Virus record (IMG/VR): IMGVR_UViG_3300021255_000109
Coordinates: 116,779 to 180,778 of that record
Length of the DNA stretch: 64,000 nt
Source of the DNA: a virus
Taxonomy: Duplodnaviria; Caudoviricetes
Reading direction: 5' to 3' (one strand)
Position numbers and translations under genes: made by a program
Notes under the pieces: generated by a model
Told to the model about the DNA's origin: nothing
Database searches by the model: none
What the model saw: the letters and a program-made list of their open reading frames with translations, nothing else
Part shown: in pieces, positions 1 through 64,000 of the stretch
Numbering within the stretch: position 1 is the stretch's first letter
How the letters are laid out: each line of letters starts with the position of its first letter

Positions 1-252
1 TGAGAAATCAATATTGTAAAACCCCTTGAATTGCGGGAAAACCTAGAACAGGCAATCCGCAGCCAAGCTTTTATTAAATAAATAAAAAGAAGGTTCAACG
101 ACTATCCGAAAGGAGTAGGTTATAAGCGATTGATAACCGAAGTGGGGGGCATCTAAACGGTTAGGCCGTAGATGATGATATAGTCTACTCTGCATAGGAA
201 TATGCAGCAGCGCAAGCGTAAAAAGTGTAGCGAACTTTTTAGAATATAAAGG
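1..252 (+). ncRNA. Group I self-splicing intron (3' part; 5' end upstream of window) in the terminase large subunit gene
   Basis: Core elements in order: P AATTGCGGGAA (29-39); Q AATCCGCAGC (54-63); R GTTCAACGACTA (93-104); S GATGATATAGTC (174-185). P7 is GACTA/TAGTC and P3 is CCCC(22-25)/GGGG(~144-149). Also P7.1 TCC-GAAA-GGA, P7.2 GGTTAT/ATAACC, P8 CATCTA/TAGATG, P9 TGCATA-GGAA-TATGCA. Terminal G at 252 is inferred: an exon ending in xU plus A253 restores (I/V)TTAG. Confidence 0.9.
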
Positions 253-1312
253 AACAACCGCGGGGTGGAAAGGCACATTCGCTTACGATAAATTAATACA
301 GATATTAGTCTGGATGATTACCGAGCCTGAGAAAGCCTTTGTAATGGGTGGAACCTGGCGTATCCCTGTGTTAGTAAAATTATTGGATAAAAACTTCTTG
401 CAAGATTTGAAGAAAGACGGTACCTATAATGATGCTTCTTTTGATCGTGAATATGAAAGTAAGTGGTCTGGTACTATTGAAGATTCTTATTTCAATGGCG
501 AACAATTTGATCGTAATAGAATTCTTAAGCAGCCTGAGTATGAATACTCCGGTCGATCAAGCGCAAAGAGTTTTTATGTTATCTCAGTCGATGTTGGTCG
601 CAAAGGTTGTCAATCTGTTGCGTGCGTTTGGAAGGTAATCCCACAGAGCGTGGGAGCGCATATTAAATCATTGGTAAATATTGATACTCGTTCAGATGAA
701 CATTTTGAATCACAAGCAATTTGGATAAAAGGGTTACATTATAAATATAAAGCTCGCCGCACTGTCATAGATGGTAATGGCGTTGGTCTTGGCTTAGTTG
801 ACTATATGGTAAAAACGCAAATCAATCCAGATACAGGAGAAACATATCCTGATTTTGGAGTTTATAACGATGATGAATCTTACTATAAAAAATATCGTAC
901 CGATAGTTGCGAACAAGATGCTTTATATATTATCAAGGCTAATGCGCCGATTAACACCGAAGCGCACTCTAATGCTTTAGTTCAATTATCTTCTGGAAAA
1001 GTAAAATTGTTAATAGATGAACGTGTTGCAAAACAAAAATTATTAGGAACAAGAATGGGTTAGAATATGACCCCTGAGCAAAGGGCAGATTATTTAAAAC
1101 CATTTACCTTAACTTCCATATTAAAAGAAGAAATGATGAATTTGCGGGAAGAAAATGAAGGTGTAAACATTATTTTAAAACCTGCAAACAAAAGGATTAA
1201 GAAAGATAAATTTTCTGCATTTGAGTATGGATTATATTATATAAAAGAAGAAGAAGAAAATAAGAAGCGTAAGAAAAAATTTAATGCTAAAGAATGGCGT
1301 TTATTTAATTAA
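253..1312 (+). CDS. terL: Terminase large subunit, 3' exon (one in-frame TAG=Gln at 1061)
   Basis: TTAGWKG coupling motif right after the intron, FDREYESKW, RNase H-like nuclease motifs (ISVDVGR, VIDGNGVG, KKDKFSA); ends TAA 1310-1312; first gene of the head module. Confidence 0.9.
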
Positions 1313-1324
1313 GGGAGGTAGATT

Positions 1325-1681
1325 ATGCGAGCTTCAAGAGGAGAAATAAAGATCGAAGAAATTTTAATAGAATCTGGATTACATTTTGAAGAAGAATATG
1401 CATTTGCGGATTTAAAGAGTACAAGAGGTATACCTTTAAGATTTGATTTTGTTGTGTTTGATGATGATGGTGCTATTGATTTTATAATTGAATATCAAGG
1501 CAAATAGCACTATGAACCTTCTGCCAAATTTGGCGGTAAGCGTGGATTTTATCAACAACAATATAATGATACGCAAAAAAGACGCTTTTGCGCTTTGCAT
1601 GATTTTAAATTAATTGAAATCCCTTATACAGAAGAAGATTTAATTTCTTATGATTATATAATGAAAAAAGCAGGATATTGA
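1325..1681 (+). CDS. Small PD-(D/E)xK / DUF559-Vsr-like endonuclease (118 aa)
   Basis: GGGAGG RBS; S.GE..I, LRFDF, IEYQGK[TAG=Q]HY matching the EYxGxQH motif, D..KR.FC, LIEIPY; ends TGA. Confidence 0.75.
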
Positions 1682-1692
1682 GGAGGTATAAT

Positions 1693-3336
1693 ATGCCAGA
1701 AAACCAAGATCGTTAGTCTCAAATCCGAGATAAAGGTTTTAATATACTCAAAGCTCCTACTTCTGCTACAGAAAGTTATGCTAAATTAAAGATTGGTACA
1801 AGATCATTTGATGATGCAGTTCTTGATTTACATTATTATGACAAGCTTGATCGTCGTGAATTCAGAAGCAAAGAATTCGTTATGACAGCATTAATCAATA
1901 ATGATGTAGAACTATTGCGTGAGATATCTCGATTTTATTATAAGACTAATGGTATCTATCAAAAGATTGTGAATTATTTTGCTTCTATGTATAGATATGA
2001 CTGGTATATGGTACCTGAGATTTTAAACGATAAAGCAAACAATGATAAAATCGTAGATGAGTTCATGAAAACACTAAATTATTTTGATGCAACTCACATC
2101 AAAAAATTGTGTGGTGAATTCGCATTGAGTGTTATTCGTGATGGTATATATTATTGCTATGCCTACGAAGGTGCGCATAGTATTTTGTTTCAAGAATTGC
2201 CTTGGAAATGGTGTCGTTCCAGATACAAAATTGCGGGAGTGCCTGCAATAGAATTTGATATGTCGTTTTTCGATACTAAATTTTTAGATGTCGGATATCG
2301 TATGCGCGTTTTAGATTTATTCCCACAAGAGTTTAAAGAGGGATATATCTTATATAAAAAAGGTAAATTACCACCAGATGATATTTTAACAGATGGTGTA
2401 AAAGGTAAAGGCCGTTGGTATTTACTTAAGCCTGGGTGCGCTTTTTAGATTGGCTTATATGGCTTAAATGGTTTACCATTATTTGTAAATGCGATTCCCG
2501 CACTTATTGATTTAGATATGACCCAAGGTATTGATAGACAAAGACAATTACAACAATTATTAAAGATTATTGTTCAAAAGTTGCCTCTCGATAAGAATGG
2601 TGACTTAATCTTTGATATTGATGAAGCAAGAGATATTCATAATAACGCAGTTGAGATGTTACGCAATGCTATTGGCGTTGACGTTTTAACTACTTTTGCA
2701 GATATTGAAGGCATTGATGTGTCTGATGCTAATAAGACTGTTACTGATGACTCATTAGGCAATGCTGAGCGCACAGTCTATAACTCAATGGGTACGTCTA
2801 AAAACATCTTTAATACAGATGGAAATTTAGCTCTTGAAAAATCAATTTTAGCAGATGAAGGTTCTTTAAGAGATTTAATTCTTCAGTTTGAAAACTTATT
2901 TGATTCTCTTGCGCAGATGCGCAGTACAAATAAGAAGAAATGGAATTTTAGATTCTATATGTTGCATACAACATAGAATAATTATTAGGCGTTATCAAAA
3001 TTATATAAAGAGCAAACTCAGATAGGTTTCTCTAAGATGTTACCTTAGATTGCTCTTGGTCAGAGTCAAAGTTTTATTCTTAATAGTGTATTATTCGAAA
3101 ATGAAGTGTTGAACTTGAGTGCGATTATGATCCCACCGCTTATGTCTTCTACTATGAATATTGAAACTATTCAATAGGTAGGTAGTAAAGGCACAAAAGC
3201 AACATCAAATCAACAAACTTAGGGCAATACAAGTCAAAGTAGCACTTCTGGAACTTAGAATAATGTAGGAAGACCAAGCAAAGAATAGGACCAATTAAGT
3301 GAAAAGACTCTAAAGAATAAAGAAACAGCGAGTTAA
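1693..3336 (+). CDS. Portal protein (547 aa with TAG=Gln)
   Basis: AGGAGG RBS; ORF fragments 1882 and 2518 share one frame joined by TAG codons; position between terminase and protease; size; C-terminal GRP motif; ends TAA. Confidence 0.8.
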
Positions 3337-3350
3337 AAGGAGATATTTGC

Positions 3351-4682
3351 ATGAACACAAGCATTAAAATGAATACTCCTTGTGAGTTAATCAACGTAAC
3401 TCCTTTAAACCCACTTATTTCACATTGTTAGATTAAAGTTTGTTACGTTGGTGAATAGCCAAATAGAAATAATAGTATTATAACTAAAGAAGTGGCAACT
3501 AATATTGCACAATCATTGCCGGGTAGCCCAATTGTGGGTTATTATAATAAAGACAATGGAGATTTTGAAGAACATACTCGTGTTATTGATATTGATAAAG
3601 AGACAAGATCAATTGTTTGGAAAGATCAAACTAAGCCTTATGGTTTTGTTGATTTAAATGCGCAGGTTTGGTTTTAGGATTATTTAGATGGTGATACAGT
3701 TCATACTTATCTTGTAACAGAAGGTTACTTATGGACTGGGCAATATCCTGAAGCGCAACGTATTATAGATCAAGGCAATAATTAGTCTATGGAATTAGAC
3801 ACAAAGACTTTGCGTGGCTCTTGGACACAAAGTGATAATAGCAATATGCGCTTTTTTATTATTAATGACGCTATAATTTCAAAATTATGTATTTTAGGAG
3901 ATGATTTCGAACCTTGTTTTGAAGGTTCTCAAATCACGAAATTTTCTTTTGAAGATGGATTTAATGAAAGATTATATTCGTTAATGACAGAAGTTAAAAA
4001 ATTGAAAGGAGGCAACCTTACAATGGATGAGAATGTAAAGAATGAGGCAGGTTTACAAGCTACTGAACCTACTCAAGAAGAGAATCCTAATCCAGAGGTT
4101 CCTGCTCAGGAGAATGAACCAGCTGAAAATGAGCCTAAGCCAGAAAATAATGCGGCTGCCCCTGAAGCGACCGCAGAACCTGAACTTATTTCTGAACCAG
4201 AACCAGCTGCTGCAGAACCTGAAGCTGATCCTGAGCCAGAAAATCAGCAAGAAAATGAGGGCGAAGGCGTTCAATTTAGCTTAGCAGATTTTCAAAATCT
4301 ATAGGAAAGTTATTCTAATCTTTAGAATGAATTCAATGGACTTCAAACTCAATATAACGAACTAAAGGAGTCTTATGACGCTTTAGTAGAGTTTAAAAAT
4401 ACAAAAGATAGAGAAGATAAGCAATCTATGATTGATAGTTTCTATATGCTTGGCGAAGAAGATAAGAAAGACGTTCAAGATAATATAGATAAGTATTCTC
4501 TTGATGAGATTGAAGCAAAACTCGCAATTATTTGTGTACATAATAAATTAGATTTATCAGGTAAAACAAATAATGAACCAGAAACTACATTTAGTCTAGA
4601 AAATGTAGAAGACGATTCCGAAAATACTAACATTCCTGCATTAGTCAGTGTTCTTCGGAAAAACAGAAAAAACGAAAATTAA
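3351..4682 (+). CDS. Prohead protease / scaffold fusion (443 aa)
   Basis: PNRNNS, PIVG, KPYGFV, GYLW..YPE, QSMEL, LCILG...PCFEGS protease-like region, followed by an acidic E/P-rich linker and coiled coil; fragments 3492, 3789 and 4428 are in one frame. Confidence 0.75.
4023..4682 (+). CDS. Nested in-frame scaffold protein (internal start)
   Basis: AAAGGAGG at 4005-4012, 10 nt before an in-frame ATG at 4023, at the protease/acidic-domain boundary. Confidence 0.6.
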
Positions 4683-4697
4683 TGGGAGGAAAATTAG

Positions 4698-5405
4698 ATG
4701 GCTAAAACACGTTTAGGTAAGGCTACATTTGTTGAGCGTGGCTATGGTCAAGTTGAACCAAACCATCTTTCTGCTCAAAGAACTGGACAGGTATATGCTC
4801 AGTTACCAGCAGCCGCAAATATCGACCTTCTTGAAAATGGCCAATTCGTAAAATACAATTATGAAGCTGGTGTTGTTGATTTCCAAGGCGAGGGCGAATG
4901 GATGTTAGTCTTCAATGAAGTAAAGGTCTATCGTCCAGGCGAGTCAGAGTGTGATTTCGCTATGATTAAAGATAATTATGTTGCTCGTATTTATAGTCCT
5001 ATTGATGGTACTGTTATGGAGCAGCAAACTCAACCACGTTATTATGGTGGTAAAGATGCCGATGGTAATGATATTCCTAAGGTAGTAACTAAGGCAGATC
5101 CATGGGAAATGGATTCTACTGATAACCCATTTGCCGCTTTATTTGATTACGGTGGACCAAAGGCTATGCCTACAAATACAAAAATGGTTCCTCGTGTTCT
5201 GAAGACAAATGTTGGCGATATTTTTACTACAAATACAATCATGGCTACTGCTGCTCCTGCTATTGGCGCACATTTCCATGTTGGTGCTGATGGATACTTA
5301 ACTGCTGGTGATGGCGCTGGCGGAATCGATCCTACATTCCAAGTAGTAAAGAATTATGACCTTGGTGATCGCCAAAGAGCTGTTAAACTTATGAGAATTA
5401 ACTAA
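4698..5405 (+). CDS. Head decoration / minor capsid protein
   Basis: GGGAGG RBS; lies immediately upstream of the major capsid gene; LENG motif; no TAG codons. Confidence 0.6.
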   Translation: MAKTRLGKATFVERGYGQVEPNHLSAQRTGQVYAQLPAAANIDLLENGQFVKYNYEAGVVDFQGEGEWMLVFNEVKVYRPGESECDFAMIKDNYVARIYSPIDGTVMEQQTQPRYYGGKDADGNDIPKVVTKADPWEMDSTDNPFAALFDYGGPKAMPTNTKMVPRVLKTNVGDIFTTNTIMATAAPAIGAHFHVGADGYLTAGDGAGGIDPTFQVVKNYDLGDRQRAVKLMRIN

Positions 5406-5422
5406 TGAAAGGAGATAGAGCA

Positions 5423-6553
5423 ATGTTATTAAAAATTGAAGATCTTGTAAAGCTTGCGAAGATCGCAGCTCATGCTAATCCCTCTACTCCTGTTGCTTAC
5501 AGCTTTAATGGAGAGAACTTTAGCTATAATGAAGTACAGGATACTCTTCGTGCTCAATTTGAAGAGTTAGCTCCTGACTATCGCGGATATAGAGAAAACA
5601 AGAATACAATTTTCCGCATTATTGAAGAGACTCTTTCTGAAATCGTTCCAGAGAGAATTAAACAAAATTATGAGCAGTTTGCTGAAGTTAAGCACTATGC
5701 TCAAGGCGATAAGCCTATTTTCCGTAGAAAGACAAACATCCACAACCGCAATCGTGGTAAGCAGTTCGTGACAAGAGTCGGTCTGGCTGGTATCTATGAA
5801 GTTTGGAAGCTTGGTTCAGCACAAGAGAGCTTCGAAGTTCCAACTTCTGCTATTGGTGGTGCTGCTCAGATTGGATTCGAAGAGTTCCTTGACAAGCGTG
5901 TTGATTGGGCTGAATTAGTAAATATCCTTTATGAGGCAATTGATGATTTAGTATTTGAAGAAATCGGTGCTGCTCTTGGCGAGGGTATTAATCAGCTTCC
6001 TGCTGTAAACCGTGTAGTTGCTAATGATTTTGATGAAGCTACTTTTGATGCTTTATTAAATCAAGCAAAGATGTATGGTAATGTTACTATTTATTGTACA
6101 AATGAATTTGCTGTTAAGATGATTCCGAAGGAAGCTTGGAGATACACTGAAGCTATGAAGGATGAACTTTACAGAACTGGTCGTTTACAAGGTTATAAGG
6201 GCGAAAGAATTGTTGTTCTTCCTAACGCTTATAAGACTGCTTTTGCACAAGAGAAGGTTATTGATCCTAGCCTTTGCTGGATTATTCCATCTGGCGCAGA
6301 TCAAAGACCTGTAAAGGTTGCTTTTGAGGGTGATCTTTATACTAATGAATTTGAGAACTATGACTGGTCTCGTGATATTCATATGTACGAGAAGGTTGGT
6401 GTTTCTTGCATGATGGATAATGCTATTCACGTATACAAAGATACTAGTTTATCTAAGACTGGTGTATTCAACTTAAAGGATAATGTTACTAACCCTGTTG
6501 ATATCAGAACTCCTGAGGATGGTGGATCGAACCAGGGAAACCAGTAGCCGTAA
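5423..6553 (+). CDS. Major capsid protein (376 aa; ends ...GNQ-Q(TAG)-P-TAA)
   Basis: AAAGGAG RBS before ATG 5423; size, synteny and high-expression codon usage; stop TAA 6551-6553 under code 15. Confidence 0.85.
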
Positions 6554-6930
6554 CAGCTTCTAAACTTGCTACCGCACCTGATGATGCGAACAAAGCTACA
6601 TCTCAAGCTAATCAGGACGCTGTTACAGTAACACAAAATGGTAACACTATTACCATTACCGGTAGCCTTGATGCATTAAATAGTTTTGCTTCTACGAATC
6701 CTGCACAAGGCAGTGGTAAGTGGATTGGTTTAGATTTAAATACTGGACTTGACACAATTGTTGGTGCTACATGGGGAGATTCTTATAAATTGACTCAAGA
6801 AGATGTTGATGAAGCAGCTTCTGTAGGACTAGGTGCTGGTCACATTATTTTCTGGACTAAGGCCGAAGATTTACCAAAGACTATTAAAGTAAACGGTAAG
6901 TCTTACACTGTTGAATTTGTTGAAGGCTAA
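6535..6930 (+). CDS. -1 frameshift C-terminal extension of the major capsid protein (~130 aa, beta-rich, possibly Ig-like)
   Basis: Slippery heptamer G GGA AAC at 6535-6541. The -1 frame is open (PVAVTASKLATAPDD...IKVNGKSYTVEFVEG) to TAA 6928-6930. It has no ATG or RBS and an in-frame TGA at 6514 just upstream. Confidence 0.85.
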   Translation, partial: GKPVAVTASKLATAPDDANKATSQANQDAVTVTQNGNTITITGSLDALNSFASTNPAQGSGKWIGLDLNTGLDTIVGATWGDSYKLTQEDVDEAASVGLGAGHIIFWTKAEDLPKTIKVNGKSYTVEFVEG

Positions 6931-6963
6931 TTCATAAATTATTAATTTTATATATATTTTGAG

Positions 6964-7003
6964 TAAGGGGAGAATGGGGAAGTTCCCCTTCTCCCCTTAT
7001 TTT
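6964..7003 (+). terminator. Intrinsic terminator after the capsid genes
   Basis: TAAGGGGAGA...TCTCCCCTTA hairpin followed by TTTT. Confidence 0.75.
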
Positions 7004-7031
7004 CAGTTAAGAGAAAAAGGAGATTGAAACA

Positions 7032-7631
7032 ATGGCAACATTAGAAAGATATTTTTTAGTTACAAATAGAAGCGCAAGTAGAGTGCATTATTCTGTGCCT
7101 GAGCTTGGAATAAAAAGTCGTGATTTCCAGCCAGGAGAAACTAAGAGAATTAGTTATTCAGAGCTTGAAGGTTTAAGCTACTTACCTGGTGGCGTAGAAC
7201 TTATTAGAGATTATTTACTCGTAAAAGATGAAAAAGTGCGCGAAGAGTTTATTGGTCATACTGAACCTGAGTATAATATGACTGTAGAAGAAGTTAAGGA
7301 ATTGATTCTACACGGATCGCAAGATGAGTGGCTAGATTGCTTAGATTTTGCGCCAGAGGGCGTAATTGATTTAATTAAGGAATTAGCCGTATCACTACCT
7401 TTAACAGATACTCGCAAGATGGACGCATTTCTGGAGAAGAAGGGTACTAATTTAGCCCGCATGATCCAGGCTAAGAGAGAGGAAGAAGCAGAGCGCGCAG
7501 CCGCTAATCAAGAACAACAAACAACTCCTCAAAGAAGAGTTAAACCTGCACAAACAACTGAAGCTGTAAATACTGTAAGAAGAACCTCAGGATCAAAATA
7601 TAAAGTAGTAAATAAAACCGCACAAGAGTAA
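7032..7631 (+). CDS. Hypothetical head-associated protein (199 aa)
   Basis: AAAGGAG RBS; intact ORF after the capsid gene. Confidence 0.7.
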   Translation: MATLERYFLVTNRSASRVHYSVPELGIKSRDFQPGETKRISYSELEGLSYLPGGVELIRDYLLVKDEKVREEFIGHTEPEYNMTVEEVKELILHGSQDEWLDCLDFAPEGVIDLIKELAVSLPLTDTRKMDAFLEKKGTNLARMIQAKREEEAERAAANQEQQTTPQRRVKPAQTTEAVNTVRRTSGSKYKVVNKTAQE

Positions 7632-7653
7632 TATAATCAAAAGGAGGCGTTAT

Positions 7654-8271
7654 ATGGGAACACCATTTAAAGATATTTATAATCGCTTTCTTGGAAAAAT
7701 TACTGACGATATGTATATGGAATTAACTCCAAAAGATACAGTTAAAGATTTACAACGTTTACTTATTAATGCAATACCCGATTTTGAATTTCCAAGAACA
7801 GATCTTGGAGATTATGAAATCAAAGTCACTCGAATGCGCGAAGATGAAGTAACTGAAGATGATTTTATTATTGGTGTTATTTGGAATGAATTGGAAGATC
7901 CAGAAATACCAAACATACCAGATGTTATTGTTGAGCAATCAACTTTTGCAAATGAATTAACTTCAGAAGAAATAAATATTTTAGCTATTCTTATGATGAT
8001 AGGGTGGTTGCAGAGACAAGTTACATCTATTGAAAATGTTAGAATGAAATATAGTGGTGCTGATTTTAAAATGACTTCTTAGGCTAACCATTTAGCTAAA
8101 TTGTTATCCTTATTATCTGAATGTCATCGTCAATCGCATCATATGCAAAGACTTTATAAAAGAAGAAGACCTAGCACCGAAGAAGATTTAGAGGTTACTA
8201 AAAAGACAACTGGACCTTTTGCTTCTAACTGGGATGTCTTTAAATATGGAGTTTATAATAGTGGTGACTGA
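7654..8271 (+). CDS. Putative head-tail adaptor (205 aa)
   Basis: AAAGGAGG RBS; T.F..IY..FL.KI N-terminus; LT.EEI.ILA.LM; S[TAG=Q]ANHL; ends TGA 8269-8271. Confidence 0.6.
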
Positions 8272-8572
8272 TAATTTCCAAATTACTTATTCTAAAAATT
8301 CAATAGATCAGAATGTAACGCGTTTAACTAACCAGCTTTGGAAATTAATTCCAATGCGTGAGCATCATGAAGATTGGGAAAAACAACTTGATACAGTTAA
8401 TATTGAAATTGCAGGATTAGGCATTATGTTTGCGGCGATCCCGCAATTTCTCTGTTTACGCGCAAAATTAGAAGGTTTAAAAGTATTAAGTGATACTGCT
8501 TTTGATTTATATAGAAAAACTGTATTTGAGTGTATCAGTTTATTACAAGAGGTAAAGAAAAATGTCAGATAA
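8261..8572 (+). CDS. Hypothetical neck-region protein (~103 aa)
   Basis: GGAG plus GTG start overlapping the previous stop; ends TAA; start approximate. Confidence 0.6.
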   Translation: MVTDNFQITYSKNSIDQNVTRLTNQLWKLIPMREHHEDWEKQLDTVNIEIAGLGIMFAAIPQFLCLRAKLEGLKVLSDTAFDLYRKTVFECISLLQEVKKNVR

Positions 8573-9683
8573 ACCAAAAATGTATAATACTGCTTAGCAG
8601 CTTATGTCGGGTCGATTATTTGGCACTCCTGATGGTGATACGCAAAATGCAGAAGCTGAACAAAAATTTAAGCTACCAACCTTCTCAGTAGAACGGCTTA
8701 ATGAAATGAACAAAGATTTGCTATATCATGGCGGTCCAGGTCAGCAAAGCCGTATGATTCGAGATAAGCGAAGAACATTAAATAGAGCATTATTATATTC
8801 ATATCAAGGTGCTTTTGTAAAGAAGATACCCCATGAAGGTGAAGAGTTTATGGAGGATGGTGAGGAAGGCATGTTAATTCGCGCACTCATAAATCCTGAT
8901 AAACTCAAAATGGATTATGATGATAAAATCATATCTGTGGGGTTTGAACATAAATTCAAGCAAGGCGATGTTTTTGAATGGGTTAATACTAAGTCCTACT
9001 GGATAGTAAGACTTTAGGATTTAGATGAATTGGCATATTTTAGGGGTGAAATCCGTAGATGTGATTATACAATCGCATGGAAGGATGGGGAAGGCAACGT
9101 TCACAGCACGTATGCTGCAATAAGAGGACCAGTGGAGACTAAAATTAACTATATTCAGAAGCATTCAATTAGTATAGATACTCCAAATCATTCATTAAAT
9201 ATTTATATGCCTAAGACTAAATATACTTTAGAGTATTTTAAACGTTATGCTAAATTCTATTTATAGGATTTAGAAGATGGCGATACGAATATTTGTTGGA
9301 GAGTAGAGGCGACTGATTCCATTTCTACTCCTGGTATACTAGAGTTAACTGCAGTTGAATATTACGCTAATGAGTCGGAGGATGACTTAGAGAATGGAAT
9401 TGCGGGAGGCTTAATTGTCCAAAATGTTGAGCCAGAAGTAGAAGATACTAAAAATACTATTGTTGGTAATGTATTTATTAAGCCTAAACAAGAAGTAGAG
9501 TATTATTTTGATGGACCACTTCGCGCACATTGGAGTTTTGACAGTAAACTACCTATTAAAGCTATGTTAAATACTGATGATATTCGTAGGATTCGAATAC
9601 AATGGGTATCTAATTATAGCGGATAGTTTGAATTAAAATATGGTGATTATACTAAAACTATTGTAGTAGAATCACTATTTTGA
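8562..9683 (+). CDS. Putative head-closure / neck protein (373 aa)
   Basis: GAGG RBS, ATG 8562; fragments 8604 and 9030 joined by TAG; F..GD.F.W....W.V motif; ends TGA. Confidence 0.55.
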
Positions 9684-9699
9684 GTAAAAGGAGTATTAC

Positions 9700-10299
9700 A
9701 TGAAGAGATTGGTTTATTAGTATCCTCGATCAAGCTTTCTTTCTGTTGATAAAGACATGAACTTAATCATGGAAAAATTGTTTGCTAATTAGAGGTTGAA
9801 AAAATTATTATATTATACGACAAGGGACGCATTAGATCAACCAAATGTATCTGATGAATAGACAATAGAAATGGTTGGTAAAAATATAAAAAATGTACCT
9901 AAATTATATGTTGATAATAGTGTATTAACTTATATAATTGTAAATTTTGATAATTTTACTCCAAATCGTACCAATCCAGAATTTAGAGATAATATTATTG
10001 AATTTGATATTATATGTCATTTTGATTAGTGGACTTTAAAAGACTTTCAATTACGTCCATACAAAATTGCGGCTGAGATTGATTCAATGTTTAATGATTA
10101 GAAATTAACAGGCATTGGAGAAATTCATTTCTTAGGTGCAAGTCAAATTTTATTAACCGATGAATATGCTGGCTTATGCTTAATGTATGAAGCTATACAT
10201 GGGGAAGAAGATAAGAAAGACGCACCAGTTGGTGCAGATGATGGAGATATCATTGAGAATTTCAATGGTGTCTTTAATACTAGACCTTGGTAGAAATAA
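9700..10299 (+). CDS. Putative tail terminator / completion protein (199 aa; absent from ORF track, 6 TAG)
   Basis: AAAGGAG RBS; LKKLLYY, FDIICH...W, RPYKIAAEIDSMFN, GIG; ends TAA overlapping the next ATG. Confidence 0.65.
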
Positions 10300-11036
10300 T
10301 GGCAGATCATAGATTGGCTTTGATGTGCGGAATTGATATACCAATTCCGGAGTGCAGATTGATCGCCCATTAGCCAACATTAAGTGATATAGCATACATT
10401 GGAGAAACAGATTTTTTTGTAGGGATGCAATGTTTATGTATCAGTAAAAGTATGATCGTTTAGGACGAATCTCTTCTAGCAGATACGAATAATTTTTAGA
10501 TATTTATGACAGTAATGTCTGAGAAAGAGACAAAAAGTAAGAAAGATGCAACTTTATAGGTATTGCAATTATTATTTCCATCATATAAGATAGTGTTTGC
10601 CCCACGTTCGTTAATATTTTCTTCCAATGGTGAGACATTAACTGTAGATGAAAATAATTTCGATGCCTTACAAGATGTAATGAAAGAAATTTTTTGTTTT
10701 AATAATGGTCCAATGGACTAGTAGGCATTTAACCCTGGCGACGCTAAGTCACGTGAAATTGCGAACAAGATCTTAAGAGGTCGGTAGCGCGTCGCCGCGC
10801 AGTAGTATGGTAAAGAAGGATCTAATGGTAGCGCTTTTAGTAAGTACATTTCTATTCTTACTATTGGTACTCATACTATAGACATTCACTGTGCTACGAA
10901 ATTAACTATGTTTTAGTTGTATGATTTAATTGAAAGGTATTACTTATATGTTAATTGGGATATGGATGTCCGCACTCGATTAGCAGGAGGTAAACCTGAA
11001 TCTAAACCAGATGATTGGATGAAAAATATTCATTAA
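10299..11036 (+). CDS. Hypothetical tail-module protein (245 aa; absent from ORF track, 9 TAG)
   Basis: TAATG coupling to the previous gene; open to TAA 11034-11036 when TAG=Q; H[Q]PT, LTMF[Q]LYD, LAGG...W. Confidence 0.7.
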
Positions 11037-11059
11037 AAATACACAAGGAGGAATAGACC

Positions 11060-12076
11060 ATGAAATTTGGCGTACGCGAAATTTGCGATGTCGTTTTAAA
11101 AGCAAAAGCGGCTCAAAGAGTAGGTAATAAGATTTTTTATAAGAATGAGCCAGTTATCTATTTCGATACTTTAAAGACTTCTAGTTTAGAAGGTGCTGCT
11201 ACTACTGTATATGCACAAGGTGGTCGTGGTAACTCTCGTCTTATTGCATGGGAAGGTGAGCGTACTGTTACATTCACTATGGAAGATGCTTTAATTTCCC
11301 CTGCTGGATTTGCAATTCTTTCTGGCGCAGGCTTAATTGATGCAGATAATATTCATGAGCATCATAAGATTAAGCAGCATCAAACAGAGCAGACTGATGC
11401 AGTTGTTACTGAGTCTACTGGCGTTTATGGTGAGAGCGATTACGTTGTTACCGGTGTTGATATTTATCTTCAAGAGAAGCCATTTAATAAAGCTGGAGAA
11501 GATTATATTTATGTAATGGCACTTAATGATGGTGAAGTTGTTACTGAGCCTTATATTCCTGCAGAGGTTGCAGAAGAGCCAGAAGATGAAGGCGAGTTCG
11601 CTGGAATGTATAAGATCTCTTTAAAGAGTGATGATGATCTTGAGTTCTTCTACAATGGTGCTGTTGTTCTTGTAGACTACTATGTTGAGAGAACCGCAGG
11701 AGCACAACAGATTGAAATTACACCTGATAAGTTTGGTGGAAATTATTATCTTGAGGCTTCTACATTATTCCGTGATACTAACGGTGTTGATTTACCGGCT
11801 GAATTTATCATTCCTAACTGCAAGATTCAGTCTAACTTTACTTTCACAATGGCTCCATCTGGAGATCCATCAAGCTTTACATTCACAATTGACGCATTCC
11901 CTGACTATACAAGATTTGATAAGACTCATAAGGTTCTTGCCGCTCTTCAAATCATTGATGTAAATCGTGAGGAAGCTCTTATTACTAGACGTCATACTCG
12001 TCCAGGTGTGGCTGAAGTTGTAAAGAATGAAGCTGAGCGTGATAGAACTTGGACAGAATATGAGCCAAATAACTGA
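11060..12076 (+). CDS. Major tail (tube) protein
   Basis: AAGGAGG RBS; FGVREI.DV, GGRGN..LI.W, F.FTM...GDPS.F.F..D; no TAG; position before the tape measure gene. Confidence 0.75.
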   Translation: MKFGVREICDVVLKAKAAQRVGNKIFYKNEPVIYFDTLKTSSLEGAATTVYAQGGRGNSRLIAWEGERTVTFTMEDALISPAGFAILSGAGLIDADNIHEHHKIKQHQTEQTDAVVTESTGVYGESDYVVTGVDIYLQEKPFNKAGEDYIYVMALNDGEVVTEPYIPAEVAEEPEDEGEFAGMYKISLKSDDDLEFFYNGAVVLVDYYVERTAGAQQIEITPDKFGGNYYLEASTLFRDTNGVDLPAEFIIPNCKIQSNFTFTMAPSGDPSSFTFTIDAFPDYTRFDKTHKVLAALQIIDVNREEALITRRHTRPGVAEVVKNEAERDRTWTEYEPNN

Positions 12077-12082
12077 TAAAAT

Positions 12083-12448
12083 ATGATTATCCGTACAAGC
12101 ATGGCAGATCGTGCGGCGACTGTTCATACGGTCGCTGCACCTAAGTTATCTACAAGGGAACAAAGGCGTCTTGAACACACAAAACATCCGGAAGGAAGAT
12201 TAAGTCCGATAGTTAAAAAACCTGTAGAAGAATAGCCTATTATAGAAGAAGCTGAAATACGGGTGGATGATATTATAGAAAATAATGAACCTGCTGAACC
12301 AGTGGTTGAAGAACCAGTCATTGAGAACGCAGAACCTGGAACCGCAGTAATCAGATCAAAAGCTTTAGAAGAAATTAATAATTCATTTAAGGCTACTCCT
12401 GATGCAGTTCCTAGAAAGAAATATAAAGTAGTTTCACTTGGTGGGTGA
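12083..12448 (+). CDS. Small, probably disordered protein (~121 aa)
   Basis: ATG 12083 (alternative 12101), one TAG, ends TGA before a terminator; no clear RBS. Confidence 0.55.
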
Positions 12449-12457
12449 ATAATTTAA

Positions 12458-12490
12458 GGGGAGATATGGAAACATATCTCCCCATTTTTT
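12458..12490 (+). terminator. Intrinsic terminator
   Basis: GGGGAGATATG-GAAA-CATATCTCCCC followed by ATTTTTT. Confidence 0.85.
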
Positions 12491-12512
12491 GCGTTAAAGG
12501 AGGGAATCAAAA

Positions 12513-13739
12513 ATGAAAATGCATGACCTATATTCTGGATTAATTCGTAGTGATTTAAGAAAAGGTCAAAATGGTGAAAATTTTTGGGGACGTTATAATG
12601 AATTAGACAATACATTTATTCCTGATTCTTCATTACTTCTTCATGTGCAAGTGAATAATTTAGCGACTTTAGAAACTTATAATGAAAATTATGATATTGC
12701 TAATAAGTTTCTTTTTGAAGCTGAATCATTATTATCTTTAGCAGAAAATAATGAAACTTAGTCATTAAATCAAGTATATAGCAGGATTATAAATTTAATG
12801 AATAGTGGTATAAAAGAATCAAAAATAAATCCATATGAACATAAAAATAAAAAATTAACAAAAGATGAACAAACTAAAAAAATAAAAAGTATTTTAGAGG
12901 AATTAGAAAACTTATTAAAAGCAATTAATACTTCCGAGCCTTTATAGGCATAGATGATTGCTACTTTACAAACTAAATTAGAAAATTATAATATAAAAAA
13001 TAATAATGATAATTATGTTAAAGAAAAAGCAGATGAAATTGAAATGTTAGCTATGGAATAGTTAAATAAAAAAGAAGGTTTTAGATCAATTGTAACTGGA
13101 TCTTGGACAGATTCTTTAGGAGAACAATTAATAGAAGATGCTTTTGTTTTTAATGAAAACGATAATATTCAATTTAAAAATGGTGTATTAAGTTATTATA
13201 TAAAAAAAGGTAATAATTCAAAAAAAGAATTACGTAGAACTAATTCTATAAAAGATTTTTTAACATAGCTAGATGAGTTAAATGGAACAAACGTTTCAGT
13301 TTCTGTTTCTGATGAACTTTATAATGCATTATAGACTGCAGCAGAAGTTGCTGTTTAGGTTAAATCTGGACAAAGACAACCTCTTTTAAATAAAACTGTC
13401 AATAGGAATACTATTTCTTTATCAAAAGTAGATTTTCAGCCAATATTATTATGGGAATTATTTGAAAAAGATATGAAAGATGGAACAAAATATTTTAAAT
13501 CAGAAAATGAATAGAAATCTGAAGATCTTAAAGCTTTAGCAAATTATAGTTTATCTAGAAATATAGCATATACTAATATAATGAAAAATTAGGTGTATTT
13601 TACTGAAGAAGGACTTGTTTCAGCTTCTTAGTGGATGAGAATTAATAAAAAATATTTAGTTTTTAATCCAGATGTTTTAAGTGTTTCTTAGAATTTTCTG
13701 ATTTGTAATAGGCCTTATTCTTTTAAATCGGTTACTTGA
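12513..13739 (+). CDS. Very AT-rich hypothetical protein (408 aa), possibly a degenerate PD-(D/E)xK fold
   Basis: AAAGGAGG RBS; frame checked open to TGA 13737-13739 with TAG=Q; LIEDAFVF ... AV[Q]VKSG. Confidence 0.7.
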
Positions 13740-13764
13740 CAAATTCAAAAATTTTTATTATAAT
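13736..13764 (+). promoter_or_regulatory. Consensus sigma-A/sigma-70 promoter
   Basis: TTGACA (13736-13741), 17 bp spacer, TATAAT (13759-13764), upstream of the RBS and ATG 13806. Confidence 0.85.
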
Positions 13765-13805
13765 ATTTATAAGAAAGATTGAGTTAAATAAAAAGGAGAA
13801 GCAAA

Positions 13806-14330
13806 ATGGCAAAAGTTGGATTATCTAAACTTGGTCTTAAAGTAAATACTAATATTATTCATTTTAAATGGAATGACCAAGATATTGAAATAAAAGCATA
13901 TTTACCTGTTTAGGAGAAATTAGATTTATGTGCGCGCATTATTAATGAAAGCGTTGATGATCAAAATTTTTATAATCCTGGACGTGTTGCAGTTTATCAA
14001 GCGATTGAAATTGTATTAGCATACACAAATATTTCAGTGACAGAAAAGCAGAAAGAAGATCCTTGTAAATTATTTGATTTATTTACTTCAAGTGGCTTAA
14101 TTAGTGAAATATATAATCGTATTAATAGCAATGAGATCGCCGCAATCACCAATATTGTGGAAGGTGCTATTGAAAATATTTATAAGTATAAAAATTCAGC
14201 ACTTGGTATTATGCAATCTATTGCTGATAATTATAGCGATTTAGATTTAGATGCTGCTAAAATTCAAGAAAAATTAGCAGATAATAACAATTTAACCCTA
14301 TTAAAAGAAGTAATGACTAAATTGGGCTAA
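13806..14330 (+). CDS. Hypothetical protein, candidate tail assembly chaperone (174 aa)
   Basis: AAAGGAG RBS; IEIK.YLP..EK motif; one TAG; immediately upstream of the tape measure gene. Confidence 0.6.
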
Positions 14331-14370
14331 TTAAAAACATTTATCTAACTTATTTTTTATATAGGTTAGG
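14324..14370 (+). promoter_or_regulatory. Conserved intergenic motif copy 1 (putative late promoter)
   Basis: GGGCTA at 14324, TTTTA ending at +35, TAG at +43. Confidence 0.6.
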
Positions 14371-14377
14371 AGTAATC

Positions 14378-14418
14378 GGGAGTAGAGATTATCTCTACTC
14401 CCTTTTATTTTTTATTTT
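14378..14418 (+). terminator. Intrinsic terminator / attenuator upstream of the tape measure gene
   Basis: GGGAGTAGAGA-TTA-TCTCTACTCCC followed by a long T tract. Confidence 0.8.
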
Positions 14419-14456
14419 GCAAAATAAAAAATTTTGGAGAGAAAGGAGCAATTATA

Positions 14457-17400
14457 ATGGCAGATAGAAAATTGTCTATTAGTCTTTAGTTTATTTCTGA
14501 TACTCAAAAAGCAAAGGCTGAAATTAAAGATTTACAGAAGTCATTAAATGATCTTTCTTTAGGTAAAAATACAAATAAATCTTTACTTACTTAGGAAATT
14601 AAAAGTGCTACAGAGGCTGCAACTAAGTTGTAGATTGCATTAAACAGTGCTGTTAATGTTAATACTGGTAAATTAGATTTAAGTAAATTTCAAGAATCTC
14701 TTAAAGCAAGTAATATGTCTTTAGCAGATTATTAGAGAGAATTATTAAATTTAGGTCCAGATGGTGAACGAACATTTAGACAGCTGGCTTAGGCCATTAC
14801 TGATGCAGAAGTACCATTAAAAAGAACAAATTCTGTCTTAAAAGAATTTGGAGAGACATTATCTAATACTGTAAAATGGCAAATTTCATCTTCAGCTATT
14901 CATGGTTTTATGGGAGCCATTTAGTCAGCGTATGGATATGCACAAGACTTAAATGAATCTTTAAATAAAATTCAGATTGTTACAGGTCATAATATAGATT
15001 ATATGAGCCGCTTTGCGGACCATGCCAATAAAGCAGCTTAGGCTTTAAGTTCAACTACTTTAGATTATACTGATGCTGCATTGATTTACTATCAATAGGG
15101 TTTATCAGATAAGGAAGTGCAAAAACGTACTGATATTACTTTAAAGATGGCTAATGCCGCAGGCGAAAGTGCGCAAACTATTTCACAACAATTAACGGCG
15201 GTATGGAATAACTTCGCAAAAGGCGGAGAAAATCTTGAGCATTTTGCAGACGTTATGACTAAATTAGGTGCAGAAACTGCATCAAGTACTTCTGAGATTG
15301 CTGATGGTCTTGAAAAGTTTGCTGCTATTGCTGATACTGTTGGTTTATCTTATGAGTATGCGGCTTCTGCTTTAGCTACTGTAACTGCTACAACACGTCA
15401 AAGCGCCGATGTAGTTGGTACAGCTTTTAAAACTTTATTTGCACGTATTCAAGGCTTAAATTTAGGTGAGACTCTTGAAGATGGTGTCGATTTAAATAAA
15501 TATTCACAAGCTCTTGAAAAAGTTGGTGTTGACGTTTTAGATGCTAATGGCAAGTTAATTGCCATGGATGATATTCTTGATAGACTAGGTGAGCGTTGGG
15601 GAGAACTTACTAATGCTTAGCAGGTAGCATTGGCAGAGACTGTTGCTGGTACTCGTCAATATTCTCAAGTAATGGCTTTAATGGGCAATTGGGATTTCTT
15701 TAAAGAAAATTTGAATCGTGCATAGAATTCTGATGGAGCATTACAAGAGCAAGCAGATATTTATGCACAAAGTTGGGAAGCCGCTAAAAAACGTGTATAG
15801 GCAGCAGCAGAAGGAATTTATAAAAGTTTAATTAACGATCAATTCTTTATTGATTTAAATAAAGGATTAGAAAAAGCTTTAAATGGAATTAATTTATTTA
15901 TTCAGGGAATCGGTGGAGCAAAAGGTGCAATAACAGCATTATCTGGTGCTGTATTAACTTTATTTGGTGATAAAATAGCTGCCACTTTATCAAGCACCGC
16001 TTATAATATTAGTATGACATTTAAATCAGCACAAGATAGAATGATACAAGTAAAACAAGAAGTTAATCAATTAGTTGATAGTTATTATAGCGATATTGAT
16101 ACTTCTGAAAATGGTAATTTTAGAATATTTGCAGATGCTATTAAAGCAACTACTGCTGAACAAATGGCATATATTCAAAATGCTGAAAAAATGTCAGAAG
16201 CTGAGCGTCATATTAATGAAAAAATAATTGAACGTCATTAGTTAATGGTATCTAATATTGAATAGTTAACTACAGAATTAGCCGCATTAGAGAAAGCAAG
16301 CAATAATTCTGATTAGAGATTTAATTTTGCAACTCAAAAAGTAACAGATGAAGATATGCTTAATGCTAGTAAGCTTAATGCCAGTGAGCTTAATGAATAT
16401 TTAGGTCTTTTACGTGAAGAATTTAATGAAGTAAATTCGCAAGTTAGTGAATTTGCAACATTATCAGAAGTTGCATCAGCAGGTGCGGATCATTTTAAAG
16501 ATAAAACAGTTGATGGATCTAAAGCTTTAGAATATTTAGATTAGTTATTAAAAGATAACGGCATTGATATTAATAGTATGTCAAATTCAGCTTAGAGTGA
16601 GTTTAGTAAAATTAAAGATATTTTTGAGAAAGTTGCTAATGGTGGAAAATCAGTTGGAGATGCATTTACTGAGTTGACAGCAAAAAGTGTTGAACTTGAT
16701 TCAGAAACTTCAATGTTATCTGAAAGAATGGGAAGACAAATTGCTGATATGGAAAATTCCGTAACAACTACAATGAAAGATGGAGATGCAAAAACAAGAC
16801 TATTAAACGCGATTAAACTATTATCACAAAGTCATCAAGAATATAATGAAAAATTAAGAGAGATAAAATAGGCTTATGCAAATTTAGCGGCTGGTACTGA
16901 AGATCATGCGAAAAAGATGGAAGCAGTATAGAAGTCTTATGTAAAAGGATCTTAGGCTGTAGTGGCTTTTGGGCGTTCTGTGACCACTGGTATGAGTGCG
17001 GTTAATTCTGTTGCATCATTGATTAATACTTGGAAAGATGGACAAAAAGATTTAGGAGAGTAGATTGCTGCTACTACTTCTGCTCTTGGAATGTTATTAC
17101 CAATGGCAGTTACTTTTATTCAAACTTTAAAAACTATGAGTCCAACTTTACGCGTGATTTCTATTGCATTAACGGCAATTTCAGCGATTGGAACAATAGT
17201 TGGTAATATATTTAAAAGTATCAAAGATAATAGCCCAGAATAGCAATTAGAAAATTTAAAATAGGCAAATGATCAATTAAGTGAAAGTATTGCAAATGTT
17301 GATGAAAAGTATAAAAAATTAACTGATCATTTTGATAAATATAAATCAATTACTAAAGCTTTGTCAGAATGTCAAAAAGGTAGTGATGAGTGGTATGAAA

Positions 17401-20400
17401 GTTTAAAAGATGTTAATACAATTACACAAACTTTATTAGATGATTTCCCAGAATTAATGAGATATGGTTTTGAATATAATGAAGAGTTAGGCCGTTATGT
17501 TGTTGCTGAATAGTCAATAGAATCATTACAGTCTTAGTTACAAGCACAAAAAGATTCATTAGAAATGGCTAAATCAATTAATTTAATAACGCAAGGATCG
17601 TTTCAATATGATAAAGACGTATAGACGGCTGAATCAAATTATACAAAGAATTTATTAAGTTAGATTAATGAATTATATGGTACGAATAATTTTGCATTAG
17701 AAAAATTAAATTCATATATGCAAGCGGGATGGATGAATAATGAAGATTTAGTATACCTAATTGATCATTTTAATGAATTAGTGCAGTTAGATAATTATGA
17801 TTTGGCTGATAAATTAACAGATACTTTTGATGGATTAACGTCGGAAACAGCGTCAATACTTGGTGATAGTCTTTTAGAATCTTTTGAAACTAAATTAAAA
17901 TAGTTTGGACAACAACGTATGACTGAAGTCGCCAAGCAAGAATAGGATAATATAGATAATCAATTATCTATTTATGATAAACAAAAAGGCGATTTAGAAG
18001 TATTAATAGCAAGAGAACGAATGGCATTAGGAGAAGAACTTGGCAAATTAGATACTCAAGAAAAATTAGATAATTATGTTAATAATCATTATGCAGATAC
18101 ACAAGCATTGATAAAACAATCTAATGCAGCACAAGTAACTAATGAAGAGGCGGCAAATGCTTAGTCAAAAGCTAAAGTATCTTATAATGATGCAGTAAAA
18201 GCTTATCAAGATGTTGAAGATAAACGCAATCGTGATTTTTATTTATTATATTTACAGCGTGCAGCTGATATGATGGCAGGTATGCTAGCAGATAGAGATA
18301 TTGAAGATAGAAATCAACAATTTAAAAATGATCGTAATCGAGAGTTAAGAGATCAATTGCTTGAAGTTAATGAATTGAGTAATGATGATGCAATAAAAAA
18401 TTTAGGATCTGACGTAGCAGTAGTTGTGTCTTAGATGAAGAATATAGGCGGCGCGTATACTAAATATGTTAATATGTTATCTCCTGAAGCATTAGAGGCA
18501 GATCGTTTTTTAATAGAACAAAACTATGCTGATGAACTACAAAAATTATAGTAGGATGTTGATATTAAAAAAGAAGAAATGGATGCAGCTAATAATGTTG
18601 CAGAAACAGCAAAAAATAATTATGAAGAAGCTACAGCCGATACTATTCAATCAAAAACAGAAAAATTAATTAGTTTAACTGCTCAACTGGGAGAAGTATA
18701 GAATAAAATAGTAGATTTGGAAGAAAAACAAGTAAAATTATATACACCACAATAGGCTAGTGCTAAAGGAGTTACAAGCACATACCAAGATGAATTAGCA
18801 GTAGCTTAGAATAAATAGATTACAACAGGAGCTGCTGCCGTTTCAACAATGGTAAGTATTTTAGACGAAGAACTTGCTACTACTTATGGGAAAAATGAAA
18901 CATTTTGGTCAAATGCATATTTAGCCATTCAAGATGATATTCTAGATCTTACTGATAAGACATTGAATGAAATTACTGAAGGCAATGAAGATTTATAGAA
19001 AAAAATTGCTGAAAGTTATTTATAGACTTTAAATGAAAATTATACTTTTACAGCAGTTAAATCTGATGGTACTATTGCATATAAAGATGAAAAAGGTGAT
19101 AAGAAAGAACTTGAAGTTGGAGATAAAAATTATATAGGATTACAACAATATGCTTTAGCCATGACAAAGTAGTATGATAAAGAAACTGGATTATTTGATG
19201 AAGATAAATTTTTAGATTGGTTAATGCCATCAGCTAAAAAGCAAGCTAATGCTATAGAAACTGCTTTAACAGGACAAATTGAATCAGCTACAAGAGAAAG
19301 TCTTGAATATATAATTCGTTTAAATGAAAGTGGAAATAAATTAACTCAAGCTACTTATAAAGATATTACAGATAGCTATGCGGCGCTTAAAGATTTAAAT
19401 ATTACAGGATTAGAAGAATTAGATTATCAAGAAAAAAATAAGTTACAACATATTCGTGGCGATACTTATAAGATAATACATCAAATAAATGATGATATTG
19501 TTGATATGTTTGGAGAAAATGTATCTGTTGAAGTCTTATCATACTTTTAGGATTTATTTGACTTTACTGATAAGTTACCAGATGATGGTGTACAAAGCGA
19601 GAAATTAAGAACATATTTTAATTCGATTTTAAGCACACTAAACGAAGAAGAGTAGTTAGATTTTCTTAATACTTTTGCAAATATAGATTGGACTAAAGTT
19701 ACTTCAGTAGAATAGATGTAGGAAATGTTATCAGGATTGGGTGTTGATTATGAAAAATTAAATATTGATGTTGCAACTTTTGTAGAAACAATGATGGGAT
19801 TTAATTATTTACCTACTACATATGTTGAATTAAATGATTTATTAACAAACATAGGAAAAACATTAGAAAAAATAGAATAGGGAGATATTATTGATGATGA
19901 TCAATATGCAAAATTAAAAGAATTATTTGGTGATGATGGAGATTTACAAAAATTCTTTTGGAAAACAGCTAATGGTTGGATGCTAACAGGGAATCCTGAA
20001 GAACTTGAAGATATGTATATTACAGAGGGCATAGAAAAATTATAGAAGATGAGAATTGAGCAAGCAGCTAGCGAATAGATTGTTGTAGATGACAAAGGTA
20101 ATATAATAAGCGGTGTAAACTCGGAAGAAGTTAGTAATTATTTACATGATGTATTAGGATGGGATGAAGAAGCTTTAAATAATAGTGAAGCACGAGAAGA
20201 TGCTGCAAAAAAATTAGTTGATGCATCTGAAAATATTAATATTAATATAGAAGACGCAGAACGAGCATTGTTATCTGTTGTTGATTCTTCAGATCGTTTA
20301 ACTGAAGTATTAGAAATTTTTGAACATAATGGATACGAATTAAGTAAAGGTACTGATCCAAAGGCTTTTGAAACATTTTTACGTGCGCGAGAAGCATAGA

Positions 20401-23400
20401 ATAAAGCTGGAGAAGGAGCTGGAGAAGGATTTGCTGGTACTAATAACACAGATGCTTTTTCATTAGAAGGATAGTCTTATGAAGGACAAAAATCAATTAT
20501 TTCTAGTTCATATGCTGGTGCAAAAGATTTACGCACTATTGCTACATTAAATGATATTTTTGCGCAAGAAACATAGTCTAATTTAGAAACTGCACAATCA
20601 AAATTTAATCAATATGATTAGGCTCGTCGTACTGGTGCCCAAATTCCGGCTGAAGAAGCAGAATAGATTTTAGCAGATTATAATAATGCATAGCAATTAG
20701 TATTAGATGCTAAAGCTTTAGCTAAAAAGGCTATGGATGATGCAGTTGAGGCTATAAATAGTACGACTGATTTTGCTTATGCGTTACAACAAGGATTAAT
20801 AACAAGTGATAATTTTACTGTAATTTATGGATAGACAATATCTGAATTGAAAAAATTTGATGAAGTACAAGAGTTAGAAGATATGATTGCAGATGCCGCA
20901 GAAAAAAATCCTGAGATTAAAGCAACTTGGGAATAGACACAGACTAATAGTGTTGCAGCTTATGAAATGATTTTACAAAATACTCAAGACAGTATAAAAA
21001 CGGTTGAAGATGCTGAAGCATTTTATAAATACTTTAAAGATAAGGTTGGTGAAGGTAATGGTCTTTTAAATTCTGCAATGCAAAATATATTAAAAAACAT
21101 TGAAACATCAATCAAAACAGTAGATGATTATGCTACTTTAAGCGAAGAAATGCTTAGTATGCTGTAGAAAAATGGATTACTTACTTAGGTACAATAGAGA
21201 GTAGCAGCAACATTAAAGGATTTACCTTCATTATTTGAATGGGCGAATGAGAATAACATAGGCTCAGAAGGATTAGATTAGCAATTTTTAGCTCTTGCAG
21301 GATCAGCTAAATCTGGTGATGAAGTTAAAGCATTTAACGGAAAAGTAAGTACAGAAGCTTATAATCAGGGTTTATCTGACTTTGGTACAAAACAAATGGA
21401 ATCTGCAAAAACTTGGGACGAAGCATATAAATTAATGAAAGAATATAATGTCGAGTTAAATGAAAAAACTATCCCTGGTTTATTAGAATTAACTACTACT
21501 TTATCTGCTTTTGATACTGCGGCAGAGGTTTTGACAAATGATTTAGGAGAAGATATTACTGCGTCTGAAACTTGGTTTTTAGAATATTCTAATGCATTAA
21601 CAAAAATAGCAGAACAATATACTCATACTTCTTTAGAAACAGAAAATTATAAATAGGCAGTTGACACTTTGGGTGATGCTTAGAAAATATTAGCTGATAA
21701 AAATGCTGAGCTAACAGAACAATATAGTCGACATATACAAATTAATGGTGAATTAGTAGATCTTGATGAACGTGCTATTAAGAATTCACAAGATTTAAAT
21801 TCATATATTGATGAACATACAAAAAAAGAACAAGAGCTAGTAGAAACGTTAAAAGAAAAAATGGAAGTGGCTCAAGCAGAATTACGTGCATCAATTTTAG
21901 CAGGTGAAGGAGCTAAAAAATATGGTTTAACTGCTGAAGATGTTGAAACACAAGCAAAATTATTGGCAGAACAAAGTAAAAATGTCGCGGAAGGCTTTGA
22001 ATTAGATATTGAGTCAGCTACACGTATGGCTGTTGCAAATCAGCGTTTAAATCGTGGTATTAAAACTTTACATGATAATTGGGAAGAATGGTCTGATATT
22101 TTAAATAATACAGATCATGGTATGCAAGATTATGCAGAAACTTTAAATGATGCTCGTGATGCTTTAGCAGACATGGTTGGAGCTATTGATGCTGATGCTA
22201 TTTCATTAGATTTCTTAGATAATACAACTGATTCTGGACGTCATCATTTGGAATTAATGGGCTTAGCCGCACAAGGTAATGTAGATGCAATTAATCAACT
22301 TGGTATTGCTGTTGGTTATGCCGCTATCGAAATGCTTGAATTTAGTGATAATACTACTCAAGTCTTTGATGAAGTGTGGTCAAATTGGTCTATGACTGCT
22401 GAGGAATTTACTGGTTATAAAGATACAGTATTGCAGGGTATTACATAGTTAGAAGAAAGCGTTATTAATGGAACAATGACTGCCGGTATGGCTGTAGATG
22501 CTATGGGGTCAGATTGGGTTGAAGCTTTAAACCAAATGGCTCTTGCTACTGGTATGTCTGTAGAAGAGATGAATGCTTTTTTAAATGAGTTAGGTGTATA
22601 GGCAAAAGTAGAAGTACATGGTGAAAAAACCAAAATGCAAGTACCTACATATGAAGAATATTCTAAATCTGAAATAGTTGAACCAGAAGAATATGGTCGT
22701 CATATTATTGGTCGTAATGACGCTGGTGAACCAGAATGGGCAGATTATTTGAAAAAACCTGCAACCTGGAAAAGAACTACTTGGACAGTGCCTGGACCAC
22801 CAACAGAAGTAGAAGGATATCAAGAAGTTGCTTAGATTTCTACTGTTGATAATCCAAAAACGCCATTAGTTACATATACTGGAACAAGTGGTGGAAATGT
22901 CGCTGCACCATCTCCGAAATCTACTGCTTCTAGTGGAGGAGGCAGATCTTCAACTCCAAAAACACCGAAAGGCTCTTCTCCTAAGTCATCTAAAGGATCA
23001 GGTGATAAAAAGAAAGAATAGAAAGAAAAGAAAGATTTTGAAGATGAGTTAGATCGTTATCATGTAATCCTCGCGCAAATAGATGACCAAAAACGTAAAT
23101 TAGATGAATTAGGAAAGGCAAAAGATAGAGCATATGGTAAACAAAAAGTAGATAATATGAATAAAGAAATCAAAGCGCAAAAAGAATTAAATAATAAAAC
23201 ACAACAATATATTGATGAAATTAAAGATTATTTAAAACTTGATAAAGACGCTATGAGTCCATATGGAGCTATTTTTGATGCTGATGGTAATATAACTAAT
23301 TACGAAGATATTATGAAGCAACAATTAGCTATTTATAATGCTGCTATTGATGCTTATAATGCATCTGCGCAAGAAGAAGCTGATAAAGAACGTCTTGAAG

Positions 23401-26228
23401 CCGCCGAAAAAGCTTATGAAACATTTAAAGAAAAATTAAAGCAATATGAAGATACTAATAACTTATTGCAAGAGCAATTAGTAGAATTACAAGATGGCTT
23501 AAAACAAGTATATGATGATGTAACTGCTAAGAATGAATATATTATAGATTTAAAAATAAATGTTAATGATAATGAATTAGATTTCTTAGATTATTTACAA
23601 GATAAGATTGATAATTTTAATGATGGCGTTAATGAGGTAAGTGAGAAATTAGCTAATTTAAATGATGAAACTGGTGCGCTTTTGAATAGATCTGATATTC
23701 ATAACGAAGGCATTTCCAGAACTCTTGGTCATTATTTAATTGATCAACTTGGTAAGAATGAAGATGAGGCTGCTGCTTTAATTGAGAAGTTTAAGACAGG
23801 AACATTAACTGATGAAGATATGAATTTATTTGCGGGAATCCCTGAAGCTGAAATGCAAAAAGTTCAAGAATATAAGAAAGATCTTCTTGATGATAATAAG
23901 AAGCTCATGGATAATATGCAAGAAGTTGTAGATACTGTAAATGATTCATTTAAACAAATCAGTGAAGACTTAGATGATGCAATGAAAGATATTGATCGTT
24001 CTACTGATGCGCTTGAGCATTATGGCAATATGATTGATATAGTTGGTGCGGATTTCCTTGGTGTGACTACGGATATAGCTAATGCACTCGATCAGGCTGA
24101 AGTAGATGTTGCGAACGAAAAGGTTGCGGCAACGAGAGCTAAATTAGATGCATTAAAAGATGATTATGCTGAAGCTGAAAAATTATATCAAGATGCTTTA
24201 GACAATAACGATGCAGTTTTGGCAGAAAAATGGAAAAACGCATTGAAGGAAATGGACGATGAGGTAAATGGTGCAACTCAAGACTTCCATCAGGCTTGGG
24301 AAGATGCTTTACGTTCAGCGCAAGAAGCATTAGAGGCTATGCTTGATCGTGTTAAGAATGATGCTCTTGATGCTATTGCAGGTAATGTTCCATACAGTCA
24401 ATTAGCAGATTTAATGGATCAACAAGAAAAAGTAGATGATAGATTCTTAGATGAATATGAACAAATCTATGAAATGAGTAAGTTAAATCGTGATATTAAT
24501 AACTCTATTGGAGATGCTGATAATATCAAAGCTAAAGAGGCTTTAAGAGATCTTTAGAAAGAAATTAATAAACTTCAAGAAGATGGTAACGAGATGAGCC
24601 AATATGATTTAGATAATGCTCGTAGAAAATATGAATTAAAACTTGCAGAATTAGAGCTTGATAATGCTATGAATATTAAAGATACTGTAAGATTAAGTAA
24701 AGATTCTGAAGGCAATTGGTCATATATCTATACCGCTGATGAAGAAAAGGTAGCTCAGGCAGAATAGAATTATGAAGATAAACTTTATGCTATGCAAAAA
24801 GCTAATGAAGAATATATTAACAATATAGAGAACGAATTGGCCGGAGTACATGAAGAAATGCTTAATAAGATTGCTGAGATTCAAGCTGATTTAACTCTTA
24901 CAGAAGAGCAAAAAGCGCAATTGATTCAGCAAACTTATGATTTCTATACTGAATAGGCTTCTTATTATACTGGAGAGCTTGGTAAGGCTATTGATAATAA
25001 TAAAGAATTATATGATATTGATTGGACTAATTATTCCGCAAAAACAAGGAAACAAAAGATTGGCGAAGATGATTTAACTGAATATATCGCTGATAATTAT
25101 GGTTATAGGCTGGGTAATTTGGATAATTATATTACGGATTTCAATAATACAATGCTGAGTGATATTACAGGTTTTGACACTCTTGATGGTTTCGAGCAAA
25201 ATGCGCAGGCGGCTACTGAAAGTGCGGTTGCAGCTATGAACGCCGCTCATGACTAGTGGGCGGAGAACACAGAGACAACGATGCAGTTAGCTGGCACTTC
25301 TGTTGGTACTTTTGCTGAGGATATGATGAATGATGTTGATCAGACTATTGTACCTAAGGCTATAGAAGCTAAAGATGCTGTTGTAGATCTAGCAAATGCA
25401 TCTGTTGATGAATTTGATAAACTTGTAGGTCAAGCGCAAACCTGGCAAGATACTTATAGCACTTTAATGCAAGGTATTATTGATAAAAATGAATTGGTTA
25501 TCCAGTCTATCAATGGTGTTGATGAAGCTATCTCTAAATTAGAGGAATCTGAAGACGAGAATGTTTTAGGCCAAGACACTACTAATAAGATTTCTGAATC
25601 TGCTAATGCGGGTGCGGAAGCAGCTGCTACAGCTGCGGCAGCGGCACAAGCTGGAGCTGATTAGGCGGCAGCAAATGCGGCTCAATGGGCAAGAGTAATG
25701 CAGGTTTATAACTTAATTAATAGTGGTGCTGTTGGTAATCATGATACTGGACGTGTTCAAAATTTATTAAATCGTGGATATAGCCAGCAAGAGTATTCAT
25801 TAGGACAGCAGTTAATCAATATGGTTTATGATGCTGGCCTTGGTGGACGTGGTATGTCCATGGATGCTGCAAAGGCTGCATTAGGATTTGACTCTGGCGG
25901 TTATACTGGAGATTGGTCTGGTGCTAATGGACGTCTTGCTTTATTACATCAGAAAGAAATTGTTCTGAATGAAAGTGATACTGCAAACTTATTAAACGCA
26001 GTCGATATGGTGCGTTAGATTGCTAATTCTATTGACTTAAATGCGAAAGCAACTGAGTTTAATTTAGGTAATTTATCTGCGGCCGTGGGTATGCTGGGTG
26101 CGCGTTCTAGTGTAGACTAGAATGTAACAATTACCGCAGAATTCCCGAACGTGACCGACCGCAATGAAATTGCTGAAGCCCTTAAAACTTTAGTCAATGA
26201 AGCATCTCAATACGCTAATCGCAAATAA
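14457..26228 (+). CDS. Tape measure protein (~3923 aa with TAG=Gln)
   Basis: AAAGGAG RBS; all + strand ORF fragments from 15117 to 26018 share one frame; TP901-type core (TRQSADVVGTAFKTLFARIQG, AGTRQ); helical A/E/K/L-rich; hydrophobic segments near 15.9 and 17.1 kb; C-terminal FDSGGYTG...LHQKEIVLN; ends TAA. Confidence 0.9.
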
Positions 26229-26232
26229 TTAT

Positions 26233-26266
26233 AGGGGGAAACGTAAGTTTCCCCTTATTTTTTATT
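26233..26266 (+). terminator. Intrinsic terminator after the tape measure gene
   Basis: GGGGAAAC-GTAA-GTTTCCCC followed by a T tract. Confidence 0.85.
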
Positions 26267-26313
26267 GGTCAATTTATGATAAAGTAAGTATTCCAGTTTT
26301 TAAATTGTATAGA
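26267..26313 (+). promoter_or_regulatory. Conserved intergenic motif copy 2
   Basis: GGTCAA at 26267, TTTTA ending at +35, TAG at +43. Confidence 0.65.
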
Positions 26314-26337
26314 TAATGAGAGAAAGGAGACAGTTAC

Positions 26338-29300
26338 ATGGCAGAAACTAACTATAATGATATTCTGTGTTAGGCTATTGATACAATAGTTCAATAGCGA
26401 ATTTCTAATCTTACTTTTGATTAGACTATTATATGTACAATAGTTGATGACACAGATGCAAAAAATGGTCATTATATCGTAACTGATAAATCAGTTCGTT
26501 TTGATGCTTATTCCGAAAACACAGAATATGTTACAGACGATGATGTCTATGTGACTATTCCCAAAGGTGATTATAATTAGACTAAAGTTATTATTAGTAA
26601 ATATACAGCTGATAATAATTTAGATCCTTTAGTTTATATTAAACCTTTGGACTAGATGTTTATTATTACTGACGATTTGGTTCAAAAAGGCCAACCAAAT
26701 GTCATATCAGCATCTATTTTGGCTAATGGGCGCAAGGTGTCTGAGAATAGAAAGACAACTACCCCTGGCCGCACAAAAATAATTTGGGAATATTTATTAA
26801 ACGAGAGTAATAATACTGATATTAAGAATAATGCGATCTTTGATACTCTTGGTATTCGCGCAAGTTTTAAATGCGATTTATTATCTACTTATAATGTGCG
26901 CCAAGGACATTATGGATTGGCGATTACGTTATATTCAGATATGAATCCTGAGTCAGGCACAGGAAGTGTAACTGAGAATACAGTTTTATTTGATTCGGCA
27001 GAAATGTTTGGCAATCCGTATTCTTTTGTTACTTTCTTTGAGCAGCAAAAGATCATTGATATTAGTAAATTAAATAATATTACAAAGATTAGTATTGCAT
27101 TATATTAGAGTGGAGATTTTCAGTATACTGAGTCTCTTGAAGCAAAAGATATGAAAGCATTGCCTTCAACATATGTAAACAGTGAAGGCGCAACTGAAGA
27201 TTTAATGGATAATATCTTTGTTGGTAATGTTGAGATCTATTTTGGTATGAATATTGCTAACGTTTCAGATAATACGTTTTCTATCTATTGCAGTGATCAT
27301 TCTACTTTTAGTATGGTAAAAGAGTAGATTGATGAAAATTATAATGTAAAAACTATTTTTCCTATTTGGTTTAATAAAGAGCCAGATACTAATAAATACA
27401 TTGGATATTCTGATGGCGTTTATAGAACATATGTAGATGCTGACGATCCAAATAGAATAGTTGGTGCTTAGTATTTAGAGGATAATTATCGTGCCAAGAA
27501 AGACTATTATGATAAAGGTGCCAGCTTAAATCAATTAGCATTAGAAGAGTAGGGTATACCTCCGGTTTAGCAAGTTTTATAGATATATGCGTACGCGCAA
27601 GACGCTGTAAAATTAATGACTAAATTGTATAATTTATTAAATAATAATTTAAAAAATATTTGTGATAAATTGTTAAGAGACGTTTCCGCTTATCAAACTG
27701 ATGAACAAAAAACAAATTCTAATACTGCATATTAGATATTATTTAGTAATAATCAAGATTATGCAATACTATTATCAGGATTAAGTGAAATATTGGATGA
27801 AAACAATGCTAATGGTTTTATGACTACTGTTACTGATATTTTAAAAGAATATGGATAGGTATATTTGGACTTAGCGCAATGGTCAGATTTATCACAACCT
27901 TATGGTGAAAATGGCTACATGTATAGAATTAACAATGTTTATTCTCTTGCGGCAAGTTAGATTAATGATTTACCTACTTATGTAGATGATTATTTTAGAT
28001 CAATTCGAGATAATATTCCTAATTCAATTGCGGCAATATATGATGCTTGGAATAATATGCAAAAAACAATTTTACAAGATTGCTTAGATGTGGATAATTA
28101 GATTAAAAATTTAATTGGTTCATGGCAATCAAATCAAGTTGAAGCTCCAAGTATTGGCTATGAATTTAAAGATTTAAATACTTTATTCCAACAAGGCGGA
28201 GTATAGAGCTATGCTGAATCAAAAGAGATATTCGAATAGAAATATCAGAATAGATATTGTATTTATTGGTATAAATATGTTGAGAATTATTATGATGCTA
28301 ATGAGCGTTATATGCCGAGCGGATGGCAACGTTTATTAGGATATGAAAATATAGGATTGCCAAAAGATTGGGAGCCTGGTAATGATGGAAATGATTACTG
28401 GGTTGCTAAATCAAATGAACGTGTAACTGTAAAAATTGGTGATCCAACAGTAGAAACAGAATAGATATAGGCTATTTTAATTTATAACCATGAAGTTTTT
28501 AAGAGTAATATTTTAACTTTTAAAAATGAAGAATAGGTAATTGATGAGAATACGAAAAGTGCGGTTACCGGTCTGTGGATCGCATTGACTGATCAAACCG
28601 ATGAACAACCTGATACATATTGTTCTAAGGAAACTTATCAATTATATGGTATGACAAATATGTTAATTAACTCAGCCGAACGGTACCAGCGCCGCAAGCT
28701 TCGCGCACGTTTTACTGGGCTAGATCAAGATGATAATTATTTAAAGAATAATTGTACTATCTATTGGTATATTCCTATTCATAGTACAATGCTTGATTGT
28801 AATCGAGATGAGTTAATCCAAGCAGGCTTTTCTTTTTATGATCCTAATGTTGATACTTTGCCTTCTGCGCCATATGGTAATAATTATGTAGAAGGCTATT
28901 ATATGGTATATAGATAGATTGCCGCAGATACAGACGCAAACTTTTTATCATCCACAGAAATTTTTTATTAGATAAAGAATTATTTTATGCCAACCGCAAC
29001 TAATAATACAATTAGATGTCGAGTGGTAAAGAATCGTCAATATGTCTATGATTCGGAATAGTTCTTTACTTTTGCTTCTTATGGTAGTAATGGAACAGAT
29101 TATACTTTGTGTATTTTCCCAAGTACAAATCAAGCTGCAGTTAAGCAGGATTAGCAACTGCCTTTATCAATTGGAGTCTATGATTACAACAACGACTTTA
29201 TGGAAAAAGAAAGCCAAAATATTTAGCTAAGTATTTTAAATGGTTTTTCATATAACTCAGAAGGTGTTAAAACTGATCAATCTGCTTATTTTATTACTAC

Positions 29301-32300
29301 AGGTCGTGACACAGAAGCATTTATAGGACAAGCATTTAAACCCGGTTATGGTATTTTAAAAGGCACTGCAACTATTACTATTGATAAATTCTCAGATGCA
29401 GAAGATTCTGAGCGTGATGAATCAATTACTAATAGTTTAGATAGCACAGATGATTCAAATTTAAAATATAAACAAAGAAATCGTACTGTTACTCTTGAAT
29501 CATATTTTGCGATTCCTTGGGCTTCTGACGATTATTATATTGAAGGTCCATCATTTGTAATTTATAATTCAATGGGTTCAAGTCCTCAATATTATTCAGA
29601 TCCTATTAAATTATTTAGTATGAAAACTAATAAGGAAATAGAGGGAGTAGTATGGAAGACTGAGTATTATACTAATCATAGCTTAAGTAGTGGAGAATCC
29701 GATTACAGTAATAAAGTAACTACTTTAGTTAGTAATTATCTGCCTAAGATTAAAGAGATTGTAACTGAAGTAGATGGTGCTCAACGCAGAGAGTATAGAT
29801 TAAGTGTACCAAGCATGTTTCTTTCTGGGAATGATTACTATTGTTCATTAGTTGCGTTTAACGCACAGAATGAAAGACTCTGGGTGCAACCGATCCACAT
29901 GTTGTAGAACAGGTTTGACTCACCAATGCTGAACGCATGGGACGGAGAGTTGACAATTGACGAAAAAAATGGTACAATTATGTCAGCCATGGTAGGAAGT
30001 GGTAAAAAGAATAGTGATAATACTTTTTCTGGTGTATTAATGGGTGAAGTTGGTGAAAAGACTTAGCTTGGTAATACAACAGGTGAAGGATTATTTGGTT
30101 TTGATCATGGCGAGCAGAGTTTCGGATTTAAGACAGACGGCACTTCTTTTATAGGTAAAGCAAAACGCGGACGTATTGAATTTAATGGCAATTCTGGTAC
30201 TATTGCAAGTGCTTCATATAATCAAGAGCGAGATGATAATTTGCGCGTTGGTATGAAGATTGATCTTGATGATGGTGAGATTGATATGCGTGGGGCTTAT
30301 ATAGCTGACGCAGTAGATTAGGCAGATAGCCAAGCTGAAAATATCATAAATGCTCAATATACTCATAATAATGAGCAAGACGGATATGATAATGAAGTAC
30401 GTTATAATCCTACTGGTAGTAGAGTAATGATTTCTACTAAGTCACCTTTCTTAGTAATTAAATCACCAAGTGTTTGGTATACTAATGAGAAGAGAGTTAC
30501 TGTTGACGATTTTGGTAATAAGCAATTAGAAGTTGATCCAAATACGACATAGCGCAAAGCATATAATGATTTTTGGGATTCTATTGATTATTACAAGAGT
30601 GATGAAGCTATTAAAAATTTATTAAATAATTATTGGGATATTAATGACAATTAGTATCCGCGCACTAATAATGCAATTAGAACTGCTGACGACATAGAAG
30701 ATATGGATCAGGGTGTATATGCACCTGTCCTTCGTACAATTTAGAGTTCAGCTCTTTTGAATAAAGGATATTCTAATGCTAATATCGATGATCTTGAAAT
30801 GTTTACATAGCAAAAAGCTATGTAGAGTCAAGGGTTCATCGGTATTGCAATAGATGGAGATGATCCTGCTATGCAAAAAGGTGATTATTTATATCGTTAT
30901 ACTGAAGCAAGTGAATAGGGAAAAGATCATTGGAAGTATATTCCATCTTCAGAAGTTACTGAAGCTATGATTAATTCTTCTGGTACAGTTTGTTTGGCTC
31001 GATATAATGGACATAAAATTACCAATTTGAATAGCTAGTGCGGTTAGAGAATGGTTGATGCTTCCGGATGGGTAAGCCCAAGATCTGGTGGCGCTGACTT
31101 GACTTTTAATAATATTAATGATACAATGACATTGATAGAAGCAATAAGAAATAGTAATGAAGATGAAGAATATCTTATTAAGTTAAAATTCTTAAAAGAT
31201 GAAGATTTCTTACGATTTAGAGCTATTGCCAATATTGGTGATAATGTTGTTTCTATTACGGGATTTGTACCTCCAGCTGATGCGGATTCAGTAATGTATA
31301 AGCAATCAGATGGGCCGATAGAAAGTGTTTCTTATGAGTTTGGTGTAAAGCCAAGTACAACTTTATTACAAGTTGGAACTTCATCATATTTTATGCAATC
31401 TGAAGGCTTTACTGAAGGTAGCGATCCATATAAACGAGATGCGCAAGGTTTAAGATTTGATTTATCGGCTTAGAAATTAACAGCTTATGGCGGTTTTAAG
31501 CTCTTCGCGCAAGATGCAAAGACCTTTAACAATATTGAAATTGGTAGTACAGGTACATTCTTACATGTTAAGTATAATATAAATCCAATAGAGGGTGATA
31601 TTCCTGAATATGTAAGTTTGATGAAAGTTACAACAAATGAATTTTTAATTCAATCTAAGGATTGGAGTAAAGCTGAAAAGACTGGTACTCAATTTGATGT
31701 TGGAAAAGGTATGTTTACATCATATAGCTTTAATTTACATGCGGAAGAGGGTCGAGATAGTTCTAAATACCAAGGTTCGTATGTAAAGTTAAGTTCACGT
31801 GGTAATCCATTCTTTTAGATTCATTATAAGGAGCATTAGATCCCTGTTGAAGAATTGACACCTGGTGTAGAAGATGTGATTGTATATGATACAGATTTAA
31901 TGCATATATCTTCAAATAAATTTATTTTACAGTCAAAGGATTGGCGTTCCCCAAGAACAGCTGCTGATTTAGCTCCTGGTGAAAATTATAATGTTGTTAA
32001 AGAATACGCTAAGGGACGTGGATTACAGTTTGATATTGCTAATGGTAAGTTAACAGCTTATAATAAATTTAGATTAATCGCATATGATAGTGATATTAGT
32101 AATCTTACAGATAATACCGCAGGTTCATATGTCGAATTATCAAGCACTGGTACTCCATATTTACAAGTATATTATCAACATAATAATGGAGAAGAACCAG
32201 ACCCAGATGTTAGTCAAATTTTATTGCGTATTTCTAAGAGAGATTTTTATTTAAACTCTTAGGATTGGCATTATAATGCATCAGATCCATCACAAGGCTC

Positions 32301-33939
32301 TGGTATGCATATAGATTTAGCTAATGCTAATATTATCGCCTATAAGTTTCATTTATATGCGTTTAATAACACTCAGCGCTATACGGGTTCATATGTAAAA
32401 TTAAGTAGTGAAGGCACAACAAATAATCCATTTTTCCAAGTACATTTTAAAGATGTCGGAGATGGTACTGACCAGAATTTTATTCCTAAAGATTTGAATT
32501 TGGTTATGCTTACTTAGAATCAATTTCTTATTCAGTCTTAGGATTTTAGATTCTCAGCAACTAATTTAGCAGCGTGCTCAGGCATTCGTATGAATCTTGC
32601 GAATGGTCAATTTTTAGGTTATAATTTTGGCTTTTCTGCATATGATAACGGTAGCGGTAATAATGGACGTTATATGGGATCACATGTTATTATAAATAGT
32701 AGCGGTAGTCCATATATTAGAGTACATTTTACTGATTATGGAGCAGGCAATAATCCTACGACAACATCTGGTTTAACGCCAATTAGAAATTTAGATATTG
32801 TTAATATTACAAAAGATAATTTTATAATACAATCTCATAATTGGAACACTACAAATGGAACTGGCTTAAAATTTGATTTAACTAATGGTTAGCTTTTAGG
32901 TTATAATTTCCAATTATAGGCAAGGCGCACTAGTAATCCAGCAGGCACTGTTACTATTAGTTCTGCTGATAGCACTTATCCAATTAAAGTAACAAATGGG
33001 TCAGATAAAACATTTGCAGTTAAATGGGATGGTTCATTAGAAGCCAATGCCGCAAGTATCACAGGAGCTATTACTGCTACATCAGGTACTTTTACAAATG
33101 TTAATATTCAAAGTGGTACTATTGCTGGATGGCGTATTAACGGCAACAGAATCGATGCAAGTAATGGCACAATTTATTTAGACAGTAGTACAGGAACTAT
33201 AAGTGGTGCAAAAGTTAATGGTGCTACAATTAGTGGCGGCACTATGAGTATTACTGGTTCTGGAGAAGGATCTGGTAGTTTTGGTGTTTCAAATAGTGGC
33301 GTTTTAAGCGCTACTGGAGCTAATGTTACTGGAACAATTAATGCGAATCAAGGCACCTTTAATAATGTAGATATACAAAGTGGTACTATTGCAGGATGGT
33401 AGATCAATAGCACTACATTAAGTAAGGGCGATGTAATTTTAAATAGCTCTACTGGACAAATTTCTGGTGCAGCTATTGTTGGTGGTACTATTAGTGGTAC
33501 AACTGTATCTGCTGAAAGTCTTAGATTTACTCTTTGGAATGGAGCTACTAGTGAGCTAAAATAGTTCGGTATTTATTCAATACCGAATTTTAAATGGAAA
33601 ACGACAGTAGGCGGTTCAACTGTGTTCCGGCCTACAGGTTCAATATCAGTAAGTGTAACTCCTGGATGGAGTGTTATTGCTGGTTATGGTGCTATCGCAG
33701 TTAGAGATAGTTTACCAAACGGTAATGTTATTGGATATATTAATACTCAAGATATTATATCTTCAATTACATTAGGAGCAAGTGGTTCTGCTACTTTTAC
33801 TGGAGATTAGATTACGTTATCTACTACACGTGAGGCTGTTGGTGATAGATGGCAAATAGCTGGTTTAGTATATGTAGGTGATATTTCTGGTGGATCACAA
33901 GAAACATCAGTTTTATAGACTCAAAGCGTATTTGGGTAA
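26338..33939 (+). CDS. Giant tail-tip / central fibre protein (~2533 aa)
   Basis: AAAGGAG RBS; fragments 26656-33810 in one frame joined by TAG; about six beta-rich repeats at 31.4-32.9 kb and G.IAGW repeats near the C-terminus; ends TAA. Confidence 0.75.
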
Positions 33940-33964
33940 AAAGTGAAAAAGGAGAATAAAGATT

Positions 33965-34351
33965 ATGATGACAACTTTAACAAATAACGAAATTTATAAT
34001 TATGCTAATGCTTTAGCGCAAGAATTTGGACAAGAATCTGAAGTAAAGTTTCCTATTAAGGTAAATTTTTATTTACAGAAGAATCTTCAGGTTTTGATTA
34101 GTCTTGCTCAAGATATTGAGAAGGAAAGATTGGCAATCGCGCAAGAGTTTGGTACATTAAATGAGGAAACTCAGCAGTATGAAATTCCTAACGAGAATAT
34201 CGCTGCTGCTACAAATAAATTAAATGATTTATTTAATTTAACTCAGGAAGTACAGATTTATAAAGTTGGTCTTGATGCTTTTAATGATATGGATCTTACT
34301 TCTAATCAAATGCAAGCATTATTGTTTATGATTAAAGATGAGGAGGAATAA
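33965..34351 (+). CDS. Hypothetical helical protein (128 aa), possible fibre chaperone
   Basis: AAAGGAG RBS; intact ORF, no TAG. Confidence 0.7.
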   Translation: MMTTLTNNEIYNYANALAQEFGQESEVKFPIKVNFYLQKNLQVLISLAQDIEKERLAIAQEFGTLNEETQQYEIPNENIAAATNKLNDLFNLTQEVQIYKVGLDAFNDMDLTSNQMQALLFMIKDEEE

Positions 34352-34356
34352 TCCAT

Positions 34357-37041
34357 ATGGGGAGCAAATTATACCCTCCCTACATTGATGGAAAAATACC
34401 TGCTTTTTGTGGAACGGAATTAAAAGTTCCGTTCCGCCATAATAGAGCTGTTGCATATGGTTCAAACAGTACCCAAGTTAAAAGTATAGCGTGTAAAATG
34501 AAAACTGTCTCCACAAATGAGTGGGTATGGACTCTAATGGAACCCTACAATGAAGCGGTTCAAATAGATCATACTACTGGTATGTGGACGGCAGTTTTTA
34601 ATTTAGATAAAAAAATTTATGAAGATAAAGATGATACATATTTTTCTAAATTAATAGAAGGTGTGTATTATAAAATTCAAATTGCCTATGTAGATTCATT
34701 GGGTACTATAGGTTATTTTTCAGATGTAGGAGTAACTAAATATACCACAGCACCAACTTTAAAAATTGAGAATTTACAAGCTGGAGAAATTAGTGCTGGG
34801 TTATATAATTATGTTGGCGTATATAGTCAAGAGAATAAAGATGTATCTGAAAAAGAATACAGTTATTGTTTTACCATATTGAATGAAGATGGAAGCGTCT
34901 TTGACACTTCTGGAGTATAGATTCATAATGCGGCAACAGATACAGAGCCATATGAATCTTCTGATACATATATTTGTCGAAAAGATTTAATTTCAAATCA
35001 CAAATATACAATCAATTATGCGATTACAACTTTAAATAATTTAACTGCATCGAGCCCAGTATATACTATTATGCGTAAAGACTCTGTACGCCCAAGCGTA
35101 AATGCAATTTTACATGCTGAACCTAATTTTGATGAAGGATATATTGGATTATAGCTAATAGCTCAAGATGATAAATATTATAGTGGTAATTTTACAATTT
35201 CAAGAGCTAGTTCGAAAGATAATTTTGAACAGTGGGATGAAATATGTCACTTTACTTTAGAAAGAGAAACGCCATTAAGAGATTTATTTAAAGACTTTAC
35301 AGTTGAGCAAGGAGTACGATATTGTTATTCATTATAGCAATATAATTCAAGAGGATTATATTCAAATAGAATGAAATCTGAGACTGTGACCGCAGACTTT
35401 GAAGATATGTTTTTATTTGATGGATTTCGGCAATTAAAAGTGCGTTTTAATCCTACTGTTGCATCTTTTAAAAATGATGTTTTAGAAAGCAAGACTGATA
35501 CAATTGGCAGTAAATATCCATTCATTTTTAGAAATGGAAATGTTAAATATAAGGAATTTCCAATAGGTGGCTTAATTTCTTACTTAATGGATGACCAAGC
35601 ATTTTTCTTATCTAAAGATAGTTTAGGCGCTTTAGAATTTGAAGGCACTGATCTAACTTCTGAGAATATTAGAGCTGAACGTGTATTTAAATTAGAGGTC
35701 ATGGAATGGTTATCAGATGGCTAGCCAAAGCTATTTAAGTCTCCAACAGAAGGTAATTATATAGTGCGGCTATTAAATTCTTCACTTTCCGCAAATACAG
35801 TAACAGGGCGTATGCTTCATTCATTTACTGCTACTGCATATGAGATAGCAGAATTAACATTTGATAATTTACTTCGTTATAATTTAATTACTGTTCCAGA
35901 ATATACTGATACTAATCTACATTTTGCTACTGTTCAATTAGCTGGTTATATGGATAATGACAACATGGTTTATTACACTGCTAATTCAGATTTAAAAATT
36001 CCTTCTGCTGTATATTTAGGTATTTTTGAAGACGTTGAACCTGGCACTTTACTTGAATTAACATTATAGACAGGCCAAGTGCAATAGATTGAAATTGGTG
36101 CGACATATATTTATAAAATTAATACTTTAGATAATCCTGTTACAAATGTAAAATTAATTTCTACTCCTAATGAGAATGCGCATTTTGATGGTACATTTAC
36201 ATATGGATATTATGAGCAAACATTTGCTGATGATTTCAATGAAATTTCTGACTTTGAGCCAGAAGATGAATTATGGCAATTTGTTGGCTATCATGAGGAT
36301 ATTGTGGCAGAAGTAGAAGACTTAAAGAGATCTATTGGACGCTTTTATTAGATTAAAGTTAATAATAGAGAGATAGCTGAAGTCTTTCATTCTATTGATG
36401 CTGAAAAGTTCGATAAGCCTTATATTTATGGCGATATTGCCCGTTTAGTTGGCACAGAAATTTTAGCAGAACAGATTGTGGCTAGTAAAGTATATAAGAT
36501 AGTAGACTATGAATATACAAATGAAGCTGGTAGTACCTTTTATGGCTTGTATGTTAATGGTTTTGATTTAATTGAATACCTTGAGCATAGAGAAGCCGAT
36601 GAAGATCCTAGCCCTTATTGGACTGAGTTAGTAGATAAGGGGTGGCATGAACAAGATTGTGATTATTTCTTCTGGATAAATCACCCAGATCAAAATGTTA
36701 ATTTGGAATCTATTGGTCGTTATATATTTAATAATTTAGATACTGTATCTAAGATGAAGTTAGGAAATATGTTGATGGCTGATTGCTATATTTAGCTTGT
36801 TGAGATTAAATATTCAGTAGAAAATAGTGATCCATTAGTAGCGCAAGGTAATACGCTATATATGCAAGCTAAAGAAAATTATGAGCAGATGATTTCTGAT
36901 GCATCAGTGGTTGACGAACAAAAACCATATTCTTAGACAGTAGTCACACAGCAAGATATTAATAATGCTTATGAGTTGATGCAGACTCAGCGTATGCAAT
37001 TAATAGGTTTAATAAAAAATGCAATTGAGAAGGAGGTATAA
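34357..37041 (+). CDS. Baseplate / distal-tail-like protein with Fn3-like segments (894 aa)
   Basis: GAGGAGG RBS; fragments in one frame; DFTVEQGVRYCY, TIGSKYPFIFRNG...Y..F.I.GLIS, WL.DG[Q]PKLFKSPTEGN; ends TAA 37039-37041. Confidence 0.65.
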
Positions 37042-37043
37042 TT

Positions 37044-40000
37044 ATGCTTTATGATTCTGAATTCTTACGAGAATTAGATGAGCAACGAGAAAAGACTGTA
37101 TATGCTCGTATTATATCTCTTGATTTAGAAGAAAATCCTTTACAATAGATTGAAGGTTAGATAACTTCCGGTTCTGTTAATGTTGATGGGAACAGTGCGG
37201 TTCGGCGCACATGTTCCCTATCAATGGTGGCTAAAGATATAAATATTGATGATTACTATTGGGGACTACATACTAAATTTAAATTAGAAATAGGTGTTGA
37301 AAATACTGTGTCTAGACCGCAGCATTTTGAAACATATCCAAATATTATTTGGTTTAAAATGGGAACATATGTAATTACTTCATTTAGCTGTTAGCTGTCA
37401 ACTAATAGTTATACTATTTCTATTCAAGGCAAAGATAAGATGTGCTTATTAAATGGTGATGTTGGTGGCGTAATTAATGCGCGAACTGATTTTGGCACAT
37501 ATGATTATTATGATGCTGAGACTGGTATTACGACTAATAGAAAATATCCTATTAAAAAGATTATTTGGGATGCTGTACATGCTTATGCGAATGAGCCATT
37601 TCATAATATTATTTTAAATGATTTAGATGAATTAGGATTGGAATTGTTAGATTATAAATATGATACTCCAATGTATTTAATTCGTCCAGCGAATACAAAT
37701 GATGTGTATAGCGTAGCACCAACTTTGAATGGTGATATGGAAGTGTTGGTTAATGGCGTAAGTAAGAAAATTTCAGAAGTGAGATTTGAACGTTTAATAG
37801 ACTACTTAGTTAGTGATAGCTACAGTGCAGATAAAATTACTTTGCCGAACTCTGCTAATCCTGAATAGGAATATTTTGTAGCAAAAATAGAGTATGGATA
37901 GACGTGCGGTTACCGCACTTGCGAACTCGTGTATGCAGGCGACCTGATCGCAAATGTTGGTGAAAGTTTAACATCTGTACTAGACAAATTAAAAGCTATG
38001 CTCGGTGAATTTGAATATTTCTATGATCTTGATGGGAGATTTATTTTTTAGCGTAAAAAATGTTTAGTCAATACAGACTGGTCTCCGTAGAGACGTGGAG
38101 AAGATAAACAGCTTTATGTGCAGAGCTTAGCTGAAGCAAGTAATTCAATTTATACATTTAATGGCAGTATTTTAATTTCATCATTTTCAAATAGTCCTAA
38201 TTTAAGTAATTTAAAGAATGATTTTACTGTATGGGGTGAGCGCACTTCTGTAGGAGGAAATAAGTATCCTATTCATATGCGCTATGCCATAGATAATAAA
38301 CCATCATTATATGTTGATTATGATGGTAATGCGTGGACAACAAAAACAATGCAAGAGATTGCAGATGAGAATGGTTTAAAAACTCGTTATGCAACAATGT
38401 ATGACTATTAGAGTTTAATGGATCAATTTGAAAAAGATCCAAGCTTATATCCACAAGGTTTTGATACAAGTAAAGATAATAAATGGTGGAATATGAAGGA
38501 TTGGGCTGAGTATTATGCTATTCTGTTCGGTGAACCACCTGGCAATAAGCATCCTGATGATGAAATGCAATATTACACTAAGTCTTCTAATTATATGCAA
38601 TCTCATGTGCTTAATCTAATTAACGGATTTAGGACTGAATATGGATTACCGGCAGTAATAGACACAGGTAGAGGAACTATATGTTGTGCTATTGGAATTT
38701 GCTCTTGGGAAGGACAGACTTCTGTGGTAGAAATAGCTAGCCATATTGGATGTGTGCATACTTATCAAGAGTGGTTAGATGTGCAATATTATGTAAATGG
38801 CACAGATACTACATCGCCTTATGATCCTACTTATTAGTTCGCAGATGGATATAGCGTACATACTTTAATAGATTATAGTCATCCATTAGCTGAAAATGAA
38901 CAAGTGCCACCTGGGTCAAAGCGCAGAATTGTTACTATTTCTGGCAAAAGATATTTTTATTATCCTAGCACAAGAATTGCTTTAGATGAATATTGGCGAG
39001 AATAGAGAGGACTTATTAAAGCATTTGTATATGCTTGGGATCCTGAAATTCCGCCTGAGCGAGCAGAAAAATATTTAGAAGAACAGATCAAAAAGATTGA
39101 ATATGAAGATCCTTTAGCAGGAAAATATAAGCAAGTAGATTGGCGTGAAATCATTTATCGTATGGCTATTGATTATAGACGTCATAACCATGATGACGAT
39201 TTTGAGGTAGCGCTAGCGAAGCGTAATTATCCATTATATCCGAACGGTGTGACTGGGTATGAGCAATATTATATAGACCTGGAAGGATTTTGGCGTTAGT
39301 TATATTGTCCAATGTTTGATGATGATGAGAAAAAAGGTAATTATGAATTAGAGTTTAAACAATATAATGATATAACTAATAAAAATGATTTGGATAAGAT
39401 TTATGTAAAAGGTGTATATAAGCCATTAGCACAAAAGGTTATAGCTGTTATGGAAGGAAGATAGAAGCCTGGAGATATATTAGGATCAAATGACCGATAT
39501 TATCATAAAGAGAATATTAGGTATTTTATTTCTGAAAATAATGGTTTTACTTTTACTGAGTTTACTCCTGCGGATGATACTGAGTGGGTAGAAAAATGTG
39601 TTGAAGGTAAAGTATATACACGTTAGTTAACCGACTTATCTAATACATTTAAGATTCATCATGGATAGATGCAACCATATGGCAATACAATCAACTTCCT
39701 TGAAGACGGTCATTATTATTTTCTTAAAGTAATGAATTTATCTGATCCATAGAATCCAACATATGAGTTGATTAATGTAAATACAAAATTAACTCCAGAA
39801 CAAAAACTATAGACTTATCATAGCTTAGTAGAAGATGGAGATAATATGGAATTTACATTAGATCGTCATTTGCGCCTGGCGCAAGCCAGATCTTAGCCAT
39901 GGGCAGATTTGTATATATATGACAACAAAACATATTGTATGGCTGACATCGTGTAGAATTCAAGTCTAAAGAATTTATATTATGATTCATCTGCGCAATA

Positions 40001-40715
40001 GATCAAGCAATATTTGTTAGAGTCACCGACCGCACTTAATAGTAACTTAACTGCGGTATTAAAGAAAAACGTTATTTCTTATTATGTAGCTTATATAGAT
40101 TTCTATGTTAACCCTCCTGTATATGAGCTTGATTCAGACACAGGAAAATATAACTTAATTGCTGCGAATGATGGCGAAAAAGTCTGGTGGCATAAAGATG
40201 TTTTCGATTATCCTGATCTTTTGAATTTCTGGTTTGACTTTTTGGAAGGTGATGGCACCCTTAGACAGTTCACAACTAAAGCTGTTGGAGATAGGCCGAA
40301 AGCTGTTAATGAGACAACAATAAAATCTATTTACTATAGAGATACTCCAAAGGTAATTTATTCAACTATGAGTAAATACCAATCTGAAGACTATAAGACA
40401 GGATATAGTTATTTTATTATACCAGATTCTGGTTATGAAAATATGTTTGCGATTTCTCCTCAAGGTATCAGTGCAAAGAATAGGACTGATGAATTGCTTT
40501 ATCAACATTCTTATTGCACTGAAAGTGTGAACCTTACAGCGGTTCCTATTTATTATCTTGAGCCGAATAATCGAGTTTATATTTTTGATGAAAAAACAGG
40601 AATTAATGGATATTATGTAATATCCAAATTATCATATTCATTAGCTTATAATGGTATGATGCAAGTTACGGCGACTAAAGCGCCAGAAAATTCAATTTTG
40701 GAGAGAGAGGAGTAA
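37044..40715 (+). CDS. Baseplate hub / Tal-like tail protein (DUF5048-like; 1223 aa)
   Basis: AAGGAGG RBS; GSVNVDGNSAVRRTCSL, WFKMG.Y, QGKDKMCLLNG..GG, EYFYD.DG.F.F[Q]RK, PIYYLEPNNR, Y.I..LS..L...G.M. Confidence 0.7.
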
Positions 40716-40717
40716 TT

Positions 40718-41068
40718 ATGGCAAGACTAATAAAATAGTTTAGATATTATGGATATACGCCAGAAAATCAATCTTCTAATTATCCTAATGTCGTAACTTA
40801 TGCAGCTTTAGCTACTGGGAATATTTTTGCTGAGTATGCTCCTATAATTCAACTTGGTATTCAAAGCGATCCAGATGTAAAGTTTTATGTTAATAATGGA
40901 TCTACTCCAGTAGCTATTGGTGCGACTGGTATTTATGAGTTAGATTTAGAAGGATTAGGGAGTATATCTTCAATTCGTTTTGATAGAGATTCTTTAAATT
41001 CCATAGACTATGCAAATAAAAGAAATTCTATCTTAATTGATATAATGTATGAAGGAGGTAGCGCATAA
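40718..41068 (+). CDS. Hypothetical baseplate-region protein (116 aa; absent from ORF track)
   Basis: GAGGAG RBS; TAG at codon 7; QLGIQ, IG.TGIYELD; ends TAA overlapping the next ATG. Confidence 0.7.
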
Positions 41069-41991
41069 TGGGTTTTTATGGAAATGTGACGTATTATCTA
41101 AGTAATGCGTTTCAAAGTTTAGTTTATCAAAATGCTAATCTATCTGGCGCTACACCTTCTCCTAGTAATCCAGCTACTGAGTATACAGCCACTCCACGCA
41201 GTAGAAATGATAGAAGTATTCTTGCTCAAGGGAATAAATGGATAATATTTGGTGCTAATGCTGAAGCAATAGGGAATAATACTATTAATATTTATCATAA
41301 GACTTAGCGTGATGATGTTGAGCCAATAACTTTGCCTGTTGAGGTAACATCCAGTAGTGAAAACTTACTTACGCCATCTTTTGGTGCGGTTATTACTATT
41401 CCTACTATTACTTTTGATAATGCAGGACATATTACGGCAGGTACTGTTGCAAATGTGCAATTACCAACTCCGGCGGGCGAAGATGATTTAAACAATATTA
41501 AAAATCGTATCGCAACATTGGAAGAGTATTTAACTGGTACTCATGGTGACGATGGTAGCGGTGAAGGTTCTTCATAGGATCCTGTTGCAGATGTTAATAC
41601 TGAAAATACCTATGGTACAAGAATTGGAACCTTAGAAAAAATTACTGAAGAGTGGGAACGTAAAAAGGGCGCTGGTTATGAAAGTGATCCATTAGAAAGA
41701 TATCGTGAAGAATATGGCATTGGTACTACTTTGCATGATTTAATGGTATTAATTGGACTTAGAGAAGAATCAACAATTACTGTTAATAGTTAGCAAAAAA
41801 AGGTTTATACTCCAAAGCTTAGCGGTTATAGTAATGATTCATTGCTGGGTAAAACTGATACAGCTATATCATTAGCAAGGGCTCAAAGCGCTAATATTTC
41901 TACTAATAGACAAAGTATTCGTGATATCATAACTTACTTAAATGATTAGTTTGAAGCAAATTTATAGCTTCCTGTACCTATAAATAATTAA
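41068..41991 (+). CDS. Hypothetical tail-fibre-associated protein (307 aa)
   Basis: AAGGAGG RBS; MGFYGN start; FDNAGHIT motif; coiled-coil C-terminus; ends TAA. Confidence 0.65.
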
Positions 41992-42022
41992 TGGATGGAA
42001 AAATAAAGAAAGGAGAACTACA

Positions 42023-42844
42023 ATGGCGCGTGTTATTACTGAATACGGTAATTACGTTAAATTCTTGCGTGGTACTCCAAATGCATATCAACAATTAAGT
42101 CCTAAAGATAATGATACATTATATTTTATCAGTGAGACAGACGCTGACCATGGAGTATTATATTTAGGAGAAAAATTAATTAGTGGTGGTATCTCAAGTT
42201 CTACTTCACTTGCAGATTTATAGGACGTATTAATTGGAGCCGGTGTAGAAACTGGCTCTCTTTTATTCTATGATGGTACTTAGTGGGTTGACAAGCCACT
42301 AGATGAAATTTTTGAATTAATTGTTGGTTCAATGGTCGGTGCAACAGCTACTAAGAATGGTAAGACTGGATTAGTGCCGGTTCCATTGGCTGGAATGCAA
42401 GATTTATATTTAAAAGGTGATGGCACATGGAACAATCCATTGGCTTCTATATAGCCTACGGTTAGTCTTCTTATTAGTCAAGTAGGTACTTTAATTGGTA
42501 ATGATACTAATCAAAGTGTACGTGACATCGCTTTAGATGAAGTATCAAAAGTAGTTGCAAATGCTCCAGAAGCTTTTGATACTTTAAAAGAAATTGCTGA
42601 TTATTTAGAAGAACATCCTTCATCAGGTGATGTAGCAGGAAGACTTGCCGCACTTGAGTAGGCTGTTCTTACTCCTACTACTGGTTTGCAAGATCGTATG
42701 GTAGCAGTAGAAAGTAATATGACAAATGTTTCTAATGCTATTTCGACTTTATAGGCAAAAGATAGAACACATGATTAGTAGATCACTAATATTAATCAGA
42801 CGTTAGAAACATTAAAATGGTAGTAGATGATTGTTACAAATTAA
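42023..42844 (+). CDS. Short tail-fibre-like protein (273 aa)
   Basis: AAAGGAG RBS; VKFLRGT...TLYF...LYLG N-terminus; L.DL[Q]DV, GLVP.P, LKGDGTW, APEAFDTLKEIADY fibre motifs; coiled coil. Confidence 0.7.
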
Positions 42845-42865
42845 TAATGATAGGAGGACTTTAAT

Positions 42866-44833
42866 ATGCCTAATCTAACACCTGGAAAGAATATAGGATT
42901 TAAGGTTGGTTTACAGTCTACTGTTAATGATATTATTTCTGGCGCTGCTGGCGCGCCGATAGTGGTCCCTGGATCATTCTATTTGGCAGAAGATACTCAT
43001 AGATTATATGTAGGTAATGACGACCTGACTTTATCTCCTATAAATGAAGGTATTATATTTATTACAAATCAATCTGATTTGCCGACACTGACAACAAGTA
43101 ACATTACACAATATGCTGGACAGCTTTATTATATTACAAGTAGTAATATTTTATGTATGGCCGCAAACACTAATGATCCGACAGGTAATGTGCCACATTG
43201 GGTACAAATTAACCCTGATACATATTTGATGTCTACATCATCTGCAGTTAGCACTTCATTGGCAAATAATGTAGTTACTGTTACAACTCAAGTACAAGAT
43301 ACTATTGGACAATTAGATAATAATAATCGCTTACAACCAGTACATACTGCAAGTGGTCAATTTAAAATTCAAGGTGGAGAAAACGTTACTTTTACAAGAG
43401 ACCAAACTACTGGTACTATTACAATTAGTACACCAAGCGGAGACATTTATCACTTAGATGCGGCTGCATTGGAAGAAGGAAGCGATTCTGGCATTCTTGA
43501 AAACCGTGATAAATATGTTAAATTAGTTTTATCTAGCAATAGTCATCCAGATGAAATAGTTTATTTAACAAAGGGCGATCAAGGTAATATTACTCCAACG
43601 ATGAGTAGCGTCACAGTAGGTGATATTACTTATCCAATAATTAAATTAAATGGTGGCGGTCTTGTTGGTACAACTATTCAATTGGGTATGGATGCCAACG
43701 ATAAGTTAACATTTACTTTAGTTAATGGTAATGATAGAGTAAGTACAAATATTACTCCAACATTAACTTATGGTAAAGCTGTTGACGCAGGCTCTAATAA
43801 AGTTAATAAAGTTGATTTTAATTTAACAGGTAGCGCAAGTACTGGATATACATTAACTGGAGATCTTGATGTTTATACAACTGGTGAAGTTGATGCTTTA
43901 ATTAATCAGCAATTACAAGGATTTGATGCTATGTATTTTGCTGGCACTATTGGATCAGCTGCTGATACATTTGATAATCTTGAAGATCTGTATAATACAG
44001 CTACTGCAACTGCAAAAATTAAATCAGGTGCTACTTTTAAATTTACTCAAACTGTTGGTGGTACATTACCAACAGGTATGACTATAGTAGGGTGGAAAAC
44101 CACAGAAGATGACCATGGACAAACTGGTGCGCAAGTAGGCGATATGCTTATTGTTACCGGTGTTGAAGATACTACAACAGGATATATTGATCCTAAAGCA
44201 AGCACAACTAAGTATACTTACATTCCTGCTGGTGATGATGCTGATATTTATTATACACCAAATTTTGGTATAGGTAAAACATTATCTTTTACAAAGAGCG
44301 GCACTAATGGAGAAATTCATCAAATAAACTTTACTGAAGGTACTGATGTTGTTGTTACTGGTACTGTTTCAGATGGATCTTATGGTGGTAAAAATCAAAC
44401 AATCAATATTGCTCACTCTACAATTACTACAACTCCAACAACTGCATCAGATTTAACTAATGCTGGTCAAAGCCAAGATTATACTGCTGTAACTGGATTG
44501 ACTATTAGCAATGGTCACATTACTGGTTATGAAACACAAAAAATTACTTTAAGTCACTATAGATTAAGTAAAGCAGAAACAAAAGCTGTTGGTGGTACAG
44601 AGACATATGTTGGATCTGGAAAATATTCAGATGTATTCTTTGGAACAGATTATTGGACTGGTGCTTCTGATGGCGCTAATACTATTCAGTTAAATGCTGG
44701 TACTAATGGATACAATAATAAAATGAATTTGAGCTCAAGTACCTTACAATTCTCTATTAATAGTGCGGGCGCAGCTTCTGGTACTGCTACAGCAGCCTCT
44801 GTAGCTATTGATATGGTTTGGGGAAGTTTCTAA
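42866..44833 (+). CDS. Tail fibre / adsorption protein (655 aa, no TAG)
   Basis: AGGAGG RBS; G.FY...DT.RLYVG N-terminal motif; T/G-rich beta structure. Confidence 0.7.
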   Translation: MPNLTPGKNIGFKVGLQSTVNDIISGAAGAPIVVPGSFYLAEDTHRLYVGNDDLTLSPINEGIIFITNQSDLPTLTTSNITQYAGQLYYITSSNILCMAANTNDPTGNVPHWVQINPDTYLMSTSSAVSTSLANNVVTVTTQVQDTIGQLDNNNRLQPVHTASGQFKIQGGENVTFTRDQTTGTITISTPSGDIYHLDAAALEEGSDSGILENRDKYVKLVLSSNSHPDEIVYLTKGDQGNITPTMSSVTVGDITYPIIKLNGGGLVGTTIQLGMDANDKLTFTLVNGNDRVSTNITPTLTYGKAVDAGSNKVNKVDFNLTGSASTGYTLTGDLDVYTTGEVDALINQQLQGFDAMYFAGTIGSAADTFDNLEDLYNTATATAKIKSGATFKFTQTVGGTLPTGMTIVGWKTTEDDHGQTGAQVGDMLIVTGVEDTTTGYIDPKASTTKYTYIPAGDDADIYYTPNFGIGKTLSFTKSGTNGEIHQINFTEGTDVVVTGTVSDGSYGGKNQTINIAHSTITTTPTTASDLTNAGQSQDYTAVTGLTISNGHITGYETQKITLSHYRLSKAETKAVGGTETYVGSGKYSDVFFGTDYWTGASDGANTIQLNAGTNGYNNKMNLSSSTLQFSINSAGAASGTATAASVAIDMVWGSF

Positions 44834-44839
44834 TTAAGA

Positions 44840-44886
44840 GGACAATTTTAATTAAGTATATATTTGTATTTTTTAATTTTTATAGA
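44840..44886 (+). promoter_or_regulatory. Conserved intergenic motif copy 3
   Basis: GGACAA at 44840, TTTTA ending at +35, TAG at +43. Confidence 0.65.
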
Positions 44887-44899
44887 AACGTAAAAACTC

Positions 44900-44930
44900 T
44901 AAGGGGTTAAATTAAATATTTAACCCCTTA
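44900..44930 (+). terminator. 13-bp hairpin (weak terminator or 5' UTR stem)
   Basis: TAAGGGGTTAAAT/ATTTAACCCCTTA; poor U tract. Confidence 0.55.
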
Positions 44931-44958
44931 AATTTATGATAGAAAGGAGAATTCCTTA

Positions 44959-47900
44959 ATGAATGATAGCGGAATCAAGTTTAGACCAGTAATGGGGACT
45001 GAAGATTTCATTAGGAATGCCGAACAATCAAACGGTTGGTTCTATGTTGCAACAGACACAGGTGCTATGTACTTGGATGTTGAAAATAGACGTATCCAAG
45101 TTGGTGGCTAGGGCGGCAGTGGTGGCGGAACCGCAGGATTCGTTTGGGCAAATGGTAATGACACTCAGATTCTGAAATTAGTAGAAGATGATGAAGATTA
45201 TACATATAGTGTTGCCCTTGCCGCAATCGAAGGCGGTGTTGCTCCTAAACCAGATCAATTAATTCTTAATTCAGATGGAAGATTTTTCCGTGTAATAAGA
45301 ATTGATACTGAGGCTGTAGCTGCAATTTGTACTTTAATCGCTGTAAGTGGCAGTGGTGGAGGTGGCGGTGGAACAGTAGTTGAAGAAGACTTAAAAGTCG
45401 CTGTTGATTCTTCAACTTTAGCTCGTAACTTTACTTTAGTTTCTGGTAAAGATTATTATGTTTCTGTAACTGCTACTTCTACTGTTGATGAATATGTATC
45501 TTTATATTTCACTTTTACTGGTGCTAATAATTATACTTATAATAAAACTGTAACCGCAAAAAGTGGTGAGCCTTATTTATTAAATGTAAACTTCTTACCT
45601 CCAAATGATAGTATCACAATGAAGGTTGAAGCTGATTCTGATAATACAAAGATGAAACGACTTCCAGTACGTACTGTATCTGGTGTTAAGGTCGTTGAAA
45701 TGCGTATTCAGAAGGTTTCTACATTTAATACAGCAACTGCGGCAACCGGTAGTGTGGCTGTAGAGTATTACTTGATTGGTGATCCTGCCATGGATGAAAC
45801 ACTTCACGTTGCTGTTGATGATATTGAAGATTTTGAATTACAAAAATCTGATAGAGTAAGTTCAAGTGTTAAGTCAGTTAGTGTACCAAAACAGGTTCAT
45901 GGAACTCATAATGTAACACTTTGGGTTACTACAACTATTCAAGAGACAACTGTAGAAAGTAATAGAATTACTTATGAAATTGCTTGGGTTGATCCAGAAG
46001 ATTTAACACCTATTATTTGGACTGGTGAATATCCTGATACTGTTATTCAGTATGAGCCTTTCACAGTAAAATATCAAGTATATGACCCAACAGCAGTTGC
46101 AGCAAACGATTATTTTACTGTTTATATCCAAAAGAGTGGTGTAAGAATCGCAGAAATCTCAAGAAAATATGAGGCTGGCCAATGGCTAACATTGGACTTA
46201 ACTGAAAGCTATGAAGTTGGTGACAACAACTATACAATTGTGTGCGGAACCGCACAACCTAAAGGAATTAACTTTAATGTTACTACTGTTGGTTCAAGAG
46301 ATTTAGGTATTGCTTAGTCAGAACGTCTAATTATGAATTTATCTTCTACTGGACGTTCAAGTGATGAAATCGCAGCTAATCGTGAAACTTGGGCTGATGG
46401 TGCATATAAAGCTACACTTAATGGTTTCAACTGGTATAACAATGGTTGGAAGAATGATGATGATGGAAATGGCGCTTACTTATCAATCGCCAATGGTGCA
46501 ACAGTAACTATCCCATTCCGTAATTTTGCTACCAACCCAATTGAAGACTTTCAGTTTAATGGTGTAAATAAAAACTACACTTTGGAAGTAAGATTTAGAA
46601 TCAGAAACGTACAAGAATATTCTACACTTGTTACAACTAATCCATACTACTATGTAATGGAAAATGGTATTAAGTCTGAACATGGTGTGCCGATTGCTGA
46701 TATTAAGGCGCAGAATTTAACTGTTGCTGTTGATGAAGATGGTAACTGGTTAATGGACCAATAGTTAACTGAAAAGATCACTAAGACCGAAGAAGGTGTA
46801 TGTTTTAAGGTTTTAAACAATAATAACTATGGTCTTTGCGTTGGTACATAGGAGGCTTATTTCCGTTCACCAGAAGGTACTACTAACGTTCGTTATAAAG
46901 AAGATGAAGTAATTAACTTCTCAGTTGTTGTTTCTAACGCTGATAAATTGGCTTCTATTTACTTAAATGGTATCTTATCAGGATCTTTAAATCTTGGTAA
47001 TGATAGTGCTTTCTATTGCGGTGATACTATCACAATTAATTCAAATTATTGTGATGTTGATATATATAAGATTCGTTTCTTTAATACTGGTTTAACAATG
47101 CCAGAAGTTATTCACAACTATATTTCTGATATTCATGATCTTACTTTGTATGATCAGAACCAGTTAACTAAAGAAGATCCAACATTATTATCTTATACTA
47201 AATTAGTTGAATACAATAAAGCAATGCTTGAAGAGGGCAATATTGATGCTTTATCAATGCCTTATGCAGTAATTGAGATTATTGATAATGCAACTGGTAT
47301 GGTAAATCCAAATGGTGGTTCTCACGCACAAACTGATGACTTGCTACCTTGGAAGAAAGGTAATAATAGATATTGTAAGATTACTTTTGTAAACCCAGTT
47401 CTTGATGCGCTATATAACGCAGGAGAAATTGATGCTGATACTTATGAAACTCATAGTCCATCATATGTATGTATTGGTGCAGATATTAACGTCCAGGGTA
47501 CTTCTTCTCAGGGTTATCCACGTCGTAATTATAAGACAAAGATGAAGTCTGCGGTTAATGCAAAAGACGTAAATAAAGTAGCTCATGATGATTGGGGTTG
47601 GTTCTATACCAATGAAAAATTCATTAATGAAGCTAAGGGCGGCAAAGCTAAATTCAAGAAGTGGAAGCAAGATAATCCGAACTACGGAACTAATAAATTC
47701 ACTTGGAAGATTGACTACATGGAATCTTCAGGTTCATATAATACAGGTTTCGCAAACTTAGTTGGTAATAATATTTATAGTACCCATCCACTTGGTTACT
47801 ATCATATTCCAGATCTTGATACAACAGGTTTACGTTCATCTGTATATGGTTTCCCATGCTTAACATTCCATAAGCACAGTAAGCCATCTGACAACGCAAA

Positions 47901-50900
47901 AGTTGGTACATTACTTGAAGATGAAATTTATGAATATATTGGAAGATATAATATCAATCAGGATAAGGGATCAGATGAATTATTTGGATTCTCTCTTGAA
48001 GATGAACAACCTTATGTTACATTAGAAAGAGAGGTAACAGATCCTGATACTGGTGTTACAACTACAGAATCTTATCATCCTACTATTGCAGATGTGGCTG
48101 AGTGTTGGGAGATGACTGATAACCAAGGTTCTTGGACTTCATTCTCATATCCGGCAGAAGCACAAACCTCTCACTTTAGTACATATACTTCTGATGGAGA
48201 TGGAAAACTTGAAGTGATTCGTCACTATGAGTGCCGTTATCATAAAGATCTTGACTTTATTGAAGTTATCGCAAGCGATGAAGCTCCTTACGATTTAGCT
48301 ACTGTAACAGCTAAGATTAATGATCCAGAAGTAAAAGAGGACGAGCGCGCAATCTGGGAGAGTATTAATACTATTCCTAAGATGAATCAGTTTATCGTCA
48401 ATAAGTGGAGCAACTGGGAGCGTTTCGTAACATGGTGTGATTCTACTGATAGAAGAAAAGCTAATCCTGAACTTGATATTACTCCAATCGAATATGAAGT
48501 TGATGAATTCCCAACCGATATGACTGGTGTTACAACTAGAACAAATGGGGATATTAAATATGCAACATTTACAAAAGATACAGCTGCATATCGTTTACAA
48601 AAGTTTAAGAGCGAATTTAATAAACACTTAAATCTTGAATATTGTACTGTATACTTTGTTATGACTGAATTACTCCTTTGCTATGATTCTCGTGGTAAGA
48701 ACATGATGATGGCATCATATGGTCCTATTGAAGCTGGCGGAGATTATATTTGGTTCCCAATTTTCTATGATATTGATACTCAGTTAGGTTTAAATAACAT
48801 TGGTGCAACTCTTTGGGATTATGATACAGATGCTACTTTAGAGCAAGCATTCTCGACTCCTTCAAGCGTTTTATGGGTTAACTTCTTAGATTGCTTCAAG
48901 GACGAAATTGCTAACAAGTATAGAAATTTACGTTCAGACAGCAAATTAACTTATGAGACTATTGATGGTGCTTATTTATGTAATGCAGCAGTATTTGATT
49001 CATATGCAATGAGAGGTATTCGTCCTATTATTGCTATTGGATTAGATGAGTATTATAAGTATGTAGCTCCTTCAAAGACTGGATATTATAATACTTCTGG
49101 TGCTTTAGTATATGATAATAACTCTTATGCGTATGCGGTAAACGGTGACCGCATGTTATCACGTGAGTTGTTATTACGTAACCGTTTGAATTATATGGAC
49201 TCTTATTGGATTGCTGGAGATTATACTCCAGCAGGAATGGCGCAGGGTGGTGTTCGTATGAGAGCGAACGCAAACAACCAGAGTACATCTGATAAATACC
49301 TGGATAGCGCACGTTTGAGTGAATTACCATCTAACGCATGGAGTGGTGAGGAACTTGCACCTTATCCAATGCCTTATTATGATGCAACACCAAACTTTGA
49401 GGTTACTCCATTCTTAAGCCAATATGTATTCTCTTATAATGATAAACAGCCTTCAAGTAAGCCTGTAAAATATCAGGGTCAACCTGTTTCAGTTATCGCT
49501 GAAGGTGTTGAAGATGGTTATCGTGCTACTCCTGGTATGCCTGAGCAGATCGTTTACTTACCGGCCGAGGATTATATTTCAAGTCTTGGTGATTTAAGTA
49601 CAAAATACTTATCACAGTTTACATTGGCAAATGGTAAGAGAATTCTTGATATTACTATTGGTAGTGATGCTCCTGACTACTTTAACTCATTGTTAGGTGC
49701 GGGAACTGGACAATTTAATATTAATGACTCTAAGTATTTATCTACTGGTAATCAAGCATTGAACCCAAGTAGAAAGACTCTATTAAAGAAGATTAATTTA
49801 ACCAATGTTAAATCTTTACAAGATGCTCTTGATATTAGTGGTTCTGAGAAATTGGTTGAATGTAGAGTATTAGGAACTAAGATTCCTTACGTTACATTCG
49901 CAGAAGGTGCTCCATTAGATTGTATCCACTTACCATGGACTGTAACCAAGATTGACTTAGTCGAAGCAACAAACTTAACAAGAATCTTAACTACTAAACC
50001 AACAGTTTGGTAGAACACAAGAGATAATTATACTGGTCTTTATATCGAAGACTTAACTGATAGTTTAGAGGATGGCGGTCCAATCTTGTATCATACTGAT
50101 GAACAAGGTAATAGACTACCAAATAAGATTAATCGTATTAATATCGTTGGCGGTAAATTAGGTTATGATTCTTATAGATTATTAGACAAGGCCGTTAAGA
50201 TTAAAGACTTTGAAAACGCAGATGGACAAAGACTTCAGATTAACCTTGAAGATGTTGAATGGTCTCCATACGTTATGGTTGAAGCTGGAACATTATATGA
50301 CGCAAATGAAACTTATTACAAGTTAACTGACCACAGTACATTTGTTAGTTATACTCCTGATTTCTCAGATCCAAACGCATGGAATACTGACACATTAAAT
50401 GGTTTAATCTTTACTTACAATGCAAATCCGCAACAGACTTTAATTACTTCTACTGAGTTATTAGATAAGTTTATTGCAGATTACAATCGCGCAAATGCGA
50501 CAGCAGAGAAGAGAAGTCATTATACTAATTTAACTCAATCTTTAGGTTATCCATATTTAACAGGTTCAATTTATATTGCTAATGCTGATTCTCAGTATGC
50601 CGCAATTGAAGAGGAAGATATCACTGAGAAGTATGGTGCAATCTGGAAAAAGTTAAATATTTATGCTGCAAAAGTTAATGAAGCTTATGTTGCTAAGTTC
50701 ATGCACAGAACTGAAAACGGACAAGATAAGCAGATTGACATAAAGAGATATAAACAACAGTCAAATGTGCATCCAGAGATTACCTCTGTGCTTCCTAACT
50801 ATCCAAATTATGATTTCAAAGGATGGAGCTTAGATCCTGCTCATTCTATTGTTGAACAAGCTGATTACGATCGTCTTGTTTCCGAGGGCAAGATTTATGC

Positions 50901-51957
50901 AAAAGGTACAACCGCAAATGATTTAACATTCTCAGCTGAGTCTGATATTTATGTTTTCTATGCTGTATTCGTACCACACCCATACTCAATTACATTTGAT
51001 ATTGGTAATAATCAAACTGTAACTGTGCAAACTCCTTTCAATCATACTATTAATCTGCCTGCGGCAATGCCTTATCAAGATGAAAGCGAACTTCCTCTGG
51101 AAGAGAAATATGCTTTCTTAGGCTATGCAAAGACAGCAACCGCTACTAAGCCAATAGATATGTCAAAGGAAAAGGCTTTAAGAGATACTAAATATTATGC
51201 AGTATTTAAGAGATCAAGTGTATATGCTAACCCAATTCCAAATGAATACATTATCTTTACTGGACCTTCAGAAATCACCGTTGGTGTAAATACTGATGGT
51301 ACTTCAAAGAGTGCTTATGGCTATACTATTGGATTAAATCCAAATTATAGCTATCAAGGCAAGATTACATTACCATCATATTACAACAATTATCCAGTTT
51401 TAGCTATTGCAGCTGGTAGTAATGATCAATCAAGCGCACCAAATGGTTTTAGCTATAATAATGGTGGTAGAAATACAGCAACTCATGTATTCTTTGATAG
51501 AGAGGCTGGTGAACCAGCTTTAGCTCGTATTGAGTCATATGCTTTCTTCAATAATACTACATTGCAGTATGTTGAGATGCCAGAGACACTTGACTATATT
51601 GGTAACTTTGCATTCAGTGGTGCAATTACTAAACTTGAAGAGTTACCTGTGAGATCCATTGGTGAAGGTTGTTTCAACTCTTGGGTAGGTCAAAATGAAA
51701 CTATGCACATTGCCGGCAAGGTCTCAACTATTTTGAGTACACCTTGGTGCTATATGAGAGGTAGTGGTTTAAGACATCTGATATTCGGAGGTCCTGGTGA
51801 TCCAGTGCAATTAAAATCACTTCCATCTACTGCTTTGTTTATTGAAACAAATATTGAAGATGTAACTATTTATGTGGCAGATCAAGGTACAGCAATTAAA
51901 GACCATGTTTGTTGGACTTTGGGTAATCCTCCACAATATTCATGGGTGGATGCTTAA
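44959..51957 (+). CDS. Giant multidomain tail appendage protein (2332 aa): fibre anchor, LamG-like domain, CotH-like kinase domain, Listeria-Bacteroides-type repeats, BspA-type LRR
   Basis: AAAGGAG RBS; one frame with 5 TAG; IYLNG...DIYKIRFF..GL (LamG-like); QGTSS..YPRRNYK, YNINQDK, DSRGKN, W.PIFYDIDT (CotH-like); Y.FKGWS; IESYAF...YIGNFAF. Confidence 0.75.
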
Positions 51958-51972
51958 TAAGGAGGTTTAAAT

Positions 51973-52173
51973 ATGACTCGTCAAATTTATTACCGTTATA
52001 TGGGCACGAATGGAATGATTGAATCTCCAGTGCATCTGGAAGGGATTTACTTTGTTCGCTTAGTCCAATTAACTGCTGATAAAAATAAAGTTTTAACAAA
52101 TGGCACAATAACTACGACAACAGTCAGAGTGCCAGAAGAAGAGGAACAAAATTGGAAAGAGGTTAAAGCTTAA
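51973..52173 (+). CDS. Small fibre-associated protein (66 aa)
   Basis: AAGGAGG RBS; L.AD..K.LTNG...W.EV pattern; directly follows the fibre gene. Confidence 0.7.
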   Translation: MTRQIYYRYMGTNGMIESPVHLEGIYFVRLVQLTADKNKVLTNGTITTTTVRVPEEEEQNWKEVKA

Positions 52174-52178
52174 AGTAA

Positions 52179-52225
52179 GGCCAAAACCAATTTTATGAAC
52201 TGTCGTAGTTTTTATAAACATTAGG
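52179..52225 (+). promoter_or_regulatory. Conserved intergenic motif copy 4
   Basis: GGCCAA at 52179, TTTTA ending at +35, TAG at +43. Confidence 0.65.
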
Positions 52226-52239
52226 AAGAAAATATTACT

Positions 52240-52271
52240 GGATAGAGAGACACAAGTCTCTCTATCCTTTT
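52240..52271 (+). terminator. Intrinsic terminator-like hairpin
   Basis: GGATAGAGAGAC-ACAA-GTCTCTCTATCC followed by TTTT. Confidence 0.75.
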
Positions 52272-52300
52272 AGAAAATTTATAGAAAGGATGACAAACAA

Positions 52301-54232
52301 GTGATTACTTCTATTAATACTGATAATAGCAATGATTATAGAGCACTGTTTCAATCAGCTTATGATTTCTTAAAAGCTAATAAGAGTGCGCTTAGTGCTG
52401 ATCGCCAAGCCTCTATTGACAATATGACAGGAATCACTTCAGTTCAGCAGTATTTCTCTCACTTAAGAGATTTACTTGATTTAGCTGATCAGGGCGGTAA
52501 GAAGTTCTTAATGCTGCCTTTAGATGAGCCAGTATTTGAAATTGATGCTGACAAACGTGAAATCACTGTTCCTGCTGTCTTTAAAAAGAATGGTATCAGC
52601 GTTCAAGGTGATGAGATTGCTGAGAGTTTAATTTTTAGAATTAACCGTTTCTTTGATTATGCTGACTTAGACAATATGACTATTCAGATTCAATGGGAAA
52701 ACGCGAACAAAGAACAAGGTTTATCTAATATCTATGTAAAAGATAATTCTAAGAGTGCTGATTACCTGTATTTTATGTGGCCTTTAACAGAAGAAATTAC
52801 CAGATATCCTGGTACAATTAAGTTCTCTGTTCGTTGCTACAATGCTACAGGAAATACATTAGCATATAGTTTAAGTACAAAGATTGCTGCTGCAACTATT
52901 AATGCTGGACATGACTACAACGTTGAGAACTGGACAACTGGTATTGACGATGCTACCGCTCAATTTAACAACAGTATTCAGAATAGTAAGAATACGGCTG
53001 CTGAAGACGCACTTGCTCCTTATTATTTAGTTAACTTAGATGATGAGACCGGAGAGGGCGAAAACGCAGACTATAATAATGGTCAAGTTCTTGAGGCTTA
53101 TATAGATGAAACTAATCCTTATCAAACACTTAGAGTTGAAGCTACATCTAATGATGCTGGTACAATCAGCTATAAGTGGCAGTATAGAGACCTTTTAGAG
53201 ACAACATATACTGGCGGTTTAACATATGATCTTGCAGAAACAGTAGAGTATATTCCTACTACTGATGAAGCTAAGGTTGACCATAAGCTATATTATAAGC
53301 AATCTGGCGATAATTATGTGCCGGCTGAGTTCGAAGTAACTGAAGGCGTACAATTATATGAGAAGACTTCTACATATAAGGTTCAATATCATGCAGTTGG
53401 TAAGAACACTGTTACTCTTGAAGATGGCGTAATGCCTCATGTAGTTGGACAGTATAAGGCTATTGCTCGTAATACTGTTGGTGATAACTATGAAGAGACC
53501 GATTCTGTTACTATCGTATTCCCAAGTCCTGAAAAACTTGAGTTTACCGAAACTGGTGATTTAAGTAATAATTATTTCTTAAATAATAATGGCATTGGTT
53601 CTATTTCAACAGAGGTTGAAATTGATGAGCGTGGTGCTAAGGCAACTTATGATTGGTTATTTGCAAATAGCCCAACAGGAGGATTCACTCCAATTGACCA
53701 GTTAGACGAAGCAGAACAGGCTAAGTTATCAGCTGAAGGCAATACTTTAACTATCAACAATAAGCCTGGATATTATAGAGTTATTGTAAAATCTACTCGT
53801 AACTATGATACTATCCAAAAGCAGTCTAACGTTTGTAAAGTAACTGGCGCACTTGCTGCTCCTACTATTGTTACTCCTGTTACAGATACTGCTGTATCTT
53901 CAAAGTATGGTACTGCTCAACTTGTTATCACTATTGCTCCTTATGCAAATGATCTTGAGTCTGAGAAGGTAACATATTAGTGGTATAACGATAAGGATGA
54001 GGCATTAGAAGGACCTCAAGCTGCAGGTGAAGTTGGTACTAACAATACTATCACATTCAGCGCTCCTAAGGGCGATCGTAATGGTTACTATTGTAAGATT
54101 CGTAACTGGATGGGTGAGACCTTTGCTGAGACTCGTTCTTATGACTTCTCTGTAAACCCATTCGAGCCAGAAACACAAACTCCTACTCCTCCAGAGCCAG
54201 AACAACCTGAAGAGCAAGAACCATAGGGATAA
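52301..54232 (+). CDS. BppU-like baseplate protein with C-terminal Ig-like domains (643 aa)
   Basis: AAAGGA plus GTG start; D..AE...F.I.R.FD..DL, W.L....T...G.I.FS.R; ISYKWQ, TYDW, TY[Q]WY...YYC Ig signatures; ends TAG-GGA-TAA. Confidence 0.65.
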
Positions 54233-54257
54233 TTCATAAGATAGGAGGCATAAGTAG

Positions 54258-54854
54258 ATGATTACAATTTCTACAGAATACTATCGTAATCTGTATAAAA
54301 TTTAGCAAGATATGAACTTGCCAAGTCTAGCAATTTTGCTTCCATCTACCGAAAACATTTACGAAGTTGATTTGAATACAAGGAAAATTGAAGCTCCAGA
54401 GTTTTTAAGTAACTATACCGATCATGCTGCTGAGGTTATCTATTTTAAATGTAATAGATACTTCGATTACATGGATCTGGCTTCTTGTGCTATTGTAATA
54501 CAATACAAGAATGCCGCAGGAGAGAATAGAATTTATCCTGTTCCTTTCGTAGATGTTGCTACATGCTCTCTGGAAAACAAGATGCTTATTCCATGGTGTG
54601 TAGATGGTAATGTGACTGCACAAGCTGGAGAGGTTACGTTTTCTATTCGTTTTTATAAAATTGATGTTAATGGCGCAGCTTTACAATATAGCTTGGTAAC
54701 ATTACCGGCGAAGAGCCAAATATTAGAAGCTATGAATGTTGTTGAAGATGATGCAGAACCTTTTGTATTTACTCCTTCACAATATGAAGAGTTAGTTGCG
54801 CGAATTCAAGCATATGAACAGAAAAATGATTTGACATGGATTGTGTTAAATTGA
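54258..54854 (+). CDS. BppU-like baseplate protein (198 aa), paralog of the upstream N-terminal domain
   Basis: AGGAGG RBS; DHAAEVIYFKCNRYFDYMDL and VT..AG.V.FSIRF; one TAG; ends TGA. Confidence 0.65.
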
Positions 54855-54858
54855 CATG

Positions 54859-54896
54859 ATAGGGGAAGAACTTCGGTTCTTCCCCTATTTTTTTTT
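54859..54896 (+). terminator. Intrinsic terminator with cUUCGg tetraloop
   Basis: ATAGGGGAAGAAC-TTCG-GTTCTTCCCCTAT followed by a long T tract. Confidence 0.9.
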
Positions 54897-54898
54897 AT

Positions 54899-54945
54899 GG
54901 GCAAAATACTTTAACCTTACTTGATTAGATTTTAATTACAATAGA
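54899..54945 (+). promoter_or_regulatory. Conserved intergenic motif copy 5
   Basis: GGGCAA at 54899, TTTTA ending at +35, TAG at +43. Confidence 0.65.
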
Positions 54946-54973
54946 TAATTATGATAAAGGAGGTATTAGTCTT

Positions 54974-57900
54974 ATGGCATAGGGCGATAAAATTCGTTTT
55001 CGATAGGGATCACGCTCTTCAGTAAATACTACTGCTAAACAAGCTGGTCAATTATTATTTGCAACCTATGAAGATGAATTACTTACAACGTCTAGTAGTG
55101 CGGAGAGTTTCGTGCAAGGTGACATTTATTTTGATTTAAGCGAAGACGTTGGGAATACTCCCGGGGTGCGCATTAAATTAGCTAATGATGTCGATAAGGC
55201 TAGAACACTTTTTGCGGGAACGACTTCTACCGTTGATGCCAATGGTCAGTGGACCGCGGATATTGATGGTATTACAAAGCTTTATGATGGGTTAACCATT
55301 GCATTGAAATTAACTACATCATCAAGCATAACTTATAACACATTAAATATTAATGGTTTAGGCCCTAAATTAGTATGGTTTAAAGATAATTATAGATTAA
55401 CTAAATCAATTGAGGCCGGCGCAGAAGTGCTATTAACTTATAGAGTTAACGCAGGCTCTTATACTGTGCCAGCCAATACTTCTGGCGCGCTGACCCCGTC
55501 TGGCACGTATCGCGATGGTTGGATCATGACATATCAGGATGGAGATACTATTCCCTCTGCATATTGTACAAGTCCAGGGGCTGCTGTACAAAAGACAGCA
55601 GAATGTACTGATTTCGTTTTACAACCAAAAAGTTATATTCAGTTAATAGTTAAAAATGCCAATACATCTAGCGGACGTATACAATTAAATATTAATGGTA
55701 CTGGAGATAAAGTAGTTTATATCAATGGTAAAGTTACAGCTTCTAATAATAATACTTTGCCAGCCGGATCATATTTAGTATACTATGATGGCACTTATTA
55801 TCAGATAAGAACTGATGGTTTATTGCCGGGCGCAGGTATTGCGGGAAACGCAGCTACAGCAACAGTGGCAGAAAAGCTAGGCGCAACCGACGGCACGATA
55901 TTAACTAATTTAGGTTCTAATGATGCTCAAGTTTATACTCATGGTGGCAATATTACTCCAGGAGTAACTGGTATCTTAGGAGTAGGTAATGGTGGTACTG
56001 GATCTGGAAGTGTGAGTGGCGCACGTTCTAATTTAGGTTTAGGCAACGGACAAATTTATTATGGTACTTGTAGCACTGGCGCAGGTACAGTAGCAAAAAC
56101 AGTAGTTTGTGATGCTTATCCATATACTGGTCCAACTCTTGGAGATATGATATTGGTTAAATTTACTACAACTAATAGTGGAGCTGTTGGTAATTTAACT
56201 ATGTCTGTAAATGGCACTGATGCTAAACCAATTAGATATATTTATAATGGCAGCATTACTACTATAGCAGCAGCTAATTATTTGAAGGCTAACCAGACTT
56301 ATTTGTTTTATTATGATGGAACCTACTGGGTTGTCCAAATGGTCTATAATACAAATACCGATATTAGACCAGCGGCTTATTGTGACACTGGTGGAAGCAC
56401 TGCCGCAAAGGTTGCATCACATACTGGATATTCTATTTTAGATGATTCTTATATTTATTTTACACTTGTTAGTTCTAATACTGCAGCAAGTGCTTTAACT
56501 TTAAAAATCAATAGTAAAGATCCTAAACCGATTTATATCAATGGTGAAGAATCTTCATCTTCTAATTATACTTTGCCAGCAGGAACTTATATTGTTTACT
56601 ATGATGGTACAGCTTATCATTTTAGAACTGATGGTCAACTTCCTGGACATGTTGGCGCAAGCACTATCACAGGAATTGTCCCAGTTACTCATGGCGGTAC
56701 TGGAGTAGGTTCATTAGCTTCTGGCAAAGCGTTAATTGGTAATGGAACTGGAAATGTAGCTACAAGAGATATTACTAATCTTACTACTGCATCAAGCTCA
56801 CTTACTGCAAATACAAATTTAGTTACAGCCAATACTTTGGTTAATTATGTTGGTTCTACCAATTGGAAAACTGTTGGTACAATTACAACTGGTACGTGGA
56901 ATGGTAGCACAATAGCTATCGCACATGGCGGAACCGGTATGACATCTAATCCAAGTCTATTGGTTAATTTGGCTTCTGATAATGCTGATTCTGTTTTTAA
57001 AGCATCTCCAAGACCTGGTGTAACAGGATTATTGCCTGTTGGACATGGTGGTACAGGCACTGGTAGTTTTACAGCTGGTCATGTTTTAATCGGTAATGGT
57101 GCTGGTGCAATTTAGACAAATGGTAATTTACAATTCGATTCAGAAACAGACACTTTAAAGACAAAGCATATCTCTACAACCGGAGATATAGATATTACTG
57201 GAAATGCTTATTTGCATAATCAGACTTATGCTGATGATATTACTGCAAGCACTTTATTAGTGCAAGGAAATTCTAACTTTATTGTTTCTCCTACTGCGCC
57301 GACCCCGGATGCAGGAGATAGTAGTTCAAAGTTAGCGACGACAGAGTTTGTAACTAACGCGCAGATTGATACTAGTCGTATCACAGGTATTTTACCAGTC
57401 ACACACGGCGGTACAGGTCTGGGCGCACTTGATGCAGGAAAGGTTCTTATTGGTAATGGCAATAATAATGTTACTTTTAGAAGTATCTTTACTCGTACTG
57501 CTGTTGGTGATATAGGGTGGACAAGTGGCGCTAATGCTTTAATTGATTAGAGTGGTTTAGCATATTGGAATGGTGCATATAGTGGCACAAGTTCTAATTT
57601 AAAATATCTTAGCACTGTTACTAAAGGTACATGGCAAGCTTCTACAATCGGAGTCGCATATGGTGGTACGGGAATCACTTCTAATCCATCTATGTTGATT
57701 AACTTAGAGTCAAGCACAGCTGATACTGTGTTCAAGGCTTCGCCAAGACCTGGAGTTACTGGTATTTTGCCAGTAGAACATGGTGGTACTGGCTTAGGTA
57801 ATTTGCCTGATGGTGCTTTATTACAAGGTAATGGACTTGCTGATATGGGTGCGGCAAGTGCGGCTGGTACTGCAACATTACCTATTTATATAGATGAAGA

Positions 57901-60900
57901 TGGAATCCCTCAAACAATTACAAGCTATGAGGGAACCGCAAATGCGGCTACAAAATTAACGACTGGACATACATTTATTACCGATTTAGGAAAGAGTTCA
58001 TCTTCTAATACATCTACTTCTTTTGATGGTACATAGAATGTTCATAATATTCCTATCACTGGAACTTTATTAGTTTCTAATGGCGGTACTGGCTTAGGCA
58101 ATGTTACTGCTAATGCTGTTTTGATCGGTAAAGACGCTTCTGCTTTATAGGCTATTGCAACAAACAATGGTGCGTTTTACGCAACAGCAGCTAATGCTAA
58201 ACCAACATTTGGCACTTTACCAGTAGCGCAAGGTGGTACTGGTGTTACATCTGTTGCCAATATTAAAGCTGGTAAAGATGGAAGTGGTAATACTATTACA
58301 TCTACTTATGCGACTAAGACAGAATTAAATAATCTAATTGCCGCACAAGATGTTATGGTATTCAAGGGTGTTGTGAACAGTGCTAGCGATTTACCAAATG
58401 TTCATGATCGTGGTTGGACATATAGAGTTGGTACTGCTGGTACTTATGTGGGACAAGCCTGTGAAGTTGGCGATATTATTATTTGTACAACAGATCGTGC
58501 AAGCGCAAGTTCATAGACTAATGGAGATTGGCAAGTTATTCAGGCCAATATAGATGGCGCTGTTACTGGACCTTCTGGCGGAGTAAGTGCAGCCAATGCT
58601 ATCGCAGCATTTGGTTCAACTGCTGGACGTACATTAGTTAAAGCACCTGCCGCAGGAGATTCAAACACTCCAATTTATATCAATAGTAATGGTATAGCTA
58701 CTGCAATTAGTTCTTATGATGGTAATTCAGCTACTGCATCTAAATTAAAGGATGGCGCGACTATTGCGATTTCTGGTGGTATTACTGGTACTGCAACTAA
58801 TTTTGATGGTAGTGCAGCGATCTCTATTCCAGTAACAAGTTTAAATCTTAATGCTACTGGATTTACTGTTTCAGGTGTTCTGCCAGTAGAGCATGGTGGT
58901 ACTGGTAATGGTAAATCAAGTTATACGGCTAATCATTTAATATATGCGGCAAGCGCAAGTAAGTTAGATCAAACACCTTATATGCATTTGAATTATACAG
59001 CTGGTACTACAAGTGTAATAGGTAAAGAAGAACTCGTAATAGGAAATAATATTGGTAATGGTACTGCTAATAATGCTCAAGGTATGTTAACTTTATATGG
59101 TAAAGGTACTGCTTGGGATTATTTAGTAAGTGCGGCAACCTCTACTAATCTGACTCATACTATGCCAAATTCTTCTGGCTGGTTAGTTACTGCGGCAACT
59201 GCGGGGGCAGGCGGAACATATAAACCTATTTATGTTTCTAATGCTGGTATTGCAACAGCTGTATCAGATAACCAAGCAAAAGTTGCCTTAGGTTCTGATA
59301 ATGCTGCTTCAGTATTTGCGCAAGCCCCTTAGATCGGTGTTACTGGCGTTCTTCCGATCGTACATGGTGGAACAGGCGGAGGTAGTGCGGCGAGCGCACG
59401 TGAAAGTCTTGAAGTGCCACACCATGGTGTTTATTATGTTAAAGGTACTCAAACAGCGGCAACCGCTACGTGGACTGGTGATTTACCAGAAGTTGCTGCA
59501 TTATATGATGGTTTGACCATTGCTTATTATTTACCTGTTGCAGGCAAGACTGCAGCTACTTTAACATTAACACTTAAAAATGGTGTAGAAACTGAACCAG
59601 AGCCAGTGTATTACACAGGTACTACTCGTGCTACAACACACTACGGCGTTCATTCAGTAGTTTTACTGACTTGGGTTAGTAATGCTTCTTCTGGTATGAC
59701 AGCAGTAGGAACGGCTACTGGAGGATGGTATAGAGCAGATTATAATTCTAATAGTGATACTTATACATCTGCATACTGCGGTACTGCCGCAGGTACAGCT
59801 GCAAAAGCAGCAAGTTGTTCTAACTATTCGCTATTAGATGATAGCTATATACATGTTATTATAGTTTATTCAAATACGTCAGCAAATGCATTAACAATGA
59901 ATATCAATGGTAGAGGTGCAAAACCGATTTATATTAATGGTACCGCATCTTCTGCTTCTAATTATACATTACCTGCTGGTTCTTATCTTGCTTATTATGA
60001 TGGAACTAATTATTATTTTAATACTAATGGAGAATTACCTGGACATATTAATGGTTCTTCTATAACAGGCATTATACCTGTTAACCATGGAGGCACAGGA
60101 TTAGGAAAAACTTCATTAACAGCTAATAGAGTAATTTATGCTTCAAGTGCATCTCAGATGTCAGAAGCAGCTTCACTATATACAACAGGAGCTAACTTAG
60201 CTATTAATAAAACTTCTATTACTTCTGGATATAATTTTGAAGTAAATGGTGCATCTTTGATGGGCGCTATTGTTGCAAATGCGGATCATAACTTTATGAG
60301 CCATGGTAATGAATTTAATTTTATTCCTGCTTTAAGCTCTAATTTAGACGTGCATATTAATTATCGTGGACGTGGAGCGCATACTAATGGAGCTGTTGTT
60401 AGTAGTTATAGATTCCATGATGGTACTTCAAGCTGGGCGCCATTATATTCTGCTCATTTGTATCCAGGAGCAACTAATACATATAATATTGGCTCTGAAT
60501 CATTAAAATGGAATTTATTATATGCGAATACTGCACATTTAAGTGCGGCTAATGTTGGTAGCTTAGATAATACTGGTAGATCTACTTTACGTCAAGGGGT
60601 AGAGATTTATGGTAGTATTGCAACGGCTGATTATTCTGGTGGTGGGTATCATCATGACCATAATAGTATTGTTTTACATGGCGATTCAGCTGGTGTATCT
60701 GGATTATTATTTACATCAAGAGCTGTAGATACTGCTATTAACGCTCCTTCTGACAGAGCATTTATTCAGTATCATGCTCATGGTATTACTACTGCAACAG
60801 CAGAAAATAATAATCCTACTTTAGCTACTACTGGTGAGGTAGGGCGTTTTGTGATCGGTATTGGAAATGATGCCAATGATTAGTTGTGGTTACAAACCTA

Positions 60901-61894
60901 TTCTCATACAGGATTAATTCATTAGATTGGAGCAAGTTCATATGTTATTCCTGATACTGGAAATGCAACAGGTGATGTAGGTAGTGCATCATAGCCGGTT
61001 TATGTTGTTGATGGTGTAATTAAAGCAGCGACCGCATATTCTGGTTTGTTTACCGATTTAACCACTCCTGATAGTACGACTCCAGGTAATACAATGTCTA
61101 TCACTATTGGCGGTACAACTAAAACAGCTTCAATCATCAATAGCGTATCTACTAATTTAACTGCGGGAACAGCTTCAGATGCTCCAAAGTTATCTACAAC
61201 AGTAAATACTGTATAGAGTTCTACAATTACTTTAACTAAGGCTACTACCGGAGTATATGGTGTAACCAAGTTATCAAGTACAGTTAGCGCTTCTGAAGAA
61301 GGATTAGCTGCTACTCCGAAAGGAGTTCATACAGCCGTGACTAATGCGATCAATGCTTTAGATGTTGGTAGCGTTGGTGTTGATGCGGCAATAGGAAATA
61401 GATTTATTAGTATCATCAGTTAGACTGATGGTAAAATTAGTGCGGCGGTTGCTACTAAAACGATTGGCAGTGACTCAAAACCTGTGTGGATTAATGCTGG
61501 TACAATCACTGAATGTGGTAGTATATTTAATGCGGTTGCTTGGGATGCTACAAATAAAAAGATTACCAAGACTGTAGGAACTACTACGTCAGATGTTGTG
61601 CAGTTTGTAGCAGGCAATGCGATCACATTAACTGGCGCCGCAGGTAAATTAACAATTGCTTCTACTGATGAAAAAGTTAAACATACACTTGCAAACACAA
61701 CAAAGTTTTATATCACTGGTACAACATCAAGTACGACAAACACGTCGGGAGATGATTTTGATATCGGAGTATATGTAACAACAACCGCAGGAGAAATTAG
61801 TGCGGTAAGACATTCATATAATGCTAGCGGTTTGGAGAAAGCATATACGAGATATAATACTACAACAGATGCGATAGATTTTATCTTTATTTAA
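54974..61894 (+). CDS. Long tail fibre (~2306 aa) with repeated modules
   Basis: AAAGGAGG RBS; fragments 55112-61894 in one frame; many G(I/V)LPVxHGGTG repeats, repeated YYDGT knob modules, APTP..GD.S...ATT.FV; ends TAA. Confidence 0.8.
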
Positions 61895-61908
61895 GGGGAG
61901 GTAATATT

Positions 61909-63621
61909 ATGAGTTTACAAGTATGGCTTCCCCTTAATGGGGATTTAAACAATTATGGGTTAGATGGTAGTTTAATAGTAACAGCTGACGGCGTAACAGC
62001 CGATAATGCGGGAAAGATAGGTAAATGTTATAGTTTTAATAATACAAGAATTATTTTATAGAGTGAATCATTAAGAAATATTTTTAAAGCTACAACTTCT
62101 TGTTTTTCATTTGCAGCTTGGATCTATTTAAACTCTGATGAGACTGATAGAGTCATTGTTTTTGGTAATTATAACGCTAATCCATTTATTAACTGGGAGT
62201 TATCCGCAGATTGTAAACAAAGATTATGTGCAGGAGGTAGTAGTAATTATGTTGGTTACGGTGCTACATCTGCCGTTCCTAAAACCACATGGACGCATAT
62301 AGCTGTAACTTATGATGGTAGCGGTACAAAGTTTTATACAAATGGAGTATTGACAAATTCTGTAAGTGGAGTAAATACTATTACTGGATTGGTTGGCTCG
62401 GGAACGTTTTGGATTGGGGCTGATGCAAGAACAGGCGCAACAAGACTTAAAGGTAAAATGAATGATTTCAGAGTATATGACCATGCTTTGAGCGCAAAAG
62501 AAATAGAAGAAATTGCGCGCGGACTAGTTGTACATTATAAGTTAGATGATCGTTTTTGTGAAGCAACCACTAATTTAATTACTTCTATTACTTCTGGTGG
62601 ATAGACAACGGTTAATGGAGATTTAGTAACCACTTCAGGTACTAATGCTGATACTTATTTTACTTTAAATCTTAGTGAAAATATTGTCGAAGGGACTGAG
62701 TATACTATTAGTTGCAAAGCAGAGATGCCTGCGAATACAAATTGGATTTTTCCGATTGGAGGACAAGGTAACTCTACATTACAATGGACTTTAACACCAG
62801 GTTATAATACATATACTTTTACAGCCAATAATTTTTCTTTTGGTACTAAAAGATGTTTTATGGATGATTTATCTGGAACAGCCAGATCTAGTGGAATATC
62901 ATGTAAGTTTTATAATTGGCAATTAGAAAAAAAAGACCATGCTACTGGATTCGCGGGATTAGGTATAACAAGAACGGCTTCATTGATTTATGACTCATCT
63001 GGATATAATCATCATGCGGTACCTACTGGAACAATTGCAGTGACTAATCCAAGTGTTCGATATGATGCATGTACATATTTTGTTAATGGTTCGTATTTAC
63101 GATCAGAAGAGAGGCCTGCCGTGTTTTTACCAACTGATGCAATAACTGTGAATTTATGGCAAAAATCTACGTCTTGGTCATAGCCAATTTCTTGTACTGA
63201 AGGTGGTGGATTTAATTTTGAAAATGCATCATCTATTCGTTTTCCTCTTTATATATCAGGAACAGGATACATTGTCGCGACTTCTGGGGTTGCAGCTTCA
63301 GTATTAAATGGATTTTGGCATATGATAACTGGGACATACGATAGACAAAATGTTAAAATATATATAGATGGTGAATTAAAAGCAACTGCTGCTGTAGCCA
63401 CTCCGGCAAATATTTCTTATGCGAATAATTATTTATTTATTGGCGCAGAAGCTGGTGGTAATTCAACAGGTGCGGCAAGTAGCGGTTATACTGGAGATAT
63501 TTCGGATGTTCGTATTTATGCAACTGCATTATCAGACGATGCGATTAAAGAACTATATCATACTAGTGCTACTATTGATAATAATGGTAATGTTTATGCA
63601 AGGGAGGTAATTGAAATATGA
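61909..63621 (+). CDS. LamG / concanavalin A-like lectin domain protein (570 aa), putative receptor-binding
   Basis: GGGGAGG RBS; WLPLNG, WTHIAVTYDG...FY.NG, MNDFRVYDHALS; second copy WHMITGTYD...IYIDG, ISDVRIYATALS. Confidence 0.8.
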
Positions 63622-64000
63622 GTTTAAATATTACTAAAACCGGATAGATTAAAGGCATTGTAGTAGAACCTTTTCTTACTCTCCCTGATGGTTCAAAATG
63701 GTAGCTTCTTTTATTTCATTATGTTGATAAAGGAAATCATTTATTTACATAGAGCAATGCAACTTATAATAACGAATGGGGACTATTTAGTCGATTAAAA
63801 TGGATAAATGATTTTACATATAATAATTTATATGAATTTTATGTGATACAAGATGGAACAATACATCGTTTTACTTAGACTTCACAACCAACTGCAACAG
63901 CGCCAGCAGGATTAACAGTAATAACAGGTAATCCTGTTCAAGGAATTGCAAAAGCGAATCAGTCAAATAGTTATATGGGCTATAGTTCTTGGTGGGGTGC
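63618..64000 (+). CDS. Hypothetical adsorption protein (partial; runs off the window)
   Basis: GGGAGG RBS, ATGA overlap with the previous stop; open with TAG=Q; DGSKW.L resembles the fibrinogen-like DGGGW motif (weak). Confidence 0.6.

Follow-up and report, generated by a model that had tools for sequence, protein, structure and literature searches.

A complete 181-kb tailed-phage genome very probably reads TAG as glutamine with its own suppressor tRNA

Sequence analysis of the virus record IMGVR_UViG_3300021255_000109 indicates, with high confidence, that this phage reads TAG as glutamine (NCBI code 15), retains TAA and TGA as its sole stops and supplies a suppressor tRNA of its own. The genome is complete, at 180,778 bp with 107-bp terminal repeats, and the window analysed here is the 64,000-nucleotide stretch from genome position 116,779 to 180,778; coordinates below are those of the window unless given as genome positions. 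It comprises the late genes of a tailed phage with a tape-measure protein, for packaging, head, tail and fibres; all long frames are on the plus strand, and translation of TAG as Gln yields 31 genes, the last of which is cut by the window end. The late block carries on past the 107-bp terminal repeat into genome positions 1–10 kb, a region that the genome-wide profile reveals to be TAG-dependent as well. An initial annotation of the window had proposed TAG-to-Gln recoding, and coding density, homologous columns and a tRNA(CUA) agree in supporting it.

Reading through TAG, and TAG alone, restores coding density in the window. Cover, which we define as the share of the window in stop-free frames of at least 200 amino acids, rises from 36% under table 11 to 94% with TAG read through; the corresponding values are only 37% for TGA and 48% for TAA, and recoding of TGA or TAA was discarded because the window cover shows no gain from reading through either. 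In 30 of the 31 window genes, all on the plus strand, we counted 238 in-frame TAGs among some 20,500 codons, and a search of the window genes for an internal TAA, TGA or frameshift found none. As the initial annotation had stated, every complete gene closes with TAA (22) or TGA (8), codons that occur at gene ends only, and the five TAGs it had singled out (31816, 32890, 1505, 8080 and 53978) all lie in frame within the motifs it quoted. Its claim that genes start at ribosome-binding sites holds for most, which have AGGAGG-type sites, with exceptions such as 314, 5405, 10287 and 11015; the 11015 start is probably placed too far upstream, and the TAG at its codon 14 may be non-coding. Four genes are indeed hidden under table 11, their longest in-frame pieces measuring 52 amino acids (9700), 52 (10287), 7 (40718) and 11 (63618). 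In relatives, in-frame TAAs are few and located at gene boundaries. Genome positions 90–110 kb have better TGA read-through cover, which looks like small-gene noise.

TAGs are spread across the functional blocks of the window, all on the plus strand. The large-terminase gene is interrupted by a group I intron whose 3′ portion occupies 1–207 (Rfam RF00028, 101 bits in the window). The complete core of the ribozyme lies at genome 116743–116985 (RF00028, 106.5 bits at full length, in sequence L234), and an ORF matching the GIY-YIG homing endonucleases (PF01541), with five in-frame TAGs, sits just upstream, outside the window. What had been listed as a first gene at 314–1312 is really terminase exon 2 (208–1312), beginning near 208 after the intron. 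This exon matches phrog_24618 and, weakly, terminase phrog_5909, and is 74% identical to two standard-code relatives, G001 and G015, in which the terminase exons are contiguous; its single TAG (codon 250 of the listed ORF) stands at a site that is Gln in 24/24 standard-code relatives. An HNH homing endonuclease (1325–1681; phrog_9084 and phrog_559 matches) likewise has one TAG, at 1505, where 26/26 standard-code relatives have Gln. The 552-residue portal protein (1678–3336; phrog_2739, E 2e-71) contains nine TAGs and has 80 relatives at 43–75% identity, with Gln in 20–23 relatives at each of TAG codons 433, 437 and 457. A head and neck block of 14 ORFs (3351–14330; PHROG matches, 0 to 11 TAGs per gene) includes virion structural proteins at 9700–10299 and 11015–12076; the seven TAG sites of gene 10287–11036 are Gln in 20/20 standard-code relatives.

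The tape-measure protein (14457–26228; 3923 amino acids, 71 TAGs; PhageMin_Tail PF10145, E 1e-29) is reduced under table 11 to pieces of at most 466 amino acids, and alignments of about 1400 of its codons to G001 and G015 are free of stops. Short motifs recur in a tail or fibre-like protein (26338–33939; 2533 amino acids, 48 TAGs), of which table 11 leaves a longest piece of 150 amino acids. Tail and baseplate-like genes follow (33965–44833; PHROG tail matches and alignments to G001 and G015), with TAG counts of 9 (34357–37041), 19 (37044–40715), 1 (40718–41068), 5 (41068–41991) and 9 (42023–42844), and none in 33965–34351 and 42866–44833. Large fibre or adhesin-like genes with Pfam and PHROG matches occupy 44959–63621: a 2332-residue protein with BspA-type leucine-rich repeats and 5 TAGs (44959–51957), genes with 2 (52301–54232) and 1 (54258–54854), a 2306-residue protein with a tail-fibre repeat and 13 TAGs (54974–61894), and a Laminin_G_3 protein with 3 (61909–63621). 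The open gene at the contig end (63618–64000), hidden under table 11, has 4.

Homologous columns, an evolutionary line of evidence, point to Gln as the amino acid at TAG. One test set 39 window TAG sites against the 24 contigs, among 80 from related phages, whose genes lack in-frame TAGs. Gln holds the majority at 23/39 sites (59%), as against 53% of true Gln sites, and the 612 aligned cells include 424 Gln (304 CAA, which is two mutations away from TAG, and 120 CAG). The likelihood of Gln exceeds that of the runner-up, His, by 20.5 log10 units, and across two column tests Lys lies 24 to 33, Ser 34 to 37, Leu 41 and Tyr 61 units below Gln. In a whole-window test of 91 TAG sites each against the whole of G001 and of G015, Gln occurs at 39/91 and 40/91 sites (43–44%), compared with 41–48% at true Gln sites; the Gln margin is at least 28 log10 units, and Gln is commonest in each of three window parts, as it is at TAG sites of genes starting between 14400 and 34000 (11/38 for G001, 13/40 for G015). 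The reverse test concurs: TAGs of relatives fall on window Gln at 0.143 and on window TAG at 0.31, and on any other residue at no more than 0.017. TAG columns are therefore Gln as often as true Gln columns are, with margins of 20 to 28 log10 units, the outcome that recoding to Gln had been proposed to produce. The initial annotation had also drawn on repeats of the 26338 protein, and the paralogous motifs it cited exist (PFFQVHF at nucleotide 32428, PYLQVYY at 32155 and NGQFLGY at 32602), but the repeat holds at motif level only: self-BLAST detected none in this protein at E≤1e-3, which leaves short motifs as the only paralogue evidence for Gln.

TAG recoding is genome-wide and extends beyond this module. 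The share of TAG among Gln-plus-TAG codons is 27% for late genes versus 10% in the minus-strand replication block, a difference indicating that TAG dependence is graded and not an on/off switch. TAGs occur in 18/43 genes of the replication block, which does not fit a clean model of standard-code early genes and recoded late genes. Two ideas on TAG placement were not retained. When C termini were compared with those of standard-code relatives, no clear pattern emerged that would mark gene-end TAGs as relics of old stops. The first gene decile contains 15% of TAGs versus 9% of Gln codons, a difference (KS p 0.08) that over-long start calls confound, and we make no claim of a 5′ translational gate.

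The genome encodes a candidate decoder for these codons. We found no tRNA in the 64-kb window, but the CUA-anticodon tRNA that the initial annotation suggested seeking elsewhere is present once, at genome 61228–61316 on the minus strand, within a 33-tRNA array some 55 kb upstream of the window; both ARAGORN and Rfam (tRNA model, 55.2 bits) detect it. The same suggestion named RF2 and GlnRS, of which neither was found: searches of the whole genome returned no RF-1, PCRF or GlnRS/GluRS domain. Nor did anything that would blunt RF1 come to light. The tRNA(CUA) is 89 nt long and has a D arm with a 4-bp stem and 8-nt loop. Its acceptor end (unpaired A1·C72, G73, G2:C71 and G3:C70), together with G10 and U35, matches the GlnRS identity elements established for E. 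coli, which are G73, G2:C71, G3:C70, G10, U35 and a 1:72 pair that is weak or unpaired, and the tRNA-Gln genes of the phage family have A1:U72 and G73. A weak 1:72 pair and G73 are known to direct charging by GlnRS. The tRNA departs from the class I shape of bacterial tRNA-Gln, with its 4–5-nt variable loop, in having a 20-nt variable region that forms a covarying hairpin. Such a long variable arm is the shape of bacterial Ser, Leu and Tyr tRNAs, and we know of no tRNA-Gln that has one. E. coli offers partial parallels in supE (glnV) tRNA-Gln(CUA) and in su+3 tRNA-Tyr mutants mischarged with Gln, which have the CUA anticodon, a weakened 1:72 pair and G73, su+3 being long-armed too; these are laboratory point mutants of host tRNAs with partial suppression, whereas here a phage gene would serve hundreds of TAGs.

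Long-arm tRNA(CUA) genes recur beyond this phage: we collected 35 distinct sequences from 47 further IMG/VR contigs, which range from about 4 to 195 kb and in which they sometimes adjoin a short-arm tRNA(CUA); short tRNA(CUA) genes of 73–78 nt are also present in some relatives. All collected long-arm examples have the variable-arm loop CTGA, which our search pattern demanded. In none of the 36 long-arm sequences does pair 1:72 consist of G:C or C:G, every other acceptor pair being formed in at least 97%, and the discriminator is G73 in 28/36 and A73 in 8/36. Covariation supports a canonical 7-bp acceptor and 5-bp T stem, the fifth T-stem pair being paired in 36/36 with 15 double changes, and U8 is invariant and unpaired. 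Identity of the tRNA(CUA) to other tRNAs of its genome is unremarkable, at most 0.8, a level that does not support a recent copy of the phage tRNA-Gln; only acceptor-end features are common to the two. Nor is a theta or HDV-like ribozyme apparent after the suppressor, where Rfam reports none and an RBS and ATG follow directly. Tentatively, the suppressor could represent an undescribed class that combines a Gln-type acceptor end with a class-II-like variable arm, a reading we regard as possible but somewhat doubtful. If it is correct, the arm might enable a CUA tRNA to accept Gln well or to compete well with RF1, or might hide it from tRNA-targeting defences of the host or of rival phages; a role of the arm would then explain how code 15 is imposed without a synthetase or release factor of the phage's own.

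This unusual shape also suggests a different residue at TAG, whether Ser, Tyr or Leu inserted by a class-II-shaped suppressor, or pyrrolysine, which is Lys-like. The 89-nt tRNA with its 20-nt arm lies 5 nt from a tRNA-Ser(UGA), the 8/36 long-arm relatives with A73 resemble bacterial tRNA-Tyr in this position, and ARAGORN labels any CUA tRNA 'Pyl'. SerRS does not read the anticodon, and SerRS charging of the long-arm suppressor would be compatible with the tRNA sequence taken by itself. The homologous columns nevertheless led us to reject Ser, Tyr and Leu and weigh heavily against Lys, by the tens of log10 units given above, and the D arm and Gln-like acceptor end argue in the same direction, leaving a non-Gln residue very improbable. 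Allo-tRNAs (Mukai et al. 2017, PMC5389517), which are suppressor-like, have a long arm and divide their acceptor and T stems 8/4 or 9/3, share with the phage class a long variable arm, a nonsense anticodon and an occurrence in bacteria and their phages. The phage suppressors do not show an 8/4 or 9/3 split of the 12-bp acceptor branch; their 7-bp acceptor, 5-bp T stem and invariant unpaired U8 set them apart from allo-tRNAs and further disfavour a non-Gln residue.

Reading of TAG as Gln by the host itself, with the phage mirroring the host code and imposing no switch, would account for TAGs in 18/43 replication genes, but we know of no bacterium that reads TAG as Gln. The relatives make such a host highly unlikely: on the portal tree, standard-code and recoded phages interleave with at least seven code changes, of which well-supported branches force four, and in-frame TAGs are lacking in the nearest portal clade (73–75% identity). 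In addition, among genomes at least 90% complete, tRNA(CUA) was found in 12/13 recoded and 0/7 standard-code relatives (hypergeometric p ~1e-4). Phages matching recoded hosts are known for code 25, whereas standard-code Firmicutes and Bacteroidetes hosts are predicted for recoded phages (10.1101/2021.08.26.457843). A host search in bacterial genome records gave only MAG bins with mixed labels, those of relatives coming from rumen and gut with mixed Bacillota-like labels and one archaeal bin. Finally, damage, whether from decay of a defective phage or from errors of sequencing or assembly, would make nearly all genes look broken under table 11 as observed, but is practically negligible given 238 in-frame TAGs beside zero internal TAAs, TGAs or frameshifts, frames homologous to relatives across thousands of codons, a complete genome with terminal repeats, and the same TAG pattern in dozens of independent contigs, some at identical sites.

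Code-15 phages have been described by Borges et al. and, for the phAss-1 group, by Babkin et al.; the present phage adds to them, and the initial annotation rightly noted that amber-to-Gln recoding has precedents in gut phages (10.1101/2021.08.26.457843; PMC10607447). In crAss-like phages, proteomics is reported to prove code 15 (PMC9523058). Giant ORFs had first suggested a crAss-like phage here; we rejected that identity because its relatives by portal are phAss-1 and three phages of Firmicutes, EF1, PBC2 and phiCD211, and because it has a tape-measure protein. TAG-to-Gln phages of gut and rumen include the Firmicutes-infecting 'Agate' clade, with a mean genome of about 154 kb (10.1101/2021.08.26.457843), to which the present phage probably belongs, the fit being one of genome size, source and mixed codes only. 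It has in common with the Borges code-15 phages a concentration of TAGs in structural genes, a phage tRNA(CUA), close standard-code relatives, a synthetase that is usually missing, the genome size class and a gut or rumen source, and differs in its partly recoded replication genes; RF2, reported in two TAG-recoded Agate genomes (10.1101/2021.08.26.457843), is absent here. Among named phages, the closest by portal is phAss-1 (36% identity, 86% cover), of the proposed Phassvirus (GenBank 'Caudoviricetes code 15 clade'), for which TAG-to-Gln recoding of the large terminase, tape-measure protein and portal, tRNA-SUP-CTA genes and no specific synthetase have been described (PMC10607447). The present phage resembles it in these recoded genes, the CUA suppressor and the lack of a synthetase, but phAss-1 is distant, with a 136-kb genome versus 181 kb and three suppressor tRNA genes versus one.

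For TAG decoding as Gln, we envisage that the tRNA(CUA) would be transcribed from the leftward arm, which comprises the tRNA array and then the replication genes. Because its acceptor end is Gln-like, a host enzyme would charge it with Gln, through GlnRS directly or through a non-discriminating GluRS followed by GatCAB; a choice between the GlnRS and GatCAB routes is a guess. The charged tRNA would then out-compete host RF1 at UAG, and the TAG-rich late genes would be fully translated only once it is present.

Table 11 fragments the 64-kb block and makes four genes vanish; code 15 is therefore required whenever this phage or its many rumen and gut relatives are annotated or studied for host range or protein families. 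The family forms a dense natural series of standard-code and TAG-recoded siblings at up to 75% portal identity, and with at least four to seven code changes on the portal tree it is a good system for studying how a code change starts and reverts. Recoding is ordinary for gut and rumen phages, and the oddly shaped suppressor tRNA is the one feature that may be new; it provides a testable lead on the way in which a phage has its amber suppressor charged with Gln by a host synthetase.

Reading TAG as glutamine yields near-continuous coding across the window. Stop-free frames of at least 200 amino acids cover 36% of the window under the standard code (table 11); reading through TAG brings this to 94%, compared with 37% for TGA and 48% for TAA, bearing out the gain in coding density expected from the initial annotation, which had proposed TAG-to-Gln recoding (code 15) throughout. 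Long stop-free frames occur on the plus strand only, where reading TAG as glutamine defines 31 closely packed genes (34% GC across the window). Of the complete genes, 22 terminate at TAA and 8 at TGA, as had been claimed; in the 30 genes counted, 238 of some 20,500 codons are in-frame TAGs. Five TAGs singled out earlier (1505, 8080, 31816, 32890 and 53978) are in frame within the motifs described, the glutamine-bearing paralogous motifs of the 26338 protein exist as reported, and four genes said to be hidden (9700, 10299, 40718 and 63618) have no in-frame table-11 piece longer than 52 amino acids. The proposal that every gene starts at a ribosome-binding site holds for most genes, which have AGGAGG-type sites, but not for all: the longest open reading frames at 10287–11036 and 11015–12076 begin at TTG without such a site, and the true starts probably lie further downstream. 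In the 11015 frame, the TAG at codon 14 aligns in relatives to cysteine or to the upstream gene's stop, and so may be non-coding.

The window is the final 64 kb (116779–180778) of a 180,778-bp IMG/VR virus record with direct terminal repeats and a completeness rating of 100%; the exact terminal repeat measures 107 bp. All on the plus strand, it encodes the 3′ portion of a group I intron within the large terminase gene (1–207), large terminase exon 2 (208–1312), an HNH endonuclease (1325–1681), portal (1678–3336; phrog_2739), head and virion proteins (3351–14330), a 3,923-residue tape-measure protein (14457–26228; PF10145) that points to a long-tailed phage, and, from 26338 onward, several tail- or fibre-like proteins of 900–2,500 residues with LRR, fibre-repeat and Laminin_G_3 domains. 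The intron (RF00028, 106 bits; ribozyme core at genome 116743–116985) has a GIY-YIG homing endonuclease frame containing five in-frame TAGs directly upstream of this core (L234:2499–3308, a part of this genome). Two standard-code relatives, G001 and G015, have the terminase exons contiguous, and insertions interrupt the same gene at other positions in relatives G002 and G025. The closest GenBank portals are from phAss-1 (36%), followed by Enterococcus, Bacillus, Brevibacillus and Clostridioides phages, and kinship with crAss-like phages was rejected since the nearest portals belong to other phages.

To identify the amino acid read at TAG, we aligned all window proteins by tblastn, with TAG written as X, to 80 relatives found by a portal search of IMG/VR (43–75% identity). 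Among these loci, 24 run without any in-frame stop across alignments of up to about 3,000 codons; each of the others has 3–47 TAGs in frame and neither TGA nor TAA internally. With the 24 standard-code loci as reference, 39 window TAG sites can be scored, and glutamine is the majority residue in 23 of these (59%), compared with 53% for true CAA/CAG sites of the window. Codon proximity fails to explain this result, because 304 of the 424 glutamines among 612 aligned cells are encoded by CAA, two mutations from TAG. In a site-level likelihood using substitution frequencies from these same alignments, glutamine leads histidine by 20.5 log10 units, with serine at −34, leucine at −41 and tyrosine at −61. 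In the reverse test, relatives' TAGs fall on window glutamine at a rate of 0.143, on window TAG at 0.31 and on every other residue at 0.017 or less. The rest of the window was tested with two whole standard-code genomes, G001 (nearest clade, 69% complete) and G015 (complete), each aligning over thousands of codons with zero in-frame stops. At 91 scorable TAG sites each, glutamine occurs at 39 and 40 (43–44%), compared with 48% and 41% at true glutamine sites; its margin over the runner-up is at least 28 log10 units, and in all three parts into which the window was divided it is the commonest residue at TAG sites. We consider it very likely that TAG encodes glutamine, decoded through a phage tRNA(CUA).

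The window itself encodes no tRNA. The genome encodes 33 tRNAs and a tmRNA on the minus strand at 58.9–80.4 kb, and the suggested search for a CUA anticodon recovered exactly one such tRNA (61228–61316, minus strand; Rfam 55 bits); the companion search for GlnRS or RF2 found no RF-1, PCRF or GlnRS/GluRS domain encoded anywhere in the genome. Among relatives at least 90% complete, tRNA(CUA) was found in 12 of 13 recoded and 0 of 7 standard-code genomes, where ARAGORN scanned only this phage, G001, G002, G015 and G025 in full and elsewhere checked places chosen by a pattern scan. The same array contains the tmRNA (tag peptide ARYQYQMAA; about 62707–63008, minus strand) and a ROOL RNA (RF03087, 341 bits; 63691–64315, minus strand; L082:7691–8315), and a borderline abiF-RNA match lies at L082:16317–16353. 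One standard-code relative (G018, L093:2627–2699) carries a tRNA with anticodon UUA that would read TAA, and no internal TAA was seen in its aligned genes; another relative (G034, L094:277–350, equal to L112:264–337) carries a tRNA-like gene with a four-nucleotide ARAGORN anticodon call (taaa).

The suppressor is an unusual tRNA, 89 nucleotides long, with normal D (4 bp), acceptor (7 bp) and T (5 bp) stems and a 20-nucleotide variable region that folds as a hairpin. Its acceptor end (A1·C72 unpaired, G2:C71, G3:C70, G73) is the glutamine identity pattern established for E. coli GlnRS. The tRNA(CUA) genes of relatives have U1:A72, U1·C72, U1·U72 or G1·U72, with G73 in all, and a variable region that is a short loop in some and a long arm in others; ordinary tRNA-Gln genes of the phage family have A1:U72 and G73. 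A pattern scan of IMG/VR identified 50 further contigs, 47 with tRNA(CUA), yielding 35 distinct long-arm sequences; some of these contigs also bear a short form of 73–78 nucleotides. The long-arm class (88–94 nucleotides) has a covarying, class-II-like variable arm: in an alignment of 36 sequences, both core arm pairs form in all 36 and each shows 10 double-sided changes, and position 1:72 is G:C or C:G in none. The CTGA loop is invariant in this alignment only because the search pattern demanded it. A covarying fifth T-stem pair across the 36 sequences excludes an 8/4 allo-tRNA fold. Full-text search of the phage-recoding literature found no mention of the variable arm, which may still be reported, and we regard a long-arm, Gln-type suppressor as moderately new.

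TAG occurs genome-wide but unevenly. In the plus-strand late block (110.5–181 kb, continuing at 0–10 kb), TAG makes up 11.4 per 1,000 codons and 27% of Gln-plus-TAG codons and occurs in 35 of 39 genes; in the minus-strand block at 10–58.9 kb, taken to be the replication block, the values are 3.2 per 1,000, 10% and 18 of 43. Genes at 50145–53218, 57021–58577 and 93222–102128 encode glutamine almost solely with CAG (0 CAA, no TAG) in a genome otherwise rich in CAA, a difference in codon usage that suggests recent import. The suppressor gene belongs to the leftward arm and is located upstream of the 10–58.9 kb block, a position that fits the Borges et al. model of late genes awaiting the suppressor; any timing effect would be graded, because early genes also contain TAG.

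TAG-to-Gln recoding is already established in suppressor-tRNA phages (Borges et al.; Peters et al., PMC9523058) and for phAss-1 and divergent relatives (Babkin et al., PMC10607447), and GenBank has a 'Caudoviricetes code 15 clade'. The phage is a well-supported new member of a known group, and its recoding in itself adds little. On a quick portal tree (loci L002–L081), standard-code and recoded phages are interleaved, with at least seven changes of code state, at least four forced by well-supported branches; the phage and its recoded neighbour L005 are sister to a standard-code clade (L002–L004). Distant recoded relatives share TAG sites beyond the expectation from glutamine conservation (odds ratios up to 6.5; window genes 314–13739). 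Site preference or recombination could also produce such sharing; the excess of shared sites hints that recoding in these phages may be old, with later reversions to the standard code.

Follow-up and report, generated by a model that had tools for sequence, protein, structure and literature searches.

C-terminal extensions of coat proteins that are produced by frameshifting are established in phages T3, T7, A2, A118, A500, and PSA, and the T3 extension folds as an Ig-like domain (reviewed in PMC5009743). In gene 10 of T7, with its products 10A and 10B, and in gene 10 of T3, a -1 shift occurs within the last capsid codons and a minor extended form co-assembles. Lactobacillus phage A2, Listeria phages A118 and A500 (-1), and PSA (+1), all of which infect Gram-positive hosts, likewise obtain a longer capsid product by a frameshift at the 3' end of the gene, and their major tail protein is also extended (PMC5009743). 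Ig-like domains on phage structural proteins that are reached by frameshift were reported by Fraser et al. (2006, 2007; cited in PMC5009743); as far as these studies are summarized there, the domains are mobile beta-sandwiches at the C-termini of capsid and tail proteins, are often encoded out of frame, and probably bind surfaces or glycans weakly. The principle of a frameshift-made minor capsid isoform with a display domain is already established. What is new here is the capsid family, which belongs to SPbeta-like, code-15 phages of the gut and rumen, the unannotated domain family, and the breadth of junction variants. A capsid frameshift is mentioned neither in the SPbeta literature consulted nor in that on phAss-1, a related code-15 phage, and the capsid extension is absent from phAss-1.

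The locus studied here shares with T7 and T3 the position of the predicted shift in the last capsid codons, and it differs from them in several respects. The heptamer is G_GGA_AAC, whereas that of T7 is G_GUU_UUC; T7 has a short extension that does not form a domain, whereas a folded domain of about 120 aa is encoded here; the capsid belongs to the SPbeta-like YonB family of a 180-kb phage with genetic code 15; and no distant 3' stimulator was identified. The slip sites of A2, A118, A500, and PSA also differ from G_GGA_AAC, and no sequence relationship to these phages was found.

The window (the whole stretch of DNA analyzed, 64,000 nt) is the final 64 kb of a phage genome of 180,778 bp, and a 107-bp overlap between the genome ends suggests that the 180,778-bp sequence is a complete circular assembly. 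The phage is SPbeta-like, of the gut/rumen, Firmicute type. When the standard code was applied, the late region was split into short open reading frames, while long genes were obtained once TAG was read as a sense codon, such as those at 14457-26228 (3,923 codons, 71 of them TAG) and 26338-33939 (2,533 codons, 48 TAG). Reading TGA as Trp did not help to join the frames of the late region. Among the 33 tRNA genes of the genome, one has the anticodon CUA. Moreover, the TAG codons of four conserved genes of the window mainly aligned with Gln in relatives, several columns being more than 95% Gln. Based on the joining of reading frames, the tRNA(CUA), and the alignment of TAG with Gln, this is a genetic code 15 phage, in which TAG encodes Gln.

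The gene at the center of this analysis (table 1) carries a precomputed label for the Pfam family YonB (PF27364), a name taken from a gene of the Bacillus prophage SPbeta. A Foldseek search with its AF2 model (pLDDT 72) returned encapsulins and phage capsid proteins with a probability of 1.00 and E values down to 4e-8, including YSD1, Douge, Sf14, and the HK97 prohead, although the TM-scores were modest (0.3-0.6). It is preceded, in this order, by genes for a terminase-like protein, a portal (phrog_2739), a YonD_N protein, and a 235-aa protein, and its distant homologues in Bacillus phages carry the annotation "major capsid protein". Judging from the predicted structure, the product is an HK97-fold major capsid protein. 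More than 6,000 metagenome homologues make up the family, which is hosted by phages of about 130-200 kb that are abundant in gut and rumen. Disorder is predicted for the final 27 or so residues, among which Gly, Ser, and Asn are frequent.

Table 1. Features of the capsid gene and its 3' end, in window coordinates
Feature	Position	Strand	Remarks
Major capsid protein gene, zero frame	5423..6553	+	ATG 5423, TAA 6551-6553; 376 aa, TAG counted as Gln
TGA closing the -1 frame upstream	6514..6516	+	5' limit for any shift
GGTGG, weak Shine-Dalgarno-like	6521..6525	+	9 nt 5' of the heptamer
Slippery heptamer G_GGA_AAC	6535..6541	+	Correct phase; GGA = codon 372, AAC = codon 373
-1 frame extension	6538..6930	+	130 codons and TAA; short linker K/N-PVAVTA and conserved domain of about 120 aa
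In-frame TAG, the only one of the capsid gene	6545..6547	+	Aligns with CAG in L107 and L108
Intrinsic terminator, hairpin and T-run	6967..7004	+	Strong; 3' of the extension, not of the capsid stop

The last zero-frame codons of the gene are GGA TCG AAC CAG GGA AAC CAG TAG CCG TAA, so that the frame which opens at the ATG passes through the TAG and one CCG codon before it reaches the TAA. An earlier note on this DNA had remarked that this TAG is the only one in the gene, and exactly one was counted; the note had also envisaged three C-termini, produced by a stop at TAG, by read-through, or by frameshifting. The corresponding junctions are GGA AAC CAA CAG CCG TAA in relative L108 and GGA AAT TCA CAG CCG TAA in L107, and the TAG of the window is most likely an ordinary recoded Gln codon. 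The zero-frame capsid product thus most likely ends with ...GNQQP at the TAA. A meaningful alternative stop at the TAG was rejected in view of the CAG codons in these nearest relatives, the tRNA(CUA), and the alignment of TAG with Gln, and the idea of three C-termini became weak.

We found that the apparent gap behind the capsid gene contains a coding frame. The -1 frame is open from 6517 to the TAA at 6928-6930, a total of 137 codons, and overlaps the capsid frame by 37 nt (6517-6553). It contains no ATG, GTG, or TTG between 6517 and 6789; its only such codon is the TTG at 6790, 46 codons from the end. With a codon model trained on the TAG-free structural genes of the phage, it scored +0.62 bits/codon, compared with 0.55 for the capsid gene and -1.13 and -1.73 for the other two frames. 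The differences that separate it from L107, L108, L109, and L084 were mostly at third positions (5/5/18 by codon position for L107). Based on the codon score and these third-position differences, the -1 frame is clearly coding, and the start-less open frame with capsid-like codon usage that had been pointed out earlier was recovered in full. Since the intrinsic terminator lies beyond the extension, capsid and extension are placed on one transcript. The terminator follows the extension in relatives as well, and in the extension-less L081 it comes directly after the capsid stop.

G_GGA_AAC is the only X_XXY_YYZ heptamer within the 37-nt overlap and stands in the correct phase, as had been stated. 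On this heptamer, tRNA-Gly would exchange GGA for GGG and tRNA-Asn would exchange AAC for AAA, and the predicted product of a shift is a protein of 502 aa, of which 372-373 residues come from the capsid frame and 129-130 from the -1 frame. Heptamers of the type X_XXA_AAC are not among the most efficient in bacteria, and therefore the frameshift yield may be low.

Two accessory elements had been proposed around the slip site, and they fared differently. In -1 signals of the dnaX type, an X_XXA_AAZ heptamer is likewise preceded, at a distance of about 10 nt, by a Shine-Dalgarno-like stretch. The GGTGG of the window, for which this role had been suggested, is present at a comparable distance and is kept throughout the G_GGA_AAY class, within a near-invariant stretch GGTGGATCGAAC(T/C)(C/A)GGGAAAC; GGTGGATCGAACTCGGGAAAC is common even to capsid genes that are merely 52-58% identical. 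Unlike the dnaX element, however, it matches GGAGG poorly, doubles as Gly codons, and is missing from the A_AAC_CCT class. The conservation of GGTGG is suggestive, but the GGTGGATCGAAC around it encodes the Gly-Gly-Ser-Asn of the linker as well, and the stretch may simply travel along with the cassette described below, so that a stimulatory role is putative. The second element was a GTAGC/GCTAC stem 3' of the heptamer. The pairing exists, but the 79 nt 3' of the slip site in the window folded with a minimum free energy of -12.7 kcal/mol, which is no extra stability against shuffled sequences (z = +0.28), and the 79-nt folds of nine lineages had no common hairpin or other structure. The stem was rejected as evidence for a stimulator, being neither stable beyond expectation nor conserved, and the site lacks a downstream hairpin of the dnaX kind.

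The relatives of the locus were then surveyed with the capsid and the extension alignment as queries, and 186 loci were collected from IMG/VR and metagenome contigs. Capsid and domain were both present in 100 of them, and the domain was in the -1 frame in 100/100; it was in frame with the capsid, or in the +1 frame, in none of these 100 loci. They contained 66 distinct junction sequences. A canonical heptamer lay inside the overlap in 50 of the 66, a G_GGG_TAG that would allow a P-site slip beside an amber codon was present in two (L020 and L024), and no recognizable slip site was found in the remaining 14. Since one junction can carry more than one heptamer, the occurrences totaled 51: G_GGA_AAC (24), A_AAC_CCT (17), G_GGA_AAT (8), A_AAT_TTT (1), and A_AAC_CCA (1). 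The conservation expected by the earlier note was thereby obtained, and it went with the extended genes: a heptamer within the last 11 codons occurred in 43 of 59 domain-bearing capsid genes compared with 1 of 62 domain-less ones, and the background of in-frame heptamers, taken from the gene bodies in a set of 121 related capsid genes, was 0.0020 per codon. Moreover, no start codon was present between the opening of the frame and the conserved domain in 38 of the 50 canonical junctions. The overlap was reduced to 10-13 nt, essentially the heptamer and the stop, in L088, L045, L090, and L151.

The commonest feature shared by the relatives was a stop codon directly 3' of the heptamer (about 45 of the 51 occurrences). 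In the window, the stop does not adjoin the heptamer; the TAG is one codon away and the TAA three codons away. The same three-codon spacing was found in L107 and L108, which keep the domain at 92-95% identity. In one further clade, the conserved junction G_GAA_CCG_TAA contains neither a heptamer nor a start codon, and ribosomes may shift there at a hitherto undescribed type of site.

According to a capsid tree built by a quick method, the presence of the extension required at least nine gains or losses on branches with good support. Junctions of the types A_AAC_CCT and G_GAA_CCG each formed nearly one clade. Because heptamer classes are thus largely inherited within clades, the 66 junctions are not independent events. 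Capsid and extension identities were uncoupled: in L113 the capsid was 55% and the extension 80% identical, while in L119 the values were 87% and 66%. Linker, slip site, and domain thus behave as a mobile cassette. If frameshifting were under selection, different slip sites would be expected to substitute for one another at a fixed position, as they do here, and, as far as comparative evidence goes, the slip site of the window is probably a real, conserved -1 frameshift site that leads to a predicted fusion protein.

The extension had been described as beta-rich, and its AF2 model (pLDDT 93.4) was a beta-sandwich with two helices. An alignment of 11 extension sequences (52-63% identity) contained 29 invariant columns. 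No Pfam family reached the cut-off with the 130-aa extension, including the Ig-like families (Ig, Big, FN3), and sequence searches of PHROGs and the PDB with the extension yielded nothing significant. The same was true of attempts to name the domain by Foldseek against the PDB and BFVD, by VIA-align, or by ESM Atlas features. The best structural matches were Ig-like N-terminal domains of Bacteroides glycan-binding proteins and hydrolases, which stayed below the level of true relatives (3hbz, Z 5.3 over 79 aligned residues; 8aa2_T, Z 4.4; Foldseek E values of at least 0.01). The domain thus resembles Ig-like or CBM-like, carbohydrate-binding-type domains weakly. The domains of Fraser et al., as presented in the review, belong to Big_2, I-set, or FN3, whereas the present one has no Pfam match, contains two helices, and shows a best Z of only 5.3. 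It appears to be an unannotated family, and a profile search with it collected 362 cluster representatives.

The proteins that carry the domain suggest an extracellular role in adhesion or display. Bacterial cell-surface proteins with an SLH anchor contain it in tandem arrays; one of them (P0205) combines 11 copies with three SLH domains, and another (P0126) is named as an Oscillospiraceae S-layer-homology protein. Virion proteins of 450-490 aa of the family phrog_2729/PF27173 carry it in other phages as a C-terminal extension that is in frame; the window has a gene of this family (11015-12073), which is without the domain. The 239-kb phage L104 has a single copy, located inside a protein that exceeds 800 aa. 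Based on the SLH tandem arrays and the phrog_2729 fusions, the domain is most likely an adhesion or glycan-binding module, as far as its sequence contexts tell. In A2, A118, A500, and PSA the tail protein is extended by frameshifting, whereas the copies on the phrog_2729 virion protein (a putative tail protein) seen here were all in-frame fusions, none of them frameshifted. An in-frame fusion of the domain to a YonB capsid was found neither among 82 longer domain-bearing proteins nor among the 100 loci. In-frame capsid fusions, the classical support for a frameshift, were hence not seen in these sets; the in-frame virion fusions that were seen involve phrog_2729/PF27173 proteins. Their absence fits a need for sub-stoichiometric display, in which full occupancy would not be tolerated and a low ratio would be set by frameshifting.

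Three other explanations of the out-of-frame domain were weighed. The domain could be made as a separate decoration or accessory protein of about 13-14 kDa, free of the capsid, through termination-reinitiation or a non-canonical start near the capsid stop. An own start of the extension had been considered in the earlier note, and starts do exist in relatives: TAATG or TGATG overlaps the capsid stop in L084 (TAATG), L109, L117, L121, L122, L123, and L099 (TAATG), L011 has TAGTG over its stop with GAAGGGGA just before it, L162 has ATGA, and an ATG lies five codons further on in the L041 group. Twelve canonical junctions also have an ATG or GTG nearby, either as TAATG/TGATG or a few codons downstream; three of the 14 junctions without a recognizable slip site, L011 and L162 among them, have a start that overlaps the stop; and gene callers annotate a 128-aa gene at such start-bearing junctions. 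However, the start-bearing lineages keep the slip site, except for L011 and L162, and the Met of the overlapping starts occupies the Ile position of the linker GK-L-(I/M)-x-V-T, which looks like an Ile-to-Met change. We read most of the overlapping starts as incidental, while L011 and L162 may have switched to coupled separate expression, and a separate expression of the domain is possible in some lineages. In the window itself, the -1 frame has no ATG, GTG, or TTG before 6790, just as the 38 heptamer-bearing junctions mentioned above lack a start. As a possible start there, only the -1-frame ATC at 6526 comes into question; it follows a GAGGA at Shine-Dalgarno-like spacing, but junctions of the A_AAC_CCT and G_GGG_TAG classes do not have this ATC. 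Translation begins at ATC in exceedingly few cases. For the window phage, a separate protein is accordingly considered quite improbable.

It is slightly less probable still, and poorly in keeping with the state of the frame, that the extension is a silent relic in the window phage and that frameshifting at G_GGA_AAC is negligible and without function. The heptamer of the window is among the few that do not adjoin a stop, and no stimulatory structure was seen in the 3' fold, as a relic would have it. Nevertheless, the 130 codons of the frame are undisrupted and their usage resembles that of the capsid gene, its substitutions relative to L107, L108, L109, and L084 are biased to third positions, and the two relatives with the same spacing have kept their domain. 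That the frame changes at the level of the nucleic acid, be it by an indel introduced in assembly or sequencing, by a polymorphism in the DNA, or by slippage during transcription, is hardly credible. Nothing was found in its favor, and the 100 loci, assembled independently from many samples, all had the -1 arrangement with differing junction sequences. The runs in GGGAAAC are 3 nt long, far below the homopolymers that cause transcriptional slippage (PMC5009743).

Frameshifting at the heptamer is very likely the right explanation, namely that a programmed -1 shift at G_GGA_AAC yields a minor capsid isoform of about 500 aa with a folded display domain. The analogy to T7 gp10B drawn by the earlier note gained strong comparative support from the frame, the slip site, and the domain. 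Late in infection, most ribosomes would finish in the zero frame and release the 376-aa capsid protein, while a minority would slip back by one base on the heptamer and read on to the TAA at 6928-6930, with an efficiency that we infer to be low. The 502-aa protein would consist of the complete capsid fold, the flexible Gly/Ser/Asn-rich linker, and the beta-sandwich domain. Presumably, this long form co-assembles at a low copy number, so that some copies of the domain are carried on the capsid surface, where they may bind.

A further proposal was that the amber codon behind the slip site, slowly decoded because a suppressor tRNA would compete with release factor 1, tunes the share of decorated capsids and couples decoration to the code switch. 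This is unlikely. In the window itself, the TAG stands one codon further on, and an amber effect would be indirect at best. In G_GGG_TAG (L020 and L024) and G_GGA_AAT_TAG (L111), TAG would occupy the A site during slippage, an observation that lends some support to amber tuning in those phages. It is conceivable that slow A-site decoding contributes to slippage in the family, the lineage of the window being one in which the stop has moved away.

At YonB capsid genes, gene calls leave either a gap after the gene or a truncated "hypothetical" gene, and it is there that the extension was found. The domain is a putative display module that phage capsids share with a putative tail protein and with SLH proteins of the bacterial cell wall, and for this reason it may help phages to adhere to surfaces of the host or the gut. 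Moreover, the junctions form a natural series of slip sites, with several heptamers, P-site-only sites, amber-adjoining sites, and overlapping starts. This series is well suited to following the evolution of frameshift signals in Firmicute phages and their interplay with stop-codon reassignment.

The identities of the capsid and of its -1 extension were uncoupled in the related loci L113, L119, L121, and L086, each of which was compared with the window. The capsid of L113 was 55% identical to that of the window and its extension 80%, while in L119 these values were 87% and 66%, respectively. Considering this uncoupling and the 21-nt stretch GGTGGATCGAACTCGGGAAAC that is common to distant capsids, sequence comparison suggests that the linker, the slip site, and the display domain travel together as a cassette transferred by recombination.

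The junctions of relatives lacking the canonical heptamer were also investigated. Six loci forming one clade (L171, L174, L176, L180, L181, and L185) retained the capsid and the -1 extension, with an overlap of 13-16 nt. Neither a start codon nor a slippery heptamer was present in their junctions, and G_GAA_CCG_TAA was conserved there. This junction may be a non-canonical shift site, at which the only plausible re-pairing is that of tRNA-Glu from GAA to GGA, with the Pro codon CCG and then the stop following. The junction of L170, L172, and L175 was G_GGA_CAT_TAA, which allows a slip in the P site only.

In other phages, phrog_2729/PF27173 proteins of 450-490 aa (e.g., P0139 and P0152) were fused in frame at their C-termini to the display domain; the window has its own gene of this family (see table). 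In addition, a large, unrelated phage carries the domain as an in-frame segment midway along a >800-aa protein (L104, 673-3120 of a 239-kb IMG/VR contig).

Features of the window and of the phage contig that holds it (G000:C1)
Feature	Location	Strand	Length	TAG codons	Remark
phrog_2729/PF27173 gene	window 11015-12073				labelled virion structural protein; tail tube in the earlier note
Giant ORF, TAG read as Gln	window 14457-26228		3,923 codons	71
Giant ORF, TAG read as Gln	window 26338-33939		2,533 codons	48
Amber-suppressor tRNA(CUA)	G000:C1 61228-61316, outside window	minus	89 nt		long variable arm

A single TAG was found in the capsid gene, and none in the window genes at 4698-5405, 7032-7631, 33965-34351, and 42866-44833. 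The contig encodes 33 tRNAs, all on the minus strand between ~59.0 and 80.4 kb. The size and long variable arm of tRNA(CUA), which neighbors a similar tRNA-Ser(UGA), are odd for a tRNA inserting Gln. Despite this unusual form, the TAG codons of the window align with conserved Gln.

Capsids without the extension carried other in-frame C-terminal tails, namely NTTPDSG repeats in L081 (3090-3185) and 40-50 aa ending in ...K(T/K)YY... in L001-L004 and L006 (~4080-4250). Therefore, the capsid C-terminus appears to be a hotspot of alternative appendages.

Follow-up and report, generated by a model that had tools for sequence, protein, structure and literature searches.

A fixed-spacing motif upstream of late, stop-codon-recoded genes in a large group of gut phages

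A tripartite motif that occurs five times in the tail-gene block of this phage is part of a larger, family-wide control signal, which precedes late, stop-codon-recoded genes and was found in a large group of gut phages. The signal is probably a phage-specific promoter class without a -35 element, used by host RNA polymerase together with a phage-encoded DNA-binding factor. The core of such a promoter would consist of box 1 (GGNCAA), 24 nt and TTTTTA, usually followed 7-8 nt further on by TAG plus a purine. Host RNA polymerase would start at or just past the TAG, and only with the help of the phage factor, which would bind box 1 about 40-50 bp upstream of the start, in place of the missing -35 contact. 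A 359-aa protein made from a host-type promoter is the candidate for this role.

Stop-codon-recoded gut phages are abundant and uncultured; the phAss-1 paper on this phage group (PMC10607447) contains no promoter analysis. A promoter class that marks the recoded gene set yields a model for the coupling of recoding to late transcription that can be tested directly, and a candidate factor that is itself gated by TAG read-through adds to this model. For annotation, the motif can serve to mark off transcription units and to recognise late genes and recoded genomes. It also offers a way into a very large family of proteins that bear an unsupported "sigma factor" label.

Position, geometry and conservation of the motif

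The window, i.e. the whole stretch of 64,000 nucleotides that was analysed, belongs to a genome of 180,778 bp. It is TAG-recoded: TAG serves as a sense codon, which the first-pass annotation had not stated. Only under this reading are the five sites intergenic, as had been claimed. They then occupy five large gaps of the tail-gene block, and these gaps separate giant genes of 643 to 3923 aa. Copy 1 departs from the claim in that its box 1 overlaps the last codon (Gly) and the TAA stop of the upstream gene (13806-14330). The features are, in window coordinates:

13736..13764, + strand: canonical sigma-A-type promoter TTGACA-N17-TATAAT, 5' of the 174-aa gene just upstream of copy 1
14324..14370, + strand: motif copy 1; box 1 GGGCTA 14324-14329, T-run/TTTTA 14353-14359, TAGG 14367-14370
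14378..14413, + strand: intrinsic terminator directly 3' of copy 1; hairpin 14378-14402 plus U-tract, -20.5 kcal/mol, z -6.8
14408..14431, + strand: perfect 24-nt AT palindrome TTTTTTATTTTGCAAAATAAAAAA between the terminator and the tape-measure RBS, kept in most relatives
14457..26228, + strand: tape measure protein gene, 3923 aa, 71 in-frame TAG; RBS 14442-14448
26231..26264, + strand: terminator hairpin plus U-tract at the tape-measure gene end, directly 5' of copy 2; -18.1 kcal/mol, z -4.95, kept in 25 orthologues
26267..26313, + strand: motif copy 2; box 1 GGTCAA, TTTTA 26298-26302, TAGA 26310-26313
44840..44886, + strand: motif copy 3; box 1 GGACAA, TTTTA 44871-44875, TAGA 44883-44886
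52179..52225, + strand: motif copy 4; box 1 GGCCAA, TTTTA 52210-52214, TAGG 52222-52225
54858..54896, + strand: terminator hairpin plus U-tract directly 5' of copy 5; -22.9 kcal/mol, z -6.0
54899..54945, + strand: motif copy 5; box 1 GGGCAA, TTTTA 54930-54934, TAGA 54942-54945

The sigma-A-type promoter at 13736..13764 lies in the same late block and forms a contrast to the motif.

The element is found on the coding strand only, with a terminator or stop codon on its 5' side and a strong RBS on its 3' side. Copy 2 is followed by an RBS (26323-26329) and the ATG (26338) of a 2533-aa gene, and copy 5 by an RBS (54956-54963) and the ATG (54974) of a 2306-aa fibre gene. Downstream of copy 3 lie a hairpin without a good U-tract (44900-44930) and the ATG (44959) of a 2332-aa fibre-like gene; downstream of copy 4 follow a hairpin with a weak U-tract (52240-52267) and the GTG (52301) of a 643-aa gene. 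Of the labels previously given to these genes, tape measure holds (PF10145, E 9.7e-30), and the 2306-aa long fibre gene carries a Phage_fiber_2 repeat. The CotH label corresponds only to a sub-threshold match of 18.2 bits, and a search for BppU_N gave no match.

The pattern GGNCWA-N25-TTTTA-N7-TAGR matches the window exactly five times (14324, 26267, 44840, 52179 and 54899), always on the + strand, compared to 0.01 matches in shuffled sequences. A search of both strands of the whole genome yielded no sixth exact copy, which confirms the originally reported copy number. Since this pattern had been defined after the sites were viewed, a null corrected for the post-hoc choice was run: aligned in their best common register of 47 nt, the five gaps share 13 invariant columns, versus 8-11 when the dinucleotides were shuffled 200 times. 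This is a genuine excess of moderate size. Stronger evidence than this shared-register null comes from an internal spacer control. GGNCAA-Nx-TTTTTA occurs eight times for x=24 and zero to two times for each other x from 14 to 35; similarly, TTTTA-Nx-TAGR at box-1-bearing sites occurs nine times for x=7, five times for x=8 and zero or one time elsewhere. The invariant spacing noted in the first-pass annotation is thus confirmed.

The core signal, GGNCAA-N24-TTTTTA, is wider than first described. Box 1 at 24 nt from TTTTTA is present in 11 copies genome-wide, each at most 90 nt 5' of a same-strand gene start, and six of these lie outside the five tail-block sites; restriction to tail genes therefore holds for the exact pattern and not for the core. 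A TAGR 7-8 nt past the T-run is found mostly in the tail-block copies. It is a secondary feature, and in some orthologues ATG or GTGA stands in its place. Neither dyad symmetry in box 1 nor direct repeats upstream of the motif copies were seen. Across five genomes, relaxed matches are about 12 times denser in intergenic DNA and biased towards the coding strand, a distribution on which the original promoter proposal had been made to depend.

With identical offsets, the element recurs in TAG-recoded relatives that share only 57-76% protein identity. Between the L098 and L104 junctions, box 1, the T-run and TATAGA alone are kept, while the spacers have diverged. The T-run and ATAGG of copy 1 are kept in 35 distinct orthologous junctions, and its terminator is kept in all relatives, with compensatory changes. 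Box 1 of copy 3 is present in 19 of 27 orthologous junctions. Copy 4 is poorly conserved at orthologous junctions, and some orthologous gaps lack the motif. The N-terminus of the 2306-aa fibre gene has no orthologue among the relatives; a positional counterpart of copy 5, 5' of a 1407-aa fibre gene in relative G021, shows the exact geometry.

In 14 of 25 relatives, the junction after the tape-measure gene reads terminator, TTGGNCWA, A-tract, TTGACT-N17(TRTG)-TATAAT-AGA and RBS, and box 1, T-run and TAG stand at offsets matching the motif of this phage. A textbook sigma-A promoter within the same framework indicates that the motif occupies a promoter position. In relatives, the box 1 located at the end of the factor gene lies 23-24 nt ahead of a T-run that leads into TATAAT, CATAAT or CATATT. 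At site 1, the canonical promoter form was never seen in 35 distinct orthologues.

The motif marks TAG-containing, late-type genes. The first gene contains an in-frame TAG in nine of 11 motif-led cases, compared to seven of 35 behind sigma-A consensus promoters (p = 3.9e-4). Motif-led genes with an in-frame TAG comprise the tape measure, the tail and fibre genes, the packaging block and a few others. With the signal placed before TAG-containing genes, every giant tail gene would have its own restart point after a terminator. The early genes are served by about 40 consensus sigma-A promoters, in which TTGACA is present. The host enzyme therefore recognises a -35 element, and the motif belongs to a distinct class.

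Promoter features and the candidate reader

We tested the copies for elements of known promoters. In motif-type sites, a -35 hexamer test found no information between box 1 and the T-run, and a sigma-A consensus scan picked out copy 5 alone, with a 9/12 match. The earlier statement that the motif does not resemble a sigma-A promoter thus stands: the copies in this phage have no -35 and no canonical -10. A consistent -10 register was not found either. With the TA of TTTTTA at -12/-11, 10 of 11 copies have A-11 and about four of 10 have T-7; with the T of TAG at -7, the register of the canonical orthologues, there is no enrichment of A-11. Only the former reading fixes position -11, and it leaves -7 unconserved. 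The sequence features expected of a late promoter dependent on a phage factor were found: a conserved non-host motif, fixed geometry, restriction to late genes and placement on the coding strand. For the + strand operon of the divergent gap (genome 55405-55563), the motif is the sole promoter candidate. The promoter proposal of the first-pass annotation is supported in part, by position, coding strand and canonical orthologues. What counts against it is the strong hairpin directly 3' of copies 1, 3 and 4. As the hairpin of copy 1 is a good terminator, transcripts begun there should largely stop. A simple promoter model leaves these hairpins, at three of the five copies, unexplained.

The most likely factor, to judge from its co-occurrence with the motif and its gene position, is encoded just outside the window:

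genome 112910-113989: candidate factor, 359 aa, at the head of the late block

This protein belongs to PHROG 5767, "sigma factor" (E 6.6e-52), and is present in 27 of 28 relatives and in all 16 near-complete genomes. A host-type promoter lies in front of its gene in nearly all relatives, and its full length requires TAG read-through at three codons. The last codons of the gene contain a motif copy (genome 113974), directly 5' of the packaging genes; the PHROG 3314 and 15503 genes follow, and then the portal block. The locus shows the same synteny in Enterococcus phage VRE9_3. No such motif was found in the 12 kb examined of an Enterococcus phage with a 41% identical homologue.

The protein contains a sigma-region-4-like helix-turn-helix (HTH) followed by a C4 zinc ribbon, whose four cysteines are invariant. 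For residues 216-300, structural alignment gave matches to sigma region 4 domains with Z of 6.3-7.0 (sigma-4 of SigB, 8x6g_H, Z 7.0; SigH, WhiG, SigK, BldN with an rmsd of 1.8, SigD, SigW and CnrH, Z 6.3-6.9), modest values in the common-fold range, and also to LuxR-type and small-terminase HTHs. No sigma-70 sequence signal was found; a Pfam search returned no match at all, and Sigma70_r2 had zero matches in 69 members of the protein family. Aligned by hhalign with a true RpoD-like sigma, the protein scored a probability of 0.45%. Its N-terminal half, folded alone, matched generic helical hairpins only and contained no detectable sigma-2 domain. The protein is hence a sigma factor by annotation only; its modelled structure suggests a sigma-4-like HTH, and a sigma-2 domain is not demonstrable.

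PHROG 5767 has more than 6400 metagenomic members, to which the "sigma factor" label was assigned by automatic transfer only. We tentatively consider it possible, at well below even chances, that the family is a new kind of RNA-polymerase specificity factor, unrelated in sequence to sigma-70. Each member would then have a sigma-4-like HTH and a C4 zinc ribbon. In the present phage group, the factor would be transcribed early, from its host promoter, but its complete translation would have to await the reading of TAG as glutamine; it would then direct host polymerase to GGNCAA-N24-TTTTTA. The change of genetic code would in this way be coupled directly to the late-transcription switch.

Alternative explanations

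The hairpins 3' of copies 1, 3 and 4 would be accommodated by a Q-like antitermination cassette, in which the motif combines a weak promoter with a loading site for a phage antiterminator, an HTH plus zinc-finger protein. The loaded factor would let polymerase read through these hairpins and through further terminators along the giant genes. The order motif, hairpin with U-tract and RBS is indeed found at copies 1 and 4 and at all site 1 and site 3 orthologues. The sequences GATAAT, AATAAT and AGTAAT, which resemble a -10, follow the TAG where a sigma-dependent pause element would be, and the candidate factor joins an HTH and a C4 zinc motif and is encoded directly before the late genes, like lambda Q. 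A chain of the Q21 complex (6jnx_P, Z 6.5) is among its weak structural matches. However, Q systems use a strong constitutive promoter, whereas the motif copies have no -35; at copies 2 and 5 the terminator is upstream, not downstream; and good U-tracts are missing from the hairpins that follow copies 3 and 4. The protein also has no sequence similarity and no convincing fold similarity to any Q family. We regard this explanation as unlikely. Still less probable is an element acting in RNA, where T-run and TAG in a read-through mRNA form an RNase Y-type processing site or a pairing strand that modulates the hairpin, setting the relative amounts of the flanking gene products with no transcription start. 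Some features of the TAG hint at such a role. At site 1, the TAG box resembles an arm of the following hairpin. In copy 3 orthologues, a short inverted repeat is centred on offset 43-45; other bases sometimes take the place of the TAG here, and the co-varying arms of the repeat echo the big hairpin stem. The TAG box is often nearly identical to the distal 5' arm, and TAAT(C) past TAGG lengthens the terminator stem. Pairing of the TAG box with the 3' arm is also more favourable for its own hairpin than for those of other phages (-5.25 versus -3.46 kcal/mol), but clade structure confounds this comparison, and about half of the sequences account for its outcome. An RNA element can hardly explain the fixed distance of 24 nt from box 1 or the plain promoters at orthologous sites. 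Moreover, no hairpin follows copies 2 and 5 or the extra copies, and the copy in the divergent gap cannot rely on upstream transcription.

The copies could also have no regulatory specificity at all, being remnants of TTGAYT-N17-TATAAT promoters or junctions that aid the swapping of tail-fibre modules. Motif-type and canonical promoters do alternate at one junction among relatives, canonical promoters have the same T-run-containing spacer architecture, and the cassettes border highly variable fibre genes. Against this stand the retention of box 1, T-run and ATAGR despite diverging spacers, the lack of any canonical form among the site 1 orthologues and the exact 24-nt spacing in copies at unrelated loci; the conserved blocks, at 5-6 nt, are too short for homologous recombination. 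We rate this about as improbable as the RNA element. A phage sigma factor as the reader, which the first-pass annotation had proposed to look for, does exist in the genome. The RpoD-like gene at 52358-53218 (genome coordinates) is a full-length member of the sigma-70 family (regions 2 and 4 with 82.8 and 76.1 bits, RpoD_Cterm with 313 bits). Its product is expected to read a -35/-10 promoter with a spacer of about 17 nt, from which the motif differs. The gene was found in only nine of 28 relatives and five of 16 near-complete genomes, and motif-type junctions occur in complete genomes that do not have it (G008, G013, G017, G020 and G025). Because 19 of 28 relatives keep the motif without having the gene, its product was rejected as the reader, and we give this possibility almost no weight. 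A promoter class read by host polymerase with the 359-aa protein is the explanation we favour as the most likely.

Relation to known regulatory systems

Activator-dependent late promoters that lack a -35 are known from P2/P4 (Ogr/Delta), Mu (C) and phi29 (p4), and the middle promoters of T4 (MotA/AsiA) are comparable. The proposed promoter class resembles them in having an element near -10, no usable -35 and a conserved upstream box at a fixed distance, which an accessory phage protein would read; it differs in sequence, in the 24-nt spacing and in its unrelated candidate protein. Lambda Q combines an HTH with a Cys4 zinc motif, and its gene sits just before the late genes. The place of the regulator gene, the domain combination and the hairpin or terminator after copies 1, 3 and 4 recall the PR'-qut-tR' arrangement. 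In contrast to lambda, there are many dispersed units instead of one and no strong constitutive promoter, two copies have the terminator on the wrong side, and Q homology is not detectable. The PeSL (promoter-early stem-loop) cassettes of T4-type phages carry early promoters of the ordinary host type and may serve in shuffling. They share with the present signal the repetition of short stem-loop terminator plus promoter cassettes between variable genes, whereas the present cassettes lie upstream of late, recoded genes, and their promoter part is non-canonical.

The late activators of the Ltr/RinA type from Gram-positive phages, i.e. RinA, LtrA/B/C and ArpU (Quiles-Puchalt et al. 2013, PMC3753634; Ferrer et al. 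2011, PMC3152322), provide a further comparison. There, too, a phage DNA-binding protein is encoded directly before the packaging genes, in synteny just before terS (PMC3753634), the target promoter lies at the 3' end of the regulator gene or just past it, and late morphogenesis genes depend on it. LtrA resembles sigma-70 region 4, as do residues 216-300 of the candidate. The candidate matched neither Pfam nor NCBIfam models of these families (RinA, ArpU, DUF1492 and Sigma70_r4); the ArpU model was also negative on the genome. Ltr proteins are small and basic and bind a DNA repeat region upstream of terS, controlling essentially one late operon (PMC3753634). The candidate described here, in contrast, comprises 359 aa with a zinc ribbon, and its putative target consists of one 6-bp box, always 24 nt away from the T-run, which occurs about 11 times and stands before each giant tail gene.

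Recoding and the tripartite element of the tail gene block

The phage record in IMG/VR spans 180,778 bp and has direct terminal repeats; the window forms its final 64 kb. Under the standard code, window positions 12.7-42.8 kb contain short, broken open reading frames. With TAG read as sense, these merge into giant genes of 3923, 2533, 894, 1223, 2332, 643, and 2306 aa, the open frames totalling 20061 aa instead of 7743 aa; 71 in-frame TAGs fall within the tape-measure gene alone. Recoding of TGA or TAA did not improve the open reading frames and was rejected. Since the giant frames appear only under TAG sense, the phage is TAG-recoded, which the first-pass annotation did not mention. Genes on the - strand at genome 10-83 kb are mostly devoid of TAG. 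In related phages, a TAG-sense-dependent giant frame occupies the tape-measure position in every sufficiently long locus among the 64 examined. The proposed gene labels fared differently: the 3923-aa gene is a tape measure according to PF10145 and the 2306-aa gene contains a phage fibre repeat, the sole basis for the CotH label is a sub-threshold 18-bit match, and BppU was not found.

The pattern GGNCWA-N25-TTTTA-N7-TAGR occurs exactly at window positions 14324, 26267, 44840, 52179, and 54899 (copies and sites 1-5), always on the + strand, as had been reported; shuffled sequences yielded 0.01 matches. It is absent from the rest of the 180,778-bp genome on both strands, and in the tail block its copies coincide one to one with the intergenic gaps of at least 100 nt, of which there are five. 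As a null for a pattern composed after inspection, the best common 47-nt register of the five gaps was compared with that of 200 dinucleotide shuffles: the real gaps have 13 invariant columns, the shuffles 8-11. The excess is moderate by this test alone; the motif signal is real. The claim of a fixed spacing was also borne out, because in an unbiased control of the spacer GGNCAA-Nx-TTTTTA occurs eight times at x = 24 and zero to two times at each other x between 14 and 35. A clear peak at 23-24 is seen in three of four complete relatives; genome G021 lacks it. The distance from TTTTA to TAGR among sites with the GGNCAA-type first block (box 1) is 7 nt in nine cases and 8 nt in five, with 0-1 cases at other distances. 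Information analysis identified three informative blocks only: box 1, the T-run, and (T/A)ATAG(A/G).

The restriction to five tail copies thus holds for the exact long pattern but not for the core, box 1-N24-TTTTTA, of which there are 11 intergenic copies genome-wide, the tail copies included.

Additional copies of the core (genome coordinates)
10509, - strand, core copy
14879, - strand, core copy
45929, - strand, core copy
55489, + strand, core copy in a divergent gap
88831, + strand, core copy
113974, + strand, core copy

All 11 copies lie at most 90 nt upstream of a gene on the same strand. In-frame TAG codons are present in 9 of the 11 genes led by the motif, compared to 7 of 35 genes behind consensus sigma-A promoters (p = 3.9e-4).

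Next to each tail copy is a strong hairpin (-17 to -23 kcal/mol, z -5 to -7), and an AAAGGAG ribosome-binding site with a start codon comes after the copy. The hairpin precedes the motif in two cases (copies 2 and 5), where it has a U-tract. In the three others (copies 1, 3, and 4) it is found behind the motif, with a good U-tract at copy 1 alone. Elsewhere in the window, the 478 nt at 6554-7031 behind a 376-aa head gene (PHROG 4088) look coding, have no called start codon, and terminate in GGCTAA followed by a hairpin. This stretch may be a C-terminal extension produced by frameshift or read-through.

Orthologous junctions in related phages

For a tail protein adjoining copy 1, IMG/VR contains 191 relatives at 57-76% identity; with a 655-aa gene as anchor, no relatives were found. 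The phAss-1 paper on this group (PMC10607447) names Clostridia as predicted hosts and makes no mention of promoters.

At site 1, 35 distinct orthologous sequences share one arrangement, in which a stop codon and an AT-rich stretch precede the T-run, ATAG(G/A), a hairpin with U-tract, a 24-nt AT palindrome, and an extended ribosome-binding site, in this order. The hairpin displays compensatory changes among them. The perfect palindrome TTTTTTATTTTGCAAAATAAAAAA (window 14408-14431), located between terminator and tape-measure ribosome-binding site, is kept in most of the 35 relatives; it may serve as an operator or form a second weak hairpin. The gene preceding the tape measure (window 13806-14330) ends in K-L-G-stop, and box 1 of site 1 was considered a mere coding constraint of Gly-stop. 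This explanation was partly withdrawn: GGNCTAA is kept in two related loci despite a change of the residue to Val (L040) or Ala (L076), and the box also occurs at non-coding sites. In one subfamily of orthologues, the Gly-stop is located 10 nt, i.e. one helical turn, nearer to the TAG box.

At site 2, a terminator followed by TTGGNCWA is present in all 25 orthologues. In 14 of these, TTGGNCWA leads into an A-tract, TTGACT, a 17-nt spacer with TTTTATGn at its end, TATAAT, and AGA, which amounts to a textbook sigma-A promoter of the Gram-positive type. Box 1, T-run, and TAG have offsets in these canonical orthologues that are identical to those of the five-copy motif, which is the strongest evidence that the element sits at a promoter position. 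The other 11 orthologues and this phage possess box 1, T-run, and TATAGA and lack the -35.

At site 3, 19 of 27 junctions contain box 1; the T-run is retained, as is the offset of 43-44. Here, a short inverted repeat with co-varying arms is centred on TAG, and several phages have ATG or GTGA in place of TAG. In the orthologues of window 44840-44958 (loci L160-L186), this repeat is centred at offset 43-45, with the arm pairs TATCTCT/AGAGATA, TTCCT/AGGAA, ATTCCT/AGGAAT, and TTCTTC/GAAGAA. The arms echo the stem of the large downstream hairpin, and the repeat may be a leader attenuator. The motif is mostly missing from the orthologues of site 4, and relatives show no conservation of the gene at site 5; conservation of its orthologues and of the 55.5-kb operon is too poor for use. 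Copies with exact geometry were found upstream of the fibre genes of the related genomes G021, G017, and G004.

Promoter classes and the role of the element

A consensus scan across the intergenic DNA of the phage yielded three groups of promoters.

Promoters detected by the consensus scan
Genome 92-108 kb: about 25 strong host-type promoters, A-tract plus TTGACA-N17-TGnTATAAT
Genome 33-89 kb, - strand (e.g. 55436, 75535, 88787): about 17 nearly identical promoters, TTGATT-ttttNNaaaaaatttgN-TATAAT-atttaTAGAaaat (TTGATT-N17-TATAAT)
Late block (e.g. window 13736; genome 352 before a 2364-aa gene): no more than a few canonical promoters

In the TTGATT class, conservation extends over the T/A-tract spacer and into the initial transcribed sequence, where TAG takes the expected +1 position; the spacer architecture is shared with the canonical promoters at the tail junctions of the relatives. 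From the consensus -35 promoters it follows that the host polymerase makes use of a -35, an element that the motif sites lack, in line with the earlier statement that they are unlike sigma-A promoters.

The best reading of the motif is a factor-dependent promoter class without a -35. Some 40-50 bp would then separate box 1 from the start downstream of it, -12/-11 would probably be taken by the TA of the T-run, and transcription would start at TAG or just after it. This register is favoured by relatives in which the T-run runs into TATAAT, CATAAT, or CATATT. If the T of TAG is placed at -7 instead, the register agrees with the canonical site-2 orthologues; it is impossible at 113974, because there TAG is part of the Shine-Dalgarno sequence.

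Two rivals of this promoter class, Q-like antitermination and a role of the motif at the RNA level, are kept alive by the same observations. Copies 1, 3, and 4 would fire into hairpins, and the site-3 orthologues have the co-varying inverted repeat at the position of TAG. Moreover, the TAG box of site 1 resembles the 5' arm of the adjacent hairpin, with pairing energies of -5.25 (own) versus -3.46 kcal/mol (cross), a difference that is confounded by clade structure. However, an operon on the + strand must begin in the divergent gap around genome 55489, where no sigma-A-like promoter was found on this strand and the motif copy is the sole promoter candidate. This argues for initiation over a purely RNA-level or antitermination role.

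A candidate factor and known systems

The search for a phage sigma factor identified an RpoD-like protein of 286 aa with regions 1.2-4 (genome 52358-53218, - strand). It was rejected as reader of the motif, as only 9 of 28 relatives carry the gene, which is therefore accessory, and complete genomes without it keep junctions of the motif type. A link of this protein to the TTGATT class of promoters is possible. Similarly, a 200-aa HTH protein at 88.9 kb was rejected as universal regulator, being present in 8 of 28 relatives only. The genome contains no match resembling a beta subunit of a phage-encoded RNA polymerase, and the ArpU model was negative on it. Judged by eye, no consensus among those of SigH, SigF/G/E/K, SigD, sigma-54, TcdR-type factors, and SPO1 gp28/gp33-34 seems to suit all copies.

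A better candidate is encoded just outside the window, at genome 112910-113989 (window -3868 to -2789). The gene has three in-frame TAG codons and its 359-aa product matches PHROG 5767, 'sigma factor', over nearly the full length (E 6.6e-52). It was found in 27 of 28 relatives and in all 16 near-complete genomes, with 62-75% identity; the PHROG family comprises more than 6400 metagenomic proteins. In nearly all relatives, a consensus host promoter lies upstream of the gene. Its last codons contain box 1 in about 14 of 23 relatives, with the T-run following 23-24 nt on and passing into TATAAT, CATAAT, or CATATT, ahead of the next gene. In phages of Enterococcus, Brevibacillus, Geobacillus, and C. 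difficile, homologues go by the label sigma factor or LuxR. At least for Enterococcus phage VRE9_3, the label is an automatic PHROG transfer; the downstream gene order is the same, and no comparable motif was found at the locus.

No Pfam domain was detected in the candidate, and sequence profiles gave no sigma-70 signal. Moreover, none of 69 sampled members of PHROG 5767 matches a Sigma70 Pfam model, so that the label 'sigma factor' appears to be an automatic, unverified transfer. Sequence and profile searches of the PDB returned nothing relevant. The AlphaFold model is confident (pLDDT 88); Foldseek found no global match in the PDB and nothing at E <= 0.001, and BFVD contained uncharacterised relatives only. 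Residues 216-300 of the model repeatedly align to sigma region 4 domains and LuxR-type HTHs (Z 6.3-7.0), and a C4 zinc ribbon whose cysteines are invariant comes after them; the N-terminal half gave generic helical matches only. These features make it plausible that the protein is a promoter-specificity factor or activator, a prediction that does not claim the identity of a sigma factor.

The interpretation of the element as a phage-specific late promoter stands with respect to promoter position, fixed spacing, and the missing -35, but not with the RpoD-like sigma as its reader. A late promoter class with a dedicated candidate factor is thus partly supported, and such classes are already known as a kind. 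The setting is a large group of TAG-recoded gut phages, so far without experimental study. Among described systems, the Ltr/RinA late activators of Gram-positive phages come closest (PMC3753634). They share the position of the regulator gene, and LtrA has a similarity to sigma region 4 in common with the candidate factor; in contrast, protein size, form of the binding site, and number of targets are different.
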